Assembly: GCA_963921275.4 (NCBI GenBank)
Contig: OZ001293.3
Span: forward strand, 3,680,001-3,744,000
Source of the DNA: an uncultured Hormoscilla sp.
GTDB taxonomy: Bacteria; Cyanobacteriota; Cyanobacteriia; Cyanobacteriales; Desertifilaceae
Length of the DNA: 64,000 nt
Direction of reading: 5' to 3'
In this document: positions 1 through 64,000 of the stretch, one piece after another
Layout: each line of letters opens with the position of its first letter
Position numbering within the stretch: position 1 is the stretch's first letter
The notes under the pieces: model-generated
What the model was told of the DNA's origin: nothing
Database searches by the model: none
The model's input: the letters and a program-made list of their open reading frames with translations, nothing else
Program-made: the position numbers and the translations under genes

Positions 1-305
1 TAGGTCGGAATAAAACGGGATAAAAATTGCCTTCTATTGAAGTTGATATCAAAAGTATAGTAGAGTCTTAAAGTCAAGCCTAGCCGAAATTTAAAACAAC
101 ATTTGCTTATGCTATAGTGAATGCAAGACAGGTAAGAGAAGCTCTGATAAATGAAAAAGGATATACTTCCGAAGAGTTTTACCTGGACAAGTCACAATTG
201 GATTCATATTAAATAGAATAGGTTACAGTTTGAAAAAAACACAAAAAACGAAACCGCTAAAAAAAATCCCGGAAACTGATGAAATATTTGCAAATGTAGC
301 AGCTG
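1..305 (+). pseudogene. ISAzo13-family transposase fragment
   Basis: Translates to ILNRIGYSLKKTQKTKPLKKIPETDEIFANV, an ISAzo13-like motif; stops upstream; cut at ~329 by an IS1182-type end (CTAGAGCGTCGGTCCAGTAG). Confidence 0.6.
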
Positions 306-496
306 TGTCACTTGACAAGTATGAGATACTAGAGCGTCGGTCCAGTAGAGGGGGTGTAACTGCTCACCGCAATAGAGACAGCTTATTGAAAATGTCGAGC
401 TGGCGATCGGCATTTCTGTTTGCTCGCGGGAGGTACATCCCGCTCAACTGTGCTCACCAGACCACGCGCAATTCTTACAGGATGTAGATTTGAACC

Positions 497-1712
497 TGGG
501 GGGGCGACATGAAGGCTAGGATGCAGACCTGATAAGGCTTACAGCCTTCTTGTCTCGTGCATAATCAAGCTTCTTTTCTGGACTTAACTTCATTAATTCA
601 TCTACAATATCGGCATAAAAATCTACCGATTCAAGCCAATCATTGCCTCTGGAACCTATATAAAATGTGCTGTGTCGTCTTTCGTTTTGCTTCTTTTACG
701 CGACCAACGTAACAAGCAACACCAGATGAATTAATTTTTTCTCCCATGATAATTGCGCTACTGTAAGCAAGAGTAATTAAGAGAATCAAAACCATTAAGC
801 GCTCGCCTGTCACTCCTGTGCTTTCAATATTGTATCCACCACTCGTCTCTAAACATTTATTCGATTCCAAATCCTTTTTCATAGACAAGTAGATGCTAAC
901 TCTAAACTCCCCAAGTTACTGAGAATAAACCAGCCTTCTTCTGCCATCCTCGATATTTTCTTTTCCATTTGCTGTTAGCCCCTTGAAATCCTTTAGTTTT
1001 GGTAATTTTTACTCCCTTAAAATATAATGACATTCCCGGAGCTAATCCTAAATCTTGTAGCTTTTTCCACGGCTTCTATCGAGATATATTCGTTCTTGCG
1101 GAGTGCAAAGTACCCGACTGCCGCCAAGTCAACATTACAAAACTCCCGGTCTCACCACTACTTTATAGTTACTAAGTAAATCTAAAACTTTAGAGATTAC
1201 TTGTTTTTGCTCTGATAAATTACTACTTCCTTTCTTGTTCAAGAGCTCAAAGTAAATTGGGATTGTTCGATTATTGAAAGCTCACCATTAATAAATTTAT
1301 ACAGCCCGCGTCCGAGATGACTTCAACAACATCTTTATTAACTAAAAATAACTGTAGCAATTTCATCAAAATTGGAAACCAGATAGTTTCTATCTTCAAA
1401 GAAGGCAATGAAATAAACCCTTGAAGCTTTTTACGGCGACTTTCAAATTTAATTGGCTGCGGAAATAAATTGGCAAGTTCTTCCAATCCTATCCAACGAT
1501 GCTCGGCGAGCAGAGAAATTAAAATTATCATGCAGGTAATATTGAGAGCCTGTGAAGTGTTTTTTGAGGTGCTCTTGGTATAATTCAGGTAATAATTTCA
1601 TAATTTTCATCTATGATGAACTTGACTATGATAGCAGGTCCATCTTTTGAGGTCAAGTTTGTCTCAATCCCTTATCCTGTAAGGCTTTCAGCAGGCATGT
1701 CGCTCCCCCAGG
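497..1712 (-). mobile_element. IS4-family element, degraded transposase
   Basis: Inverted ends CTGGGGGGGCGACATG / CATGTCGCTCCCCCAG; fragmented ORFs 1271-1531 (LFPQPIKFESRRKKLQ) and 640-888 (GGYNIESTGV). Confidence 0.7.
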
Positions 1713-1913
1713 ATTTGAGCTCAAAAGACTATTGCACAACTACCGCTCAAGCATAGGAAGTGATTTCAGCGGTCGCGCATCTCCACTGCCGATTGGCCTG
1801 ATAGGCCAAATCGTGGGAACCATTTACTCATAAGCGTTGAGCGCCATAATGTCCATTTTGTCAAGATGTAATTGAAATCCTGAACAGCTTATTTTTGCTC
1901 CAGAGGATGTATA

Positions 1914-3637
1914 CTAGAGCGTCGGTCCAGTAGAAGGGCTTGACAAATAAATCAAAATCTGGTACGAGTCAACCAAGTCTTAAAATTCATACAGTTTTCT
2001 CTTGAGTTGTTGCTGACATCCGTAGCCATTACATGAAGATTATGTACAACAGCCATCCGCCGTAAATCAAAAAGGTTCTTACGAATTCCCAGATAACGCG
2101 CGCGCTCACCCTGCCACTGACCGATGTGAGCTAGGCGATGTTCTACTGTTACTCCAAGAAAGTAGTTTTGAGCGACCTGATGGTGTTTTTTGACCTTCAC
2201 GTAATTCTTCCAATAGAGACTCATCCGGATGAATAGAAACCGTGCGACCTTTGCGGTTAGTAGTGCATTGAGAACGTCAGGGACAAATCTCACACTTATC
2301 GCGAGGAAACTAAACCATTTTTCCTTCCTGAAAAGACACCGATACTCCATTAGGACAGCGAATTAATTGTTTTTTCCAGTCGAGAACAAAAGCTTTTTTC
2401 TCAAATTTTTCCCCGTACCCGCCAAGCCTTGCAAATTATTTTTAAATTATCGTCGCGTTCTTTAACAAAATTACTATTAAGATATCCTCGAGCTATATGT
2501 AATTCTTCTAATGTCACTTGTTGAGCTTCTAAATCTGAGGCTATAGCTTCTGTAACCTGAGATTCAAGTACATTTGCTGGTGTCACGCTCGCACTAAGAG
2601 TCTAAGTCCTTAAGAATATGACGTTTGTAACCATCAAACCGTTTACTACGACTTTTTCGTCCATGACGTTCGTCTTCAATTGCAATGCGCCGATCTTTAG
2701 CCACGCCCTTACGGAGCTTTGGGTCGCCGTTTTCTGTTACCTCCACCTCTTGCGCTTCAAGTTGTCTTGCTGCTTTCAGACTTTTGTTGACAGCATTCAT
2801 AGTTGGGTCATCCAAGCGCTCTTGTTGTGCAACCCACAACTCAACTTCATTAAGGGTTTGAAGAATCGTCTTTAAAGCTTCTGTTCTCGCTTGTGGAGCA
2901 TCCCAATCCTTATCTAATGCTGCTTTGAGACTATATTCAGCCATAAGAGCAGCTCCTGCTTGTGAGGCGAGCGCCTCATACTCTTGCTGCTGCTGATGGG
3001 CAATTAATTCTCATGCTTTTCGTAAGGCATGACCCAATAGATTGTAGGTATCTTCGACTCTTGCTGCTCCCCACAAAGGACTTGAATCTAATGCTGCTCT
3101 CAGGGTTCGCGAACTGAATCCCTCTTTTTGTTCGACCATTTCTATTGTGCGTTCTACTAAACGGAGATCGCCTTCGGATGCAATCAATGCAGCACGAAAT
3201 CTGACAAGTGTTCCTTTGCCAAATGGTGCGCGCTCGCAGTCTAGGCAGTCCAACAGCAGTTGCCACCGCCTGTCCATAATCAGAGCTTCTATGACTTCAT
3301 CATCTGAAACTCCCGTGTAAGCTTGTAAAATGATAGCTAAGGCTAGTTGAGCCGGTGGTACTGGACAAAAGCCAACTGTGCTATCCTTATAAATGGTCGC
3401 TAGTTCTTAAAGGAAGCTGTTCTGAAAATAATTCATGACGGTTCTATCTTAAAAGTAGGAAGAGTTTAGCTTTTCGGATCCGTTTGGCCACTTGTTGCTC
3501 GGCGCTTGAAAGTTCAATTGGGGGATTCCAGAGGACTGGACGCATATGTGGACTCCTGGAGACAGATTTACATGTTTTTTTATTATCAGCACATTTTCTT
3601 CTTTTTGTCAACCCCCTCTACTGGACCGACGCTCTAG
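1914..3637 (-). mobile_element. IS1182-like element, frameshifted transposase
   Basis: TIRs CTAGAGCGTCGGTCCAGTAG at both ends; fragments LRAALDSSPLWGAARVEDTYNLLGHA, RHGRKSRSKRFDGYKRH, VEHRLAHIGQWQG. Confidence 0.75.
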
Positions 3638-5024
3638 CTTGTATGACATATACTGCTGCATCACAGACCAGGCCACTGATAGAAGCCGTCGAACCTGACC
3701 AGATGGCGAAATATGTGCTGCTGGTCTCCTGGATGATTAAGCAGCAGCAACTCCTCAAACAACAGCAGGACCGTCTAGAGAAGCAACAAAGGGAACTGGA
3801 TGCTCTCAAGGAGGAAAACGCACAACTCTCCGATGAGCTGAACAAACTGAAAAAGCGCTCATCTCAAAACAGTTCTGTCCCCCCCTCACAAGACCTGATT
3901 AACTGAACAGTGCAAAGTTATAGCTGGGATTGCGCAGACTAAAGTTAACAGACAAGCCTCTCGGTCAAAGCACCCCGTTGTTGCCGCCGATAGCGCTGCC
4001 AGTGGCCGGTGCCCCCAAGAAAATCCAACAAGTCGTAGAGCTGATAGAGCAGCCGGTTGAAATCCGGGAATATCAACGAGGACTATGCCAATGCCAGTCA
4101 TGTGGGTGGTCTGGATATGCTCCCTTGCCGTGGGGTATAAAGGAAGGTTTTATCTATGGAGGCCGGCTTAGTAGCGTTGTGGGCTGGCTGGGGTACGGTA
4201 GCAACCTGACATGGCGTAAACAAGAGTATTTTGTAGAACACGTCTTGGGTGTACCAATTTCCCAAGGTAGTTTGGCGAAGATGCACCAGTGGTTTACAGA
4301 AAGCTTGGAGCCTTGTTATCAACAGTGGTTAGCCTATGTGCAACACAAACCAGCGGTGCGGTGTGTGGATGAGACCACTTATTGCATTGATGGGATCAAG
4401 TATTGGCTATGGGTGGCTACCAGTGACAAAATATGCGTGTTGCTTTTGGCTCCAACACGTAGTAGCGCTGAACTGAAGCAGTTACTTGGAGAAAACTTTT
4501 CGGGAATTCTCACAAGTGATTGTTTTAGTGCCTATGGTCCACAGGTAGCAGCAGCGAAACAGAAATGCTTGGCCCATTTAGAACGGGACTTGGAAGCGCT
4601 ATTAACCAGTCGCTTTGCTGCCAATGTTGATTTTGCACAGAAAGTCAAGGAAGTTTTAACGACAGCTAGAAAAGCGTATCAGGACTATCACACATGTGTA
4701 TCTACTCTTGAACAACTCGGACGAACACGTCCAAGAGTAGAAGCTCAACTACAAGCAATTTTGGAAAACCCTCCAGTTTCCGGATGGCCTGCCGACGCCC
4801 AAAGACTTGTCAATAGACTCAAGCGTCATTGGAATGAATGGTTCACTTTTTTAACTTTACCAGACGTTAAACCTGATAATAATGATGCTGAACGAGCTTT
4901 GCGTTCGGTAGTAGTACATCGCCAAGTCAGCGGTGGCGCCAGAAGTGATTGGGGAGCCAAGTTAGTCGCTCAAATGTTTAGCTTTTTAGAGACTATGCGA
5001 TTGCAAGGAGCATCACCGATAGCC

Positions 5025-6272
5025 GAGTGTAATGGTCAGTGACAGTTTGGCCTTATCAACCGGTGCCTGACAGAGTGAGGGAAATATCAGGGAGTCAAGT
5101 CAGTCTCGGACCAGCAGGACGCCACGGAAAGACCGGTGACAGATAAATTCATCCCGTGATGACCTCCTGGTGAATGGGACAAATCAAATGGATAATAAAA
5201 ACTGGATTTTTTTTCCACAATAGTCCGGACAGTTTTCATGTCATTGGGTGAAACCGGAATTCAACCGTCTGTGATGGGGACCATCTGGTGAGGGAGAAAT
5301 CCACATTCAAATGGGTGTCACTAAAAAAATGTCCTCTCGTTAGTTTACCATTATGTTATATAATTTTCCCTCGCAAGCCGGAGGGTACTTGTGCAACCCT
5401 TGATAAAACCCTGACTGGGTAAGGGTTTCATCTCTGGCCTATGTAACCACTTAGGATTTAGAGGTTGTTTGAAAAGTCAGAGTTGCTACTTTGACCAGAC
5501 TTAGATTCAAGGCAAGAATCAGGCTTTCAGCAACTCAGTCTGTCGCGGTACCAAAAAGTACTTTTACTTAGACTAGCCTCATTGCACAGTTGTTGTTCCT
5601 TTAGCCCTTGAGCAGATAATGACGGAATTGATGAACCCTGAAGAAAAGAAAAACCCTTGCAATGCTTGAACAGCTCCCACAAGCTCATGCAATTAATTTT
5701 GTCCTATTACTTATTGAGGTGATCGTCCCTGGTGCCGAACTGGCTGCCTGCCCCTCCGAGGTACTATTAGGGATCTAACCCACTTTCCGCACGACAAGTT
5801 GTAAGATATTATGTAATACGTAATTTATCGGTCAGATTACTATTGCACGACTTTTTGTAATAGGTACTATATCTGAGAATTTAGCAAATGGGACGTATAT
5901 GTATTTATACGGATATGAGTTGTTAACTTCGTAAAATCACAATGGGTTTGTCATCATTACGTAATAGGTTTTGTCCTGGGGAATGTAGGATCTAAAATTA
6001 ATGCGAGAGCAACTTTCAAGTGGGAGCTCGATGGCAATATTGCACTTATGCAAGTCCATGTACTTACTGCGCAACAGTGAGTACATCAATTCTTCCGATG
6101 GCCATTGACTTGTTCCATTCACCACGCAGCTATCACTGGATGAAGAGATTTGTCACCGGTTATAAAGTGAAGTCTTGCCGGTTCGAGACTGACTTGACTC
6201 CCTAGATCTAAATTTCACTCGCTCTGTCAGGCACCGATTGATAAGACCCAAGTGTCACTGACCATTACACCC
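5025..6272. mobile_element. Non-autonomous element with ~170-bp imperfect terminal inverted repeats and 9-bp TSD
   Basis: CCGATAGCC duplicated at 5016-5024 and 6273-6281; 5025-~5195 is an imperfect inverted copy of ~6100-6272; no transposase ORF seen. Confidence 0.75.
5779..5989. mobile_element. ~210-bp MITE, copy 1
   Basis: Left end CCCACTTTCCGCACGACAA, degenerate inverted right end; ATCTAA duplicated on both sides; 4 copies in window. Confidence 0.8.
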
Positions 6273-6301
6273 CCGATAGCCAGTCTCTGTGAACTTTTGT
6301 C

Positions 6302-6413
6302 GGCGTTGCACAATAACGGGATGATGAGTATAGTTGCAATAGTTTTAAACCTAGACTACAAGCGACTTTCAGTTATGTGCAAAAAGAGTATCATCCCCAA
6401 AATGTGCAACGCC
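6302..6413. mobile_element. Mini IS1-derived MITE (112 bp)
   Basis: Ends GGCGTTGCACA / TGTGCAACGCC as in the IS1 at 43477; 8-bp TSD CTTTTGTC. Confidence 0.8.
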
Positions 6414-6999
6414 CTTTTGTCTTTGGCTGGTCGCGGTCCACCACCGATTGCAATTGACTTAAAACTTCTCGGGCTTGAAATAATTTCGTTTTCTTCAAGC
6501 CCTACTTTTTGCGAGTCGCGGTCCGCGACCGATTGCAAAAACTTTCTCGGGCTTGGGATATCTTTCTGCCTTGTTCTATTCAAGCCCCAGTTTTTGCTGG
6601 TCGTGGATTGTCACCAATGGCAATCTATTTAATACCTTAGAGGACTTGTAATTTATCTCTTTTTTCCTTTCGCAACAAGCCCTAATTGTTGCTGTGAGTA
6701 GTTACCAATAATTGAACTATTTAAATAGCTGATAACTCAGATAATTTATTCTAATATATTGATAGTCAAAATGTTATATTGTCCTCTTAAAAAAAGCCGA
6801 TTAAGAGAAGGTTTGAATATCGTGTCACTACATATTTATTACTACCCCTTGCTCTTTCTACTTTAACTCAATTTTCTTGTTTTGGGGCAGATTTTCTTGA
6901 TTTTTTCTGATTATAAATACTCAAATTTTGCACCTGTACTACACTTGTGGCCAGTTTGTGTATTGCGGATATACTACAATCTGTCGTGCGGAATGTGGG

Positions 7000-7610
7000 T
7001 TTGAATATGAACGGCCGATGTCACGGCATACAAGCGTTGATAGCCAGTTTTGAGGTAGCGACGGGCAAGGTAATCTGTCCGTCAGTGGGACCTACCCGCA
7101 CTGAAGAAGATTTTGCAGCGCAGATCCGCGCTACTGTAGAAACAGACCCCCAAGGTCAATGGGTATTCATTTGCGACCAATTGAATACCCGACGCCCACA
7201 AATCCGAAACCCTGGTTAAGATTGTTGCTCAGTTGTGCGGCATTGAAGATGAATTAGGTTTGAAGGGAAAATCCGGCATTCTTCAAAACATGGCGAACCG
7301 TGCGACTTTTTTGCAGAATCAAAGCCATCGTATCCGCTTTGTTTATACCCCCAAATATTGCTCATGGCTAAACCAGGTGGAAATGTGGTTTGGCATAAGA
7401 ACTCGCCGGTTGCTCAAAAGCGGCAACTTCACGTCGATGTCTCCTGGGTAGTGCTTTTAGCGCTCGGCGTCTCTCGGGAGCGCTAAAAGCACTCCCGAGA
7501 GACGCCGAGCCCCAGGAGACATCGAAGCTTGAAGAACTCAAACGTCGTATTCTCGCATTCATTGAGTTCTTTAATCATACCTTGGCCAAACCGTTTCGTT
7601 AGACTTATAT
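7000..7610 (+). pseudogene. IS630-family transposase fragment
   Basis: FICDQLNT, RIRFVYTPKYCSWLNQVEMWF motifs; interrupted by a hairpin nest at 7434-7525. Confidence 0.8.
7434..7525. repeat. Two-level nested hairpin element
   Basis: Outer arms TCGATGTCTCCTGGG/CCCAGGAGACATCGA with loop TAGTGCTTTTAGCGCT; inner arms CGGCGTCTCTCGGG/CCCGAGAGACGCCG with the loop inverted (AGCGCTAAAAGCACT). Confidence 0.9.
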
Positions 7611-7817
7611 CCCACTTTCTGCACTACAATTTTAGTATATATACTACACAATTTATCAACTAGATTACTATTGTGCTACTTTTTGTAATCCGTACTAGCT
7701 CTGATAATTTAAGAAACAGGAAGTATATTTATTTATACGAATATGAACTTTTCGGTTCGTAAAATCACAAGCTATTTGTCATCATTACGTCAAACATTTG
7801 TCCGTGCGGAATGTAGG
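7611..7817. mobile_element. ~210-bp MITE, copy 2
   Basis: Similar to 5779-5989 and 39595-39805; flanks TTATAT/TTCTAT. Confidence 0.75.
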
Positions 7818-7863
7818 TTCTATCGGTAAGCCGTTGCTGATCTAAGTTAAGCTGTGATGCATT

Positions 7864-8932
7864 TATAGCATTTCTCAGAGTTATGAGGTAGAATATAGTA
7901 AGCCTTGCAGGAGTCTGGCAGCGATTTTTGCTCAAACCATTACCCTGCAAGGGTTTGAGCCGCAGGTGCTCGGGAGAGCGATATTTGCACAAATGATGCC
8001 CGGCTCGCTATAATAAAAGTAAGTTCAAAAAGAAGTGTTAGGAAAGCGATGAAACCATATTCAATAGACTTTAGACAAAAACTAATAGAAGTTTACGAAC
8101 AGGAAAAGACATCTATTCGTAAATTAGCTCAAGGTTTTCGGCCAAGAGTTTTATTCAAAACTTTATTAAGCAATATAAAGAAACAGGCGATATTAGACCC
8201 AAACGTCGGTAGTCCACCGACTAAGTTGAATAGTGAGCAATTAGTTAGTTTAGTAGAAATTATGGAGACTAATAATAATGCAACGCTTGAAGAGTTATGT
8301 GAATTGCTTTATGAAAAAACGTGGGCGAAAATGGGAATAATTACTCAAAAATTAAACTCAAAAAAAAACTTTGCACAGAAAAAGAACGATATACTTGAAA
8401 AAAGAGTAAAATATGGGGAGACATTAACCCTAAAGACTTATTATTTGTGGATGAATGTAAATTTAGCACTGGATGTATGGTAGAAGTTTAAAAGGAGAAA
8501 GGGTCAGAGAGAGTAAACCTCAAAAAAGAGGAAAAAATGTTTCATTAATTGGTGCTTTGTCATTAGAAAAAGTAGTAGCTATAAGATAATTTTACGGCGA
8601 TAACTTTTGAAGCTTTTATAGTAATAGATTTAGTACCGCAGGAAAAATGCTGTGTAGTCATGGATAATGCTAAAATTCATCAAGATAAAATGGTTCGAGA
8701 AGCTATTGAAAAAGTAGGCGCCAAATTAATTTATTTATCTCCTTATTCTCCTTTTCTCCAATTGAAAACTTTTGGTCTAAAGTTAAAGCTTTTTTAAGGA
8801 AAGTTAAAGCAAGAACCTATAAAGATTTAATCGAGGCAATTGCAGATGCTATTCTACAGGTAAGTCAGCCAGGTATTCACAATTGGTTTGCTCACTGCTG
8901 TTACTGTACCTCATGACTATGAGAAACGCTAT
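7864..8932 (+). mobile_element. IS630-family element, degraded
   Basis: Ends TATAGCATTTCTCAG...GAGGTA / TACCTC...GAGAAACGCTATA; MKPYSIDFRQK start, VVMDNAKIH and IENFWSKVK motifs with frameshifts. Confidence 0.8.
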
Positions 8933-9221
8933 AAATTGCATAGTCCAAAATGGGGCAGGCTGGGTGGCGAGCGCCGCTTATGGGTAGAGGGTTCCCAAGA
9001 TTTTATCGGCAGCCCGAATATGCAGTTTAGAGGCGCGACAGCTTATCGGTGTTATTTGCGGTGTGGTGTACTAGTAGATGAAACTCGATACGAGTTAAGA
9101 CGACGAGTGATGATAATGGTAAATCTTGAGAGAGCCTGATTCATTCTTGAGATGCTCCCATAAATTCCCCCATCTTGATGGTAGATTCTGTAATCTTATT
9201 AATTGCTGTCTCATCTGCTAC

Positions 9222-10112
9222 CTACTTTCCCTCATCTAACAGATACTCCAGAAAAGTCTCAGCCACCACAGACAGCTGTTTGCCACTGGGATAAACCACA
9301 TGCCAATAACGTTCGATCGGAAAACCTTCTACATCCAGGATAGTCAGCCTACCAGTACCACATTGCAAGGCTAGGGTATGCTTCGATAATACTGATATTC
9401 CCAAACCACCCACGATCGCCTGTTTGATCGCCTCATTACTCCCCAACTCCAGCCTCACCTTGACAGAAACATTATGCTCGCGGAATAATTTTTCCACTGC
9501 CCTGCGTGTACCCGATCCTGGTTCTCGCATGATAAACGGTGAGTCCCTCAGACGTTCTAGGGGAATATTTTTTTCCTCTGCTAGGGGATGATTTCCGTCT
9601 GCCAACACCACCAAAGGATTTTCCAAGAATTTGTGACTCACTAGGTCAGTATTTTCCGGGACTTGACTGAGAATATACAGATCGTCTAAATTATCATTCA
9701 TTCGGGACCGCAGACCGTCATGGTTAGTTACCTGCAAGGACACGTCAATACCGGGGTAACGCTGACAAAACGGTCCTAACAAACGCGGCACAAAGTATTT
9801 CGCCGTGGTAATCACCGTTAGTCGCAATTGTCCCTGCTTTAGACCTTTGAGATCCGCCACCGCCATCTCCAACTGGGATAACCTGTCGAAAATATCCCGG
9901 CAGGCGGCAAACAGTTCTTCACCGGCGTTTGTCAGAAACAGGCGTTTACCGACTTGCTCGAACAGCGGCAAACCCACGGTTTTGGTCAACTGCTTCACCT
10001 GCATGGAGATGGTGGGTTGGGTTAAATACAGTTCCTCGGCAGCCCGGGTGAAACTGCCGTGGCGTGCTGCGGCCTCAAATACTTTTAACTGGTGGAGTGT
10101 TGCCTGCTTCAA
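9222..10112 (-). CDS. CbbR-type LysR transcriptional regulator (NdhR/CcmR/CmpR-like)
   Basis: HTH ATLHQLKVFEAAARHGSFTRAAEEL, REPGSGTR, LGSNEAIKQA; adjacent to CO2-uptake genes. Confidence 0.9.
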   Translation of the reverse strand: MKQATLHQLKVFEAAARHGSFTRAAEELYLTQPTISMQVKQLTKTVGLPLFEQVGKRLFLTNAGEELFAACRDIFDRLSQLEMAVADLKGLKQGQLRLTVITTAKYFVPRLLGPFCQRYPGIDVSLQVTNHDGLRSRMNDNLDDLYILSQVPENTDLVSHKFLENPLVVLADGNHPLAEEKNIPLERLRDSPFIMREPGSGTRRAVEKLFREHNVSVKVRLELGSNEAIKQAIVGGLGISVLSKHTLALQCGTGRLTILDVEGFPIERYWHVVYPSGKQLSVVAETFLEYLLDEGK

Positions 10113-10367
10113 GTTCCCTTCTCCTCAAAGGAGCCTTAACTATATATATTACTCTATCATATTTTCCCTCAATAAGCATTTTATTTATCGAAAATCCTTC
10201 CTGAATTCCGTTGGACTACAAATGTAGAGAGATGGCCCACCAGATACACGGCTACGCCTGCGCTACCGGTAGTGATAACGGCACAAGTTGTGTAAGTACT
10301 CAATAGTAAAATCTATGCATTTAATAATCTTTACTCTATGCTCTCCAGGATCTTTACTCAGTTGCTG

Positions 10368-10517
10368 TGGACATATTCACTCTTTTGCCCAGAAACCAGG
10401 TATATGAGAAAAACCTGGTTTCTTAATTCTTGCTATTAACTATGGACATATTCACTCTTTTGCCCAGAAACCAGGTATATGGGAAAAACCTGGTTTCTTA
10501 ATTCTTGCTATTAACTA
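10368..10517. repeat. 75-bp tandem duplication containing the hairpin AGAAACCAGG...CCTGGTTTCT
   Basis: Two near-identical units starting at 10368 and 10443 downstream of cupB; related motif at 62065-62100 and 62290-62327. Confidence 0.85.
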
Positions 10518-10535
10518 TCAACTATTCGGATGTAG

Positions 10536-11702
10536 CTAGCTGTTGACTATCTGCAAGCGAGAGGTGATAAAGCGATCCATCCAATTTTCCAGGTAAACTC
10601 GGTTTGCTTGCTGTTGTTGGGGATCTTCTGTATCCAGGGGATAAGGTGCCAGTCCTTTGATCCCTGCTGTGGTTACGCAAAACATTGATTTCTGGAAACT
10701 CTGGCAAATCTTTACTCGCAAATCATTTTCTCCCCTACCCGATCGCCGATAAAACTCCTGTAGATATTCTGGCAGATAATGGCGCATATCCTGCATCAGC
10801 AATGTCGGAGGAATGCCTGCACCTCCGATCGGCAAGGGATCGGCATATAAAGCACCATAGCCAAATTCGGCTTGATTTTGAGGAATTTGTTGAGCTTGAG
10901 CGTTGTAAGAAACTGTACCCAAGAAAGGTGTTCCTCGGAAGAATATCGTATCCACATAGGGGACTGCTACATCTGGCAGAAATGTCATCCCTGCGGCTTT
11001 GGGAATGATATCATAATCGTCACCCTTAATCGTCACTGTGTAGGTAATTGGTTTTGCCGCATCTGCCACTAAACCTGCTAGGATATGCTGTACTACTTCC
11101 GGGATTGACTTTATTTCTCCTCGGTCATAGCGATCGGACAGTGATATAAATATATCGCTCATTACCCGCCAGAACTGACCCAAGGCACTATAATATACCA
11201 TCTGCCGTACCTGTTCTAGCTGAAATTCGGGAAATAGCTTGTGCAGTCCCAGCATCAACCAATTTCCCTTAAATTTAGCCTCGATCGCTAATGCTGCTGC
11301 TCGGGTAAATTCCGGGCTATCTAGGTACTCATCCAGGGCCCCACCGCCGTGCCATAGCATTACTCGCATCACGTACTCGGCATACTCGTAGTTAATCCGA
11401 TCGTGCCACCAATGGCGCAGCAACTTTTTGAATGATATGTCCCCGTCGCAGTATTTGAAGAAGGGAAACAAGGCTAAAAATTGATTTTGGGCAATGTATA
11501 TCAGGTTATTGGAGTAGGCGTCCAGCACGACGCCGTAGCTATAAAGAATTCCCACTACTTCCAATACATTATCTGGCGAATCTGACAGTAAATTGCCACC
11601 CGCTTCCATAATGTTAATATAGGCTGCCAGGGGATGTTTTGATGGTTGAATGTTTTTTGTCATTTCCCTGATTTGACGATCGACGGGGTTAGAGATTGGC
11701 AA
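10536..11702 (-). CDS. cupB: CO2 hydration protein CupB/ChpX (start may be ~11663)
   Basis: HWWHDRINYEYAEY, GIPPTLLMQDMRHYLP, SFQKSMFCVT; length fits CupB rather than CupA; follows ndhD4. Confidence 0.88.
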   Translation of the reverse strand: MPISNPVDRQIREMTKNIQPSKHPLAAYINIMEAGGNLLSDSPDNVLEVVGILYSYGVVLDAYSNNLIYIAQNQFLALFPFFKYCDGDISFKKLLRHWWHDRINYEYAEYVMRVMLWHGGGALDEYLDSPEFTRAAALAIEAKFKGNWLMLGLHKLFPEFQLEQVRQMVYYSALGQFWRVMSDIFISLSDRYDRGEIKSIPEVVQHILAGLVADAAKPITYTVTIKGDDYDIIPKAAGMTFLPDVAVPYVDTIFFRGTPFLGTVSYNAQAQQIPQNQAEFGYGALYADPLPIGGAGIPPTLLMQDMRHYLPEYLQEFYRRSGRGENDLRVKICQSFQKSMFCVTTAGIKGLAPYPLDTEDPQQQQANRVYLENWMDRFITSRLQIVNS

Positions 11703-13158
11703 ATGATGTGACTATAGAATTGGTTGTCACTTCACTCAAATGTACTACCCAGCTTGGCTGAATTCCTAATATGACGATCGCCGCTGCTAGGGCGATCGCC
11801 GGGAGATGGTCGGACCACTGCACTGGCGGCAAGTTTTCTACCATCTGGGACAAGCGTCCGAAGAAGGCCCGGTTCACCAACAGCAAAAAGTAGACAGCGG
11901 TTAACCCCGTACCCACCATGCACAGCAGGGTTTGAGTGGGGAATATGGGAAAACTGCCCCGAAACACTAAAAATTCTGAAATAAAGCCTACCATGCCGGG
12001 GATGCCTGAACTGGCCATGACGCTCAAAATCATTAAACTGCCAGTCACGGGCAAACCCCGTTCTGGGTTGAGGAGTCCTTTGAGGGCTGTGATATCCCGA
12101 CTACCAGTTTTCTTATAGACTACGCCCACCAAGATAAACAGCAGCCCTGATATTAATCCGTGGCTGATCATTTGCAGGACTGTTGATAATAAGCTGAGGG
12201 GGGTGGCGGCGGCACCAGCTAACAGTATATAAGCCATGTGGGCAATGGAGCTAAAGGCGACCATTTTTTTCATGTCTGTTTGGGCGATCGCGCTCAAGGC
12301 CCCGTACAGGGCGCTGACCACGGCCCAAGTTGCCAACCAGGGAGCTAAATTAGCCCATGCATCTGGAAATAGTTCTAATCCAAATCTGAGCAGACCGTAA
12401 GTTCCCAGCTTCAACAATACTCCAGCGAGCAGTACCGAAATTGGTGTACTAGCTTCTACATGGGCATCTGGCAACCAGGTATGGAAGGGCACTAGGGGAA
12501 TTTTAATCCCAAAGGCCACCAGTATCCCCCCTAGCAGCAGCAGTTGGGTTCCCAGGGGTAAAGCTGCCGCCATCTGCGGGTTGTAGGCAAAGCTGTTGGC
12601 ACCAGAAAGCCAGACGAGGCCCAAAAATGACGCTAGCAGGAAAATTCCCGATACTGCGGTATAGATGAGAAACTTGGTTGCTGCATAGCCTCGGCGCTTG
12701 CCCCCCCAGATGGCGATCAAGAAATATAGGGGGATGATTTCTATCTCGTAGAACAGGAAAAACAGCAGGTAATCCTGGGCTAGGAATGCACCGGCTACGC
12801 TGGCATTCAACAGCAGGACGAGTACGTAATAGAACCGGGGACGACTGATTTCCGAGTCCGTACAGAATAGGGCGATCGCCGTCAGCAGACCGTTGAGCAC
12901 CAATAAGGGGAGTGACAGACCATCTACTCCCAGACTGTAGCTCAGACCCAGGGCCTCTATCCAGGGTATGGACTCTGTAAATTGCAACTCCGGGATCGTC
13001 CGGTCAAACTGACTTAGCAGCACGATCGTCCAGATAAAGACGCTGATGGCAACGAACAGCGCTATGGAACGCGATCGCCCGGGACTGAGGGAACCGGGCC
13101 AGAACCCGAGCAAAACGGCACCTATTACCGGCACCCATATCAAACCACTACTGAGCAT
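11689..13158 (-). CDS. ndhD4: NAD(P)H-quinone oxidoreductase subunit D4
   Basis: NuoM-family motifs PFHTWLPDAHVEASTP, LLKLGTYG, GLLNPERGLP; directly upstream of cupB. Confidence 0.85.
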   Translation of the reverse strand: MLSSGLIWVPVIGAVLLGFWPGSLSPGRSRSIALFVAISVFIWTIVLLSQFDRTIPELQFTESIPWIEALGLSYSLGVDGLSLPLLVLNGLLTAIALFCTDSEISRPRFYYVLVLLLNASVAGAFLAQDYLLFFLFYEIEIIPLYFLIAIWGGKRRGYAATKFLIYTAVSGIFLLASFLGLVWLSGANSFAYNPQMAAALPLGTQLLLLGGILVAFGIKIPLVPFHTWLPDAHVEASTPISVLLAGVLLKLGTYGLLRFGLELFPDAWANLAPWLATWAVVSALYGALSAIAQTDMKKMVAFSSIAHMAYILLAGAAATPLSLLSTVLQMISHGLISGLLFILVGVVYKKTGSRDITALKGLLNPERGLPVTGSLMILSVMASSGIPGMVGFISEFLVFRGSFPIFPTQTLLCMVGTGLTAVYFLLLVNRAFFGRLSQMVENLPPVQWSDHLPAIALAAAIVILGIQPSWVVHLSEVTTNSIVTSFANL

Positions 13159-13377
13159 TTACTCTTGTAGCTCCTTTCTTGAAATTCATCTTTTGGTTAA
13201 CCACCTATCCGACCATGACAGGCGGGGACGATCATCGGACGGTGACAAGCGTCTCGCCTGTCGGGCGGTGACAGGTTTCTCGCCCGTCCTACGGATTTTA
13301 CGCGGTATAGGTTTAATTTTTCCAATCCTACCTCTAATCGATCGCCCGCTCTCAAAGATAAAAATTATCTCAAAATA

Positions 13378-13818
13378 TTAATTATCTGCTTCTGGCAACC
13401 AATCTTCATCTAACACCAGAGCGAGGGCATAGGGACAGTCTTCTGGGAATACTTCTAGTGGCATTTCTGTCTGTTTGGCAGCTTGGCGACGCGCCCGTTG
13501 ATAACTTTGTTTTAGCTGATCTGCTGGATAGCTTCTCAGACTGGGACTATCGGCGATCGCCAGATATATCTGAGTCCTAGCATCGGTAATGGAATCTAGC
13601 CAGCTATCCGATCGACGCTGAGGTTGATATTGCCACTTTAACAGATGTAGCAGCAGGCGAGTCAATTGGCTGGCCACTCCTCGCCGTTCGCTCTTCCCCA
13701 AGTCTTCAACCTCCTCTATCAGATGCTGTAGGTCAAGATCGTGCCAGCGACGCGATCGCAAGAGTTGGGCTGTCTGTTGTACCCACTCATTAAAGTCAGT
13801 TGTGTAGGTTGTCTCCAC
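13378..13818 (-). CDS. DUF29 domain protein
   Basis: [49 protein letters not shown]. Confidence 0.9.
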   Translation of the reverse strand: METTYTTDFNEWVQQTAQLLRSRRWHDLDLQHLIEEVEDLGKSERRGVASQLTRLLLHLLKWQYQPQRRSDSWLDSITDARTQIYLAIADSPSLRSYPADQLKQSYQRARRQAAKQTEMPLEVFPEDCPYALALVLDEDWLPEADN

Positions 13819-13867
13819 GATTTGACTGTTATGATTTACAATGAAGCTATGATATCATTTTGCCGAC

Positions 13868-14530
13868 ATGACTGTTACCCTGATTGACGAGTATTTAGCC
13901 TCCTAGTCCCCCGGTTTCAAAAAGATTGAGTTAATGGACGGAAAGCTGATTGTGGGCGATCGCCTGGCCCACAGTCGCCTGTTACTGAGTCATATTCTCC
14001 GGGGCTGGGGTACGGAAGCTGTGGTAGCATTAGCACTGGAATTGCTCTGGTGGCAGGCCCTAACCCATAGCTTTGATGCACCGATGATAACTGCCGAAGA
14101 TGCAGCGATGGGCAGCAGAGGTTACTTTCGATCCCTCTATTCCTCAGCATGGCGAGACGTGGTGCTGGACTTATTCCCAACTGCGGCAAAGTCTGTACCT
14201 GTCTCTGTTTGGCTTGGGTATGCGATCGCATCAACTAGGGCGTACTCTCGGTGGCGGTTTTGTCAATAAGTTAGATCCAGATGCCGTGATGCCAGATGTT
14301 TTGTTTTGGCGAGGAGAACCGCGCAACCGCTTGTAGGAATATTATCTGGACGGACCCGCCGAACTGATTGTAGAATTTATCCAACCGGGCTGTGAGGAGT
14401 ACGTGCGTCAGGTGAAGCGATCGCGCTACCGAGCAGCAGGAGTACCGGAATTTTGGATTATAGATCCCGAACATCAGCAGATGGAACTGCTGCGCTTGGT
14501 TGAGGGTAGCTACCAGCGACAAACTCTTGA
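13868..14530 (+). pseudogene. Uma2-family (DUF820-like) endonuclease pseudogene, truncated
   Basis: Fragments ELMDGKLIVG, VMPDVLF, YYLDGPAELIVE, YRAAGVPEFWIIDP with stops and frameshifts. Confidence 0.7.
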
Positions 14531-14878
14531 TGAGGATGAATAAGTCCGGAGTGCGGTTGCGCAGTTCCCCCCGGTGGCGAAACTCAGTCTCTAACCGCTG
14601 GTTGACTTGCTTGGTGCAATCGCCCCGCACCCCCAGATTATAAATAACGTGACCAGCACTATCTGCGGTGTCTCCTAGGTGGTGCGATGTCTTCTGGGAG
14701 CGCTAGTCGCACCACACTGCGGCGACATCCAGCGGCGCCGCAGTCGTTCCACCCAGCCTCCGCCTTCATGGTCCCCGAAGCCGTACACTAAGCTATCCCC
14801 CAATGCCACTATCTTCAGGGGATGATGAGCCGTTGGTGAATGCATCTGATTGCAAGAATGAGCCACTGACTTGTACAT
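14525..14878 (-). pseudogene. GDSL/SGNH lipase pseudogene
   Basis: KIVALGDSLVYGFGD...GGWVERLRR and YNLGVRGD...RLETEFRHRGELRN; broken by a hairpin insertion at ~14665-14720 and truncated 3'. Confidence 0.8.
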
Positions 14879-15052
14879 GTAAATAGATCGTGTAAACTAT
14901 CTTTAGCTTCTTTACATTTGTACATCTTTAATGGTAGTCTGGCCATAGGCCAGGCCATGAGTGGCCCGATCGGTCACCAATCCCCAGTACCCAATACAGC
15001 CAAAGGGTGATAAACTAGATCCAGCAAGTCAATCAGAAAACCAGTTAATTCT

Positions 15053-15280
15053 ATGCGCAAGCGTTCTGTCGTTGATAGCGCTGAACTGATCGGTCGGAGC
15101 TCCGAACTGATCGGTGCGGCCTCCAATCGCTACCGGATTACCGTACAAGTGGCTCGCCGCGCCCATCGTCGGCGCTATGAAGATTTTGATAGTCTGGAAG
15201 AACCCAAGACGAAGCCTGTTCTCCAGGCTATAATCGAGATGTCTGACGAGTTAAGCGAACCGGAAATAATTCGAGAGTGA
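15053..15280 (+). CDS. rpoZ: RNA polymerase omega subunit (cyanobacterial type)
   Basis: [23 protein letters not shown]...[14 protein letters not shown]. Confidence 0.9.
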
Positions 15281-15403
15281 ATAGTGACCACCTACCATGC
15301 CGTGACTAGCATAATTTCAGGCGATCATCATATCTGGCTAGATAGATGATCTAGCGCTAAGGGCACTAGCTGCTGCGCAGCACTTCGTCTAGCCAGCAAC
15401 GCC

Positions 15404-16026
15404 ATGAAACGCAAGGTCGCAACCATCATCCCGAAAATATGCAACACCATACTCTCAAGAACAGTTTACTACCCGCAGCAGCCCTGGCATTCGGGTTAAC
15501 CTTTGTCCGAACCAGTCCCTTTGATAGTTTCGGACAGGATCGGGCAGCAGCGCAAGTGCGGATCAGACCGAGTTAGGTTTGGCGCGTAGTCTATGAAAAA
15601 TTGCCAGACTTACCTAAAGAAAATCACTATCTCAGCAGGGAAACGGGTGAGGTGGATGTAGATAATACCTTAATCAGACGCATGCTCCGGTATCACATAT
15701 ACGTCAAAAGTCGCCTCCCTAATTATCGCTTAGATTGGAAGCTGACTCTGGCTGATTATCTAGATGCCAATGAAGTTATCAGTGAATCGATCTATCTGGG
15801 TCATGACCTGTTGCGCGAAAATCCCAGGGATGGAGATAAAGCGGCGATATCTGGCTTAAATAGACAACAGCGAGATGCTTTGGTCGAAGTGTTGGTGAGC
15901 ATCTATAATCCCAATTACTCAAGAGATCTGGCACCGAGGCAATCGCCAGCGCCTGATTGGGCACCTGTTCTGTCTCGACCGCCAGTTCAGCCTCAACCAG
16001 GAGACGCCCAACTATTAATACCTTAG
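15404..16026 (+). pseudogene. Conserved cyanobacterial hypothetical protein, probable pseudogene
   Basis: RIRPS*VWRVVYEKLPDLPKENHY: in-frame TAG at ~15574 before the conserved-looking body (YRLDWKLTLADYL); start uncertain. Confidence 0.55.
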
Positions 16027-16379
16027 TGGTCAGAGTTCGTTTGTAGCACTACTGATTCTAGCTCAATCGATAAGTCGATTAGCAATCTGACATGGTTGAG
16101 TGTGGCAGCAATATCCCCTTTCGCGAGAATACAACTATAGCGGAGAATAGAGTCTAGTGGATGTTGCCATTGCATCCACAGCTGTCCTTTGATGATCTTG
16201 GTAGTGATTAACCAGTCTCTATATCGACATCGTGGCAGCTGGATGTCAATGGGAGTAAATGCAGAAGATCGCATTGCTGATTGAGATGTATCAGATAGTA
16301 ACATCATTACTGTCATAAAACTCGATATTCCGATCTTCCCGTGAAACTCTGTAGCCAGTGGTGATTGAACTGAGGGCAT
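16023..16379 (-). CDS. Hypothetical protein
   Basis: 118-aa ATG ORF; no family recognised. Confidence 0.4.
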   Translation of the reverse strand: MPSVQSPLATEFHGKIGISSFMTVMMLLSDTSQSAMRSSAFTPIDIQLPRCRYRDWLITTKIIKGQLWMQWQHPLDSILRYSCILAKGDIAATLNHVRLLIDLSIELESVVLQTNSDH

Positions 16380-16757
16380 AAGGGTGATAATTCTCAGGGA
16401 CAGAGGTGAGCTGAAAATGAATCCCTTGTGATCGACCGTAAGTAAGCTGGGTGAGTAGAGTCACGGACCGCTAAGCTCGATCGCAGTCCAACCGGTAGCG
16501 GTAAAGTAGCAGTCCCATCCGCCTAGAGCGTCGGTCCAGTAGAGGGGGTTGACAAAAAAACAAAATGTGTATATACTAAAAATATTTTTAAATATCTAGA
16601 CAGGAGTACACATATGCCTCCAGTCCCCTGGAATCACCCAATTGAACTTTCATCTTCGGAGCAGCAAGTGGCCAAAGGAATACGAAAAGCTAAACTATTC
16701 CTACTTTTAAGGGAGATTCGTCATGAATTATTTGACGAGAAGTTTCAATTTGAACTA

Positions 16758-17619
16758 GGGCGTGTCATCAGTTAGAAGAAGAGAGGATAGAATAGATGAA
16801 CTGAAGAAAAGGAAAGAGACAGAAAAATAGATATGCACCCTTGAATGACCAGTGGGAAAAAATCAAGGATTTCCTACCGGGAAGAGAAGGCCATGTAGTC
16901 CGAACAGCAAAAAATAATCGACTATTTGTGGAAGCAGTGCTGTATCGGTACAAAGCGGGAATCCCGTGTCCAGACTTACCCGAGAGATTTGGAGACTAAC
17001 GAGATGTACATACGAGGTTTAGCCGAGGGAACAAAAACAGAGTGTGGGAAAAGATCTTCTTTGTGTTGGCGGAAGATGCAGATAACGAGTATGGAATGAT
17101 TGATGCCACAATAGTCAGAGCCTATCAACACAGTGCCGGTGCGCCAAAAAAAAGAATCCTCTGTCGCCAGGAGTCTGAACACAATAACGACCAAGCCATT
17201 GGTAGAAGTCTCCTCCGATTAAGTACTTTGATTCATACCACTTATGACGCTCTTTTTAATCCGGAGGCTTCTTTTTGACAGTCCGACAAGCCCACGAGCT
17301 CGATAGCGCAGATGTCCTGCGCCATCGAGCTTGAAGCTTCCGCCATGTTGGCTTCTAAGGCTGATGATGCTGATGAACGAGTCCGTCAGAAACTTCACCC
17401 TCTTTGTTCCATAGCGGTTATTCCCTCTCAGGGGAACCGGAAAGAACCTCACTCCTACGATCGGCATCTCTACAAAGCTCGCCATCTGCGCCAAAAACTT
17501 TTTTGCCAATCTTATGCTGTATCTTGCTATTGCCACCCGTTACGATCAAACCGCTCGCAATTTTTTAGGGGCGATTTATCTGGTGGCTTGTGTCATCTGG
17601 CTTAACTGATGACACGCCC
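16758..17619 (+). mobile_element. IS5-family (IS427-like) element, degraded
   Basis: TIR GGGCGTGTCATCAGTTA, CTAG context at both ends; DQWEKIKDFLPG, DADNEYGMIDAT. Confidence 0.85.
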
Positions 17620-18429
17620 TAGCAAGCATATTTAAAGACAGCTCGGTGGGAAAATATCCAGTCCCACCAGCCCGACTAGCATTGGCTATAATTTTACAGG
17701 CTGAAACCGGTGTATCAGATGATGAACTCATAGAAGCCTTGATTATGGACAGACGGTGACAATTGGCGCCCTTACTGCCTAGATTCTGAGCAAGCACCCT
17801 TTGGTAAAGGTACCCTTGTGAGGTTCCGTGCGGCCTTAATTGCCTCCGAAGGGGAATCTAATGTAACGCACGCGCTCGCCTCGGATTTAGAAGCGCCAAA
17901 AGTGACATTAACAGAATTACATATAGACCGAGGATATCTGAACAGTCATTTTGTTCAAGAAGGCGATAAAAATTTGACAATAATTTATAAGGCTTGGTCA
18001 GAGGGTAAATATTTTGAGAAAACAGCTTTTATTCTTAACTGGGAAGACAAATTAATTAGTTGTCCCAATGGAGTTAGCATTCCTTTTGATGAGGGAAAAC
18101 GGGTTCAGTTCAAGAGCGATATGTGTAAAATTTGTCCTTGACGTTCTCAATGCACTACTAACGCAAAAGGTCGCACGGTTTCTATTCATCCGGATGAATC
18201 TCTTTTGCTTGAACGACGTGAAAGGCAAACCTCAACATATGGTCGAGCCAAACTGCTTTCTTCGAGTAACCGTAGAACATAGTCTTGCTCACATCGGCCA
18301 GTGGCAGGGTGTGAGCGCGCGAGAGGATGGGAGTCCGTAAGAACCTCTTCGATCTACGACGTCTGGCTGTTGTTCATAATCTTCATGTTTTGGCAAGGAT
18401 ACCTGCAACAACTCAAGAGACAACTGCAT

Positions 18430-20807
18430 GTGCGATTCGTTTATTGTAAACTGACTTGAAACAGGTCAAGAAAGGGAATCACTAGCAGGGTTCCATTAGC
18501 CCTGACAACTTTTAGATGATGGTGGTGAAAGCCCACCCCTCCAGGTGCTCTCGTGACAGCACTTACCCCACGGTAGCGATGGCATCAATCCGTGAAGCGG
18601 GTATGAAAGGCGCACTGACTGGTAGTCCAAACTGGTTATCGTCAAGCAAGTAGCCATGATGAGCGTAAGTTAAGACTCATAAGTGTCGTTAGTGTCAACC
18701 ACTGTAATAAGGCTGACACACTGGCCCAAAAAGGGAAAGGATAATGGTCATTGGCGTAAGTGCAGACGACCAATAAGCACTGACAATAAACCCGGCATAT
18801 AGAGTCCATCTAAAGCTACGACCAATCATCTAGAGGAACGAAATAAACCAGATACAAACTCTCTATCACCGGTCGATAGATAGAGTAGTCACCAAAGACG
18901 TAACATCTGCTCACATTTGGCAGGTTGTATTTGGGAAAGATTTCGTGGAGAAGCAAACGGCCACTGGTAATAGGTGGTATACGCTGACGCCCTCACGGTA
19001 ATGTCAAGAGTAAAGCGGTGAGTAGTAATGAAACGTCATAGACACGAGAAATCGATGGATGAATGGAAGACGATACCCTGGCGAAAGCTGGAACGTTTAG
19101 TCTTTAAGTTACAAAAGCGGATTTACAAAGCGGCACAACGTGGCGACAAGCGAATGGTTCGCAGACTCCAGAGGTTACTGGTAAGCTCCCAGGCTGCCAA
19201 GAAACTAGCGGTACGGCGGGTAACACAAGACAACCAGGGAAAGAATACTGCTGGTGTGGATGGTGTAAAAACGCTGAACCCAAGGCAGCGCTTAGAACTG
19301 GTAGGACGGATCAAAATCTCGAACAAGGCTAGACCCGCACGGCGAGTGTGGATACCGAAACCAGGGAGAGACGAAAAGCGTCCATTGGGAATACCGACGA
19401 TGCACGACCGCGCAGCACAGGGGTTACTGAAGATAGCGCACTTATCCTGAATGGGAGGCGTACTTTGAAGGTAATTCTTACGGCTTTAGGCCAGGGAGAG
19501 GATGTCATGACGCAATCGGAGCAATATTCAATAGCATCTGTAGAAAACCTAAATGGGTATTAGATGCCGATATAGCAAAATGCTTCGACAGAATTGACCA
19601 CCAAGCGTTGATGGACAAATTGAATACGACATCACCAATCCGCAAACAAATACGGGCATGGCTAAAAGCCGGGGTGATGGAGAAAAGAAGTTTGTACCCA
19701 ACTGATGAGGGTACTCCTCAAGGAGGAGTGATATCCCCATTACTGGCGAATATAGCCCTACATGGACTAGAGGAAACAGTGATGGAAATGGGAAAGACGC
19801 AAAGTGAAAAGCGTAAATTGGCGGTAGTCAGATACGCCGACAACCTTGTGGTAATTCATGAGGAAAGAAAGAAGATAGAAGAAGCACAAGTGGTCATAGC
19901 GGAGTGGCTAAAAGAAGTTGGATTAGAACTTAAACCAGAGAAAACCCAAATAGCACATACGCTGAATGGAGATGATCCAGGATTTGACTTCCTAGGATTC
20001 AACGTAAGGCAATATGTGGTAAGTAAGAACAGAAGTGGTAAGAATCAACATGGAAAAGTTCTAGGCTTCAAAACCCTAATCAAACCCAGTAAAAAGTCCA
20101 TAGGGAAGCATAAAGAAAGGTTATCAGAAGTGGTAACAAGCCATAAATCAGCTCCTCAAGAAGCCTTAATCAGGAAACTGAACCCTATAATACGGGGATG
20201 GGCTAACTATTTTAGGACAGGAGTGAGTAAGGAAACTTACAGTGAGATGGACAACTACTTGTGGAACATCCTGTGGCAATGGGCTAGCAGAAGACACCCG
20301 AATAAGTCGAGACACTGGATAGCCAGGAGATACTGGTCCATAGGCGAAGATGGACACTGGAGATTTAGATGCAAGATGGAAAAGGGTGAAATTTCACTAA
20401 TAAAACACACGAGTGTAGAAATAGAAAGACATGTAAAGGTGAAAGATAAGGCTAGCCCATATGATGGGAACCTCACTTATTGGAGTACGAGATTAGGTAG
20501 AAACCCGGAAGTGAATGATAGAGAAGCAAGACTACTCAAGAAGCAGAAGGGGAAATGCCAACACTGTGAACAAATATTCAAAGACGGAGACAACTGGGAG
20601 GTAGACCACATCAAGCCACTCTCATTAGGTGGCAAAGACGAATGGAAAAACTTAGAGTTGTTACACAAACATTGCCACGATACAAAGACTGCCAGTGATG
20701 GTAGTAGCCGTGCCCATGACAAGGGTGGCGTTACTGAGGATGAGGTGAAAGTCTCACGTCCGGTTTTGAAGACGAGTCGGTACGGTGACGTACTGGCTTA
20801 GTTTAAT
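18430..20807 (+). mobile_element. Group II intron with RT/maturase/HNH ORF, decayed
   Basis: 5' GTGCGATTCG; DV/DVI-like 3' end GAGGTGAAAGTCTCACGTCCGGTTTTGAAGACGAG...TTTAAT; inserted within the TAA of the host transposase. Confidence 0.88.
19028..20801 (+). pseudogene. ltrA: Group II intron reverse transcriptase/maturase with HNH domain, frameshifted
   Basis: TAGVDG, RPLGIPTMHDRA, GTPQGGVISPLLANIAL, YADN in place of YADD, LNPIIRGWANYF, HNH (EVDHIKP...LLHKHCHD); frameshift near 19437. Confidence 0.85.
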
Positions 20808-20922
20808 AAATTTTGAGCCTTGGTTACTATTTATCATATTTACATTTATTTGTCAATGACTTCTAGTGGACCGGCGCTCTAGATCCTAAAGGGCAATTAC
20901 TAGTATTGGGAAGGGGAAATCT

Positions 20923-21288
20923 ATGGAACGTATAATCAAGAGTGGCACGGGTTGGCGCATCGGCAGGAATATGGCAGCATCTGAACATCAGGGTTTATTG
21001 GGTGGCGATAACTGGGCGTGCGAACTGACTCAGGCGGAATGGCAGGACTTTGGCCGGTTACTAGACCAGCTGTCCGAAAGCATGAACCAGATGGCCTATC
21101 TGCTGATGGAGTCCGAAAAAATTACCTGCCAAGCCCAAAGCGATTTACTCTGGATGGAGGTCTCTGGCTATCCTGACGCCTACAGTCTTCGCTTTATCTT
21201 GAATGCGGGGCGCCGGTGCGAGGGGGAATGGTCGCCGTCGGTAGTTCCAGATTTAATTCGAGAAATTCAGAAAATTAATGTTTTCTAA
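20923..21288 (+). CDS. DUF1818 family protein
   Basis: RIIKSGTGWRIG, GLLGGDNWACELT, GRRCEGEW. Confidence 0.8.
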   Translation: MERIIKSGTGWRIGRNMAASEHQGLLGGDNWACELTQAEWQDFGRLLDQLSESMNQMAYLLMESEKITCQAQSDLLWMEVSGYPDAYSLRFILNAGRRCEGEWSPSVVPDLIREIQKINVF

Positions 21289-21320
21289 TCGCGATCTCTG
21301 TGTTAGGATGTTAGATATGT

Positions 21321-21394
21321 CGGGGCGTAGCGCAGCTTGGTAGCGCACCACTTTGGGGTAGTGGGGGTCGTGGGTTCAAATCCCGCCGCTCCGA
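21321..21394 (+). tRNA. trnP: tRNA-Pro(GGG)
   Basis: CGGGGCG acceptor stem, anticodon arm CCACT-TTGGGGT-AGTGG, T arm GGTTCAAATCC; CCA not encoded. Confidence 0.95.
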
Positions 21395-21417
21395 TGGTCA
21401 TAGAGAACCGGTGATAG

Positions 21418-21450
21418 AGTCCGCTGACCGCTAGGTTAGCGGACTTTTTT
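21418..21450 (+). terminator. Intrinsic terminator after tRNA-Pro
   Basis: AGTCCGCTGACC-GCTA-GGTTAGCGGACT followed by a T run. Confidence 0.75.
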
Positions 21451-21559
21451 GGCGATCTGCTATAGTGCGATCGCATCTGTTAGCAGATTATATGGAATCC
21501 GGTTAATCAGACATTGCAATTAGCTCGCTATGGCTGCGCCACGCTACGCGATCGGCCAC

Positions 21560-22320
21560 CAGTGAAATTGAGTCAGTGCCCGCCTCGGGCTGATTGATGA
21601 GCTGGCGACAACGCTCGCAGATGACCTCTTTGAGTTCCTCCAAAGAATCGAACACCCGATTCATTATTGCCTCCGAAACGCACTGGCCATAGCTTCTCGG
21701 CTGGTTGTAATTCTGGAGAATATGCTGGGAGGAACTCTTTGAACAAACCTGGCGGGATTTCGAGCTTCTGTGTAGTGTGCCATCCCGCTCGCTCTAGCAC
21801 CAGCAGCGCTGGATGCTCCTCATCAATGCCTTGCGCCTGCGCAAAAGCTTCGAGAATACGACTGATGATTTCCGTCTCCACTCCCTCGAAGAGCCACCAT
21901 TCACTCTCGCCGCTACTCGGTTCGACAAAGCTATAGACCCAGCACCATCTCTTACGCCAGTATAGGGACTAGTTGTTTATCGGGTCGGCCTGTTCGTCTG
22001 GCTTCCGACCACCAGGCAAACTAATCTCGACGAAGTACAGGGTTTAAGCCCGCACGCGTTGCTCGTCCATAGTCCAAAGTCGTACGAGTTTACCTAGCTC
22101 GGTAAAAAATGCCTCTTTACGCTCTCGAAGTTTTTTTTCCACTCCTGCTGTTCAAGCTCGTCTGCTTCCCTGTGCTCAGGACGGAGCACTTTGATGTTGT
22201 AGAGGAGCCCAGATTCGATCTTCCCATCCCCGCTGCGGTGCCACTGGACTAGTAGCTCGCTCATCCACATAGCCACCTTCGGTCCGGTCCATATCATTCT
22301 CTTTTACCAAGGAAAACTTT
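21560..22320 (-). pseudogene. IS630-family transposase fragment
   Basis: WTGPKVA, VLERAGWH, FLPAYSPELQPAEKLW. Confidence 0.8.
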
Positions 22321-22322
22321 TT

Positions 22323-23891
22323 ATTAGGGGTCGAGCTGTCCCTCGCGGGACAACCCTCCCGTTCGGAACCGTGCATGCGACTTTCACCGCACACGGCTAC
22401 TGGGTGCCAGGCCCTTTTCATGGGTAGGTAACTTTTGGATTACTCCCGTTGTCCCTTACTACTTACATGTTTGCCCCTTTCCTGGTTGGTGAGTGGCGCT
22501 GCCGGAAAACCTTTAGGATCACCATTTACATATCCGTTTTACCAGTAATACATTCCGAAATCCTCAACTCGCTTTCGCTAGCGCTGTGAACGGGCTTATG
22601 ACGTTTTAAGGCTACTTATACCAGTAGTTTCCTGACATCACCGACCCGCGTCTGCGTATCCATAGGCATTACCCTAGGCATTAGCTTCTCGGGCCATCTT
22701 TCCCACACGTGGCTTACGCTTCACATCTGACTGGTCCTACTGGACAGCTCACGTGGGGTTACTTCGTTCCCTGATATCATTTCACGATGTCATTAGGTCT
22801 CCACTATACCCCGGTAGTTCTTCGAGCACGATATTGGTCAAATGAAATAACCAATACTAACTACTTTCCCTTTTGGGCTAGCGCATTAAGCCTTATTTCG
22901 CTGGTTGAATGTTACGAGGTTTACATGAATTTGCTTGTTCTGACCTTAGGGCGTGTCATCAGTTAAGCCAAACAACAGTAGCAGCCAGGTAGATAGCACC
23001 CAAGAAATTCTGAGCCCTCTTATCGTAACGGGTGGCAATGGCTCGATATTGCTTGAGTTTGGCAAAAAAATTCTCAATCAAATGACGTGCTTTGTATAGA
23101 TATTTGTCATAACGGCGTTGTTCTTTTCGATTGGATTTAGGCGGAATCACAGGTTCGCATTGCTGGGCCTCAAGACGTTTCAAAACCCGTTCGTCAGCAT
23201 CAGAAGCTTTGTCTGCGAGTAACGCATCAGCCTTAATATTATCAAGTAACACATCAGCCCCTTCCAAATCGTGAGCTTGACCGGCTGTTAAATGAAAACC
23301 CGTTGGGTTCCCCAATGCGTCACAGGTCGCGTGAATTTTGGTACTCAAACCCCCTTTACGGCGTCCGATGGCTTGGTCGCAATCTTTTTTTTGAGCACCT
23401 GCACTATGTTGATGAGCCCTTTATATCGTGGCATCAATCATCGCATATTCGTTATCGGCATCGGACGCAAGTACCTTGAATACTCTTTCCCATACCCCGG
23501 ATTTTGACCACCTACTATGGCGCGTATGAATTACCCTCAAGTCCCCAAATCGCTCGGGTAAGTCCCGCCAAGGTATCCCAGCTCTATATCGATACAAGAC
23601 AGCATAGACAAATAAGCGGTTATCCTTAGCTGTCCCCCCCACATAACCCTCCCGACCTGGCAATAGGTCCCTGATTCTCTCCCACTGGTCATCTCTTAAA
23701 GCATAGCGACGCATTTCTCAAATTCTCCTGCTCTAACCTTTACCCTCTTAGATCACACCAATATATCCTGGTTGTCAACTCAATCATCTTGTTATATATT
23801 TTTGGTGGGGACCCATATCGTTAATCTAACTGATGACACGCCCTAGACATCTTTCCTAGCGGCGTCGCCGACTTAGGCTGTCAGCTATCCT
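22323..23891 (-). mobile_element. ORF-less group II intron, 5'-truncated, interrupted by IS5
   Basis: Minus-strand DV AGCCGTGTGCGGTGAAAGTCGCATGCACGGTTC and DVI ending CCCCTAAT; body homologous to 32226-33063. Confidence 0.8.
22949..23843 (-). mobile_element. IS5-family (IS427-like) element, two-ORF transposase
   Basis: TIR GGGCGTGTCATCAGTTA; ORFs 23421-23714 ([14 protein letters not shown]) and 22959-23348 (LLADKA, IENFFAKLKQYRAIATRYDK); premature stop at 23421. Confidence 0.88.
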
Positions 23892-24591
23892 AGGATAGCT
23901 GGTAGCCTAAACTGGTGACTCCGCTAGGAAAGATGCCCAAGGTTAGAAGAAGCGAACCTATGAGAGCCTCGTAATTTAGAACCGGCGAAATAAGGCTTTA
24001 TGCGCCGGAGACAAAAGTCACAGTAGTTAGTGTTAGCTTTTGTCCTTGGCTAACATCGTACTCAAAACAACTACCGGGGTGTAGTAGGAACCTAAAGGCA
24101 TCGCGCTCCGGAGACCAGGGAACGAAGTAACCCCTCGTGAGCTGTCCGTTAGGACGAGTGAGATGTGAAGCGTATGCCACGAGAGGGAGCCCAAGCCTGC
24201 CCCCAAGAAGCAAATGCCTGGGGTAATGCCTGGGACACGCCGACGTGCGGTGAGGGTGGGTGATAGTAGGAAGTCTCGGGTTGAAAGTAACTCTAAAGGT
24301 GTTATGAACCGTTCACTGGCGTATTAGTGAAAGCGAGTCGGTGGTGAGGTATAGATTACTGGTAAAACGGGCTTGATAATGGTGATACTAATGATACTAA
24401 AGGTTACCCGGCAGCGCCACTCATCAACCAGGAAAGGAGCGAAATCGCATGAGACAAGGGACAATGGGAGTAATCCAAAAGTTACCTGCCATTGACAAAG
24501 GGCCTACTACCCAGTAGCCGGATGCGATGAAAGTCGCATGTCCGGTTCCGAATGGGAGGGTTCCGAAGCGATTCCCAGCTCGACCCCTAAT
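23892..24591 (+). mobile_element. ORF-less group II intron, 5'-truncated
   Basis: DV AGCCGGATGCGATGAAAGTCGCATGTCCGGTTC, DVI ending CCCCTAAT; homologous to 32396-33063. Confidence 0.8.
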
Positions 24592-24610
24592 AAATTGATT
24601 ATCAACACTG

Positions 24611-25620
24611 CCATGACTCAAGATTATACAGATGTCCGATACCGAAGTTTGTCAATTGTTGTTCAATGCCATTCACTCCCGAGAATCTAATTTAGCGGAT
24701 AAGGTACAACTCCTAGACGGAGAAATTTTCAAACTATTACCCTTGATTGGCTTGCAACTAATGTCGATTATTTTGAGCTACTTAAGTTCTCAACTGACTC
24801 CATATGACTTGGAAAAAGGGTATCAAGTTCACCGTCACATAGGAGTAAAATATGGAGTGCTTTTTGGTCCGATAGAAGTAGAATCACCCTATATGTGGAA
24901 CCGCCAAAAAAAACAGGGGACTCCTCCGGTCAAAAACCAATTAGGCATTACTGATGTCGGGCGTTCTCCAGCTAAGATAAAAGCTATGGCTGCGCCACGC
25001 TACGCGATGCGCGATTGGTATCTTTGGGAATCAATCAATCAACAAGCGGCTAAACAATTTGAACAACACTATGGATGGAATAAAGATCGCTATCGAGTGA
25101 TAAGAGCGGTAGCCAAAATCGCTCCCCTTGCAGAGGAGTATGTTTCTCAACGACTAGAGCGTTCAAGAGCAGAAGATAATAAACCCCTCGATGTCAAACA
25201 AGGAGTTGAGAACATTTTGGTGGAACTTGATGGCTGTGCTGTCATATTCGCACTGGTATCTTTCAATCAGCTCAAAATCAACAGTTAACAATATTACGGC
25301 AAATTCCTTCAAAAAAGCGTACAACATAGTGCCTTGAAGTCAGTGTTGGTTTGGCTCGCCCACTTCAAAGAAAAATGCACTTTTGTGGCTAAGATGAGTA
25401 AGTATCCTCTTGTTGTAAATCAATTGGTAAGTGCAGCAATAGATCAAGGGATGTCGCTACGAGCGTAACGTCTATGCAGTCAGAGATGGTGGGAATGGGC
25501 TATGCTCAGAACTAGAGAAACAATTTGATAACTTGCAATTTATCCTAGATCGTTGCCATCTCAAACAACATCTTTATGAAACCGCTGATACGCAGTGCGC
25601 GACGCAGGATCGCTAGCTCT
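24611..25620 (+). pseudogene. ISKra4-like transposase remnant
   Basis: LFGPIEVESPY, ILVELDG, DGGNGL, QFILDRCHLKQHLYE fragments. Confidence 0.6.
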
Positions 25621-25919
25621 GGGGGTAGAAGGAAGCCAAAAACAGAATTTGGTAAATGAAGAACTATCGTAACTACTCACAGCAACAAGTAGGGCTTGTT
25701 GAGAAAGGGAAAAACCCCGCAATTCTCAGCCCGAGAAACTGTCAAGTAGATTGCCATTAATCACGGAGCGCAGCCAGGAAAAAGTGGGGCTTAAAAAGCA
25801 TGATAAACAGAGCAATTCCAAGCCGGAGCAAGTATCAAGTAAATTTCATTCGGTCCCAGGCCGCTACTGGCAAGAAGTAGGGCTTGAAGAAAAGGAGATA
25901 AATTCCAAGCCCTCGGCCC

Positions 25920-27400
25920 TGTGTTAAGTAGATTGCCAGGCGGACCACGACCAGCCAAAGACAAAAGTTCACAGAGGCTAGCGCTCGCCGAACCTCCTTG
26001 CAATCCTGTAGTCTCTAAGAAGCTAAACATCATTGCAACCAACTTAGCGCCCCAAGCACTTCTAGCGCCACCACTAACTTGGCGATGTACTACTAGAGGA
26101 CGTCGCGAGCGCATCATTGTTATCAGGTTTAACTTCCTATGGGAGTTAAAAATGTGAACCACTCATTCCCATGACCTTCGAGTTTTAGGCCGCGTCTTTG
26201 GGCGTCTGCTGGCCATCCAGCAGATGGCGGTTTAGCCAAAATTGCGTTGCGCTTCTACAGTAGGAGGTTTTTGCGCTCTGTTGTTCAAGACTCAATAAAC
26301 CGGTGTGAAGTCGGTGATCAGCTTTTCTAGCTGTCCATAAAATTTGCTTAATCTGTTGTGCAAAATCAACATTCGCGGCCAAGCGACTGGTTAAGAGAGC
26401 GTCCAAATCTCCTTCTAGGTGAGCCAAGCATTTCTGTTTGGCCGCCGCTGTGGACCATAGGCGCTAAAACAATCACTGGTCAGAATACCGTCAAAATTTT
26501 CTGGGAGTAACTGTTTCAGTTCGGCGCTACCACGGGTTGGAGCCAAAAGCAGAACGTTGGTCACTGGTGGCTACCCATAACCAATACTTAATCCCATCAA
26601 TGCCATAAGTTGTCTCCTCCACAGAGCCCACAGCAGGTTTTTGTACATAAGCTAGCCACTTTTGATAACTTGGCTCTCAACTTTCGCGCTTTCCATCGGT
26701 GCATCGAAGCTAAACTACCTTGGGAAATTGCTATAGCCAATACATGTTCGACAAAATACTCTTGCTTTCGCCAGGTCAGGTTGCCACCATTCAAGCGCCA
26801 ACCAACAACACTGCATAACCTACCGCCATAACTAAACCCTTCCTTGACTCCCCACGGCAAAGGAGCATATCCAGACCAACCAGATGAGGGGCATTGGCAA
26901 CGAGGACGCTGGTATTCTCTGATTTCTACTGGTTGCTCTAGCAGTTCTGCGATTTGTTGAACTTTCTTGGGAGCACCTGTCACCGGCTCTACCTGGGCTC
27001 CACAAGTGGGACAAGCTACAGGCAATAGCTGTTCTGTGCGATCGGGTTCTCCAAATCCCGGAGCTTGTCTTACCACAGTGATTATCTTTAGGACCGCCTT
27101 TTTTACCTTTTTTACCCTTGCTAGGGGCTGAAGGTTTTTTGAGAAGGTCTTGTGAGGGGGGGACAGAACTGTTTTGAGACGACCGGTTTTTCAGTTTCTT
27201 CAGCTCGGAGGAGAGTTGTAAATTTTCCTAGAGCCTCTAGTTCTTTCTGTTGCTTCTCAATTCTAGCCTGCTGTTGTTTGAGCAGTTGCTGCTGCTTGAC
27301 CATCCACTCGATCACCAGCAGATAGTTCGCCATCTCGTCAGCAGGGATGGCGGAGGTCATCTGTGAGGTCTGTAGTGCAGCAGTAAAGGTCATATAAGCT
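25920..27400 (-). pseudogene. IS66-family transposase pseudogene
   Basis: Homologous to 3642-6445 (YAPLPWGVKEGFSYGGRL, VHRQVSGGARS); many frameshifts. Confidence 0.85.
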
Positions 27401-27455
27401 AGTATACCCCAAGGGGAGCCTATCTCTGTCAGCCGAGGGGAAGTTGTACCCTAGT

Positions 27456-28501
27456 AGACATCTCCAAAAATCAAACCCTTGTCAGCTCTTGGTTTTAAGC
27501 TCTACTGGGTTTTAAGCTCTACCTCCCATGCTCACATATGTTACTCAAACGGCAGAATCGGGGTTTGATAGATTTCCTGTTAATAAAGAGCTCCAAAGGT
27601 GGTACTGGTTAATCTCAAGTTTTTCAGAGCTATCAACAGATTCTAATACTTCTAAAATTCACGCAATCTAACCAACCCAACTTTTGTCAAAATTACCGAT
27701 TCATATTTATCAATATTTAACCGAAATCGCTCGCTGGCAACCCGGAAAATTTTTACCAATGACCTGTTCAACGAAAACGGGAAGAAAAATCTCTATTTTA
27801 TTCTTTTTGTTTAGCTGTTAATTCCTGTTTTTTCGGTTGTTTTTATTTGAGGTTCTCCAATATAGGCTTTATCCCCTGCAAAAATTTGATCTGGATCGAA
27901 AACGACGCTCGCAAGATTTATATCGCTTGCTGGGCCTCTTTCTCCAGATACAACATTGACAAGATATGCACGCTACCAGGTAAAACAATTAATTGATTTT
28001 TCAAAGTATTTCTTCTTACCTGAGTAAAACTTTTTCTGCTCTTCATAGTCTTTAGGTCTTGGTATGGCTTGCGCTATCGACTATCAACTCATATTCTGTG
28101 TTTGGATAAATATTCTTCATCTTCTCCATTTTTTTTGTTCAAGTAAACGGCAAAGCGGAAAAGATCTTGCAATAATTAAAAATATCATTAGCTTTCACTC
28201 AAAAAGTATACCTAATACTTGGAATGTTAATCCTCGACACATCAAAGTTTATTTGCTCTTCTACTAATAATTTATGTTTCGCCCCCACTACGTATCAATC
28301 TAGTTTTGTGTTCTTCCACCTTTTCTTTATGATTTTTATCCAACAGCAATTGCAATAAGTTGTATTAAGTTTTCATAGCTGATACCGATGAGCCGTTTTG
28401 CTTCTTTAGGCTTGGCTTGCAAATATGTCCAGGTAATACTCGTCACAAAATTAAATTTTCAAATCTTATTATAGCATAAATTTCTATTTTGGAGATGTCT
28501 A
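27456..28501 (-). mobile_element. IS5/ISL2-like (DDE_Tnp_4-type) element, degraded
   Basis: Ends TAGACATCTCCAAAA / TTTTGGAGATGTCTA; IVDSASHT, FYSGKKK, FAGDKAYIGE fragments. Confidence 0.7.
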
Positions 28502-29374
28502 GGGTGTGTCATCAATCAAATTGCTTGACAGAAGTAGATGGATACGGTATGGAGTCCTTATCCAGCAATAACAATCAAGAGGGCATGATATGAGACGCTA
28601 TGGCTTGCGAGACGACCAGTGGGAACGGATCGAACACCTTTTACCTGGTAAAGAGGGTGACCCAGGCGCTACAGCCAAGAACAATAGATTATTCGTGTTC
28701 TGCCGTGTTATATCGATATCGTGCTGGCATTCCCTGGCGGGATTTACCGGAGTGTTTTGGGGATTTTCGGGTTGTTCATACCCGCCATACCCGTTGGTCT
28801 GAAAAGGGAGTTTGGAAGCAGGTATTCGATGTCTTGGCCTCAGACGCCGATAACGAATACGCCGCGATTGATGCCACCATCCTGCGTGCCCATCAACGAG
28901 CGTGCGGGTGCAAAAAAAAACACCCTCAGATACGTGCGAAACCCAAGCCATAGGCCGTAGTAAAGGGGGACTATCGACAAAGATTCATGCCACTTGCGAT
29001 TGCCCAAGGCAATCCCACAGGATTTCATCTTACCCCTGGCCAAGCCCACGACGGGAAAGGCGCTGACGTGCTATTGGATAAAATCGGTGAGATTGGCGCG
29101 CTGCTTGCAGATAAAGCCTATGATGCGGAACAACGTGTGCTCGAGCGCCTGAAAGAGGCGGATTGGATGGCTGTCATTCCTCCAAAAAGTAACCGCACAG
29201 AACACAGAGAATACGATGAAGAAATGTACAAGTGGCGGCATCTAATTGAAAATCTATTCCAAAAACTCAAGCAATACAGGGCTCTGGCGACACGCTACGA
29301 TAAAACCGCTCGCAATTTCTTGGGTGGCATCTACCTCGCGGCAGCTGTAATATGGCTTAATTGATGACACGCAC
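28502..29374 (+). mobile_element. IS5-family (IS427-like) element
   Basis: TIR GGGTGTGTCATCAAT / [29 protein letters not shown] and ADKAYD...RYDK ORFs with extra frameshifts. Confidence 0.85.
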
Positions 29375-29520
29375 TAGTCCTGAGAGCTGAAATTCTTATA
29401 TGGCAATGGTAGGGAGCGATTTTACACAGTGGATGTTTATAGCAATGAACAAGTTATCCATTCTCAATAAGCTTTATTTATTGCTGTGAGCAGTTACAGT
29501 TTTAGCAGGCCAAGTAAGCT

Positions 29521-29967
29521 GTGCGTTACGAGTACCCCAAGGAAGCAGATTACATCATCCGGGATGTCATGCATCTGTTAGAATCAGCGGGAGTGCAGTT
29601 AGTTTTCTTCGGTCACTCCCATTTGTGGAATCGCTTTGTTAGTCCCAGCGGGATGCATTTCCTAGAAACTTCTAATGTCGGCAATAGTTACAGTTCTTCT
29701 CTCGATCAACAGCGTTCTGTACCTGCTGGATATCGCGAGGAGTATGTGGCGACGGGAGATCCTAATGGTTTAGAACCTGTCGTGCCAACTCTTGCCCCAC
29801 TCAGAGGAGAAGATGGCTGGGTTTTGCCTTATATTGCTAGTAATGATATCACGGTTTTCAGTATTTTGGATACGGGAAATGGGATGGTGAGTAGCTATTA
29901 TTTCGATACTCGTCAACCTGATGGAGATGTAGTGAAGTTCGATGAGTTTAGACTCAAGGTTGAGTAA
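29521..29967 (+). pseudogene. Metallophosphoesterase C-terminal fragment
   Basis: VQLVFFGHSHLWNRF, FLETSNVGNSY; N-terminal domains missing next to the IS. Confidence 0.65.
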
Positions 29968-30103
29968 CACCTCCCGTTATAGCTAAGGAGAAAAAGAGCG
30001 CTCGCCCTTTTCTCCCGTCGGGCGAGCGGAATTGGGGTTGTAGTATTTGTGGGAAATTAAAGGAAAATAGGTAGAGAAATAGCTAAGGTAGGGAGATTAG
30101 CAG

Positions 30104-30529
30104 ATGGCGAAGGAAAAGCGCTCCGAACCGGGAGAAGATAGACTAGACAGGATAGAAGCGATCGTTGAGAAGAACACAGATGGGATCATTGACTTGAGAC
30201 AGGTGGTCAGTAACCTGGTAGAGACAGCAAAGCAACATCAGCAAAAGATCGAGAAGAACACAGATGGAATCATTGACTTGAGACAGGTAGTCAGTAGCCT
30301 GGTAGAGATAGCAAAGCAACATCAGCAAAAGATCGAGAAGAACACAGATGCGATCGTTGACTTGAGATTGGCGGTAAGTAGCCTGATAGAGACGGCTAAC
30401 TAGCATCAGCGCAACTTTGAAGCAAGTCAGCGCAACTTTGATTTGATTATGTCTGAGATCCGAGAAATGAATGCGAAAATAGCCTCCCAGAGTCAAGATT
30501 TTCAAGTCATGCATTCTGAGATCAAAGGC
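30104..30529 (+). pseudogene. Small coiled-coil protein with 63-nt tandem repeats and an internal stop
   Basis: EKNTDGIIDLRQVVSxLVExAKQHQQKI repeated about 3 times; TAG at 30401-30403 followed by an in-frame coiled-coil continuation. Confidence 0.6.
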
Positions 30530-30703
30530 TTGCAGATAGAAAACAGACGCATTCTGGATCATTCGTTCGGCCAGCAAAATAATGGTTAAGCTGAGGCTTG
30601 AGAAGGGGGCGATATTCGCCTCTAGCTAACTACAACAAAAGGCGATCGCCCGACTGTAGTCTTTGCGGGGAGACTGCCGATCTAGGTCACCCTGGACGGA
30701 CAA

Positions 30704-31975
30704 GTGTTGCAACCGGAACAGGCGACAGCAGGGGTTAACCCTGCTTTTGATTTGATCGGACTTACTGAGTTGCGCAATGACCCCCAGTTTGCTGACATTG
30801 ATGGCAGTGGCGTGACTGTGGCGGTTATTGATACGGGTTTGGACCGCACTCACTCTCTGCTGGAGGGAAATTATATCACGGGGGTTGATTTTGTTAATGG
30901 CGGAACTAACCCAGTCGATCGCATCGATCACGGCACTCATGTGGCGGGGATAGTTGGCGCTAGCGATGAAAATATTGGCGTCGCCCCGGATGTGGGTTTG
31001 ATCGGACTGCAAGTGTTTGAACCCAATGGTAGTGCTTACAACCCGACGATCGAGGATGCCTTGGAATGGGTGTTAGAGCACCGCGAAGAAGATAATATCG
31101 TGGCGGTGAATATGTCTCTGGGCAGTGGGTTCTTTAGTTCGGAGTCGCGGGTGTTTTTTGATATCCTTAAGGATGATGTCCAGCGCCTGGAAGATGCTGG
31201 CATTACTGTGGTCTCGGCGGCTGGCAATGACTATAAGGACAATGAATATGGAAACTTGGCAACCCCGGCGATTTATAGTACTCTGGCGGTAGGGGCGGTC
31301 TAGCAGGATGGTACTACCTCTCGCGTCCGCTGGCAAAATGGGGCACGAGATAATTCGACGGGGACCGATCGCATTGTCAGTTTCAGTCAGCGTCTGGATG
31401 CGCAGAATGTAATTTTTGCTCCGGGGGCTTTCATTAATAGTACAGTGCCCGATAACAGAACTGAAGAGTCAGCGGGCACCAGTATGGCATCGCCAATGGT
31501 AGCAGGAACTGTCGCCCTGATGCAAGAGGCGGCCCTGGAGTTTGGCGGGCGTCTGCTGTCCCCAGATGAGGTGCTCGAAATTATCACTTCGACGGCAGAT
31601 AGCATCTTTGATGGGGATGATGAAGACGATAACGTCAATAATACAAATCGATCTTACCCTCGGTTGAATGTTTATGAGGCTGTTAAGGAAATTCAGCGCC
31701 GCTTTACCGAAAACGCACCCCCTCCGACTACAAGCGATAGCGGTGACTCTAATGGGACGATCTCCGCTTTGAGGTATCTTCTGGGGGGAATGTGACGATC
31801 GAGGTAGCCTCCCACAGCCAAAACCCTGATAATTTTGATAGCTTGCTGCGACTGTTAGACCGCTTTGGCAAGGAAATTGCTTTTGATGATGATGGCGGGG
31901 AGGGGACTTTCTCGCGCCTGGATGTTTCTCTCGACCCAGGGGTTTACTATGTGGAGGTGAGTGGTGATAATAAAA
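30704..31975 (+). pseudogene. S8 subtilase with C-terminal PPC-like domain, pseudogene
   Basis: VAVIDTG, HGTHVAG, AAGN, GTSMASP; TAG at 31301; DDDGGEG...LDPGVYYVEVS; truncated by an RT fragment. Confidence 0.85.
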
Positions 31976-31979
31976 GAGC

Positions 31980-32096
31980 AAACTGACAGTAATCAGGTAT
32001 GCTGATGATTTTGTGGTAATGCACGATGACAAAGAGAAGATAGAAGAAGCGCAGACGGTCATAGCAGAATGGCTAGGGAGGATTGGGTTAGAGCTT
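31980..32096 (+). pseudogene. Isolated group II intron RT fragment with YADD
   Basis: KLTVIRYADDFVVMHDDKEKIEEAQTVIAEWLGEIGLEL, close paralog of 19816-19932. Confidence 0.8.
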
Positions 32097-32225
32097 ACGC
32101 ATGTAGAGCCAGTATCGGACCGCTCCGGCACCCTTCAACCATTCTAACTTAACAACAAAAGACGCGACTAGAGCAGATCGGATATAAAAAGATAGGCATA
32201 GAGTAAACCCACCCTGCGGTGGGCA

Positions 32226-33063
<838 letters not shown>

Positions 33064-33471
33064 CTTACCTACTGGACCACCAACAAGTGTCTCCTAGTCT
33101 TGGAGACACAACTGTCCGACAGCCGCAGAGTTTTAATATGTAGGGTAGGCACCATCGGGTGCCTTACCGCTACCGGTGTTTTCTCAAGCTGTCCGGACCG
33201 AAATATTTCTGCTATCCCCGCCGTGAGCACGACCTCAGGAGCATGCCCGTAGCCCAGCCGACAAGATCCCGAGTCCATCCCCCAAAGCATATTGCCTGTG
33301 TCCCAGTCAAGGCTCGAAGAATACAATATTTAATTACCCCTAATGCTTGACACAGGGGTGAGAAAAGAGCAAATCACCTGGAGTCTCAAGCTCACACTTG
33401 TAAAGGGAGCACAGCATCACCAAAAGGAAACGTAGACGTTCGATATTAAGCTGCTATCTCACCGAATCCCT

Positions 33472-36168
33472 ATGTCAACGCTTGTAATTGTCGAATCTCC
33501 GACCAAAGCCCGTACCATACGGAACTTCCTGCCCTTTGACTATCGTGTAGAGGCATCAATGGGTCACGTGCGCGACCTCCCCTCTTCTGCTGATGAAATT
33601 CCCGAAGCTGTCAAAGGGGAAAAATGGGCGCAGCTGGGGGTTAACGTGGAGGCGGACTTTGAGCCACTTTATGTTGTCCCCAAGAATAAAAAAAAGGTAG
33701 TCACAGAACTGAAAAAAGCCCTCAAACAGGCTGATGAACTAATTCTGGCAACAGACGAAGACCGCGAAGGTGAAAGCATCAGCTGGCATCTTCTGGATCT
33801 GCTGAACCCGAAAGTCCCCATTAAGCGGATGGTGTTCCACGAAATCACCCGGGAAGCCATACGTAAAGCGCTGTCGGACTGCCGGAATATCGATATGCAG
33901 CTAGTCCACGCTCAGGAAACCAGGCGGATTTTAGACCGACTGGTGGGCTACACCCTGTCTCCCCTGCTGTGGAAGAAAATTTCCTCGGGATTATCAGCTG
34001 GGCGGGTACAATCTGTAGCTGTGCGGTTACTGGTGTTGCGGGAACGTCAACGTCGAGCCTTCCGCCAAGGTAGCTACTGGGACTTAAAAGCGATTCTGGA
34101 TATTCAGCATACCTCTTTTGAGGCGCGATTAGTTACCCTGGCAGGCAGTAAAGTTGCCACGGGCAGCGATTTTGACCCGGATACGGGACAAATTGCCTCT
34201 GGTAGAAATGTCAGACTGTTAAATGAAGCAGATGCCAAAGAACTTCAAGCCCGTCTGTTGGGTAAAACCTGGAGAGTCAGCTCCGTTGATGAACGACCGG
34301 TGACCCGCTCGCCTTCACCTCCCTTTACCACATCGACCCTGCAACAGGAGGCTAACCGGAAGCTGGGGCTATCGGCCAGAGATACGATGCGGACGGCTCA
34401 AAGTCTGTACGAACAGGGGTATATAACCTATATGCGGACGGACTCTGTGCATTTGTCCCAGCAGGCGATCGCCGCTGCCCGAGCTTGTGTAGAACAGAAG
34501 TATGGCTCTGAGTATCTCAGCCCGACACCGCGCCAGTACAAGACTAAAAGCAAAGGCGCGCAAGAAGCGCACGAAGCCATTCGTCCAGTGTCTCCTGAGA
34601 GCGCTAGTCGCACTACTCAGGAGACACCGCCAGCAGGTAGCAGTTTCCGCACGCCGTCTCTGACGGGTCTGACAGGGCGGGAATTTCAGCTGTACGACCT
34701 AATTTGGAAGCGTACTGTCGCGACCCAAATGGCTGCCGCCAGGGTTACTCAAATTATCGCCCTGCTGCTAGTGGAAGGGGCTGGCTTCCGTTCGACTGGC
34801 AAGCGAATTGATTTTCCTGGTTTCTTCCGTGCTTACGTAGAAGGTTCTGACGACCCAAATGCGGCTCTAGAAAACCAGGAAGTGATTCTGCCACCCTTAA
34901 AGGTAGGAGATCGCCCCAACTGTCGAGAATTAGAGGCCATTGGCCATGAAACCCAGCCTCCCGCCCGTTATACAGAGGCGTCCCTAGTGAAAACCCTGGA
35001 AAAAGAAGGCATTGGGCGTCCCAGCACCTACGCTACCATCATCGGCACGATCGTCGATCGGGGCTATGCTCAAATAATTAACAAAGCCCTAGTGCCCACC
35101 TTCACGGCCTTTGCGGTCACCAGTCTGCTAGAAGCACATTTTCCGGACCTAGTAGACACCCGCTTTACTTCCCGGATGGAGCGAACTCTAGATGACATCT
35201 CTACCGGAGAAGTGGACTGGCTTCCTTATCTGCGAGAATTTTATTGCGGAGAAACCGGTCTGTCCAATCAGGTAAAAGAACAGGAAAGCCAAATTGACCC
35301 AAAACTTGCTCGGACCGTGGAACTGGTTGGCTTAGAGGCCAAAGTCTGCATTGGCAGATTTGGCCCTTACATCGAAGTTGATAATGGCTCTGGTGTGCTC
35401 AAAGCTTCCATTCCCAAAGACCTTACCCCAGATCAGCTCGACTCCGAACAAGTAGAAGCGCTGTTGAAGCAGAAAACCTCTGGACCAGAGGAACTGGGTC
35501 AGCACCCAGAAACTGGCGATACTATCTATCTCCTGAATGGCAACTATGGCCCCTACCTGCAGCTGGGTGATGGCGATAGTGAGAAGAAGAAGAAGCCCAA
35601 GCGGTCCTCTCTACCTAAAGGCGTCACTCCCGATCTGGTCACCCTGGAAATGGCCGTAGGATTGTTGGCCCTGCCTCGCTTTCTGGGATCCCACCCGGAA
35701 ACTGATGCTAAAGTCCATGCTGGTTTAGGACGTTTTGGCCCTTATGTGGTTCACGACCAAGGTAAGGAAGGTAAAGATTATCGTTCCTTAAAGAAAGATG
35801 ACAATGTCTTGACAATTGATCTCCAACGTGCATTGGAGTTACTCGCTGAACCGAAGAAGCGACGCAATAGCCGCAGTAAGAAACCTTTACGAGAGTTGGG
35901 TAAACATCCATCAGATGGAGAACCAGTGAATATCTACGATGGGCGTTATGGTCCTTATGTCAATCATGGCAAAATTAATGTTACTTTGGCAGAGGGGACA
36001 GCGGTCGAAGAGGTGACCTTGGAGATAGCCCTAGAATTGCTAGCAGCCAAGGCTTCCACATCTTCAACCCGTCGCAAGTCGAGTAAGTCAACCGGGACTA
36101 AAAAGACTAGCGCCCGGCTTCCGGAGGGTAGTGCTTTTAGCGCTCCCTCCGGAGGCCACAAGCAATGA
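33472..36168 (+). CDS. topA: DNA topoisomerase I
   Basis: [53 protein letters not shown]-terminal GRFGPY repeats. Confidence 0.97.
34586..34629. repeat. Hairpin element in frame inside topA
   Basis: GTGTCTCCTGAG-AGCGCTAGTCGCACTA-CTCAGGAGACAC, adding [15 protein letters not shown]. Confidence 0.9.
36116..36157. repeat. Hairpin element in the topA 3' end
   Basis: GGCTTCCGGAGGG-TAGTGCTTTTAGCGCT-CCCTCCGGAGGCC. Confidence 0.88.
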
Positions 36169-36216
36169 TTTGGCTAATGGTTAATTGTTGATTGAAAGGC
36201 AACCATGCCATAACAA

Positions 36217-37329
36217 TTAGCCATTAGCAAAATCAGGAAATACTTCTCTTAAGGCAGGATGAACTAACTGATGATTTTTAACATTCAAACCTTTAGCTAA
36301 AGCTGAGCTCTTATCCAAAGCTTTAACACCGTGATTGGCGAGCTTTAAGACATAGGGGAGCGTAGCATTATTCAGTGCCTGTGTTGCAGTCCAAGGCACC
36401 GCCCCTGGCATATTGGGAACGCCATAGTGGACGACGCCCTCTTCGATGTAAGTTGGATTAGTATGAGATGTCGATCGCAATGTTTCGACGCACCCGCCTT
36501 GGTCGCATGCAACATCGATAATGACTGAAGCTGGGCGCATCTGTTGCACCAAGCTTCGGGAAACGAGGACGGGTGCGCGACGGCCTAAGACTAAAACTGC
36601 ACCAATCAGCAGGTCAGCATCTGGTACGACAGCTTCAATTTGTGCGGAATTACTATAGAGTAATTCCACTCTGGAGCCAAACAGGGTTTCCAAATAGGAT
36701 AAACGCTCCAGGTTGACATCGACGATCTGGACTTGGGCACCCATGCCCACAGCGATCCGAGCAGCTTCTGTGCCGACAACCCCACCTCCTATAATACAGA
36801 CTTGAGCCGGTCTGACTCCGGGAACACCACCCAGGAGCACCCCTCGGCCACCCTGCTGACGCTCTAGAAACCTGGCACCGAACTGCACCGACAGCCGTCC
36901 AGCGATGAGGCTCATCGGAGTCAGCAGAGGTAGGGTGGGCGTCCCCGGCTGCCGTTTTGAGTCGGGTAATTCTACCGTTTCGTAGGCGATCGCCGTTACG
37001 CCTTCGGATATCAGATGCTCAGTCAAAGTCTTGTCAGCTGCCAGATGCAAGTAGGTAAATAACAACTGATCTAATGCAAGAAACTTGTATTCTGGTGGCA
37101 GGGGTTCCTTCACCTTCACCACCATTTCCCGGTTCCAAGCTGCTGACGGTGTCTTGACAATTTCAGCACCTACCTGAATATAGTCTTCATCCGTGAAGCC
37201 TGCACCGGCACCTGCTCCAGTTTCGACAAACAGTCGATGACCATTTTCAGTTAGAACTCTAACACTACTTGGACTCAAGCCCACCCTAAATTCCAGATCC
37301 TTAGTTTCTTTGGGGACGCCTATTTCCAT
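36217..37329 (-). CDS. ald: Alanine dehydrogenase
   Basis: MEIGVPKE, VKVKEP, FTYLHLAA, IIGGGVVG, DQGGCVET, VPNMPGAVP. Confidence 0.96.
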   Translation of the reverse strand: MEIGVPKETKDLEFRVGLSPSSVRVLTENGHRLFVETGAGAGAGFTDEDYIQVGAEIVKTPSAAWNREMVVKVKEPLPPEYKFLALDQLLFTYLHLAADKTLTEHLISEGVTAIAYETVELPDSKRQPGTPTLPLLTPMSLIAGRLSVQFGARFLERQQGGRGVLLGGVPGVRPAQVCIIGGGVVGTEAARIAVGMGAQVQIVDVNLERLSYLETLFGSRVELLYSNSAQIEAVVPDADLLIGAVLVLGRRAPVLVSRSLVQQMRPASVIIDVACDQGGCVETLRSTSHTNPTYIEEGVVHYGVPNMPGAVPWTATQALNNATLPYVLKLANHGVKALDKSSALAKGLNVKNHQLVHPALREVFPDFANG

Positions 37330-37408
37330 GCTACCTCTCGATTGACCATTTATATAGGTTTAAGTTTGAATTACTATAGAATATAAATAATTGTAACCAA
37401 CTGAAATC

Positions 37409-37579
37409 ATGACTGAACCAGAACCAACCACCACCCCGAAACTAGAAGATACGTTCTTTGGCTTCAATGACTACTCAGAACGCTTAAATGGTCGCGCTGC
37501 CATGATTGGCTTTATTCTGGCCTTACTGATTGAATTCCTGACAGGGCAAGGGCTGCTTGCTTGGCTCGGCTTCAATTAG
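37409..37579 (+). CDS. hli: High-light-inducible protein (Hli/Scp)
   Basis: 56 aa, below the ORF-track cutoff: MTEPEPTTTPKLEDTFFGFNDYSERLNGRAAMIGFILALLIEFLTGQGLLAWLGFN, with the ExxNxR chlorophyll-binding motif. Confidence 0.92.
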   Translation: MTEPEPTTTPKLEDTFFGFNDYSERLNGRAAMIGFILALLIEFLTGQGLLAWLGFN

Positions 37580-37725
37580 AACGCAGCCCGATCGGGGGGG
37601 TAATGATAATTTGAATAACAATCAACCCCCGATGTCCCTTGACAGGGGTGATATTCTATTTTTACACCCCTGTCAAGGGACATCGCCCCCACCTCCGGAG
37701 CAGACTAGTGCAGCAGGGCAGAAAT

Positions 37726-38588
37726 ATAGCATTTCTCAAAATGGTGAGGTACAGTAGCAACGTAAAAAAGTTGTATAGGTCTGACAAACTAACATTTTCA
37801 AAACCATCAGTAATTGCATGGTTCTCGGTGACATTTTTTTCTTATAGCTCTTTAGCTGCGATCAAAAGTTCTCAATTGGAGAAAAATCGGGAGAATAAGG
37901 AGGTAGATAGACTAACCGCGCACCTACTTGTTCAATAGCTGCTCTTATGGCTTTTCCATTATGTATTGTACATCGGTCCATGACCAGGCTCCTTTCCATA
38001 AACGAGGAACTAAATGTCTAACTATAAAAGCTTCAAAAGTTAAGCTATCATAAGAACCTAAAATCTTGAATGAACTCACTACTCCCTCGCTCCGACTATC
38101 GAAACGTTTTTTCCTCGCTTACTTGGCTTACTTCCATGGGCTCTTTGCGTGTTACGTTAACTCGTCCAAGAAGATTAAGTCAAAAGGGTCTATTCCTTCT
38201 ATTTCTTTCCAGTAGTCTACCCTTAATTTTTGGACTCTATCACTTCTGGATGTAAGGCTTTTTTTTTGACGGTAAATCCCAACTTCTTTATCATCCTATC
38301 TATTGTCGAACGGCTGACCACCGGTCTCTTTTTCAAGACTAGATTGATATTCTTCTAAGGTACAGTCATTATTTTCCTTTACTAAATTATGAATAATTGC
38401 CGATCCTGCTGGATGATTTTGGTAACAAAACTTAGAGCTACCCTAAATCTGCTCGCCAGTTTTATTTGTGATATATTCTCATTTTTATAGACCGATTTTT
38501 GTAGATATACTGAATAGGGTTTCATGGCTTTTTCCTCCATATATTCTTGACTCTCTTATTGTACCTCATGTTTTTGAGAAATGCTATA
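37726..38588 (-). mobile_element. IS630-family element, degraded
   Basis: Ends TATAGCATTTCTCAAAA...GAGGTAC / GTACCTC...GAGAAATGCTATA; MKPYSVYLQKS start, as in 7864-8932. Confidence 0.75.
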
Positions 38589-38599
38589 ACTACCCAGTA

Positions 38600-40070
38600 T
38601 TACAAGCAACTTCTACGCCCTGGAACTTCCAGTTGAACGGTTTGGCCCAGCTAGGAATTGAAATACTCGATGAATGTCCGAATTTGCTGTTCGAGATCCA
38701 TCGTCGAGGTGAAATTGCCCCGTTTCAGTAAGCGTCTGACTAGAATCGAGAACCAGCATTCTATCTGATTTAGCCAAGATGTGTGTTTGGGGAGATAGAT
38801 AAAGCGAATGCGTCGTTGCGGGTCACTCAGAAAAGCCATGCGGGATGCCATTGACTTGAGAATGCCTGATTTTTCCTTCTCACCTAAATCCAGGTCTAAT
38901 TCCTCTCGTTTGGCCACCAGACGTACCAAAGTCTCAGACTTATGAGTGTTCAGTTGATCGACAATAAAGCACCAAGAAGCCAATGGGTCCGTATCAATTA
39001 CCTGTTCAATGTGTGTCGCCAAATCGGACTCTGTACACGTTGGTCCCAAATAGGGACAGAGCACTTGTCCCTGGGCAACATCCCAGGTGGCTATCAGCGA
39101 TCGTGTGCCGTGACGAATATAGTTGAACTCAATACGCTCGACCTGTCCTGGTTTCATAGAATGAGTTGGATATTCTCGTTCTAGCGCCTGGATGCCAGTC
39201 CGGAACGCCGGTGCTGACCACATGAGTCCCTTGGCTCAACAACTCAGGTGCATTTATATGCCACTGACAAATCTCCCGCACTTGTTGCTCAAAGGCTTGA
39301 CGGTCAAGAGGAGTATGCCACTCGCCAGTAGCGATTCCGGTGTGGCTTTAATGTAGCCTCATTTTAAAAAACGCCCCACACTGCGGGGCAAAATCTCCTT
39401 AACCAGTCCTCGTTTAACCGCCTCGTCAGCCAGTTCTCTGGGTGTCCAATGACTGATAGTACGATCCCTGCTAGCAGGTAGTTCACAGGCGACCGCCACT
39501 ATTTCGACAATTTGCTCTACACTGAACTTGCTTGGACTACCTGGGCGAGGACGATCACTCAGAACTGCTTCAATTGAGGGGAGCAACTGCTTAACCCACT
39601 TTCCGCACGACAAGTTGTAACATGCTAAGTAATACGTAATTTATCGGTTAGATTACTATTGCACTACTTTTTGTAATCCATATTGTATCTGATAATTTCG
39701 GAAACAGGACGTATATTTATTTATACGGATATGAACTTTTCGGTTCGTAAAATCACAAGCTGTTTGTAATCATTACATAATACATTTTGTCGTGCGGAAT
39801 GTATGCTTAATGGTTTCTACCTCCTGGTCGCAGAACCACTGCTGGCTAGCTTGATACCAAGGATTGCGCCATTCCCGTACAAAGCGTCGTCCCAGTTGTA
39901 ATTGCGACTCTATGGCGGTATTACTTTGACCATCGGCAGCGAGGAGAATCAGTTTAGCACGCTGCACCAAGCGATACGGTTTGCTAGTACAACGACTTAT
40001 CGATTCCAGACAGTCTCGCTCCAATTGAGACAGTACAATTGGGGTTGGCTTAGGGGTTGGCATGGCAACT
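38600..40070 (-). pseudogene. IS630-family transposase pseudogene split by a MITE
   Basis: RAKLILLAADG, DRPRPGSP, YIRHGT, DQLNTHKSE, YLPKHTSWLNQIE. Confidence 0.85.
39595..39805. mobile_element. ~210-bp MITE, copy 3
   Basis: TIR CCCACTTTCCGCACGACAA / TTGTCGTGCGGAATGTATG; CTTAA duplicated. Confidence 0.85.
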
Positions 40071-40106
40071 TAATAGCAATGTTTGTGTGAGCGGCACTAC
40101 TATCAA

Positions 40107-41568
40107 TAGACATTTCCAAAATATAAAATTCTGGTATAATAAGATTGAAAAAATTTAATTGTGAGGTTTAAGGAACATGATATATAGTTATACATGGACA
40201 TATTGAGAAGCACAAAGAAGCAAAGCAGTTAATCGGTATCAGTTATGAAAATTTTATGCAACTTATCATTTTAGCAAAAAAAATGAAAAAAAAGTATCAA
40301 GACAATGTATAAAAGACGAAAATTAGATTAATCGAACCAGAAGTCGGCGCCCAACCTAAATTATTAGTGGAAGATCAAATACTCTTAACCTTGATTTATA
40401 TACGACAAGGTTTGACATTTCAAATGTTAGGATTGCACCGTGAGCAAATCTACAATAATTATTTCAGTTATTGGCCAAAAATATTTTGAGCTCTTTGGCC
40501 GTTTGCTTGAACAGGTTAAATGTAATGGAGAAAATGAATAAATTTTAACAAATTTCTTAAAAGAGTATGAATTAATTGTAGATAGCGCAGAGCAAGCTAT
40601 TCCAAGGCCTAAAGGCTATGAAGAACAGAAAAAATTTTACTCCTGAGCAGGTAAGAAAAATACCATACATGGCTGCGCCCCCATCGCTACGCGTGGCGCA
40701 GCCATGCGCAGCGCTATCGAAAAAATCAATTTATTGTGTTGCCTAGTAGCGATAGCGAAGCGTGTGCAGACATTGTGAATATTATTCCTGGAGAGAGAGG
40801 TCGAAAAAGTGATATAAATATTGTGAGAGCCAAGAAAATTTTCATCGTCACTTGACAAGGGTGATTTAATAAGATATCACCCTTGTCAAGTGACACCGCC
40901 AGAACAAAAATTTGCAGGAGATCAGGCTTATATTGGAGAACCTCAAATAAAAACCCCCTTATAAAAAGCCGAAGAAACAAGAGTTAACAGAGTTACAAAA
41001 AGAAGAAAACAAATAATTTTCTTCTCGTTTTTGTGGAACATGTAATTAGGTTAGTGAAAATATTTAACCCACTTTCCGCACGACAAGTTGTAACATGCTA
41101 AGCAATACGTAATTTATCGATGAGATTACTATTGCACTACTTTTTGTAATCTTTACTAGCTCTGATAATTTAGTAAACAGGACGTATATTTATTTATACG
41201 GGTCTGAACTTTTCGGTTCGTAAAATCACAAGCTGTTTGTAATCATTGTGTCATACATTTTGTAGTGCAAAATGTATGATTTAAGGTTGCGGGGGAAACA
41301 TTTCGTTGAAATTCTGATAAATATAATTCAATAATTTCTACAGTTTGTGGGCTAGTTAGATTACGGATTGGTGCAGAAATTTTAGAAGTAGTAAGTAAGG
41401 GTGAATGCACCGAAAATTTTGAGGTTAACCAATACCATGCAATGGAAGTAATTTGTTGATAGAAACTCTATCAAACCCTGATGTCGCCGTTTAGATCACA
41501 TATGTGAGAAAGTGAGATTAGGCTTGAAACCCAGCGCTGGTAAAGGTTTTATTGTTGGAAATGTCTAA
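40107..41568 (+). mobile_element. IS5/ISL2-like element, degraded, with several small insertions
   Basis: Ends TAGACATTTCCAA / TTGGAAATGTCTA; IVDSAEQ, FAGDQAYIGE, VEHVIRLVKIF; paralog of 27456-28501. Confidence 0.7.
41068..41278. mobile_element. ~210-bp MITE, copy 4
   Basis: Same sequence family; ATTTAA duplicated, splitting LVKIF/KVAGE. Confidence 0.85.
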
Positions 41569-41592
41569 TATCTTACTATAGTGCGTCCTATC

Positions 41593-41815
41593 TGGGGGGG
41601 CGACATGCCTGCTGAAATCCTTACGAGCGTAAGGATTCCAGCCCATAATCTCCAACAAGATCCATGCTGTTTTGGGCCGACAGACGACGTATTTATAAGG
41701 GTTTGAGCTTCATAAAAATGAAAGAATGGTCAATTGGCGACTGTATCAAGTAGGAGCCAATTAGCCTCAAAGCCTTATCTAGTAAGCGTTTGAGTGCTCA
41801 TGTCGCCCCCTCAGG
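41593..41815. mobile_element. IS4-derived MITE
   Basis: Ends CTGGGGGGGCGACATG / CATGTCGCCCCCTCAG as in 497-1712, only ~220 bp. Confidence 0.7.
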
Positions 41816-42478
41816 CGTCCTATACATTTGTCCAAATTTCCGATTGGGGGAGATAGAGGCGCTCAACCCTTTCAGGGTAAGGCTTGAGCGCCTTAAAAGC
41901 CAGTTGCACAACTGATGAACGGCTTGCTATACCGGGCTACCAACTTAAGCCGGACAGCCCATGCTGCTTTCAGCCCACAGGGATAGAGGCCGCTTGCGGT
42001 TGGTCAGTTTGTCCCGCGAATGCGTTGGTAGCCTTATACCGATCTTGTGTTCTACAAAATGTATTGCGCAATGATTACAGAAAAACTTCTCCAACAATGA
42101 ACTTCCGAAAATATGTAGGGTTTGCTGAAAAAGTCTCCAGATCGAACGTGGGAGGTCACACAGCGTAGAATTATAGTAGGTTCATCGCCTTGGTTCCCCC
42201 AAAAATCCGACGATAACTGGGGCAAGTGCTAGGTTTTTTAGTCTGAGGGTGTCATTTTCTTGCACATGTTGGGTGTCTAAAATGCCTGAAAACATTATCT
42301 GGCAAGGCTTCCAGTCATATTCAGCAAGCCCTATGTACGAATGTATTGGCAGCGGCCCAAATAGCCGCAGTACGGAAAACTTGCGTATGACTTATACTAC
42401 AAATTGTAGTGATAAAAGGCGGGTTACTGGATCTTTACTTCTGCTTGCTTGCACTAGAAAGATCCCTTCCGGAGCAAT

Positions 42479-42801
42479 CGGTGTTCCCTGGGTAGTGCGA
42501 GTACAGCGCGAGCGGTCTCCGGTAGTGCTTTTACGATGTCTCGGGGGTAGTGCAGCGCTCTGTATCTCCCCTTTTGTGCGATTACGATGTCCTCCCTTTT
42601 GTGCGATTAGCGCTCCGCGTCCCCTTTTGTGCGATTAGCGCTCTGTATCTCCCCTTTTGTGCGATTACGATGTCCTCCCTTTTGTGCGATTAGCGCTCCC
42701 GGAGGACATCGAGCGACCAGGAGATACAGAGTCCCGGGAGACCGCTCGCCCTGTCAGGAGATACCTCGCCCTCCGAGACATCGAGCGACCAGGGAACACC
42801 G
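42479..42801. repeat. Multi-level nest of hairpin elements with internal tandem duplication
   Basis: Left arms CGGTGTTCCCTGG, GCGAGCGGTCTCC, CGATGTCTCGG, CTCTGTATCTCC, CGATGTCCTCC have complementary partners on the right in near mirror order. Confidence 0.88.
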
Positions 42802-42891
42802 CACTGCTGCGCAGTCCAACGGGGACTGGGAAGAATCGAAGCAAAAAGCTATGCAAGAATTCTTAGAACATGATGGCTTATCACCGGACAT

Positions 42892-42935
42892 CGATATCTC
42901 TGGGGAGCGTTAGGAGCACTACCCCAGAGATATCG
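42892..42935. repeat. Single hairpin element
   Basis: CGATATCTCTGGGG-AGCGTTAGGAGCACTA-CCCCAGAGATATCG. Confidence 0.9.
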
Positions 42936-43071
42936 GAGAAGCCGCAAAGGGAGCTTTAATAATCCCCAAGCTCGATCGACCTGAAACCCTAACTCGACGT
43001 GAGTTCGACAGATTGGACAAAGCTGAAAAAATGGTGGAGACTGGATTTGAAGGATTCTGGTCTCCGCCGAT

Positions 43072-44740
43072 ATGACTCAAATTGTATCCCCCCTGGACAT
43101 CACTCGCATCTTCTGTGAGGTAGACGACTTCTGCCAGTTGTTCGAGTACCACTGGGAACAGCAACCCCAACTACCCTCCATGCCAGGGGAACGGTGTTGT
43201 CGCTCTCCTATGAGCCTTTCAGAAGTTATGACCATCGTCTGAGCCATGAAAGGCTCACAGGAGAGCACCTTCAAAGACTTTGTGCGTACTTCCCCACTGG
43301 CGCAAAGCCTTCCCCAACTTGGTCAGCTATCGTCGATTTGTGGAATTAATGCCCTGGTGGAAGATGCTGTTGTGTTCTTTTCTACACACCCTCAAGGGAG
43401 AAGTCACGGGCATTTCTTTTATTGATTCTACACCCATAGAAGTCTGTAACCCTTGCCGCGCTCATAGCCATAAAGTGGCGTTGCACAACTCCGGGATGAT
43501 GAGTTATTGCAGATTATTATAATCTGCAATAACTCATCATAAATTTATAATTAGCATAGGCTGATTTTACACAGGAGTACCAATTAGTGGTATAATGGAT
43601 ATTAAAGCTAATTTAGAATGTCAAGGAGTTGAATATGAAATGTCCACTCCGGTGCTTCGGAAAAAGTCAATAAAAATGATCATCTACGTGGCAAAAAAAT
43701 TTATTTGCAAGAATTGTGGCCGCCAGTTTATTGAACATTATTCTCCACGAGGCTATCCGAAAGAAGTGAAAGAAAATTGTTGAAAAATGTCCGTTAATGG
43801 CAAGGGCTTTCGAGGGATTGAAAGAATCACTGACGTCAATCATAATACTGTCATCAATTGGGTAAAAAAAGTAGCTCAACACTATTCTCCCCGAAAACTA
43901 TGAGATCCGGTTTCATAGATTGACGAGTTACATATTTATGTAGGTGAAAAAAGAATAAAAAGTGGTTATGGACAGTTGTTAATCATTTTCAACCTGGAAT
44001 TATAGCATGGACTTTAGGAGACCGATCGGCAGAAACATTTAAGCCATTGTGGAAAATAATAAAAGGCATTATTTTTTTAGGTGACGGATGGTTGGCCAGT
44101 ATCTTCAAAGTTTATTGAAGATATTAACCAGATAGTGAGTAAAACTTACATGACTCGTGTTGAAGGTGAAAACTGTCGATTAAGACATGATTTCGCTCGA
44201 TTAAAAAGAAAAACCTTGTGTTCCTCAAAATCCGAAGAAATGTTAATGCTTTCAAATGTTAATGCTTTCAATTAAGTTACTTTGACAGTATTTACGTTAT
44301 AATTTCATACCTGTCTATAGTTAAATCATCCCCTAATTGTGCAACGCCCATAAAGTTTTTAAGGGGCTAGTTTATTGGGTAAAGAACTCTGTGGGCTGGC
44401 AAAATGGAATTCAAATTGCACCTGATTATCAAGGAGCGGGGTGAATTGCTGGCTTTCAAGCTCACTGCGGCTAATGTTGACGAGCACAAGCCCGTACTGG
44501 ACATGGCACAAGACTTGTTCGGGAAGTTGTTTGGCGAGCGCTTCTATGTTTCCCAAAAACTGTTCGAGAAATTCTATGAACAGGGTTTAAAACTGATTGC
44601 CAAGTCGAAGGGGAACAGGAAAAACCGTTTGATGAAAATGCTAGACAAAATCCTGCTACGTAAGCGGGCTGTCATTGAGTCGGTCAACGACCAACTCAAG
44701 AATATCTGCCAAATTGAGCATTTTCGTCATCGGAGGGGCG
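43072..44740 (+). pseudogene. IS982-family transposase interrupted by IS1
   Basis: IFCEVDDFC, FPNLVSYRRFVELMP, FIDSTP, FKLHLII, RKRAVIESVNDQLKN. Confidence 0.8.
43477..44348 (+). mobile_element. IS1-family element, degraded
   Basis: TIR GGCGTTGCACAA / TTGTGCAACGCC, 8-bp TSD CATAAAGT; CKNCGRQF, TDGW, MTRVEGENCRLRH. Confidence 0.88.
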
Positions 44741-44921
44741 TATCTAAAGGTTGGGGGAGAACTTTGGGACTGAATGGAAAAGAGTATCAAAGCGTTGATT
44801 GACTCAACCCAAGGGAAGGTATAAGAGATGATTGAAGCCAGTCTCGCTCCAACTCATTCCCACCCCCTTAAAGCGTTGCTGAATCAACCTAGACCATGCA
44901 CTTTCCACCAGACCAGAACCC

Positions 44922-45781
44922 GGTAGTGATAAATATGTAGTGATAGAACATTCCAATTAATCCTTACTTTTCTTAGGAATGATATAACAGCTCTTTATAT
45001 TAGCAAAATTGATAGCAATGATAAGATATTCTCATGTATAGCTCATCAGAAAAATGCTCTTATGTTATTAGTCAAAAGCGAGTATAGACTTATGAACACA
45101 TCATCATCTTTAGGGTCGCGACCCAATTGCCCTTATTGTAATTGTGAGCGAACAGTAAAAAATGGTAGTACTCATAATAAAAAGCAAAAATATGTAAAAA
45201 ATCGGCAATAAATTGAAAACCCGACAGCAAGTATCGTCCGAAAAGAAAAAGAATATAGATGAGCTATTACTTGAAAGAATATCTTTGGCAGGTATTGCGC
45301 GTCGAGTAAAGCTTTCACAAACCTGGCAAGTATGTTAATAAAAAATCTGCCGTGAGATAAAGGTTTCAGACAAGCCCAAAGGAAAATTGACTATTGAATG
45401 TGATGAAATGTGGTCTTGGGAATAAAGAAAAAAAACATTGGCACTTGATACAAAAACAAGAGAAATTGTAGGATTTGAGCGATCGCAGTCGTGAATCAGC
45501 AAAAAAATTGTGGAAATATTTACCTTCTGTTTATCGACGCGGTTTTTTACTTTTTGGGAAGCATATAACAATACCGAAAAAGCGTTACTATTGCGGTAGG
45601 TAAAGAAACTGGAAAAACTAATCATATTGAAAGGTTAAACAACGAGGCAAAGAATTAGTCGCTTGGTTCGGAAAACATTATCATTCTCTAAGAAGAAAAT
45701 CACGCGATTTGGTATTTTGTGCATGATTACAACAAATGCTTGTCGGGTTAGTTGTGCCATCACTACATGTTTATCACTACT
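44922..45781 (+). mobile_element. IS1-family element (second type), degraded
   Basis: Ends GTAGTGATAAATATGTAGTG / CACTACATGTTTATCACTAC; IECDEMWS, GKETGKTNHIER. Confidence 0.75.
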
Positions 45782-46993
45782 CAGAACCCAAAGGCAACTG
45801 CTCTTGTTCAAAATTGGAATAAGCCACATGCTGACGGTGCTTTTGGAAATATGCTTGTACTTGCGTAAGTATATTCATTGATTCGTCTTTCAAAGTCAAA
45901 GTATTTACCAGTCGAGTCAACTCCATTAGCACTTGGGTATGTTTGCCATGACCCAGGAGATGTCGCCAGGGTTCAAAGCAAACCTGAGTCGCTTCGGAGT
46001 CACGCCCCAACCAAGCAGTTGCCCCTCGCCACAGATGACCAGCCCCATGGTAAAAGTCGAGAATACCGATCGCGCAGTGAGCAAAGCACTCTCGCGCTTA
46101 GTCGCCAAAAGCCTACTCCACCGTCCGCCATACCAGCTTCGGTGCTTGATCAAGTCCTTGATGCAAGGACTCCCAAAGCAATCGGGGTTTTAAAGTATCG
46201 ATCTCTCCTAACACTGCTACTAATCGTCCTTGGCACAGACGGCTATAAAGCTTGCCTGTAGCGGTTTTGAGGAATTTTAAACGCGCTATTACCGCCAATG
46301 AGCACTTCCTGCCATCTAGTTTTGCCTTTGGCTGTACCTATGTGAGGAGGAAATGGTACCATCACACCATCGGCACTCAACACCATCATCAAGCTCTGAA
46401 ACTCTTCACTCATGGGTTCCTTTGGCACTTCCTCCCCTGCTGCCATCGCTGTCAGACGCTCTTCCCACATAAGTTTTGCTTGTTGACCTGCCTGTTGTAC
46501 CCAATTCCACAGACTGCTGTCGCTAATGTGAACTCCCGTGAGTTCCTCCAGCAACTGCCTGGCCAATTCATAAGGCACAAAAACACTCAACAGACTCCCT
46601 AGTCGTTTGACTTCCCAGGAGGTTTGCTGGTAAGGGGCGATTCCCAGTTGTGCATCCGACGGTACCTGCTGACTCCCGAAACAACCTTTCCGACATCGCA
46701 GCACTCGCCGTTTCCATTGCACCACTCAAGGGCAGGGTGTGGATTTGACGGCTAACTTTCCCTTTACTGTGCAAGGGACTTCCACAGTGAGAACACAATT
46801 GATTCTCCCCTCCGAGACTACCTCGCTGTTCTAGCTCTGCTTTCAGCAATTGCTTGCCCAGATACCAAGCCATCTGTAACACAGCAATTACCAACTCCCT
46901 TAAGCTTTGGGCAGTATCTATGGCCTTTGAGAGTTTTTCCCATTGCTCTGACACTGGTAAACTCGCTTCGATTGCAGCTATGATAGAGTTCAT
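45782..46993 (-). pseudogene. ISKra4-like transposase pseudogene
   Basis: CSHCG zinc ribbon, LSADGVMVPF, LSDGG, LPLGS fragments. Confidence 0.7.
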
Positions 46994-47226
46994 AAGTTTT
47001 TCAACAAGCTGAGCACTTCCAAGTGCTCTTTTTTTCGGTCTGCTTCTATACTAACCTAAGTTGCGACCTATTAAAAAAAATATGAATTACCCACTTAGAC
47101 TTTACAGATATTTGGGATATTTCGTAGCTTTTGATACAAAATTATATTTTTTTTGTGCTACACGGCGGGTTGGCTGTTTATAGGTTATAATGTACTAAAA
47201 TAATAGTTAATTGCTGGGGGATGTAG

Positions 47227-48051
47227 ATGATGAAAGATATGATTACAACAATTTTTGTTCTTTGTGACGAGCTACTAAAAGCGTTAAATATAAAAGAAGA
47301 TCCACAAGTAAAAATGAACAATGCCGAAGTGATGACAGTCGGATTAGTTGCTGCATATTTTTTCGGAGGACACCACGATCGCTCTTGTCAATTTATGGTC
47401 CAACACAAGTATATAAAAAATCTGTTAAGTAAAAGTAGGTTCAATCGTCGATTACACAATATTGAGGAACCAATTTGGATGTTTTTCTTCCAAGTTATAG
47501 CTCAAACATTTAAAGAGCTCAATCCGGGTCAAGAATATATTCTTGATAGTTTCCCGGTGCCAGTATGTGATAATATTAGGATTGATAGATGCCAAATTTA
47601 TAACAAGGAAGAATATCGAGGGTATATTGCCAGTAAAAAACGTTATTTTTATGGATTAAGAGTTCATATGTTGGTAAACAAAAATGGAAAGCCAATAGAA
47701 TTTTATCTAGATCCTGGTAGTTATAATGATTTTAAAGTTTTGCAATCTTTTGGCTTTGACTTACCATCAAATTCAATAGTTTATGGAGATAAAGCTTATA
47801 ATAATTATCAATTAGAGGATTTACTAAAAGAGTCGTCAAGTATAATGTTAAAACCTTTGCGAAAAAAGAACTCAAAAAGAAAAGAATCTTCTTGTTTTGA
47901 ATATATACAAAAAGTAACAAGAAAACAAGTTGAAACCTGTTTTAGTCGAATCACCAATTTGTTTCCCAAGTCAATTCATGCTGTTACATCTAAGGGATTA
48001 GAGTTGAAAATAATTCTCTTTATCATAGCTTTTTGTATCCAATTTTTATAG
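47227..48051 (+). CDS. IS982-family transposase, apparently intact (element ~47054-48065)
   Basis: 274-aa ORF with LDSFPVPVC, YFYGLRVH, GDKAY, RKQVET; ends ACCTAAGTTGCGACCTA / TAGGTCGCAACTTGAGT. Confidence 0.88.
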   Translation: MMKDMITTIFVLCDELLKALNIKEDPQVKMNNAEVMTVGLVAAYFFGGHHDRSCQFMVQHKYIKNLLSKSRFNRRLHNIEEPIWMFFFQVIAQTFKELNPGQEYILDSFPVPVCDNIRIDRCQIYNKEEYRGYIASKKRYFYGLRVHMLVNKNGKPIEFYLDPGSYNDFKVLQSFGFDLPSNSIVYGDKAYNNYQLEDLLKESSSIMLKPLRKKNSKRKESSCFEYIQKVTRKQVETCFSRITNLFPKSIHAVTSKGLELKIILFIIAFCIQFL

Positions 48052-48130
48052 GTCGCAACTTGAGTTATACTACATCATTGCTCCCCCAACCGCTGGATTC
48101 GCCCCATCGGAGCGTATTTAACTTCCTCGT

Positions 48131-48285
48131 CGATGTCTCCTGTGTGCCGTTCCCGTAGCGTGGCGCAGCCATGTCCCCTGGGACAAGAGCAAGGAGCAGA
48201 GATATCTCCGATGTCTCCTGTGTGCCGTTCCCGTAGCGTGGCGCAGCCATGTCCCCTGGGACAAGAGCAAGGAACAGAGATATCG
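48131..48285. repeat. 78-bp tandem duplication of a composite repeat
   Basis: Unit CGATGTCTCCTGTGTGCCG...CGTAGCGTGGCGCAGCCATGTCCCCTGGGACAAGAG...GAGATATC; related copy at 58140-58219. Confidence 0.85.
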
Positions 48286-48664
48286 AAAACCTGCTGGCCG
48301 GGTTGGTGGCCTACACCTACACTGATAAAAAGCCCAGCCTCGATCTCGAGGTCAAAGGCTTGCCAGCACTGCCTCCTGCCATTTTCTAGTTTCGTCGAAC
48401 TCACGTTAACTCGTGAAGAGCTGGAATTTCTGCAACAAATCTCAAAAAAACAACATGAACCATCAATAGAAATGGATAAAAAGTTTCTCTGGTGAGCAGA
48501 CTCATTCCATTTTACAGCAAGTGTCTGCTGTCATCCAAAACCCTGTTTTTTGTCACAACCGGGTTTTGGGATGGTCATAATTTAGCTATCGATATCATTT
48601 GACGCATCGATGATATCGGTCTCTTTGGGCTGAAGCAAGGACTGGATATAATTATTACGTTAAT

Positions 48665-49600
48665 GTGCGATTCGTTCAGGCGTAAACTGGCGACGGTGAA
48701 GTCTGGTCTGGTTTCATTTGCCGGATAACTCTGATTATCATGGGGGTTAAATTCCCTCTCCCCAGGTGTGGGGGGTCGAGGGTACTACCGGTCCTTAGTG
48801 CTGCGGAGTCACATCGCCGTGGTGCTCCGCTAGGACTTAAATGTAGGATAGCTAGCAGCCTAAGCTAGTGACACCGCGCTTGTTAGATGCTCATGGTTAG
48901 AACAAGCGAACCTGTGAAAGCCTCGTTAATAAGAACCAGCGGAATAAGGCTTATACGCTGGCCCAAAAGGGAAATGGCAGTTAGTGTTGGTAGTATTTGC
49001 TTACCAGCATCGCACTCGAAGAACTCCCGGGGTATAGCAGGAACCTAAAAGCATCGAGAAATGATACCAGGGAACGAAGTACCTCACGTGAGCTGTCCCC
49101 ATTTGGACCAGTTAGATGTAAAGCGCAAGCCGCGAAGAGGAAGGATGTTCTAAGAAGCCAACGCCTGGGGTAATGCCTGGGATATGCAGACGTAGGACGG
49201 ATATGGTAAGAAGCCTTTGGTGAAAGTAGCCCTAACACGTCGCAAAACTTAGGAGAAATCCAAAAGTATGAATATGGACTAGAGTCTCAGCCGGGTAAAG
49301 TTCAGAGCCCCGATAAATTGCCAGAATGGGGAAATGTTAGAGAAGAGCGGCTAGAATGGTTTGCTGAACTACCCTCCGCGATCGCGCAGCGTGCGCGCAG
49401 CGCATACCTTCCGGAGCTGAAATCATTAACGGTCCAATAGGATTGACCATAAGGGGTAAAATTACAGAGGGTAAGGGGAATACGGGGTGACCTAATTATT
49501 GATGATGATATGCCTAAGGACAAGCCCCAGCGGTGAAAGTCGCAAGTCCGGTTCCGCTCTTGGAGGGTTGGGGAGTGATTCCCAGCTCGACCCCGACCAT
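48665..49600 (+). mobile_element. ORF-less group II intron with degenerate DV
   Basis: 5' GTGCGATTCGTTC; strong similarity to the 32226 copy; 3' GCGGTGAAAGTCGCAAGTCCGGTTC...GCTCGACCCCGACCAT. Confidence 0.8.
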
Positions 49601-49765
49601 TAATGACGCAAGAGGCGATCGCTCGCTCTTGAGGTTGCCTATTAAAAACAGGCGATCGCATTGTCTTGTCTCACCCGATCGAGGGACACAGCCATTTAAT
49701 CGGATTCACGATCCAAGTCCTCCTCAAAACTGTAAGAAAGGGCAGTCTCATCATCTAAGACCACT

Positions 49766-52700
49766 TTATTTTGCTGCCCCAACTCCGCCAGATATATCGG
49801 AGTAATCAGCAGCACTGTCGTAGTCATCCCGCGAGTTACTATCGGACGCCCCATCTTCAGAAGCATTGAAGCCAGTACCGGCGGGAATCAAGCGTCCGAT
49901 GATCACATTTTCCTTGAGGCCCCGCAACCAGTCAGACTTACCTTCGATCGCGGCCTCAGTCAGCACCCGGGTGGTCTCCTGGAAGCTTGCAGCTGAGATA
50001 AAGCTATCTGTATTCAGAGATGCTTTGGTAATTCCCAGAAGCACGGGGGTGTAAATTGCTGGTGCTCCTCCGGTAATGGACAGGGCATCATTAACCTGTT
50101 GCACTTCGTAGATCTCGACTAGCTCCCCTGGCAGCATTGTGGTGTCACCGCCATCATCAACACGACCTTTAGATGTCATTTGCCGCACGATCACTTCTAT
50201 GTGCTTGTCAGAAATGTCAATCTCCTGAGACTGGTAGACTGACTGCACTGCATTCACTAGAAAGATCTGCACTTCCTGTAATGCTGCTAAGGCTGCTTCA
50301 TCAACTGTGCGCGGGTTATGATTATTGCCCGATGTGCGAGGGACAGTGCTTCTAGCGCTCGCCAGAGATATCGAAGCTGACTGCTCGCCACCATCGGTGT
50401 TCCCACTAGCTATTTCTCGGTAGAGATTAAAGTAGACTTCCAAGATCTGGTGGGGATTAGACGGGCCATCAGAGAGCGGTTGCCCTGCTTTGATTTGCTG
50501 TCCATCAATTACTATTGCACTTTGACCTGGCCCTAGGGTATACTCGGCGATCGCTCCATCCGATTCGATCACTTTAACTGCAACGGTTTCATCTTCTTGA
50601 TAGATCACCTGAGCTGTTCCCGGTCTTGTGGCCAGTACGCAAAATTCTTTGGGCTTACGGGCCTCCAGCAGTTCTTCGATCCGTGGTAACCCCTGGATAA
50701 TATCTCCGGTCTTCGAGCGATCAAAGACGAGCAGCACCAAATTATCACCTCGCTGCACCAGGTCTCGATCTTCTATGTGGAGTATTGCTCCGGCCGAAAC
50801 CCGGTAAGGACGGGCTATGCGCAATATAACTAGAGTCCCGGACTCTGACGAGGAGACTTGGAGCACTTGACCTGATTCTGGCAAAAATACTCCCGGCGCT
50901 ATCTCGGTGCCATCTAGCAGAAAATCTCCTGCTTTCACTTCTACTAATAGGTTGGGTAAGTCGGCAATGACAAGCTTGTCAAGGTCGCGCAAGACCAGGA
51001 GTCGGCGACCCGCAGAGGATCCTTCTCGAATGCCTTGAACTATGCCTGCTTCTTTGCACTGAATCTCTGTCTTGGCTACTACTTCACCGGGGGCAATCTG
51101 TTGGCCATCGCTTACTAGTATGCGGGTATGGGAACTTCCTTGAGTCGGGTCTGCTGCTACATCACGACGGATGACTAGAGATTCTAGTATGACTAGCTGC
51201 AACCGCATGATTTCGCTCGTGGTCTCGTCTGTTACCAGTTCTATATCTGCTTCCAGGTTTCCCGATGTGGCGCTCCTATGTGAGATGAGAATTTCTTTGT
51301 TTATATAAAGCACTAGCTGGGTGCGCAACAATTCTAAGCCGGAAACTGATTTGACTCTTTCTCCGTCTTTGTATGGCAACCGCTGCACTGTCCGGAGCTG
51401 TATTAAGCCGCCATTATCTTGAGATGATTCCTGAGATGGCACAAGGGGTGTGTCTGGAACTGTATATTCTATTGCTGGTCGGAGCCGCAGGGCTGGTCCG
51501 AGCGGGGTGTCTAGGTATTCTACATAGCGTAAAGAAGCTCCCATGAAAACATCTGTTGGCGATGCCTGAGGGGTTTTTGCGAAGCATCCCGATTTTTCAG
51601 GCATCGAAGGTCCATTTGGCGCGACGGCGCCACTCACAAGGGGGACCGTCTGAGCTGTCGCAAGCTGTTGGTCTTTTGTCGATGGATCCTCACTGCTTTC
51701 TACTTCCATGAGAGCAAGGTCGAGGTTCAGGTTCAACTCCCGCGCAGGAGCTCTGCTTGCTTCGGACAGTCCTAATGAGGCAATGTTGGACCGATCGATC
51801 AATGTCCCCTCTTTTGGGATTTCTGTGGAATTGGTGATTAAATGCAATGAGCCGGGTTTGATGGAGATCTCGCGGAGGATGTCATTTTTCTCGATTACCT
51901 GGACGCAACCGCTGCTGGTGCAGAAGATGTCTTTGACTATTTCCGTGCCTGCTTCTACATATTGACCATCTTCGACTAGGCGCACTGAGCTATCTTTATT
52001 CACTTCATATGTTTCTTCTGGGAGCCACAGTAAGGTTCCACCTTTGGTGACTTCATATCCCTGTTTTGCTTTGCTCCGCTTTGCTTCGACTCCTGCATAT
52101 TTGATCGTACCGCCTGTGGTTGTGCGATAGCCCTCATCTAGCAGTTCTGCCACTACTTGACCATTGCTGACTTGCGTGCCGGGTGTGGCGACCAGAGAAA
52201 ATTTCTGACCCTCTGCGGTGGTGATGATATACTGCTCTTTGCCTTGGTCTTTGCTGATGGATACTCCAGCTCGATCTAGCAGTACGCTGGCGGTAATGAT
52301 TTCTATTTCCCGTCCCGCTTCTTCTGTGCCTATTGCCTCTGGGAGTCTGACTATGCCTCCATGTTCTGTGCGGGTACTGGTTTGGGCGATGACTGAACCC
52401 CGCGAGATGCGATCGCCATTTTGCACTACTGGTTCTGCTCCCGGGGGCAGGTTGTATACCTCTCCTGAAAGAATCCAGATTAAACCTCCCACTCTGGCGA
52501 CGCGTGTTGTGTTTCCTTGCCGATCGCGCTTTTCTTCTGGTATTATGTCGGTGAATATTGCTTCCCCGGATATATCACTGGCTACATCTTTGGTGGCTTT
52601 TTCTGTACTGATTTTGGACATTGCGCCTGTCGGTGGCACTTCGGCGATTCTCTGACCTGCTGTTATTCTATCCCCATCTTTTACCAGTATTATTGCTCCC

Positions 52701-53971
52701 TGGGGAATCTGGATCTGATAGTATGACTGTTTTTTTTGTTTTACAGTTATCTGGCTACTGGATGTATCCGAAAAAGCTCCATTTTCTTGAACCACTCTTA
52801 CCACTTCATCTTCCACCATCAATGACAGATTAGCATTTGCCGATTCCACTCGCATTACTTCTTTCTCTTGGCGAGTGCGCAGAGCACCATATTGGATTGT
52901 GCCGTTGCAAGGTGCTAATATTTCTCTTGCTGCTCCTGAGAATACTCCTCCTGTGTGGAATGTTCGCATTGTCAACTGTGTCCCTGGCTCACCGATTGAC
53001 TGGGCTGCGATTATTCCTACTGCTTCCCCTAGGTCTACCATGTCGCAGTGTGCTAAACTCCATCCATAGCATTTTTGACATACTGAGCGTTTTGATTCGC
53101 ATGTTAGAGGCGATCGCACGTACACTTCTTGGACTCCCGCTTTTTGAATATGAAGTGCCAATTCATCACTTATGTCCTGATTCTTTGACGCGATCGTTTT
53201 CCCTGTCTTTGGATGAATGACTGGTGCGGCTAGGACTCTTCCCAGCAGGCGGTCTTTGAGGGTAATTAATTCCCGATCGCCTTCTTTCATGCTGCTCAAA
53301 GGTATTCCCCTGGTTGTTAAGCAGTCTTCATCCCGGATGATTACGTCCTGAGACACATCTACTAAACGCCTGGTCAGATAACCTGAATCTGCTGTTCTCA
53401 GTGCGGTGTCCACTAATCCCTTGCGAGCTCCGTAGGATGAGATGATATATTCTGTGACTGTTAATCCTTCCCGGAAGTTTGTCTTTATTGGTAAATCTAT
53501 GATTTCTCCTTGCGGATCTGCCATTAGCCCCCGCATTCCCACTAGCTGCCGCACTTGGGATATATTTCCCCTGGCTCCTGAAAATGCCATCATGTACACG
53601 GAGTTGAGCGGGTTATTTGAACGCAGGTAACGCACGACTTCATCTTTGAGCGCTTCTGATGTACTATTCCAAGTATCGATTACTTTTTGAAACCGCTCTA
53701 CTTCGGTTATTTCTCCCCGACTATAACGTGCTTCTGTCGCGCGAATCATTTCTTCTGCTGCCCCAAGCAACTGCTGCTTTGATGGGGGCACTTGTAAATC
53801 CTCTACGCTAATTGATACTCCGGCTTTGGTTGCATAGCGAAATCCTAAGTCTTTCAGCTTATCTGCCATTAGGGAGCATTTAGCAGGACCATATTTCGTG
53901 AATGCCCATGATATCAGTTTCTTCAGCTGACCTTTGTCTATTACCCGATTTCTAAAGATCATTTTTTTCAT
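49766..53971 (-). CDS. rpoC2: RNA polymerase RpoC2 subunit with lineage-specific insertions
   Basis: [65 protein letters not shown]. Confidence 0.97.
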
Positions 53972-54130
53972 TTTTCTGTTGTCAGTTGTCAGTTGTCAGC
54001 GTTTAACATTCTCTCTGCCTGGTACGTGCTCACCAAGAATCTATCGGGCTCTTTGTAGTGAGCCTGCTGTGTCTCTTGACAGAAGTGATGGGCCTGGTAC
54101 TTATAAAAATAGTACCAGCGTGAGCGTCTG

Positions 54131-54266
54131 CGATATTTCTGGGGATCTCGATGTCTCTGGATATCTAGATGTTTCCCGGGAGCGCCTTAAGCACAACTCC
54201 GGGGTAACATCGTATTCGCACTACCCCGGAGATATCGTATTCGCACGTCCTCTCTGGGGGATATCG
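54131..54266. repeat. Three-level hairpin nest between rpoB and rpoC2
   Basis: CGATATTTCT.../...GGGATATCG, CGATGTCTCTGG/CCGGAGATATCG, GATGTTTCCCGG/CCGGGGTAACATC; loop remnants TATTCGCACTA. Confidence 0.8.
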
Positions 54267-54275
54267 ACCTCTACT

Positions 54276-57200
54276 TTACTCGTAACTTTCGGACATTTCC
54301 TCTACTATTGCGCTAGCCCCACGATAAGAGCCCCGACGATTATTGCTAGTATCTGCCATCAAATCTATTTCCTTTGATGTATTTGTGCCATCGGCGTGAT
54401 TTTCTACTTTATGCACTGCTATATCCAGACACAGTGACTGCAATTCCCGCATCAGCACTTTAAAGGATTCGGGGGTTCCTGGTCTGGGTATTGCTTTGCC
54501 TTTGACGATCGCATTTAGGGCTTCATTGCGTCCTTGCATGTCGTCCGATTTTACTGTTAGCAATTCCTGCAATGTGTAGGCTCCGCCAAATGCTTCTAGG
54601 GCCCATACTTCCATTTCTCCGAACCGCTGACCGCCCTGCTGTGCTTTTCCTCCCAAAGGTTGTTGGGTGACGAGGGAATAGGGGCCTGTGGAGCGTGCGT
54701 GGATTTTATCATCTACTAAATGCACGAGCTTCAGCATATATGCTTTGCCTACGGTAACTGGTTGGTCGAATGGTTCTCCTGTCCGTCCGTCATATACCTG
54801 GATTTTGCCGGGGTTTTCCTGGTTATACAACCATTTTTTTCCGGTCTCATAGACTGCCGAGAGCAATTTTCCATGTACTGTTTCTCGGGACTTTTCTTTG
54901 CCGTGCATTTCGTCAAAGGGCAGTATCTTATAACGAGTGTCCAGGTTTTCTCCTGCCCATCCTAGCAGGCATTCAAATATCTGACCTACGTTCATCCGAG
55001 ATGGCACTCCTAATGGGTTGAGGATGATATCGAGCGGTGTCCCATCGGGCATGTAGGGCATGTCTTCTATGGGCAATATCCGAGATATTATGCCTTTGTT
55101 GCCGTGGCGACCTGCCATTTTATCGCCGATCTGGATCTTCCGCTTTTGGGCTACGTATACGCGCACGACCATGTTTGCTCCTGGTGGCAATTCGTCTCCC
55201 TGTTCTCGGGTAAAGACGCGCACGTCTACTACTCGTCCTTTTTCGCCGTTTGGCACCCGCAGGGAGTTATCCCGGACATCCCTGGCTTTTTCTCCAAATA
55301 TGGCTCTGAGCAGTTTTTCTTCGGGTGGCTGATCTGATTCTCCTTTGGGGGTTACCTTGCCGACGAGGATCTCTCCTGTTTCTACCCAGGCTCCGATCCG
55401 AATTATGCCTGTTTCGTCTAGCTGCCGGAGGGCCTCTTCTCCGACGTTGGGGATCTCGCGGGTGATTTCTTCTGGTCCTAGCTTGGTTTGACGGGCTTCG
55501 ATTTCATATTTTTCGATGTGAATGGAGGTGTACAGGTCTTCGACTACTAGCCGTTCTGATATCAGGATGGCATCTTCGTAGTTGTACCCTTCCCAGGGCA
55601 TGTAGGCTACGAGGATGTTTTGCCCTAGGGCTAGTTCTCCTTTTTCTGTAGATGAGCCGTCTGCTATTACTTGCCCTTTTACTACTTTGTCCCCGACATG
55701 CACGATCGGTTTTTGGTTCAGGCAGGTGTCTTGGTTGGAGCGATGATATTTATGCATTTCATAGGATATCTCTCGCGGAGGTATTTGGAAAATGTCTAAT
55801 TTTGTCTCGATGTCTCCCCCAGAGGGGACGTGCGAATACGATGTCTTCTCTTTTGTGCGATTAGCGCTCTGTATCTCCTGGGTGGTGCGGTTAGCGCGAG
55901 GTTTCTCCTGAGTAGTGCGAGTATGATGTCCCTCGGGTTTCGCCGTGCGTTCGGGGGACATCAAGCTCCCAGGAGATACCTCACCAGGAGATACCTCGCT
56001 CCCAGAAGACATCAAGCGACCATAGATATCGAAGCCTGTGCTTTCGCCATTAAAGAGCGATCCTGCGTCGCGAGCACCCGCAGGACCAGTAGCCAGGTGC
56101 GGCCGCTGCGCGTCGGATGAAGCCTTTTTCGGTATGCTTCTGACCCGTATTTTGGTTGCATCCACGTAGGTTACTACTCCATCTTCTTTGGATACGATCA
56201 CCATCCCCGAATCTCTGGCTGCCTGGGTTTCCATGCCAGTTCCTACTAATGGCCGTTCTGGACGCAATAGGGGAACTGCTTGTCGCTGCATGTTTGACCC
56301 CATGAGGGCCCGGTTGGCATCGTCATGTTCCAGGAAGGGGATTAAGGATGTTGCCACTGAGATGATTTGCACCGGTGATACGGAGACGTAGTCTACCTGG
56401 TCTGGGGTGGTGGTGGTGAAGTCTTGGCGATACCGTACTGGCACGATGTCGCTGGAGAGCTTGCCATTTTCGTCCACCGGTATGTCTCCTGGAGCTACCC
56501 GCAGGTCATCTTCCTCATCTGCTGTCATGAACACTGGGGGGATGTCGCGCCTGATTTGGCCATTTTCGACTCGGTAATATGGAGTTTCGATAAATCCATA
56601 TTCATTCACCCGGGCATGGGTGGCGAGGGATCCTATTAATCCGGCATTGGGACCTTCTGGGGTTTCAATCGGACATATCCGCCCATAGTGGGAAGGGTGA
56701 ATATCCCGCACGGCGAACCCTGCCCGTTCCCTGGTTAGTCCTCCTGGTCCTAGGGCGCTCAACCGCCGTTTATGGGTCAGTTCTGCTAAGGGGTTTGTCT
56801 GATCCATAAACTGGGATAGCTGGGATGAACCAAAGAATTCCTTGATCGCTGCTACTAATGGTTTGGAGTTGACTAGGGATGTGGGTGTCAATTGATCTGA
56901 GTCTAATACTATCATCCGCTCTCGGATTATCCTCTCTAACCGGTTTAATCCCACCCGCACTTGGTTTTGTAACAGTTCTCCGACCGCTCGCACTCGTCTG
57001 TTTCCCAGGTGGTCTATATCATCTATGGTGCCGATATCAAATTCCAGGTTGATCAGATAGTCTATGCTTGTCAGTATGTCCTCTTGGGTCAGCACTCGCT
57101 TCGTTTCTGACACAGAAAGGCGCAGCTTTTTGTTCAGCTTGTAGCGTCCTACTTTGCCGAGGTCGTAGCGTTTGGGGTCGAAGAAGCGGGATTCTAACAG

Positions 57201-57923
57201 TTGCTGTCCACCATTGACTGTTGGCGGTTCTCCTGGCCGCAGCTTGCGATATAGTTCTATCAGGGCATCTTCATCGGTATATTCTCCTTCTTTGTCGATG
57301 GTTTTCTGGAAATAATCTGGGTGACGCAAGGAGTCCAGTATTTCACTGGTGCTCATCCCCATTGCTTTGAGCAATACTTGGGCCGACAGCTTCCTGGTTT
57401 TGTCTATCCTTACCCATACCAGGTTATTTTTATCTGTTTCAAATTTTAGCCATGCTCCGCGATTGGGGAGCAGGGAGGCGTTGTAGGTCCGCCGACCGTT
57501 TTTGTCTGTTTCTGATTTGTAGTACACTCCGGGCGATCGCACTATTTGGTTAACGATGACTCGCTCTGATCCATTTATGATAAATGTGCCCCGATCTGTC
57601 ATCAGTGGCAGTTCGCCGATAAATACCTCTTGCTCTTTAATTTCCCCGGTTTCTTTGTTGAGCAAACGTGTGGGGACATACATTTGCACTGCGTAGGTTG
57701 CATCCCTGCGCTTTGCTTCTGCTACGTCGTATTTTGGTCGAAGGAGTGAGAATTTTTTCCCCAAAAAATGTAGCTCTAGTTTTCCCGTGTAGTCTGTTAT
57801 TGGAGAAAAGCTGTCTAGCTCTTCTATTAATCCCTCTTCTAGAAACCAGCGGAAGCTCGCTCTCTGGATCTCTACTAGATCTGGTAATTTAAATTTCACT
57901 TTTGTGTCGATCCTCTGATTCAT
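54276..57923 (-). CDS. rpoB: RNA polymerase beta subunit with a large in-frame insertion
   Basis: [52 protein letters not shown]. Confidence 0.98.
55807..56032. repeat. Five-level hairpin nest in frame within rpoB
   Basis: TCGA at 55807 and 56029, 222 nt apart (74 codons); five concentric arm pairs. Confidence 0.9.
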
Positions 57924-58241
57924 TTTCTGTCAAGGCTGCAAGGCGCGTTATTCTTATACTGAGCAATTTTGTCTCGACACGATCGCTGCCATTTGATACT
58001 CGGGAGGAGGGAAAGGGAGGGTTACCTTCGCGCTGCGGCGAGACGAACGGTGCTTCGATATCGCCGTGTCCCCCCTCCTTCCCACAGCGAAGCCTGGGAA
58101 GGTGCGAGTAGCGATCTGCGTCTCAAGAGCATGTGCTCCCGATATCTCCTGTGTGCCGATAGCGCTGCGCTGGGGGCGCAGCCATGTCCCCTGAGACAAG
58201 AGAGCTGGCAGAGATATCGAAGGGGAAACATCGTAGTCGCA

Positions 58242-59045
58242 CTACCCAGGACATGCGGTCCGTTCACTCTCCGGCAAATTAAATAGTTTACGGGCATTAT
58301 CTGTTGTTTGTGCCGCTAATGTTTCTACTGGCACTCCTCTGAGTTGGGCTACTTGCTCCGCTACATAACGGACGTATGCTGGCTCATTGCGTTTCCCTCG
58401 TTTTGGTTCAGGTGCCAGGAATGGACTGTCTGTTTCTATTAGTAGGCGATCGGGAGGCACCATGAGACATGACTCTTTTATCTGGACTGCTTTCTTAAAT
58501 GTCACGGTCCCGCTGAAGCTGATGTATAATCCCAAATCTAAGAACCATTCCGTTTCTTCTGGCCTTCCGCCCCAGCAATGCATCACCCCTCGTAATGAAC
58601 CTCCCGTGTTCTTCAATTCTCTCAGTTGTCTCGCTGCCTCTTGCGCCGCCTCTCGGAGGTGGATAATTACTGGTAATTCTAGAGCCTGGGCTAGGTAAAG
58701 CTGAGCGGCAAATACCTTTTTTTGCTGATCAAAATTATCCGCTTTATAAAAATCTAGCCCCGTTTCCCCTATTGCTACTACTTTCCGGTCAGCACTGACA
58801 AAATTCCTAATTACTTCCTCTGCCGAGCTTGTCCATAAATGGGCATCTAGGGGGTGCAACCCTACGGCAAAATATAGCTCGTCAATCTGAGCTGCTAATG
58901 TTTGGATGCTCTTTATCTCCGAGGGTGATACGCAAGAATGCACTAACTGCACTACTCCAGCGGAACGCCAACGGGTAACTACTTCGGACATATCCGACTC
59001 AAAGACATCAAAGTTTATGTGAACGTGGGTGTCAATCAACTGCAT
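58242..59045 (-). CDS. tatD: TatD family hydrolase
   Basis: [39 protein letters not shown]. Confidence 0.95.
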
Positions 59046-59130
59046 GGGGATGGTGTTCTCCTGCCTTGTGTCAGTAGGCGGTGTCTAGTAGACACCGGTC
59101 ATTGGTCAGTTGTCCATCGGACCACTTCTT

Positions 59131-59439
59131 TCAAGCTGCCGCTGGGGATGCTGATTTTTCCACCTTTTTTAATGCCTGCGCCAGACGGGATTTTTTGTGA
59201 GCCCCATTGTTACGGTGCAAGACCCCGCGCTTGACTGCTTTGTCTATTTTGCTGTATGCTGCTGACATGAGACCGAGAACTTCCTGCTTGGCCTCCGGGG
59301 TTTTGGAGGTAGCATACTTGTCTAAGGCTGCGAAAAATTTCTTCATCAGCGTCTTGACCGCTGATTTATAAGCTTTATTGCGCAGCCGGTTCCTCTCTGT
59401 GATTTGGACGCGCTTGATGGCTGACTTTATATTTGGCAC
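59131..59439 (-). CDS. rpsT: 30S ribosomal protein S20
   Basis: [10 protein letters not shown]...[11 protein letters not shown]...[18 protein letters not shown]. Confidence 0.97.
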
Positions 59440-59728
59440 GGCGTTCCCTTGGTTGTTTACTGCTATTTACAATTCTGCTGTCAGTCGGACTTTTTACTAT
59501 AGCATTTTTTCCTGGCTAGTGCAAGCGCCCCCCATTGCCAGGTTAAGCTAGAGTAGCGACTATGAGTAGTCCCAGCGCAGCTTGGACCAGCGGTGTTAAG
59601 TTAATAGAGAGGTTATACATTCTTTGCGATAAGTGTGTCAAGTAATCCCGCTGAATGAGCGATCTTATGCGCGAGTATATGTTGCGTTCCATTGAAAATT
59701 GAGCGTCACTACCATCCTGCTACATGAT

Positions 59729-61051
59729 ATGCTGCGAATTGTTCTCGATCGGGATGAGGCAGAAGCGGAATTGCGACGCATCGGCGATCGCTATCGCGAC
59801 GACTATGTCCTGCACGCCTGTGCGACGGTTAGGGAAGTGCTGGCCTCGGTGAGGCGAAACGGAGATCGGGCGCTGCTGCATTATACCGCGTCAGTCGATC
59901 GAGTTACCTTCAGCCCTTCAGAATTGCGGGTGACTGGTTCAGAACTAGATGCTGCTTATCAGCAGGTAAATAAAGATTTACTAGACGCGATCGAGTTGGC
60001 ATCGAGCCAAATTGAGGCATTTCACCGGCAGAGAGTGCCATCATCGTGGGTGCAATTTAAGGATCTGGATGTAGTTTTGGGTAAGCGATATCAGCCGGTG
60101 GAAAAGGCGGGTATATATGTTGCCGGTGGTGGAGCGGCTTATCCAAGTCGGGTGCTGATGAATGCTATCCCAGCTAAGGTGGCTGGAGTACGGAGGACGA
60201 TCATGTCTACTCCGCCGGGACCGGATAAGAAAATTAATCCAGCGGTGCTGGTGGCTGCTCAGTCGGCAGGTATTCAGGAGGTTTATCGGGTGTCCGGGGC
60301 GGCGGCGATCGGGGCTTTTGCCTATGGTACGGAAACTATTCCGCCAGTAGATGTGATCGTAGGGACTGGTAATATATATGTAACTCTAGCCAAAAAACTG
60401 GTCTCGCCGATAGTGGGGATAGATTGTTTGACCGGTGCGGGAGAGCTGTTGATTATTGCCGATCGCCTCGCAAATCATGAACATGTGGCGGCGGATTTGT
60501 TGGCCCAGGCGGAACGGGACCCTATGGCATCGGCGATCCTGTTGACTCCGGATTTGACTTTGGCTACTCTGGTGACAGCTGAAGTTGACCGGCAACTTAT
60601 TAACCACTCCCGCCGGTTGCTGACGGAAAAGGCGATCGCCCATTATGGTTTGGTAGTGGTGGTAGAATCTGAGCTGATCGCGGCGGAACTCGCGAATGCT
60701 TTTGCTCCCCAAAATTTGATGCTGCAAGTGGCTGACCCCTGGAGTTTACTAGAAGAAATTCGTCATGCTGGAGCGATCTTTCTGGGCTATTCCTCCCCGA
60801 TCGCCCTAGGAGATTACTTAGCCGGTCCTAACCAGAATCTTCCCACTAATGGTGCTGCCCGCTACGCTTCTTCCCTAGGCGTGGAAACTTACTTGAAGCA
60901 TTCTAATATAATTAATTATTCTCCTGAGGCCCTGAAAAAAGTTGCCGACACGATCGAGCTCTTGGCTCAAGCTGAGGGTTTCCCGAACCACGCCGATTCT
61001 GTGCGCTTGAGAACTGAAGGTCAGCGAGATAAGTATGACAGGCGTTGCTGA
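59729..61051 (+). CDS. hisD: Histidinol dehydrogenase-family protein with substituted active-site residues
   Basis: HisD motifs recognisable (GDRALL, AIPAKVAGV, AYGTETIPPVD, LGDYLAGPN); divergent from rpsT; stop codon lies inside an IS1 end. Confidence 0.85.
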   Translation: MLRIVLDRDEAEAELRRIGDRYRDDYVLHACATVREVLASVRRNGDRALLHYTASVDRVTFSPSELRVTGSELDAAYQQVNKDLLDAIELASSQIEAFHRQRVPSSWVQFKDLDVVLGKRYQPVEKAGIYVAGGGAAYPSRVLMNAIPAKVAGVRRTIMSTPPGPDKKINPAVLVAAQSAGIQEVYRVSGAAAIGAFAYGTETIPPVDVIVGTGNIYVTLAKKLVSPIVGIDCLTGAGELLIIADRLANHEHVAADLLAQAERDPMASAILLTPDLTLATLVTAEVDRQLINHSRRLLTEKAIAHYGLVVVVESELIAAELANAFAPQNLMLQVADPWSLLEEIRHAGAIFLGYSSPIALGDYLAGPNQNLPTNGAARYASSLGVETYLKHSNIINYSPEALKKVADTIELLAQAEGFPNHADSVRLRTEGQRDKYDRRC

Positions 61052-61851
61052 ATCAAGGTATGGTAGAGGCAAGGTAGGGAAGAATGTGAAGGTAAGAAAA
61101 CGATGGTAGACCAGTCAGCTCGCCCAACTTGTCCAGAATGTGGGAAGAAGTGAAACAAACTAAGAATGGCAAAAACCGACAAGGTAAGCAGAAACATCTG
61201 TGCAAGGCTTGTGGGCGCGAATTTATCACAAACTACAACTCACATCTGGAGCGGAGCGTGATGAGTTCAAACACTCATGCCTCACCATGTATACCAATGC
61301 TATGGGGTTTCTAGGGATAGAGAGAGTGAAAAAACTGCATCACACAACTCTTATCAACTGGGTCAAGCAAGTTGGGTTCTCGGCTACCTGATGCCTATCT
61401 ACCCGAACAGGTTGGTGCAAGTGGGAGAACTCGATGAATTACAGACCTTTGTGGGCTCAAAAAAAACACTCCGATGGCTGTGGACAGCAGTAGAGCACTT
61501 GAGCCCAGGGATATTGGGATGGGCAATTGTCGATCGGAGTAGTCAGACTGATGAAGCCATTGTGGCAGGAAATTAAGGACTGGAAATGCTACTTCACCGG
61601 TGAGTGATGATTGGCTAGTGTATGGCAAGTTTATTCCCGATGAAGACCGGATTTAAGCCAAGATCTATATGACCCGAGTTGAGGGTGAGAATAGGCGAGG
61701 AAGACAATATTTGGCACGGTTGAAGCGCAAGACATTGTGCTACTCCAAATCTGTAGAGATGTTGAGCCATTCAATTCGACTATTAATCCATTATCTCCAT
61801 TGGGGTGAAATACCTGTTCCTTACCATTCCATATCTTGATTCAGCAACGCC
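61041..61851 (+). mobile_element. IS1-family element, degraded
   Basis: TIR GGCGTTGCTGAATCAAG / CTTGATTCAGCAACGCC; near-TSD AGTATGACA/AGTATAACA; CKACGREF, ELDELQTFVGSKK, MTRVEGEN. Confidence 0.88.
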
Positions 61852-62097
61852 AGTATAACATATAGGCGTTGCATATTTTGGGGATGTTATCAGCACTCTT
61901 GTTAACAGTTGACAATTGACAATTGTTCATTGCTCAAACTTCTATATATGACCAGTAATGCTGTAATTGTCAATTATCAAAACTTATAAATCCCTATTGC
62001 CTAGTTTAATTACTTCTATAACTATATGTAGCAATCGAATGCTTCTTTGTGAACTCAAAGATGCCCAGAAACCCGGCAATATGCCCAGAAACCAGGT

Positions 62098-62285
62098 TTC
62101 GATATATCTGGGGAGCGCGCACTACCCCAGATATATCGAATCAACTTCTAGAGTTGGGGGAGTCTCAAGTGAGACTCCCCCAACGGGTGCATATCACTTT
62201 TGCGGCGATGTGCTCTGCGCGCTCGATGTCTCCGGAGAGCGAGCGCTAATCGCACTACGCATCGCACATCGCGGAGATATTCACC
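62098..62285. repeat. Cluster of hairpin elements
   Basis: TTCGATATATCTGGGG-AGCGCGCACTA-CCCCAGATATATCGAA; palindrome 62153-62184; nest CGATGTGCTCTGCG...AGCGCTAATCGCACTA...CGCATCGCACATCG. Confidence 0.85.
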
Positions 62286-62406
62286 GGTAGCCCAGAAACC
62301 CGGTTTTGCCGGAATTATCGGGTTTCTTAATTCTTGCATTGAGATGCACCCTCCCCCAACTCCTGCCAATAGCGCTGCTTTGCGCCAACAACTTCCCTAG
62401 TTCCTT

Positions 62407-62736
62407 TTACCACTCATCCTGGCGTTTATCGATACTGAACCTCTCAGGATTTTGCAGTTTCGGAAAACGATAGAAAGTATTCCCCTGGGCATCCACTTCT
62501 GGGATGGCTGAAAAAATTTGCACTTGTTGTTGCAAGAACCTCTGAGCAACCAGAGCATCGATTCTCGCCGCCGCCGCCAGCTGAATGAGAGAAACCTCCC
62601 CATTTTGCTTTTCTAACAGCTGATAGAAAGCATTTTGCAGCTGTCGCTGACGCTGACCATTTTGGATAGTATTCAAGACATACAGACCTACCAGCGAACT
62701 CAGTCCAATCACAAAGGCAATTTCCAGAATGGCCAT
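62407..62736 (-). CDS. Hypothetical membrane-anchored protein
   Basis: MAILEIAFVIGL N-terminal TM segment; FYQLLEKQNGEVSLIQLA...EVDAQGNTFYRFP looks like a real protein. Confidence 0.65.
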   Translation of the reverse strand: MAILEIAFVIGLSSLVGLYVLNTIQNGQRQRQLQNAFYQLLEKQNGEVSLIQLAAAARIDALVAQRFLQQQVQIFSAIPEVDAQGNTFYRFPKLQNPERFSIDKRQDEW

Positions 62737-62749
62737 AACACAATCAACC

Positions 62750-63961
62750 TTATACGTAGTGCGTGACGATGTGCGATGCGCAGTTCGAATAGCACGCGCA
62801 GAGCACATCGGAGCCAGGAGCGCTAGCTTTCTGCGGTTGCACTAAATTAGAAGCTCCTTCTATCACTTTAGCGGATTCAATTACATCTCCCTGAGTCAGC
62901 TTCCCTAGTACCTCAAAGCCTTCAGTCACATAGCCAAACGCGGCATAGCGACCATCCAACAGGTTAACACCAGGTGGTGTCAGCTCTGTTTCAAACAGGA
63001 AGAAGAAAAACTGAGAAGAACCCCCATTCAGATCTTCATCCGGACGAGCCATCCCCAGCGTGCCATAGGCTGCGAAGGGAAGCACCGGATGGGAGCGATA
63101 CATACCCGCCTCTTCTAGGGTAATACCATAGATTGGGGAAGGCTCATTTTGGACCAGGATCTCCAAGGGAATAGCCCGGTATTCCCCTGTATCGGGGTCA
63201 ATGAAACCGTCTTCGGGGCCCGGGGGATCTCCCACTTGCGCCACGTATTGTTTTTCTACCCTTGTAAACTCCAGACCGTCATAGAACCCGCGCTGTACCA
63301 GATCCACAAAATTACCAGCGGTAACCGGGGCACTGTAACCGTCCAGCACCGCTGTTATCTTGCCCTTATTGGTTTCGATCGCCACGGTGGCCCGACCTAA
63401 CAGTTGTGGCAGGTTGTTGTACTCCGATGGTACTTCAAAGGTCATGCCGCGCACCATTAACTGTTCTAGCTGCCCCACCAACTCCAGCAGTTCGTCTCTG
63501 AGGGTCTGCACCTGTTCTTTATCTTCAACTTCAGCAGCTTCTCTTAGAGAGGTCAGTCCTGACTCGATCTGGGCTATGATTGATTCTGCTTGTGGTTTGC
63601 TATCCGAAGGCACTGACGAGAGCAGTTGTGACTGGCGAAGGTTGCTCGTGGTCTGTACCTTAGTGATGTTTCTCGTGATGTCACTCCAATGCTTGCCTCG
63701 CAGTGCTGTGGAGATGCTTTCCAAATTGGCTTGCATTTCCCGCACTGGTTGATTGTCAATTGGTAGGGCATACCGCAACAGGGTTTTGCCATCGGTAATA
63801 GCGTCCCCAGAGGGTAAGAGAGTCTGCTGGGGTTTTTTACTGCCCCTAAAATTCCACCAAGCGGCGTCCAGTCCGATCGAGAGGGTAAACAGCAGCACTG
63901 CTAAGATGCCTGTCTTCAGCCAGCGCTGCCATAGGTTAGTCCTTGACTTGCTTACATCCAT
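62750..63961 (-). CDS. Cyclophilin-type peptidyl-prolyl isomerase (CYP38/TLP40-like)
   Basis: LLRYALPIDN, LDGYSAPVTAGNFVDLV, GTLGMAR, GSSQFFFFL, LDGRYAAFGYV; repeat-derived C-terminal tail. Confidence 0.92.
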   Translation of the reverse strand: MDVSKSRTNLWQRWLKTGILAVLLFTLSIGLDAAWWNFRGSKKPQQTLLPSGDAITDGKTLLRYALPIDNQPVREMQANLESISTALRGKHWSDITRNITKVQTTSNLRQSQLLSSVPSDSKPQAESIIAQIESGLTSLREAAEVEDKEQVQTLRDELLELVGQLEQLMVRGMTFEVPSEYNNLPQLLGRATVAIETNKGKITAVLDGYSAPVTAGNFVDLVQRGFYDGLEFTRVEKQYVAQVGDPPGPEDGFIDPDTGEYRAIPLEILVQNEPSPIYGITLEEAGMYRSHPVLPFAAYGTLGMARPDEDLNGGSSQFFFFLFETELTPPGVNLLDGRYAAFGYVTEGFEVLGKLTQGDVIESAKVIEGASNLVQPQKASAPGSDVLCACYSNCASHIVTHYV

Positions 63962-64000
63962 AAATTTATCTGCCTGTCTTCGCTTTACATCTGCCCTGGG

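Follow-up and report, generated by a model that had tools for sequence, protein, structure and literature searches.

The 64,000-nucleotide window analysed here is part of the chromosome of an uncultured Hormoscilla sp. and includes topA, rpoB and rpoC2, all of which carry copies of a family of ~45-bp palindromic elements. The core motif of this family, TAGTGCNNNTAGCGCT, occurs 13 times in the window with no more than one mismatch, as compared with 0.09 occurrences expected from shuffled sequences. A covariance model was built from 25 clean copies and the window was scanned with it without filters. The copies identified by this model, by core matches, by sequence reading or by alignment with the relatives designated G001 to G004 are as follows.

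7434..7525, plus strand: nested pair; core matches at 7449 and 7479, strong model hit at 7461-7511 on the minus strand (56 bits)
14670..14730, minus strand: degenerate composite with two left halves and one core; core at 14699 (one mismatch), weaker model hit at 14681-14723 (18.4 bits)
34586..34630, minus strand: clean single copy; strong model hit at 34582-34633 on the minus strand (68 bits), alignment with G001-G004
36111..36162, plus strand: single copy in the last topA codons; strong model hit (57.6 bits)
37626..37689, no strand assigned: weak extra copy, missing from the sequence-only reading; model hit (23.9 bits, E 0.00025)
42479..42800, plus strand: nested, rearranged array, parsed by eye; cores at 42599, 42627 and 42682, weaker model hit at 42664-42715
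42888..42939, minus strand: clean single copy; strong model hit (59.3 bits)
50326..50377, plus strand: degenerate copy with non-matching arms, inside rpoC2; weaker model hit (14.2 bits)
54000..54331, no strand assigned: nested array in the rpoB-rpoC2 spacer; weaker model hit at 54190-54241
55777..56025, no strand assigned: nested array inside rpoB; alignment with relatives, weaker model hit at 55920-55967
58141..58222, no strand assigned: composite insertion within an older copy, starting with GATATC and ending with GATATCGAA
62096..62142, minus strand: copy with a shortened core (11 nt); strong model hit (50 bits)
62206..62271, minus strand: nested or degenerate copy; core at 62242, weaker model hit (25.7 bits)
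62763..62814, plus strand: divergent copy; weaker model hit (24.4 bits)

A core match or a model hit is present at 12 of the 13 places where the sequence-only reading had listed a shared loop motif. The sequence at 58140 has neither, and is taken as family sequence from sequence reading and alignment. Among the listed places, 14670, 50330, 58140 and 62777 have copies that are either degenerate or composite. A previously unlisted core motif at 15353 has no arms and is part of a different small repeat.

The nested pair at 7434..7525 illustrates how copies are combined. The outer copy has its left arm at 7434-7448, its core at 7449-7464 and its right arm at 7511-7525, and the inner copy (7465-7510), with its core in the opposite orientation, abuts the end of the outer core, at TAGCGCT(C)^; no DNA orthologous to this region was found in the relatives. 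Parsed by eye, the 42479..42800 array consists of eight left halves and then the corresponding right arms, which come in an imperfectly reversed order. The rpoB-rpoC2 spacer array spans ~330 nt here as compared with ~98 nt in G004, measured from HSP ends, and an independent public contig covers 51563-55859 with no differences to the window.

Each unit consists of a 13-nt arm, the core TAGTGC-NNN-TAGCGCT, the complementary arm and a 3′ tail that is usually G-A/C-A. The 16-nt core is almost invariant and can be read as two direct half-sites TAGYGC. The arms, 13-15 bp, vary between copies but are complementary within each copy, and the termini CGRTRTC...GAYAYCG noted earlier are found in the copy sequences. 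As a single strand, the unit is predicted to form a hairpin in which the lower stem has 13-15 bp and is followed by a bulged T, and a 5-bp upper stem (AGTGC/GCGCT, including a G.T pair) carries a 5-nt apical loop, GANTA; the foot of this hairpin has C...G plus the G-A/C-A tail. The sequence GTAG is located at the top of the lower stem and nowhere else in the unit. The TAGTGC-bearing strand has a predicted folding energy of -17.4 kcal/mol as compared with -14.0 for the opposite strand, and the predicted DNA fold of the copy at 42888..42939 is -16.1 kcal/mol (z -7.0).

The family extends well outside the window, as a genome-wide scan confirmed. At least 247 recognisable copies with 11 or more of 13 arm pairs are present on the ~7-Mb chromosome, a count made without preselection for 13 or more pairs; 120 of these are perfectly Watson-Crick paired and, among them, there are 67 different 13-nt arms. 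Most copies have flanks that are unrelated to one another. The claim that the arms differ and yet stay self-complementary was upheld by a covariation test on 25 clean copies, chosen beforehand for at least 13 pairs, in which 13 of 15 stem pairs have changes on both sides and the covariation score is 0.586 as compared with 0.185 in shuffles, none of 500 being as high. The family is present in all four other genomes of the genus, and searches failed to detect it in 36 of 36 other relatives or in any of 150 genomes sampled across the phylum, a sample that overlaps in part with the 36. In the public genome collection, all of the at least 77 exact matches listed are in records titled Hormoscilla. 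Restriction of the family to this genus is therefore well supported.

The family is very probably a recently mobile, non-autonomous element, as the sequence-only reading had proposed. This conclusion is based on precise presence and absence at matching sites across five genomes of the genus and on paralogous repeats within the source genome, for which filled and empty sites were both found. Alignment of occupied with empty sites revealed clean gains and no target duplication. The clearest case is the copy at 34586, a clean 45-nt gain present only in the source genome and absent from all four relatives in the genus. The 36111..36162 copy is present in the source genome and G003 and absent from G004 and G001, the 58141..58222 insertion is present in the source genome, G003 and G004 and precisely absent from G002, and the 14670..14730 copy, a gain of ~56 nt, is absent from the matching site in G001. 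The degenerate copy at 50326..50377 is missing from G002, G003 and G004, which have a different small repeat ~30 nt to the left, and the intergenic site of 62763..62814 has a different family variant in G002, G003 and G004 and none in G001. Of the 93 best-scoring copies in the relatives, 42 could not be placed; the 51 resolvable copies comprise 30 that are shared, 17 (at 14 sites) that are precisely absent from the source genome and 4 that are complex, so that about one-third of the resolvable copies differ between species with flanking DNA that is 87-96% identical. At sites known from two genomes alone, a precise loss may have occurred in place of a gain. Some copies are carried within larger repeats, such as the C1:1533162 family.

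Insertions are not confined to intergenic DNA, and 76 of the 247 copies (31%) are located within ORFs of at least 600 nt, with the tail-bearing strand antisense in 53 and sense in 23. At 34586..34630, topA has an in-frame insertion of 45 nt, 15 codons encoding residues 372-386 of a product in which Pfam Topoisom_bac spans residues 140-587. The allele here is CATTCGT followed by the 45 nt and then CCAGCAGG, as compared with CATTCGTCCAGCAGG in the G001-G004 alignment, and the insertion boundary can slide by 4 nt (CCAG). In the 1,215-aa ORF identified as rpoB by Pfam, an array of 249 nt (55777..56025) replaces 6 nt, a net gain of 243 nt (81 codons) that keeps the frame; this array is absent from G002, G003 and G004. 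As the 45-nt unit is equivalent to 15 codons, copies are in frame in topA, rpoB and rpoC2, and as there is also no stop codon on the strand opposite the TAG-bearing one, judged by eye in the 34586 copy and the consensus, copies survive inside essential genes.

Alignments of 17 clean events, read by eye, gave a net gain of 45 nt in 12, 44 nt in 3, 46 nt in 1 and 49 nt in 1. The boundary can slide over 0-2 nt, and once over 4 nt, and there is no target duplication. Insertions are positioned 3′ of a C, and a T precedes that C in all eight GAA-tailed events; in six of these both alleles have TC and in two one allele has GC. Across the chromosome, 227 of 247 copies have C as the base to the left of the 13-nt arm, and 221 have G as the base to the right of it. 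Of the 71 copies with TC...GA, 62 have A as the next base to the right and the base to the left of TC is close to random. The tail is strongly polar (GAA-only in 41, TTC-only in 5, p = 4e-8). The right boundary has a fixed position after G-A/C-A, and return junctions lack consistent homology. Several events (L091/L131, L098, C1:696708 and C1:2689612) have untidy junctions. Copies are divided 123 to 124 between the plus and minus strands with no switch along the chromosome, a comparison of low power given a weak GC skew and an origin that could not be placed. Arm mismatches include 75 G.T and 57 A.C, with no significant excess (p = 0.14), and nothing in the arms therefore points to a single-stranded stage.

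The sequence-only reading also placed new copies in the TAGCGCT half of older loops, and this was borne out and could be placed more exactly. There are 928 [GA]GTAGTGC sites, of which 255 lead into an intact loop and another 127 are broken off after ...TA by YGATG..., with GANTA^ being the favoured nesting position within the loop; a second nesting site follows TAGCGCTC. About one-third of recognisable loops are therefore broken at one fixed position, and as loops make up <0.1% of the chromosome, this supports the element itself being its own preferred target. At the commonest nested junction the outer loop is 2 nt short and the net gain is 43 nt, in all 23 resolved cases, and the left flank ends in A and not C, so departing from the simple insertion rule. 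Nested gains that differ between species are present at L080 and L136.

A Y1/HUH search of the genome did not reveal a mobilising enzyme for the family, and nothing found in the window, for which seven ORFs were scanned against Pfam, contradicts the earlier statement that it has no candidate. Similarly, a search for long-range pairing found no longer element with split arms; the 38 pairings recovered (19 after removal of duplicate rows) have common arm types and are read as pairs of separate copies.

Taken as a whole, with the mechanism included, the best explanation is a genus-restricted ~45-bp hairpin element moved by an enzyme acting in trans, to which we assign a probability of about 0.5. 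The unit would be cut or copied out and reinserted as a single-stranded DNA hairpin. What the enzyme recognises would be the invariant top of the hairpin (upper stem, bulge and loop), and any lower stem would be accepted as long as it pairs; such recognition by structure plus loop would be in keeping with the near-invariant core, with covariation in the arms and with the fold predicted for the unit. Integration would take place on the 3′ side of a C, usually as part of TC, with no target bases duplicated, and the first two bases of the tail (GA or GC) could pair with the target dinucleotide, so that the hairpin would continue into the flank. Within resident copies, the apical loop and the loop/arm junction would be strongly favoured targets, and nested arrays would result. 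Copies, once inserted, may be reshaped by core inversion, short patch replacement and slippage deletions.

The enzyme could, alternatively, be the resident REP-associated Y1 (HUH) transposase, moving this family in addition to its own REPs in a REPIN/RAYT-type system with two substrates. This gene (C1:241795-242139) is the only HUH-family gene detected in the source genome. As described in the relevant part of PMC3333891, RAYT acts on single-stranded hairpins, requires a stem imperfection and a GTAG tag, and cuts on either side of the hairpin; the element core has both GTAG and a bulged T, and the insertions lack target duplications. However, GTAG is at the top of the lower stem rather than 5′ of the hairpin foot, and the gene has QDH aligned to the HIH (HUH motif) of solved IS200-type transposases, so that the first His is replaced. 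The sequence-only reading had looked to an HUH gene flanked by copies, but the repeats flanking this gene belong to another REP family, GTAG-tagged and with ~130 copies, and a search for the hairpin-family core that allowed as many as three mismatches found none less than 3 kb from the gene, weak look-alikes aside. Y1 genes are present in 38 of 41 relatives without tracking the element, and similar long Y1 genes occur in genera that lack it. We consider this arrangement unlikely.

Template switching during replication, with no enzyme dedicated to movement, is another explanation of low probability. A nascent C or TC end would jump to a resident copy, copy the hairpin and return, with quasi-palindrome correction keeping the arms complementary. 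Consistent with this, the left junction resembles 1-2 nt of microhomology, the arms are perfectly paired despite 67 variants, partial units occur in arrays, nested junctions have lost 2 nt, slippage has deleted DNA between short direct repeats, and cores are inverted or swapped at fixed sites. The near-fixed unit length (45 nt in 12 of 17), the fixed right boundary, the return junctions and the strict tail polarity all argue against it, as does confinement to one genus when hairpins and replication are universal. Reverse transcription and integration of an RNA hairpin, as reportedly suggested by Elhai and colleagues in 2008 for the small dispersed repeats of cyanobacteria, which are the closest elements known, would fit an upper stem that, on the tail strand, has G.T (G.U) rather than A.C and folds better. 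It is nevertheless improbable, as the arms have no excess of G.T over A.C, neither a 3′ A-tract nor any other trace of reverse transcription was seen at the junctions, and the tail strand, being mostly antisense in long ORFs, would seldom be present in gene transcripts. Lastly, the copies could be immobile sites selected for host protein binding or RNA structure and spread only by duplication of larger segments, as the almost invariant core with its two half-sites and the copies within larger repeats might suggest. The precise 44-46 nt gains at unrelated sites, including topA and rpoB, the differences between closely related species and the unrelated flanks of most copies make this very improbable, and it is already contradicted by the pairs of filled and empty sites.

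As a mobile hairpin element, we rate the family as new but of a known kind, with REP/REPIN sequences and cyanobacterial small dispersed repeats (SDRs) being closest. The view that its architecture is unfamiliar was overstated. In 2008, Elhai and colleagues reportedly described small repeats of cyanobacteria that nest in copies of themselves, form hairpins and have compensatory changes. REPs that are part of longer palindromes have likewise been recorded (PMC3733652). REP/REPIN-RAYT systems are likewise short, high-copy, lineage-specific palindromes with compensatory stem changes, for which stem imperfection and hairpin form matter and targets are not duplicated. They have, however, an unpaired tetranucleotide, GTAG or CGTC, that is conserved at one end of the stem-loop (PMC3733652 and PMC3333891), whereas the hairpin family has no such tag at its foot, is invariant at the apex and variable in the lower stem, and forms single hairpins rather than doublets. 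REPs are 20-40 bp, high-copy and mainly intergenic; the hairpin family is palindromic and high-copy, with a 45-bp unit and almost one-third of its copies in long ORFs. There is no cognate RAYT flanked by the family (a REPtron), the lone RAYT-like gene having other repeats. The same genome does have a genuine REP/RAYT locus.

SDR1-8 of Nostoc punctiforme and relatives are also very small, form hairpins with compensatory changes, are self-nested and recently mobile and have no known enzyme. They are said by Elhai and colleagues (in 2008) to be 21-27 nt and confined to heterocyst-forming, Nostoc-like cyanobacteria. The hairpin unit, in contrast, is 44-46 nt and occurs in one filamentous genus and in none of the 150 phylum genomes, a distinction drawn from descriptions of SDRs and not from their sequences. 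Details of SDR5 are given in parts of PMC4390886 and PMC13756078. Rickettsia palindromic elements, and REPs in ORFs, are similarly in-frame palindromes in probably functional genes, including genes for DNA and RNA metabolism, but the RPE-1 type is said to be longer and is from other phyla (both from the relevant part of PMC3733652), has no sequence relationship to the hairpin family and differs from it in that the fixed 45-nt unit is what keeps the latter in frame. MITEs, such as Nezha of Anabaena and Nostoc, are also non-autonomous with filled and empty sites in related species, but are 70-300 bp, have terminal inverted repeats in common with a parent IS and produce direct target duplications (PMC3184786); the hairpin family has no target duplication and no longer split-arm element was found.

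The IS200/IS605 elements (IS608 model; compared here in part from PMC3333891) have hairpin ends and are inserted, with no target duplication, on the 3′ side of a specific short sequence, as seen here in the C at -1 (227 of 247) and the TC before eight of eight GAA-tailed events, and their target is read by base pairing at the hairpin foot, as we propose for this family. The family differs in having one hairpin rather than two ends and no coding capacity; its strand split is 123 to 124, a comparison of low power given the weak GC skew. The genome has no IS200-type TnpA other than the RAYT-like gene, the single Y1 match, with its QDH, lacking an intact HUH motif. Single-stranded circles are proposed intermediates in IS200/IS605 transposition. 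A tentative and rather unlikely variant is that the hairpin family moves as a 45-nt single-stranded DNA circle, a dumbbell with the invariant bulge, upper stem and pentaloop at one end and a G-N-A triloop, the ‘tail’, at the other. Opened at the triloop by an enzyme outside the known Y1/HUH families, it would be joined to single-stranded targets in which 2-3 bases pair with the triloop. If so, the preference for hairpin loops, including its own, as targets would be accounted for, the tail sequence would programme the target, and the element would be the smallest self-guided mobile DNA.

The hairpin element is a mobile unit of fixed length that inserts without target duplication at a C or TC paired with its polar 3′ tail, targets loops and has arms that covary. 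Allowing one mismatch at most, the window holds 13 occurrences of its core, TAGTGCNNNTAGCGCT, where 0.09 would be expected. The host chromosome (6.88 Mb, 47% G+C) has 4738 HIP1 octamers, which marks the organism as a cyanobacterium, and contains 194 exact cores, the majority bordered by 14-15 complementary bases, and the six small contigs contain none. One of these, a contig of 31,420 bases with 17.6% G+C and no HIP1 site, may be foreign or a contaminant. The covariance model by which the sequence-only reading had proposed to follow the family, built from 25 clean copies, recovers copies in the window and in congeners, and gave 5 strong and 8 weaker matches when scanned across the window without filters. 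Twelve of the 13 places listed in that reading are confirmed by a core match or a model hit; the copy at 58140 has neither, and there the family sequence is recognized by reading the sequence and the relatives' alignment. One weak model match is an addition to the list:

37626-37689: extra weak match to the covariance model

Counted with no preselection, copies in which 11 or more of the 13 arm positions pair number 247 across the whole chromosome. The arm filter matters because a reversed control pattern gave 189 raw motif hits, versus 741 for the real pattern. A core-like motif that has no arms is present at 15340-15400, inside a small repeat, ACGAAGTGCTGCGCAGCAGCTAGTGC...TAGCGCT, that is separate from the hairpin element; seven copies of this repeat were found, and the window copy (motif at 15353) is conserved in three of the relatives (G002, G003 and G004).

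With the core oriented as TAGTGC..., the unit typically reads C/GATGTCTCCNGGG TAGTGCGANTAGCGCT CCCNGGAGACATC GAA, the slash marking the left boundary. The core is almost invariant except for its middle triplet, which among the 194 cores is GAG in 49, GAA in 36, GAT in 33, GAC in 21 and TTT in 19. The arms were said to differ between copies while each remains complementary to its partner, and this is borne out by changes on both sides at 13 of 15 stem pairs in the 25 copies preselected for pairing, and by the 120 of 247 copies with perfect Watson-Crick arms, which carry 67 different 13-nt arms. Loop triplet and arm type are weakly linked (mutual information 1.61 versus 1.41 in shuffles, p = 0.002). 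Folding predictions for single-stranded DNA give the core a structure of its own instead of an open loop: a T is bulged out, AGTGC pairs with GCGCT in a 5-bp stem that includes one G.T pair, and 5 nt remain as the loop. The predicted energies are -17.4 kcal/mol for the TAGTGC strand and -14.0 for its complement, in which the G.T becomes A.C. The unit is polar. The 13-nt arm is preceded by C in 227 and followed by G in 221 of the 247 copies, and the right-hand G is followed first by A or C, then by A (GAA 87, GAG 35, GCA 31), the matching positions on the left being far less constrained. Within the 71 TC...GA copies the third right base is A in 62, and GAA-only exceeds TTC-only by 41 to 5 (p = 4e-8). 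A subfamily with many copies has CGAG in both arms, for which a tandem G.A/A.G mismatch in the stem is predicted:

C1:1190473 (chromosome coordinate): CGAG-arm copy
C1:4341448: CGAG-arm copy
C1:1533162: family of CGAG-arm copies
62777 (window): CGAG-arm copies in relatives

Mobility, which had been proposed together with non-autonomy, is substantiated by comparing occupied with empty sites. At 34586 the source genome has cleanly gained 45 nt: it reads CATTCGT[45 nt]CCAGCAGG, and all four relatives, each the single representative of its species, read CATTCGTCCAGCAGG. When the best-scoring 93 copies of these relatives were compared with the source genome, 17 (at 14 sites) were precisely absent from it, 30 were shared, 42 could not be placed and 4 were complex; at sites known from two genomes only, gain and loss look the same. 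A 400-kb stretch of G002 compared with the source genome added few new sites. Paralogous repeats within the source genome also differ by exactly one unit, as at C1:693547 versus C1:1545729 and at C1:679665 versus three paralogues, and at C1:1533162 a hairpin lies inside a high-copy repeat, present in 7 of the 10 paralogues found and missing in 3. Many of the events are recent, as the flanks of filled and empty pairs are 79-100% identical.

Pairwise alignments, inspected by eye, gave the junctions of 17 clean events drawn from the best-scoring copies. The net length is +45 nt in 12 of these, +44 in 3, +46 in 1 and +49 in 1, and target duplication is absent from all 17, the boundary sliding by 0-2 nt, or by 4 nt at 34586. 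In the eight GAA-tailed events the insert is [13-nt arm][core][13-nt arm]GAA and the left flank ends in TC, complementary to the GA of the tail; the TC is present in both alleles of six and is GC in one allele of the other two. Three GC-tailed events are positioned after GC or TC, and a nested inner copy at 7465-7510 with the tail AGC is preceded by GCT. Overall, the final 2-3 bases of the left flank can usually pair with the first bases of the tail, which extends the hairpin into the flank. Several empty sites appear to fall close to the middle of a short palindrome, as in TACGGC^CCGTA and CTCTTC^GGAG.

The element is a preferred target of its own insertions. The sequence-only reading saw new copies landing in the TAGCGCT half of older loops, and the same preference holds genome-wide: among 928 [GA]GTAGTGC sites, 255 have intact loops and 127 are broken after ...GANTA by YGATG..., a hot spot that coincides, in the predicted fold, with the 3′ edge of the apical loop. 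Another nesting site, after TAGCGCTC, is at the junction of the upper and lower stems opposite the bulged T; it conforms to the TC rule, which the GANTA^ site follows less simply, and is supported by between-species differences at two loci in relatives (L080 and L136) and by the pair at 7434, within a region (6500-8600) for which the relatives mostly have no orthologous DNA. In all 23 resolved cases at the GANTA^ junction the outer loop retains only GCT, GAT or GCGA past the inner copy, hence a net gain of 43 nt, and in 19 of these cases the inner core points the same way as the outer one. The commonest nested junction, TA/YGATG...CATCRA/GCT, could not be reduced to the cut positions of non-nested insertions. 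The arrays at 42479-42800, 54000-54331 and 55777-56025 are stacked nesting events that were later rearranged. Contigs from sequencing runs independently reproduce nested arrays, and most joints correspond to other repeat copies.

Copies also change in place. Orthologous copies at fixed positions show three kinds of change between species: an inverted core (L092 and L107 versus the source genome, and L139), a middle triplet replaced as a block (L108, TTT versus GAG) and, at two loci (L070/L094/L040 and L112/L137), CTTTT in place of GGGTA. The CTTTT form is present in 38 copies. We infer that short-patch conversion between copies would account for all three changes, as palindromic arms allow copies to be aligned in both directions during conversion. 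In one copy, a deletion between CGGAG repeats has removed the core.

Some copies lie within genes, two of which are listed here:

33472-36168: topA, an 898-aa ORF identified as topoisomerase I by Pfam
54276-57923, minus strand: rpoB

In topA, the 34586 copy adds residues 372-386 (translated by eye), within the catalytic domain, and the 36116 copy encodes the C-terminus. In rpoB, 249 nt of nested copies stand in place of 6 nt, a net gain of 243 nt or 81 codons that leaves the frame open and is missing from G002, G003 and G004. Judged by sequence, two essential proteins are lengthened: topoisomerase I gains 15 residues and the beta subunit of RNA polymerase 81, and neither appears broken. There is one degenerate copy in rpoC2. 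Stop-to-stop ORFs of at least 600 nt hold 76 of the 247 copies (31%), whereas 53% of 5000 randomly placed sites fall in such ORFs. ORFs thus contain fewer copies than chance would give, though a good many all the same. For 53 of those 76 copies, the strand read as sense is the one that lacks the two TAGs. A share of 53% is itself low for a bacterium, which may mean that numerous genes are broken or spacers are long. Another small repeat, the third family noted here, contains CGATTTTTCCGGAACGG and has about 218 copies in the source genome (at most one mismatch). It sits in the rpoC2 of three relatives, ~30 nt from the site of the hairpin copy:

L243, L240 and L241 (loci in relatives): CGATTTTTCCGGAACGG repeat, aligned to window 50290-50330
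L111 and L136: further CGATTTTTCCGGAACGG repeat loci

The covariance model matches all four other genomes of the genus and gave no match in 9 genomes of two sister genera, in 27 genomes from other families of the order or in 150 genomes sampled across the phylum, per-genome counts resting on the best ~150 scored candidates. An exact 19-base pattern, scanned against one genome per prokaryotic species, is present at at least 77 loci and, among the matches listed, all are in Hormoscilla sp. records. Full-text literature searches found no published description of the element. A word search of the main text of the principal comparative genomics paper on the genus (PMC6520454) found no mention of palindromes, transposases, mobility, insertions or pseudogenes; 'repeat' is used there three times, in unrelated senses.

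The enzyme responsible was sought among RAYTs (REP-associated Y1 transposases), the sequence-only reading having proposed to look for such genes flanked by copies. A single Y1/HUH match is present in the source genome, at C1:241795-242139, and none in the window; it encodes a 158-residue protein within a 206-codon open frame. Tandem GTAG-tagged hairpins, GTAGCCCGCGCAGGCGGGC..., flank the gene upstream and downstream (C1:241400-242700, outside the window), and belong to a REP family distinct from the hairpin element with about 130 copies genome-wide. The search thus yielded the gene, flanked by the other REP family instead of the hairpin element, and the locus is a classical REP/RAYT locus, the usual picture of a RAYT beside its own repeats. 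That this resident RAYT also moves the hairpin element is improbable: besides these flanks, QDH aligns with the HIH of the HUH motif of solved IS200-type transposases, the tyrosine being retained, and Y1 genes do not track the element, as they are found in 38 of 41 relatives. Two relatives (G004:C17:120593-120934 and G002:C6:1277235-1283976) also have RAYT-like Y1 genes a few kb away from the stretch orthologous to window 9185-13214. Elsewhere in the window, a 60-nt repeat at 33000-33063 has dozens of matches in the relatives at 78-87% identity, many at contig ends of the fragmented G003 assembly, and probably represents one end of an insertion sequence or MITE.

The search for an autonomous parent with split arms (60-6000 nt gap) gave 38 pairings, 19 after removal of duplicate rows. 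Their arms are of common types, each pairing was taken as two complete copies standing apart, and no longer element with split arms was found. From 44 listed intervals with ORFs bracketed by two copies, 21 were selected and 12 of these scanned with Pfam; none of the 12 matched a transposase or nuclease and 8 had no match at all, with SAICAR synthetase and NFACT above the cut-off and a glycyl-tRNA synthetase fragment and Calx-beta below it. The remaining nine appear housekeeping-like by eye. Copying by template switching that needs no enzyme is judged about as improbable as movement by the resident RAYT, and movement by an RNA route somewhat less likely still. In the preferred reading the intermediate would be a single-stranded DNA hairpin, its invariant top read by a structure-specific enzyme, and pairing between tail and target would assist target choice, comparable with IS608 and with what is proposed for REPs (PMC3333891). 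More speculatively, the tail may be joined to the arm in a 45-nt circle closed by a G-N-A triloop. Points against the single-stranded hairpin or circle are that no enzyme was found, that there is no strand bias and that the nested junction is odd. G.T and A.C mismatches in the arms, compared as a test for a single-stranded stage, did not differ significantly, and the orientation of copies along the chromosome showed no pattern.

In behaviour the hairpin element most resembles two groups, the REP/REPIN elements and the small dispersed repeats (SDRs) of Nostoc. It lacks two REP features, a foot tag and a cognate RAYT, and differs from the Nostoc SDRs, as these are described, in size and host range. 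REPs within longer palindromes and in frame in genes of DNA metabolism have already been reported (PMC3733652). The hairpin element accounts for assembly breaks and for lineage-specific insertions in core genes of these sponge-associated cyanobacteria. To our knowledge, how the smallest bacterial repeats move, REP-like hairpins and cyanobacterial SDRs among them, is largely unsolved, and this family is unusually clean material: its unit keeps to 45 nt, recent gains that distinguish the five related genomes are numerous, the target rule can be read (C or TC, pairing with the tail), and its own loop contains one hot spot.

Follow-up and report, generated by a model that had tools for sequence, protein, structure and literature searches.

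How large conserved enzymes acquire lineage-specific insertions is an open question, and the rpoB gene described here makes an early stage of that process visible in an essential protein. Lineage-specific insertions of the large subunits of RNA polymerase, among them i4 and i9 of the E. coli beta subunit, are old, folded domains common to whole phyla. Passages in the literature describe such extra sequence at surface positions as differing between lineages, and call the cyanobacterial beta subunit the "type 1" form, which we read as the form without such an inserted domain (PMC2939025, PMC11515920). The DNA analyzed is a stretch of 64,000 nt (hereafter the window) whose RpoB and TopA have Hormoscilla as their nearest named relatives. 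In this RpoB the original prediction described a five-level nest of hairpin elements, translated in frame, and proposed that selfish DNA had built it in a permissive loop. We asked what this extra sequence is, how it relates to the RpoB of close relatives, and by which route it may have arisen.

The extra segment of RpoB

The ORF list and its translation give an uninterrupted RpoB of 1215 aa, in which a Pfam search matched six Rpb2 domains and to which the cyanobacterial beta chains 8h3v_A, 8syi_C, and 8gzg_C match with E = 0. Alignments to these solved chains are interrupted between query residues 595/596 and 716/719, and where RpoB has its extra segment the solved beta chains have just 6-21 residues. 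The extra segment comprises residues 597-716 (120 residues; 55776-56135), in agreement with the interval originally given, and the alignment ends flanking the insert site lie at 598/605 in Synechococcus 8syi_C, at 611/633 in 8h3v_A, and at about residue 735 of E. coli beta. The 110-120 extra residues originally estimated, for which alignment with cyanobacterial RpoB had been proposed as the check, therefore hold against the solved chains, but only 81 are missing from the nearest relatives; the remaining ~37 residues (IPKKASS...GFDI) are common to the window RpoB and Hormoscilla. The gene and its parts are as follows.

54276..57923, minus strand: rpoB coding sequence, RNA polymerase beta subunit (ORF, Pfam, and beta-chain matches)
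55782..56024, minus strand: 81 codons, Y634-I714, without counterpart in five Hormoscilla RpoB (anchor-to-anchor comparison and MAFFT)
55782..55806, minus strand: residues ETKLDIFQI, extra relative to Hormoscilla and outside the nest, with a small palindrome AAAATGTCTAATTTT at 55789-55803
55807..56032, no strand assigned: five-level concentric hairpin nest, 226 nt, with TCGA at each side (inverted repeats and DNA fold)
56025..56135, minus strand: older lineage-specific loop segment, I597-I633 (anchor comparison and alignment)

Since an isoleucine codon stands at both ends of the 81-codon segment, its boundary can slide by one codon. All five named Hormoscilla RpoB sequences have an empty site, in which GFD is followed directly by IP(D/E)REISY and the nest is precisely missing (anchor comparison and MAFFT), and they are 96.6-97.3% identical to the window RpoB outside residues 590-725, which supports the proposal that the nest was inserted. 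At this position a sixth relative, P0008, carries a longer nest, which matches that of the window in its two outer levels but not in its interior. Its RpoB, encoded on another contig, is 97.6% identical outside the insert, lacks the ETKLDIFQI stretch in the alignment, and shares with the window RpoB the stretches DI.G.LMSSGSE and SANRTKEKT, both from levels 1-2.

The loop itself varies in length. It is delimited by two conserved anchors, both of which matched in 81 homologs. In 76 of these it measures 17-54 aa, and three others carry an unrelated insertion of ~240 aa there, which agrees with its description as permissive. A homologous insertion in distant cyanobacteria had been named as evidence that would speak against the prediction, and none was found among the proteins examined. 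When the 81-aa insert was compared with 1.84 billion representative proteins, the two matches at E <= 0.001 were both to unrelated tandem-repeat proteins, and of 14 candidates among longer proteins solely the window's own record was recovered with E up to 10. A blastn search of a plasmid collection with 55775-56135 gave no match.

The older segment at 56025..56135 is common to Hormoscilla and P0008 and missing from more distant cyanobacteria. The one hint that it may also have a repeat origin is a 17-mer, AGCGATCCTGCGTCGCG, which it has in common with 25598-25614. We considered this segment as a decayed nest and dropped the idea, its fold having a z of -1.18 with 24 of 200 shuffles equally good.

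RpoB residues 440-900 were modelled with AlphaFold2 from an alignment of 61 rows, and the quality of the model was low throughout (mean pLDDT 49.8, pTM 0.34). It renders the insert as coil with block means of 33-47, and says little about it, as conserved parts also scored below 50. The 74-81 added residues, rich in Ser, Thr, Glu, Gly, Arg, Pro, and Lys, are probably disordered.

The hairpin nest and its repeat family

All five inverted-repeat pairs of the original prediction were found. The span of 222 nt, or 74 codons, given for them is correct as the start-to-start distance of the two TCGA, but the nest from 55807 to 56032 measures 226 nt, a total to which the unit sizes add up only under the boundaries chosen in this analysis. 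From left to right, the levels are as follows.

55807..55838, plus strand: level 1 (outermost), left, with arm TCGATGTCT, a small TCCCC/GGGGA hairpin, and motif GTGCGAATA
55839..55863, plus strand: level 2, left, with arm GATGTCTTCT and motif GTGCGATTA
55864..55893, plus strand: level 3, left, with arm GTATCTCCTGG and motif GTGCGGTTA (30-nt period)
55894..55923, plus strand: level 4, left, with arm GAGGTTTCTCCTG and motif GTAGTGCGAGTA
55924..55967, plus strand: level 5 (innermost), a complete unit with TGATGTCCCTCG, a 16-nt loop containing GTGCGTT, and CGGGGGACATCA
55968..55983, plus strand: level 4, right, CCCAGGAGATACCTCA
55984..56000, plus strand: level 3, right, CCAGGAGATACCTCGCT
56001..56019, plus strand: level 2, right, CCCAGAAGACATCAAGCGA
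56020..56032, plus strand: level 1, right, CCATAGATATCGA, which on the coding strand gives F-D-I, present in relatives too

The level 1 stem pairs TCGATGTCT with AGATATCGA (56024-56032) over 9 nt with 1 mismatch. Level 2 is complementary at 10 of 10 nt and level 3 is perfect over 11-12 nt, while the stems of levels 4 and 5 are 13 and 12 nt long with 1 mismatch each. Stems of 9-11 nt in the outer levels, as against 12-13 nt in the inner ones, would be expected if the outer levels are older. GTGCG occurs exactly five times, once per level and always on the plus strand (55830, 55855, 55885, 55915, and 55945), at spacings of 25, 30, 30, and 30 nt along the nest. On the right side, the arms of levels 3 and 4 form an exact 15-nt tandem repeat, and because they are identical the pairing of left with right arms is ambiguous.

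Folding indicates that the nested hairpins exceed chance expectation. As single-stranded DNA the nest has an MFE of -49.1 kcal/mol, compared with -31.5 +/- 3.4 kcal/mol for shuffled sequences (z -5.18; 0 of 200 shuffles as good), and its centroid structure consists of five concentric stems. As RNA, over 361 nt, the MFE is -134.6 kcal/mol versus -111.1 +/- 6.2 kcal/mol (z -3.79), a value equalled by none of 100 shuffles.

The intact reading frame suggests that the nest is translated into the beta subunit. The translation contains the peptide repeats EVSPG (twice), RTTQE (twice), RANRT (once), and SANRT (once), among them all three that had been named from the sequence (RTTQE, SANRT, and EVSPG). 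On the coding strand of the 81-codon segment only the rpoB frame is open, with three stops in each other frame, and none of the six frames is open in a large intergenic nest of this family; both observations fit the proposed filtering against stops. On the opposite strand the rpoB nest is open in one more frame, and openness alone is therefore weak evidence of selection.

Sequences of the nest recur through the window. GTGCGAWTA occurs 11 times versus 0.81 expected, GATGTCYCC seven times versus 0.94 expected, and perfect hairpins with 10-bp stems number 98 (25 distinct) versus 0-10 in 20 simulations. The 17-nt loop motif, allowing up to 2 mismatches, was found nine times in 64 kb and once in 1,288,914 nt of control DNA; the latter consists of 80 loci, among the matches listed, from distant bacteria and cyanobacteria, with neither Hormoscilla nor the window's own genome among them, retrieved in a genome-contig scan with RpoB residues 540-790 via universally conserved peptide patterns. 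That arms and loop motif recur in the window and scarcely in the 1.29 Mb of control DNA upholds the attribution of the nest to selfish DNA. Each of levels 1-4 has 10-mers or longer in common with other loci. The level 1 left arm is also found at 7434, 48130, 48209, 54147, and 62223, with its motif block at 54207-54246; the level 2 left arm recurs at 14685, and its loop block CTTTTGTGCGATTA five times at 42571-42692; the level 3 left arm recurs at 42554 and 42637, and part of its right side, CCAGGAGATAC, at 20323 and 42717; and CTCCTGAGTAGTGCGA of the level 4 left side lies also inside topA at 34608-34616. Units of the family have 10-16-bp stems and 11-22-nt loops, and measure 40-49 nt overall. 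Of 17 loop-motif matches, 7 contain the tetranucleotide GTAG, which lies inside the loop and adjoins the left arm. The loop motif leaves four of the six reading frames open. Copies lie in intergenic DNA and also in frame in rpoB, topA (two), and rpoC2.

34588..34627, plus strand: single family unit in frame in topA, within a 45-nt, 15-codon insertion (12-bp stem, 16-nt loop)
36116..36162, plus strand: single family unit in opposite orientation, forming the C-terminal tail of TopA
42481..42800, plus strand: large intergenic family nest of eight left and six right arms, without an open frame among the six
54147..54266, plus strand: family nest in the spacer of 304 nt that separates rpoB from rpoC2

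Another family nest is located at 7434-7525. The 15-codon insertion in topA is missing from eight of the nine aligned TopA homologs, including two Hormoscilla proteins, and the TopA tail is missing from all nine, including the closest, P0126. P0126, from another contig, is itself a record with a family-type insert in TopA. In RpoC2, a 10-bp hairpin and a unit similar to the loop motif are found in the unaligned segments 726-810 and 1187-1226.

The left-arm periods of the intergenic nest at 42481-42800 are 25, 28, 30, and 25 nt. Unit length is therefore not fixed, and we dropped the idea of a constant 45-nt unit that is frame-neutral by design. The unequal numbers of arms in this nest, together with an internal duplication of 83 nt, indicate that local duplication and recombination also reshape nests, and the identity of the level 3 and level 4 right arms suggests that this has happened in the rpoB nest too. 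In the literature consulted, including passages of Hormoscilla genome papers, we found no description of this element family.

Possible origin of the nest

We consider it highly probable that the insert consists of five stacked, non-autonomous palindromic elements of ~44-47 nt, serially nested and read through in frame. One copy would comprise two 10-15-nt arms, drawn from ...CGATGTCTCC.../...GGAGACATCG..., around a ~16-nt loop with (G)TAGTGCGATTAGCGCT. The first copy would have entered a length-variable surface loop of RpoB that already held lineage-specific sequence, and each later copy would have entered the loop of the preceding one, just after the GTGCGNNTA motif, so that the innermost copy would be the youngest. 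The rpoB gene is essential, and therefore only insertions whose length is divisible by three, which bring no stop into the frame used and do the enzyme no harm, would persist. Reading through the nest would add ~74-81 residues to the beta subunit.

Whether the insertion had been serial or pre-assembled was left undecided by the original prediction. Sequence comparison favors serial insertion, because no more than the two outer levels are common to P0008 and the window, with the interiors unlike each other, the pattern expected if nests grow at the innermost loop. This speaks against a ready-made composite nest having been copied into rpoB in one step, by whole-block transposition or gene conversion, as does the occurrence of the same five-arm series nowhere else in the window (64 kb of genome examined). 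Such a copy would have had possible sources, in that family nests exist at 42481-42800, 54147-54266, and 7434-7525 and two-arm blocks recur together inside the first of these, and as a single event it would have meant one pass through selection; we nevertheless regard it as unlikely. The 30-nt period of the left arms and the exact 15-nt repeat of the right arms could also come from local replication errors without any transposition, such as slippage, template switching, or inverted duplication at a hairpin, and the intergenic nest with its unequal arm numbers and 83-nt duplication is in keeping with such a process. We judge this origin very unlikely for the rpoB nest, in which the arm sequence of each level is distinct and found also at unlinked loci. 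Moreover, single complete units occupy clean insertion sites in topA, and a balanced set of left arm, motif, and matching right arm, five times over, is a product of insertion and not of slippage.

Removal at the RNA level had been raised as an alternative, and cutting of the nest from either mRNA or protein would yield a beta subunit of normal length. The strong pairing of the RNA (-134.6 kcal/mol over 361 nt) is suggestive of this at most, and Rfam, which matched three group II introns elsewhere in the window, gave no match in rpoB, including none to a group I or II intron. The insert region of 118 aa matched no Pfam family and no intein/Hint domain in a Pfam search, the frame is open over 81 codons with the two other frames closed, and we know of no ligation system in bacteria that rejoins an mRNA from which a plain hairpin has been cut. 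We therefore find removal scarcely credible. An assembly or sequencing artefact deserves equally little credence: palindromes are hard for some sequencing chemistries, but many loci of the window contain the family, such inserts are also seen in independent records from other contigs (P0008 in RpoB and P0126 in TopA), the nest adds an exact multiple of three to an otherwise intact gene, and the contig that contains the window's record is 6,879,066 nt long.

For the elements, a possible means of movement, which we put forward tentatively and by analogy with REP/RAYT or IS200/IS605, would be a single-strand, hairpin-recognizing transposase acting in trans; a hairpin loop would then be the natural target. 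Within the window no transposase capable of moving the element was found, and a Y1/RAYT domain was found in none of its 84 ORFs of at least 90 aa. A MITE dependent on a DDE transposase would have terminal inverted repeats like those of a full-length insertion sequence of its genome, and a target-site duplication at each copy. The genome is rich in insertion sequences and broken genes, and the one intact insertion sequence examined, at 47052-48067, has terminal repeats unrelated to the element. No target sequence or duplication was consistent across the two coding-region sites. The topA insertion has a CC(A/G) codon on both sides and the rpoB insertion an isoleucine codon or TCGA on both sides, which may be chance.

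Relation to known repeats and significance

The rpoB nest resembles both the Rickettsia palindromic elements (RPE) and the small self-nesting repeats of Nostoc. The passages cited describe RPE as elements of ~150 bp in Rickettsia, each encoding a conserved peptide (PMC10969869), which occur in frame in unrelated, often essential proteins while the host protein is kept (PMC10969869, PMC3733652). The family described here likewise consists of small palindromic repeats in frame in unrelated ORFs (rpoB, topA twice, and rpoC2). Compared by the published description only, it differs from RPE in its units of 44-47 nt (45 nt for the topA insertion), its cyanobacterial host, and the stacking of its copies. 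The Nostocaceae repeats SDR1-8, reportedly described by Elhai et al. in 2008, are said to be mobile sequences of 21-27 nt with hairpin structure that insert into themselves to give nested arrays. Self-nesting is common to our family, with five levels in rpoB and further nests at the three loci given above, but, again compared by description only, its units of 44-47 nt are about twice as long and its host is a Hormoscilla-like genome. According to the passage cited, SDR-like repeats have not been found outside Nostocaceae (PMC5861425).

With REP and REPIN sequences the family has in common that its members are short imperfect palindromes, present in many copies and strongly over-represented. 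Its units, at 40-49 nt overall, slightly exceed the REP range of 20-40 nt. In REP the tetranucleotide GTAG (or CGTC) is described as unpaired at one end of the palindrome (PMC3733652), whereas here GTAG lies inside the loop beside the left arm. REP are mainly extragenic, while our family occupies coding sequence as well; REP inside genes are on record, many of them in replication and repair genes, in the passage cited (PMC3733652). REP/RAYT systems include a RAYT gene flanked by the repeats; none was found among the 84 ORFs of the window. Like the lineage-specific insertions of RNA polymerase, the nest is extra sequence at a surface position that differs between lineages; unlike them, it is derived from repeats, is probably disordered, and differs between strains ~97% identical in RpoB.

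These observations point to an element family that colonizes coding regions in an IS-rich genome with broken genes. A wider reading, which we hold to be doubtful, is that the core nucleic-acid enzymes of this lineage (RpoB, RpoC2, and TopA) are gaining new surface segments, specific to the strain and probably disordered, from a hairpin element of ~45 nt whose target is its own loop. If this is general, no other REP-like repeat that nests in itself would be known to have colonized coding sequence at such scale before. As a further step, the added segment, or else the hairpin in the mRNA, may have come to serve the function of RNA polymerase or the expression of rpoB-rpoC2. Strains ~97% identical in RpoB outside the insert include one with an empty site and two with different nests that have their outer levels in common. 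One can therefore test directly in what order the events took place, how well RNA polymerase tolerates added sequence, and how selfish DNA gives rise to coding sequence. If the reading is true and general, this locus would be a live example of how lineage-specific insertions in RNA polymerase begin.

The extra segment of RpoB

54276..57923, minus strand: rpoB, an ORF encoding a 1215-aa RpoB

Pfam finds six Rpb2 domains in the window RpoB, and the solved cyanobacterial beta chains align to it at E = 0. Alignments to these chains end at query residue 595/596 and restart at 716/719, and the solved chains have only 6-21 residues in the gap (8syi_C 598-605, 8h3v_A 611-633). The interval 55775-56135, where the original prediction placed extra residues, corresponds to RpoB residues 597-716 (120 residues) and is indeed where these alignments break. 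The alignment of E. coli beta to the window protein runs to approximately residue 735, and Pfam domain 6 picks up again at RpoB residue 720, profile position 29. The added residues, in which S, T, E, G, R, P, and K are abundant, are probably disordered; a predicted structure model of the region was of poor quality and adds little on them. Protein searches with the insert peptide returned the window's own record and no other relative.

We compared RpoB across its best 120 relatives. Five named Hormoscilla proteins (1128 aa), 96.6-97.3% identical to the window RpoB outside residues 590-725, pass directly from GESTGFD to IP followed by D or E, with zero residues where the window protein has 81 (Y634-I714). 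A homolog from another contig, P0008 (1243 aa), has 97.6% identity to the window protein outside the insert, and its own insert at this position is longer. Both proteins have DI.G.LMSSGSE at one side of the insert and SANRTKEKT at the other, which are the translated levels 1 and 2 of the hairpin nest; the interior of the P0008 insert differs and lacks an 18-residue stretch of the window insert. An older part of the loop, IPKKASS...GFDI (56025-56135), is common to all seven proteins and missing in more distant cyanobacteria, and its fold is not significant. A 17-mer within it, AGCGATCCTGCGTCGCG (56056-56072), also occurs at the unrelated locus 25598-25614, a hint that this older part may be repeat-derived too.

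Loop length was taken in the 81 of 120 homologs with both sequence anchors matched. It is 17-54 aa in 76 of the 81, 134 aa in the window's own record, 170 aa in P0008, and 240-241 aa in three proteins with an unrelated insert. In P0011, P0012, P0013, and P0041, homologs from other cyanobacteria, the same loop reaches ~240 aa through an unrelated hydrophobic insertion that is apparently folded.

Five concentric hairpins in rpoB

All five inverted repeats of the original prediction were found in rpoB. Its figure for their extent, 222 nt (74 codons), holds as the start-to-start distance between two TCGA sequences, but the nest includes AGATATCGA at 56024-56032, and we split the 226 nt from 55807 to 56032 into five levels with boundaries of our own choice.

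Levels of the rpoB nest
Level 1: left 55807-55838, right 56020-56032; arms 9 nt, 1 mismatch; size 45 nt
Level 2: left 55839-55863, right 56001-56019; arms 10-11 nt; size 44 nt
Level 3: left 55864-55893, right 55984-56000; arms 11-12 nt; size 47 nt
Level 4: left 55894-55923, right 55968-55983; arms 13 nt, 1 mismatch; size 46 nt
Level 5: 55924-55967 (whole unit), no separate right part; arms 12 nt, 1 mismatch; size 44 nt

A GTGCG-type motif, not noticed in the original prediction, lies directly behind the left arm of each level; there are exactly five, on the plus strand only (55830, 55855, 55885, 55915, and 55945). The left parts have a 30-nt period. Two of the right arms are an exact 15-nt tandem repeat, which lets levels 3 and 4 pair either way (I3-I6). 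As single-stranded DNA the nest has an MFE of -49.1 kcal/mol versus -31.5 +/- 3.4 for shuffled sequence (z -5.18; equaled by 0/200 shuffles), with five concentric stems in the centroid structure. For the 361-nt RNA the MFE is -134.6 versus -111.1 +/- 6.2 (z -3.79; 0/100). A 96-aa ORF opposite rpoB (55830-56120, plus strand), which crosses the nest and matches no Pfam family, is most easily explained as a side effect of the palindromic sequence.

Related hairpins across the window

10-mers of the rpoB nest are found again at many window loci. GTGCGAWTA occurs 11 times versus 0.81 expected, and GATGTCYCC 7 times versus 0.94. The 17-nt loop motif GTAGTGCGATTAGCGCT has 17 matches with <=4 mismatches, versus 0-3 in 20 shuffles, and 9 with <=2 mismatches, versus 1 in 1,288,914 nt of control DNA (80 loci of other genomes, several cyanobacterial). 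The window has 98 perfect hairpins with a 10-bp stem (25 distinct), versus 0-10 across 20 simulations.

34588-34627, 42668-42711, 42892-42935, 62098-62140: examples of complete single units
42481-42800: nest with eight left and six right arms
54147-54266, 7434-7525, 58040-58250: further nests
33472..36168: topA, with two in-frame units
49766..53971: rpoC2, with residues 726-810 and 1187-1226 unaligned to the solved cyanobacterial beta-prime chain 8h3v_B

Complete single units have 10-16-nt arms, mostly variants of CGATGTCTCC.../...GGAGACATCG, around a motif-bearing loop of 11-22 nt; in nests the inner unit begins directly behind the host unit's GTGCGNNTA motif. Two tandem 78-nt copies at 48130-48285 have the level-1 outer arms of the rpoB nest (TCGATGTCTCC...AGAGATATCGA) with another interior, and a similar interior occurs at 58140-58215. 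At 37630-37685, CGATGTCC/GGACATCG arms surround a 13-nt palindrome arm (CTTGACAGGGGTG) that also forms a 19-bp hairpin of its own at 40847-40894; the hairpin family may serve as a target for other small elements, or the reverse may hold.

The complete topA unit at 34588-34627 reads in frame as 15 residues. In an alignment of the window protein with 9 of 120 listed homologs, this 15-codon (45 nt) insertion is found only in the closest relative, P0126 (96.6% identity, another contig), and is missing in the other 8, including two Hormoscilla proteins. The second unit forms the TopA C-terminal tail, replacing the usual one, and is missing in 9/9 aligned homologs. The two unaligned RpoC2 segments correspond to 10 and 6 residues of 8h3v_B; their DNA includes a 10-bp-stem hairpin (51560-51606) and a unit at ~50340-50390 whose loop, by our reading, is 5 positions off the 17-mer motif. 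rpoB is followed directly by rpoC2 across a 304-nt spacer (53972-54275) containing a nest of the family. The whole window lacks rpoC1, the gene that stands between them in L002, a cyanobacterial control locus.

Probable origin and mobility of the family

Successive insertion of family members, each into the innermost loop, is the most likely origin of the rpoB nest. Five relatives with an empty site, and shared outer levels with different interiors in two others, fit such a history, as do the single motif per level and the occurrence of the arms at unlinked loci; outer stems shorter than inner ones are expected if the outer levels are older. En-bloc insertion of the whole nest is disfavored by P0008. 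Purely local duplication is also disfavored: such processes clearly reshape nests, but the nest arms are common to unlinked loci and clean single-unit insertions exist. Independent records carry inserts of this kind, which makes an artefact unlikely, and removal of the nest from RNA, which the original prediction had offered as an alternative, or from protein finds no support.

Elhai et al. reportedly described very small self-nesting repeats in Nostoc in 2008. According to a later paper (PMC5861425), repeats of this type were found in no lineage outside Nostocaceae. Other papers describe in-frame palindromic repeats of ~150 bp in Rickettsia, the RPEs (PMC10969869), and REPs within genes (PMC3733652; PMC3184786). 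The hairpin family resembles all three in its way of working but belongs to none of the known element groups that could be tested; size, GTAG position, and host lineage all differ. Passages on repeats, palindromes, transposases, and pseudogenes in the main text of two Hormoscilla genome papers do not mention it.

The window has 84 ORFs that are at least 90 aa long, none with a Y1/RAYT domain, and the ends of the one intact IS examined are unrelated to the family. Small size, a conserved motif left unpaired in the hairpin, and loop preference make a single-strand, hairpin-recognising transposase our leading, though tentative, guess for the mover. Insertion sequences and broken genes appear to be plentiful in the genome. 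Coding density in the window is low (64 kb with only 20 ORFs of at least 150 aa), transposase fragments are many (IS66, IS4/5, IS630-type), three group II intron RNAs are matched, and two genes, for a reverse transcriptase and for a subtilase, each seem to be divided between two ORFs.

On the coding strand the other two frames of the rpoB insert have three stops each, and the intergenic nest at 42481-42800 is closed in 6/6 frames. The rpoB nest is also open in one frame of the opposite strand, so its open frame is only a moderate argument for selection against stops. Under serial insertion, family members would enter rpoB one after another, each in the innermost loop of the nest, and selection on this essential gene would retain an insertion only if it left the frame intact and brought in no stop.
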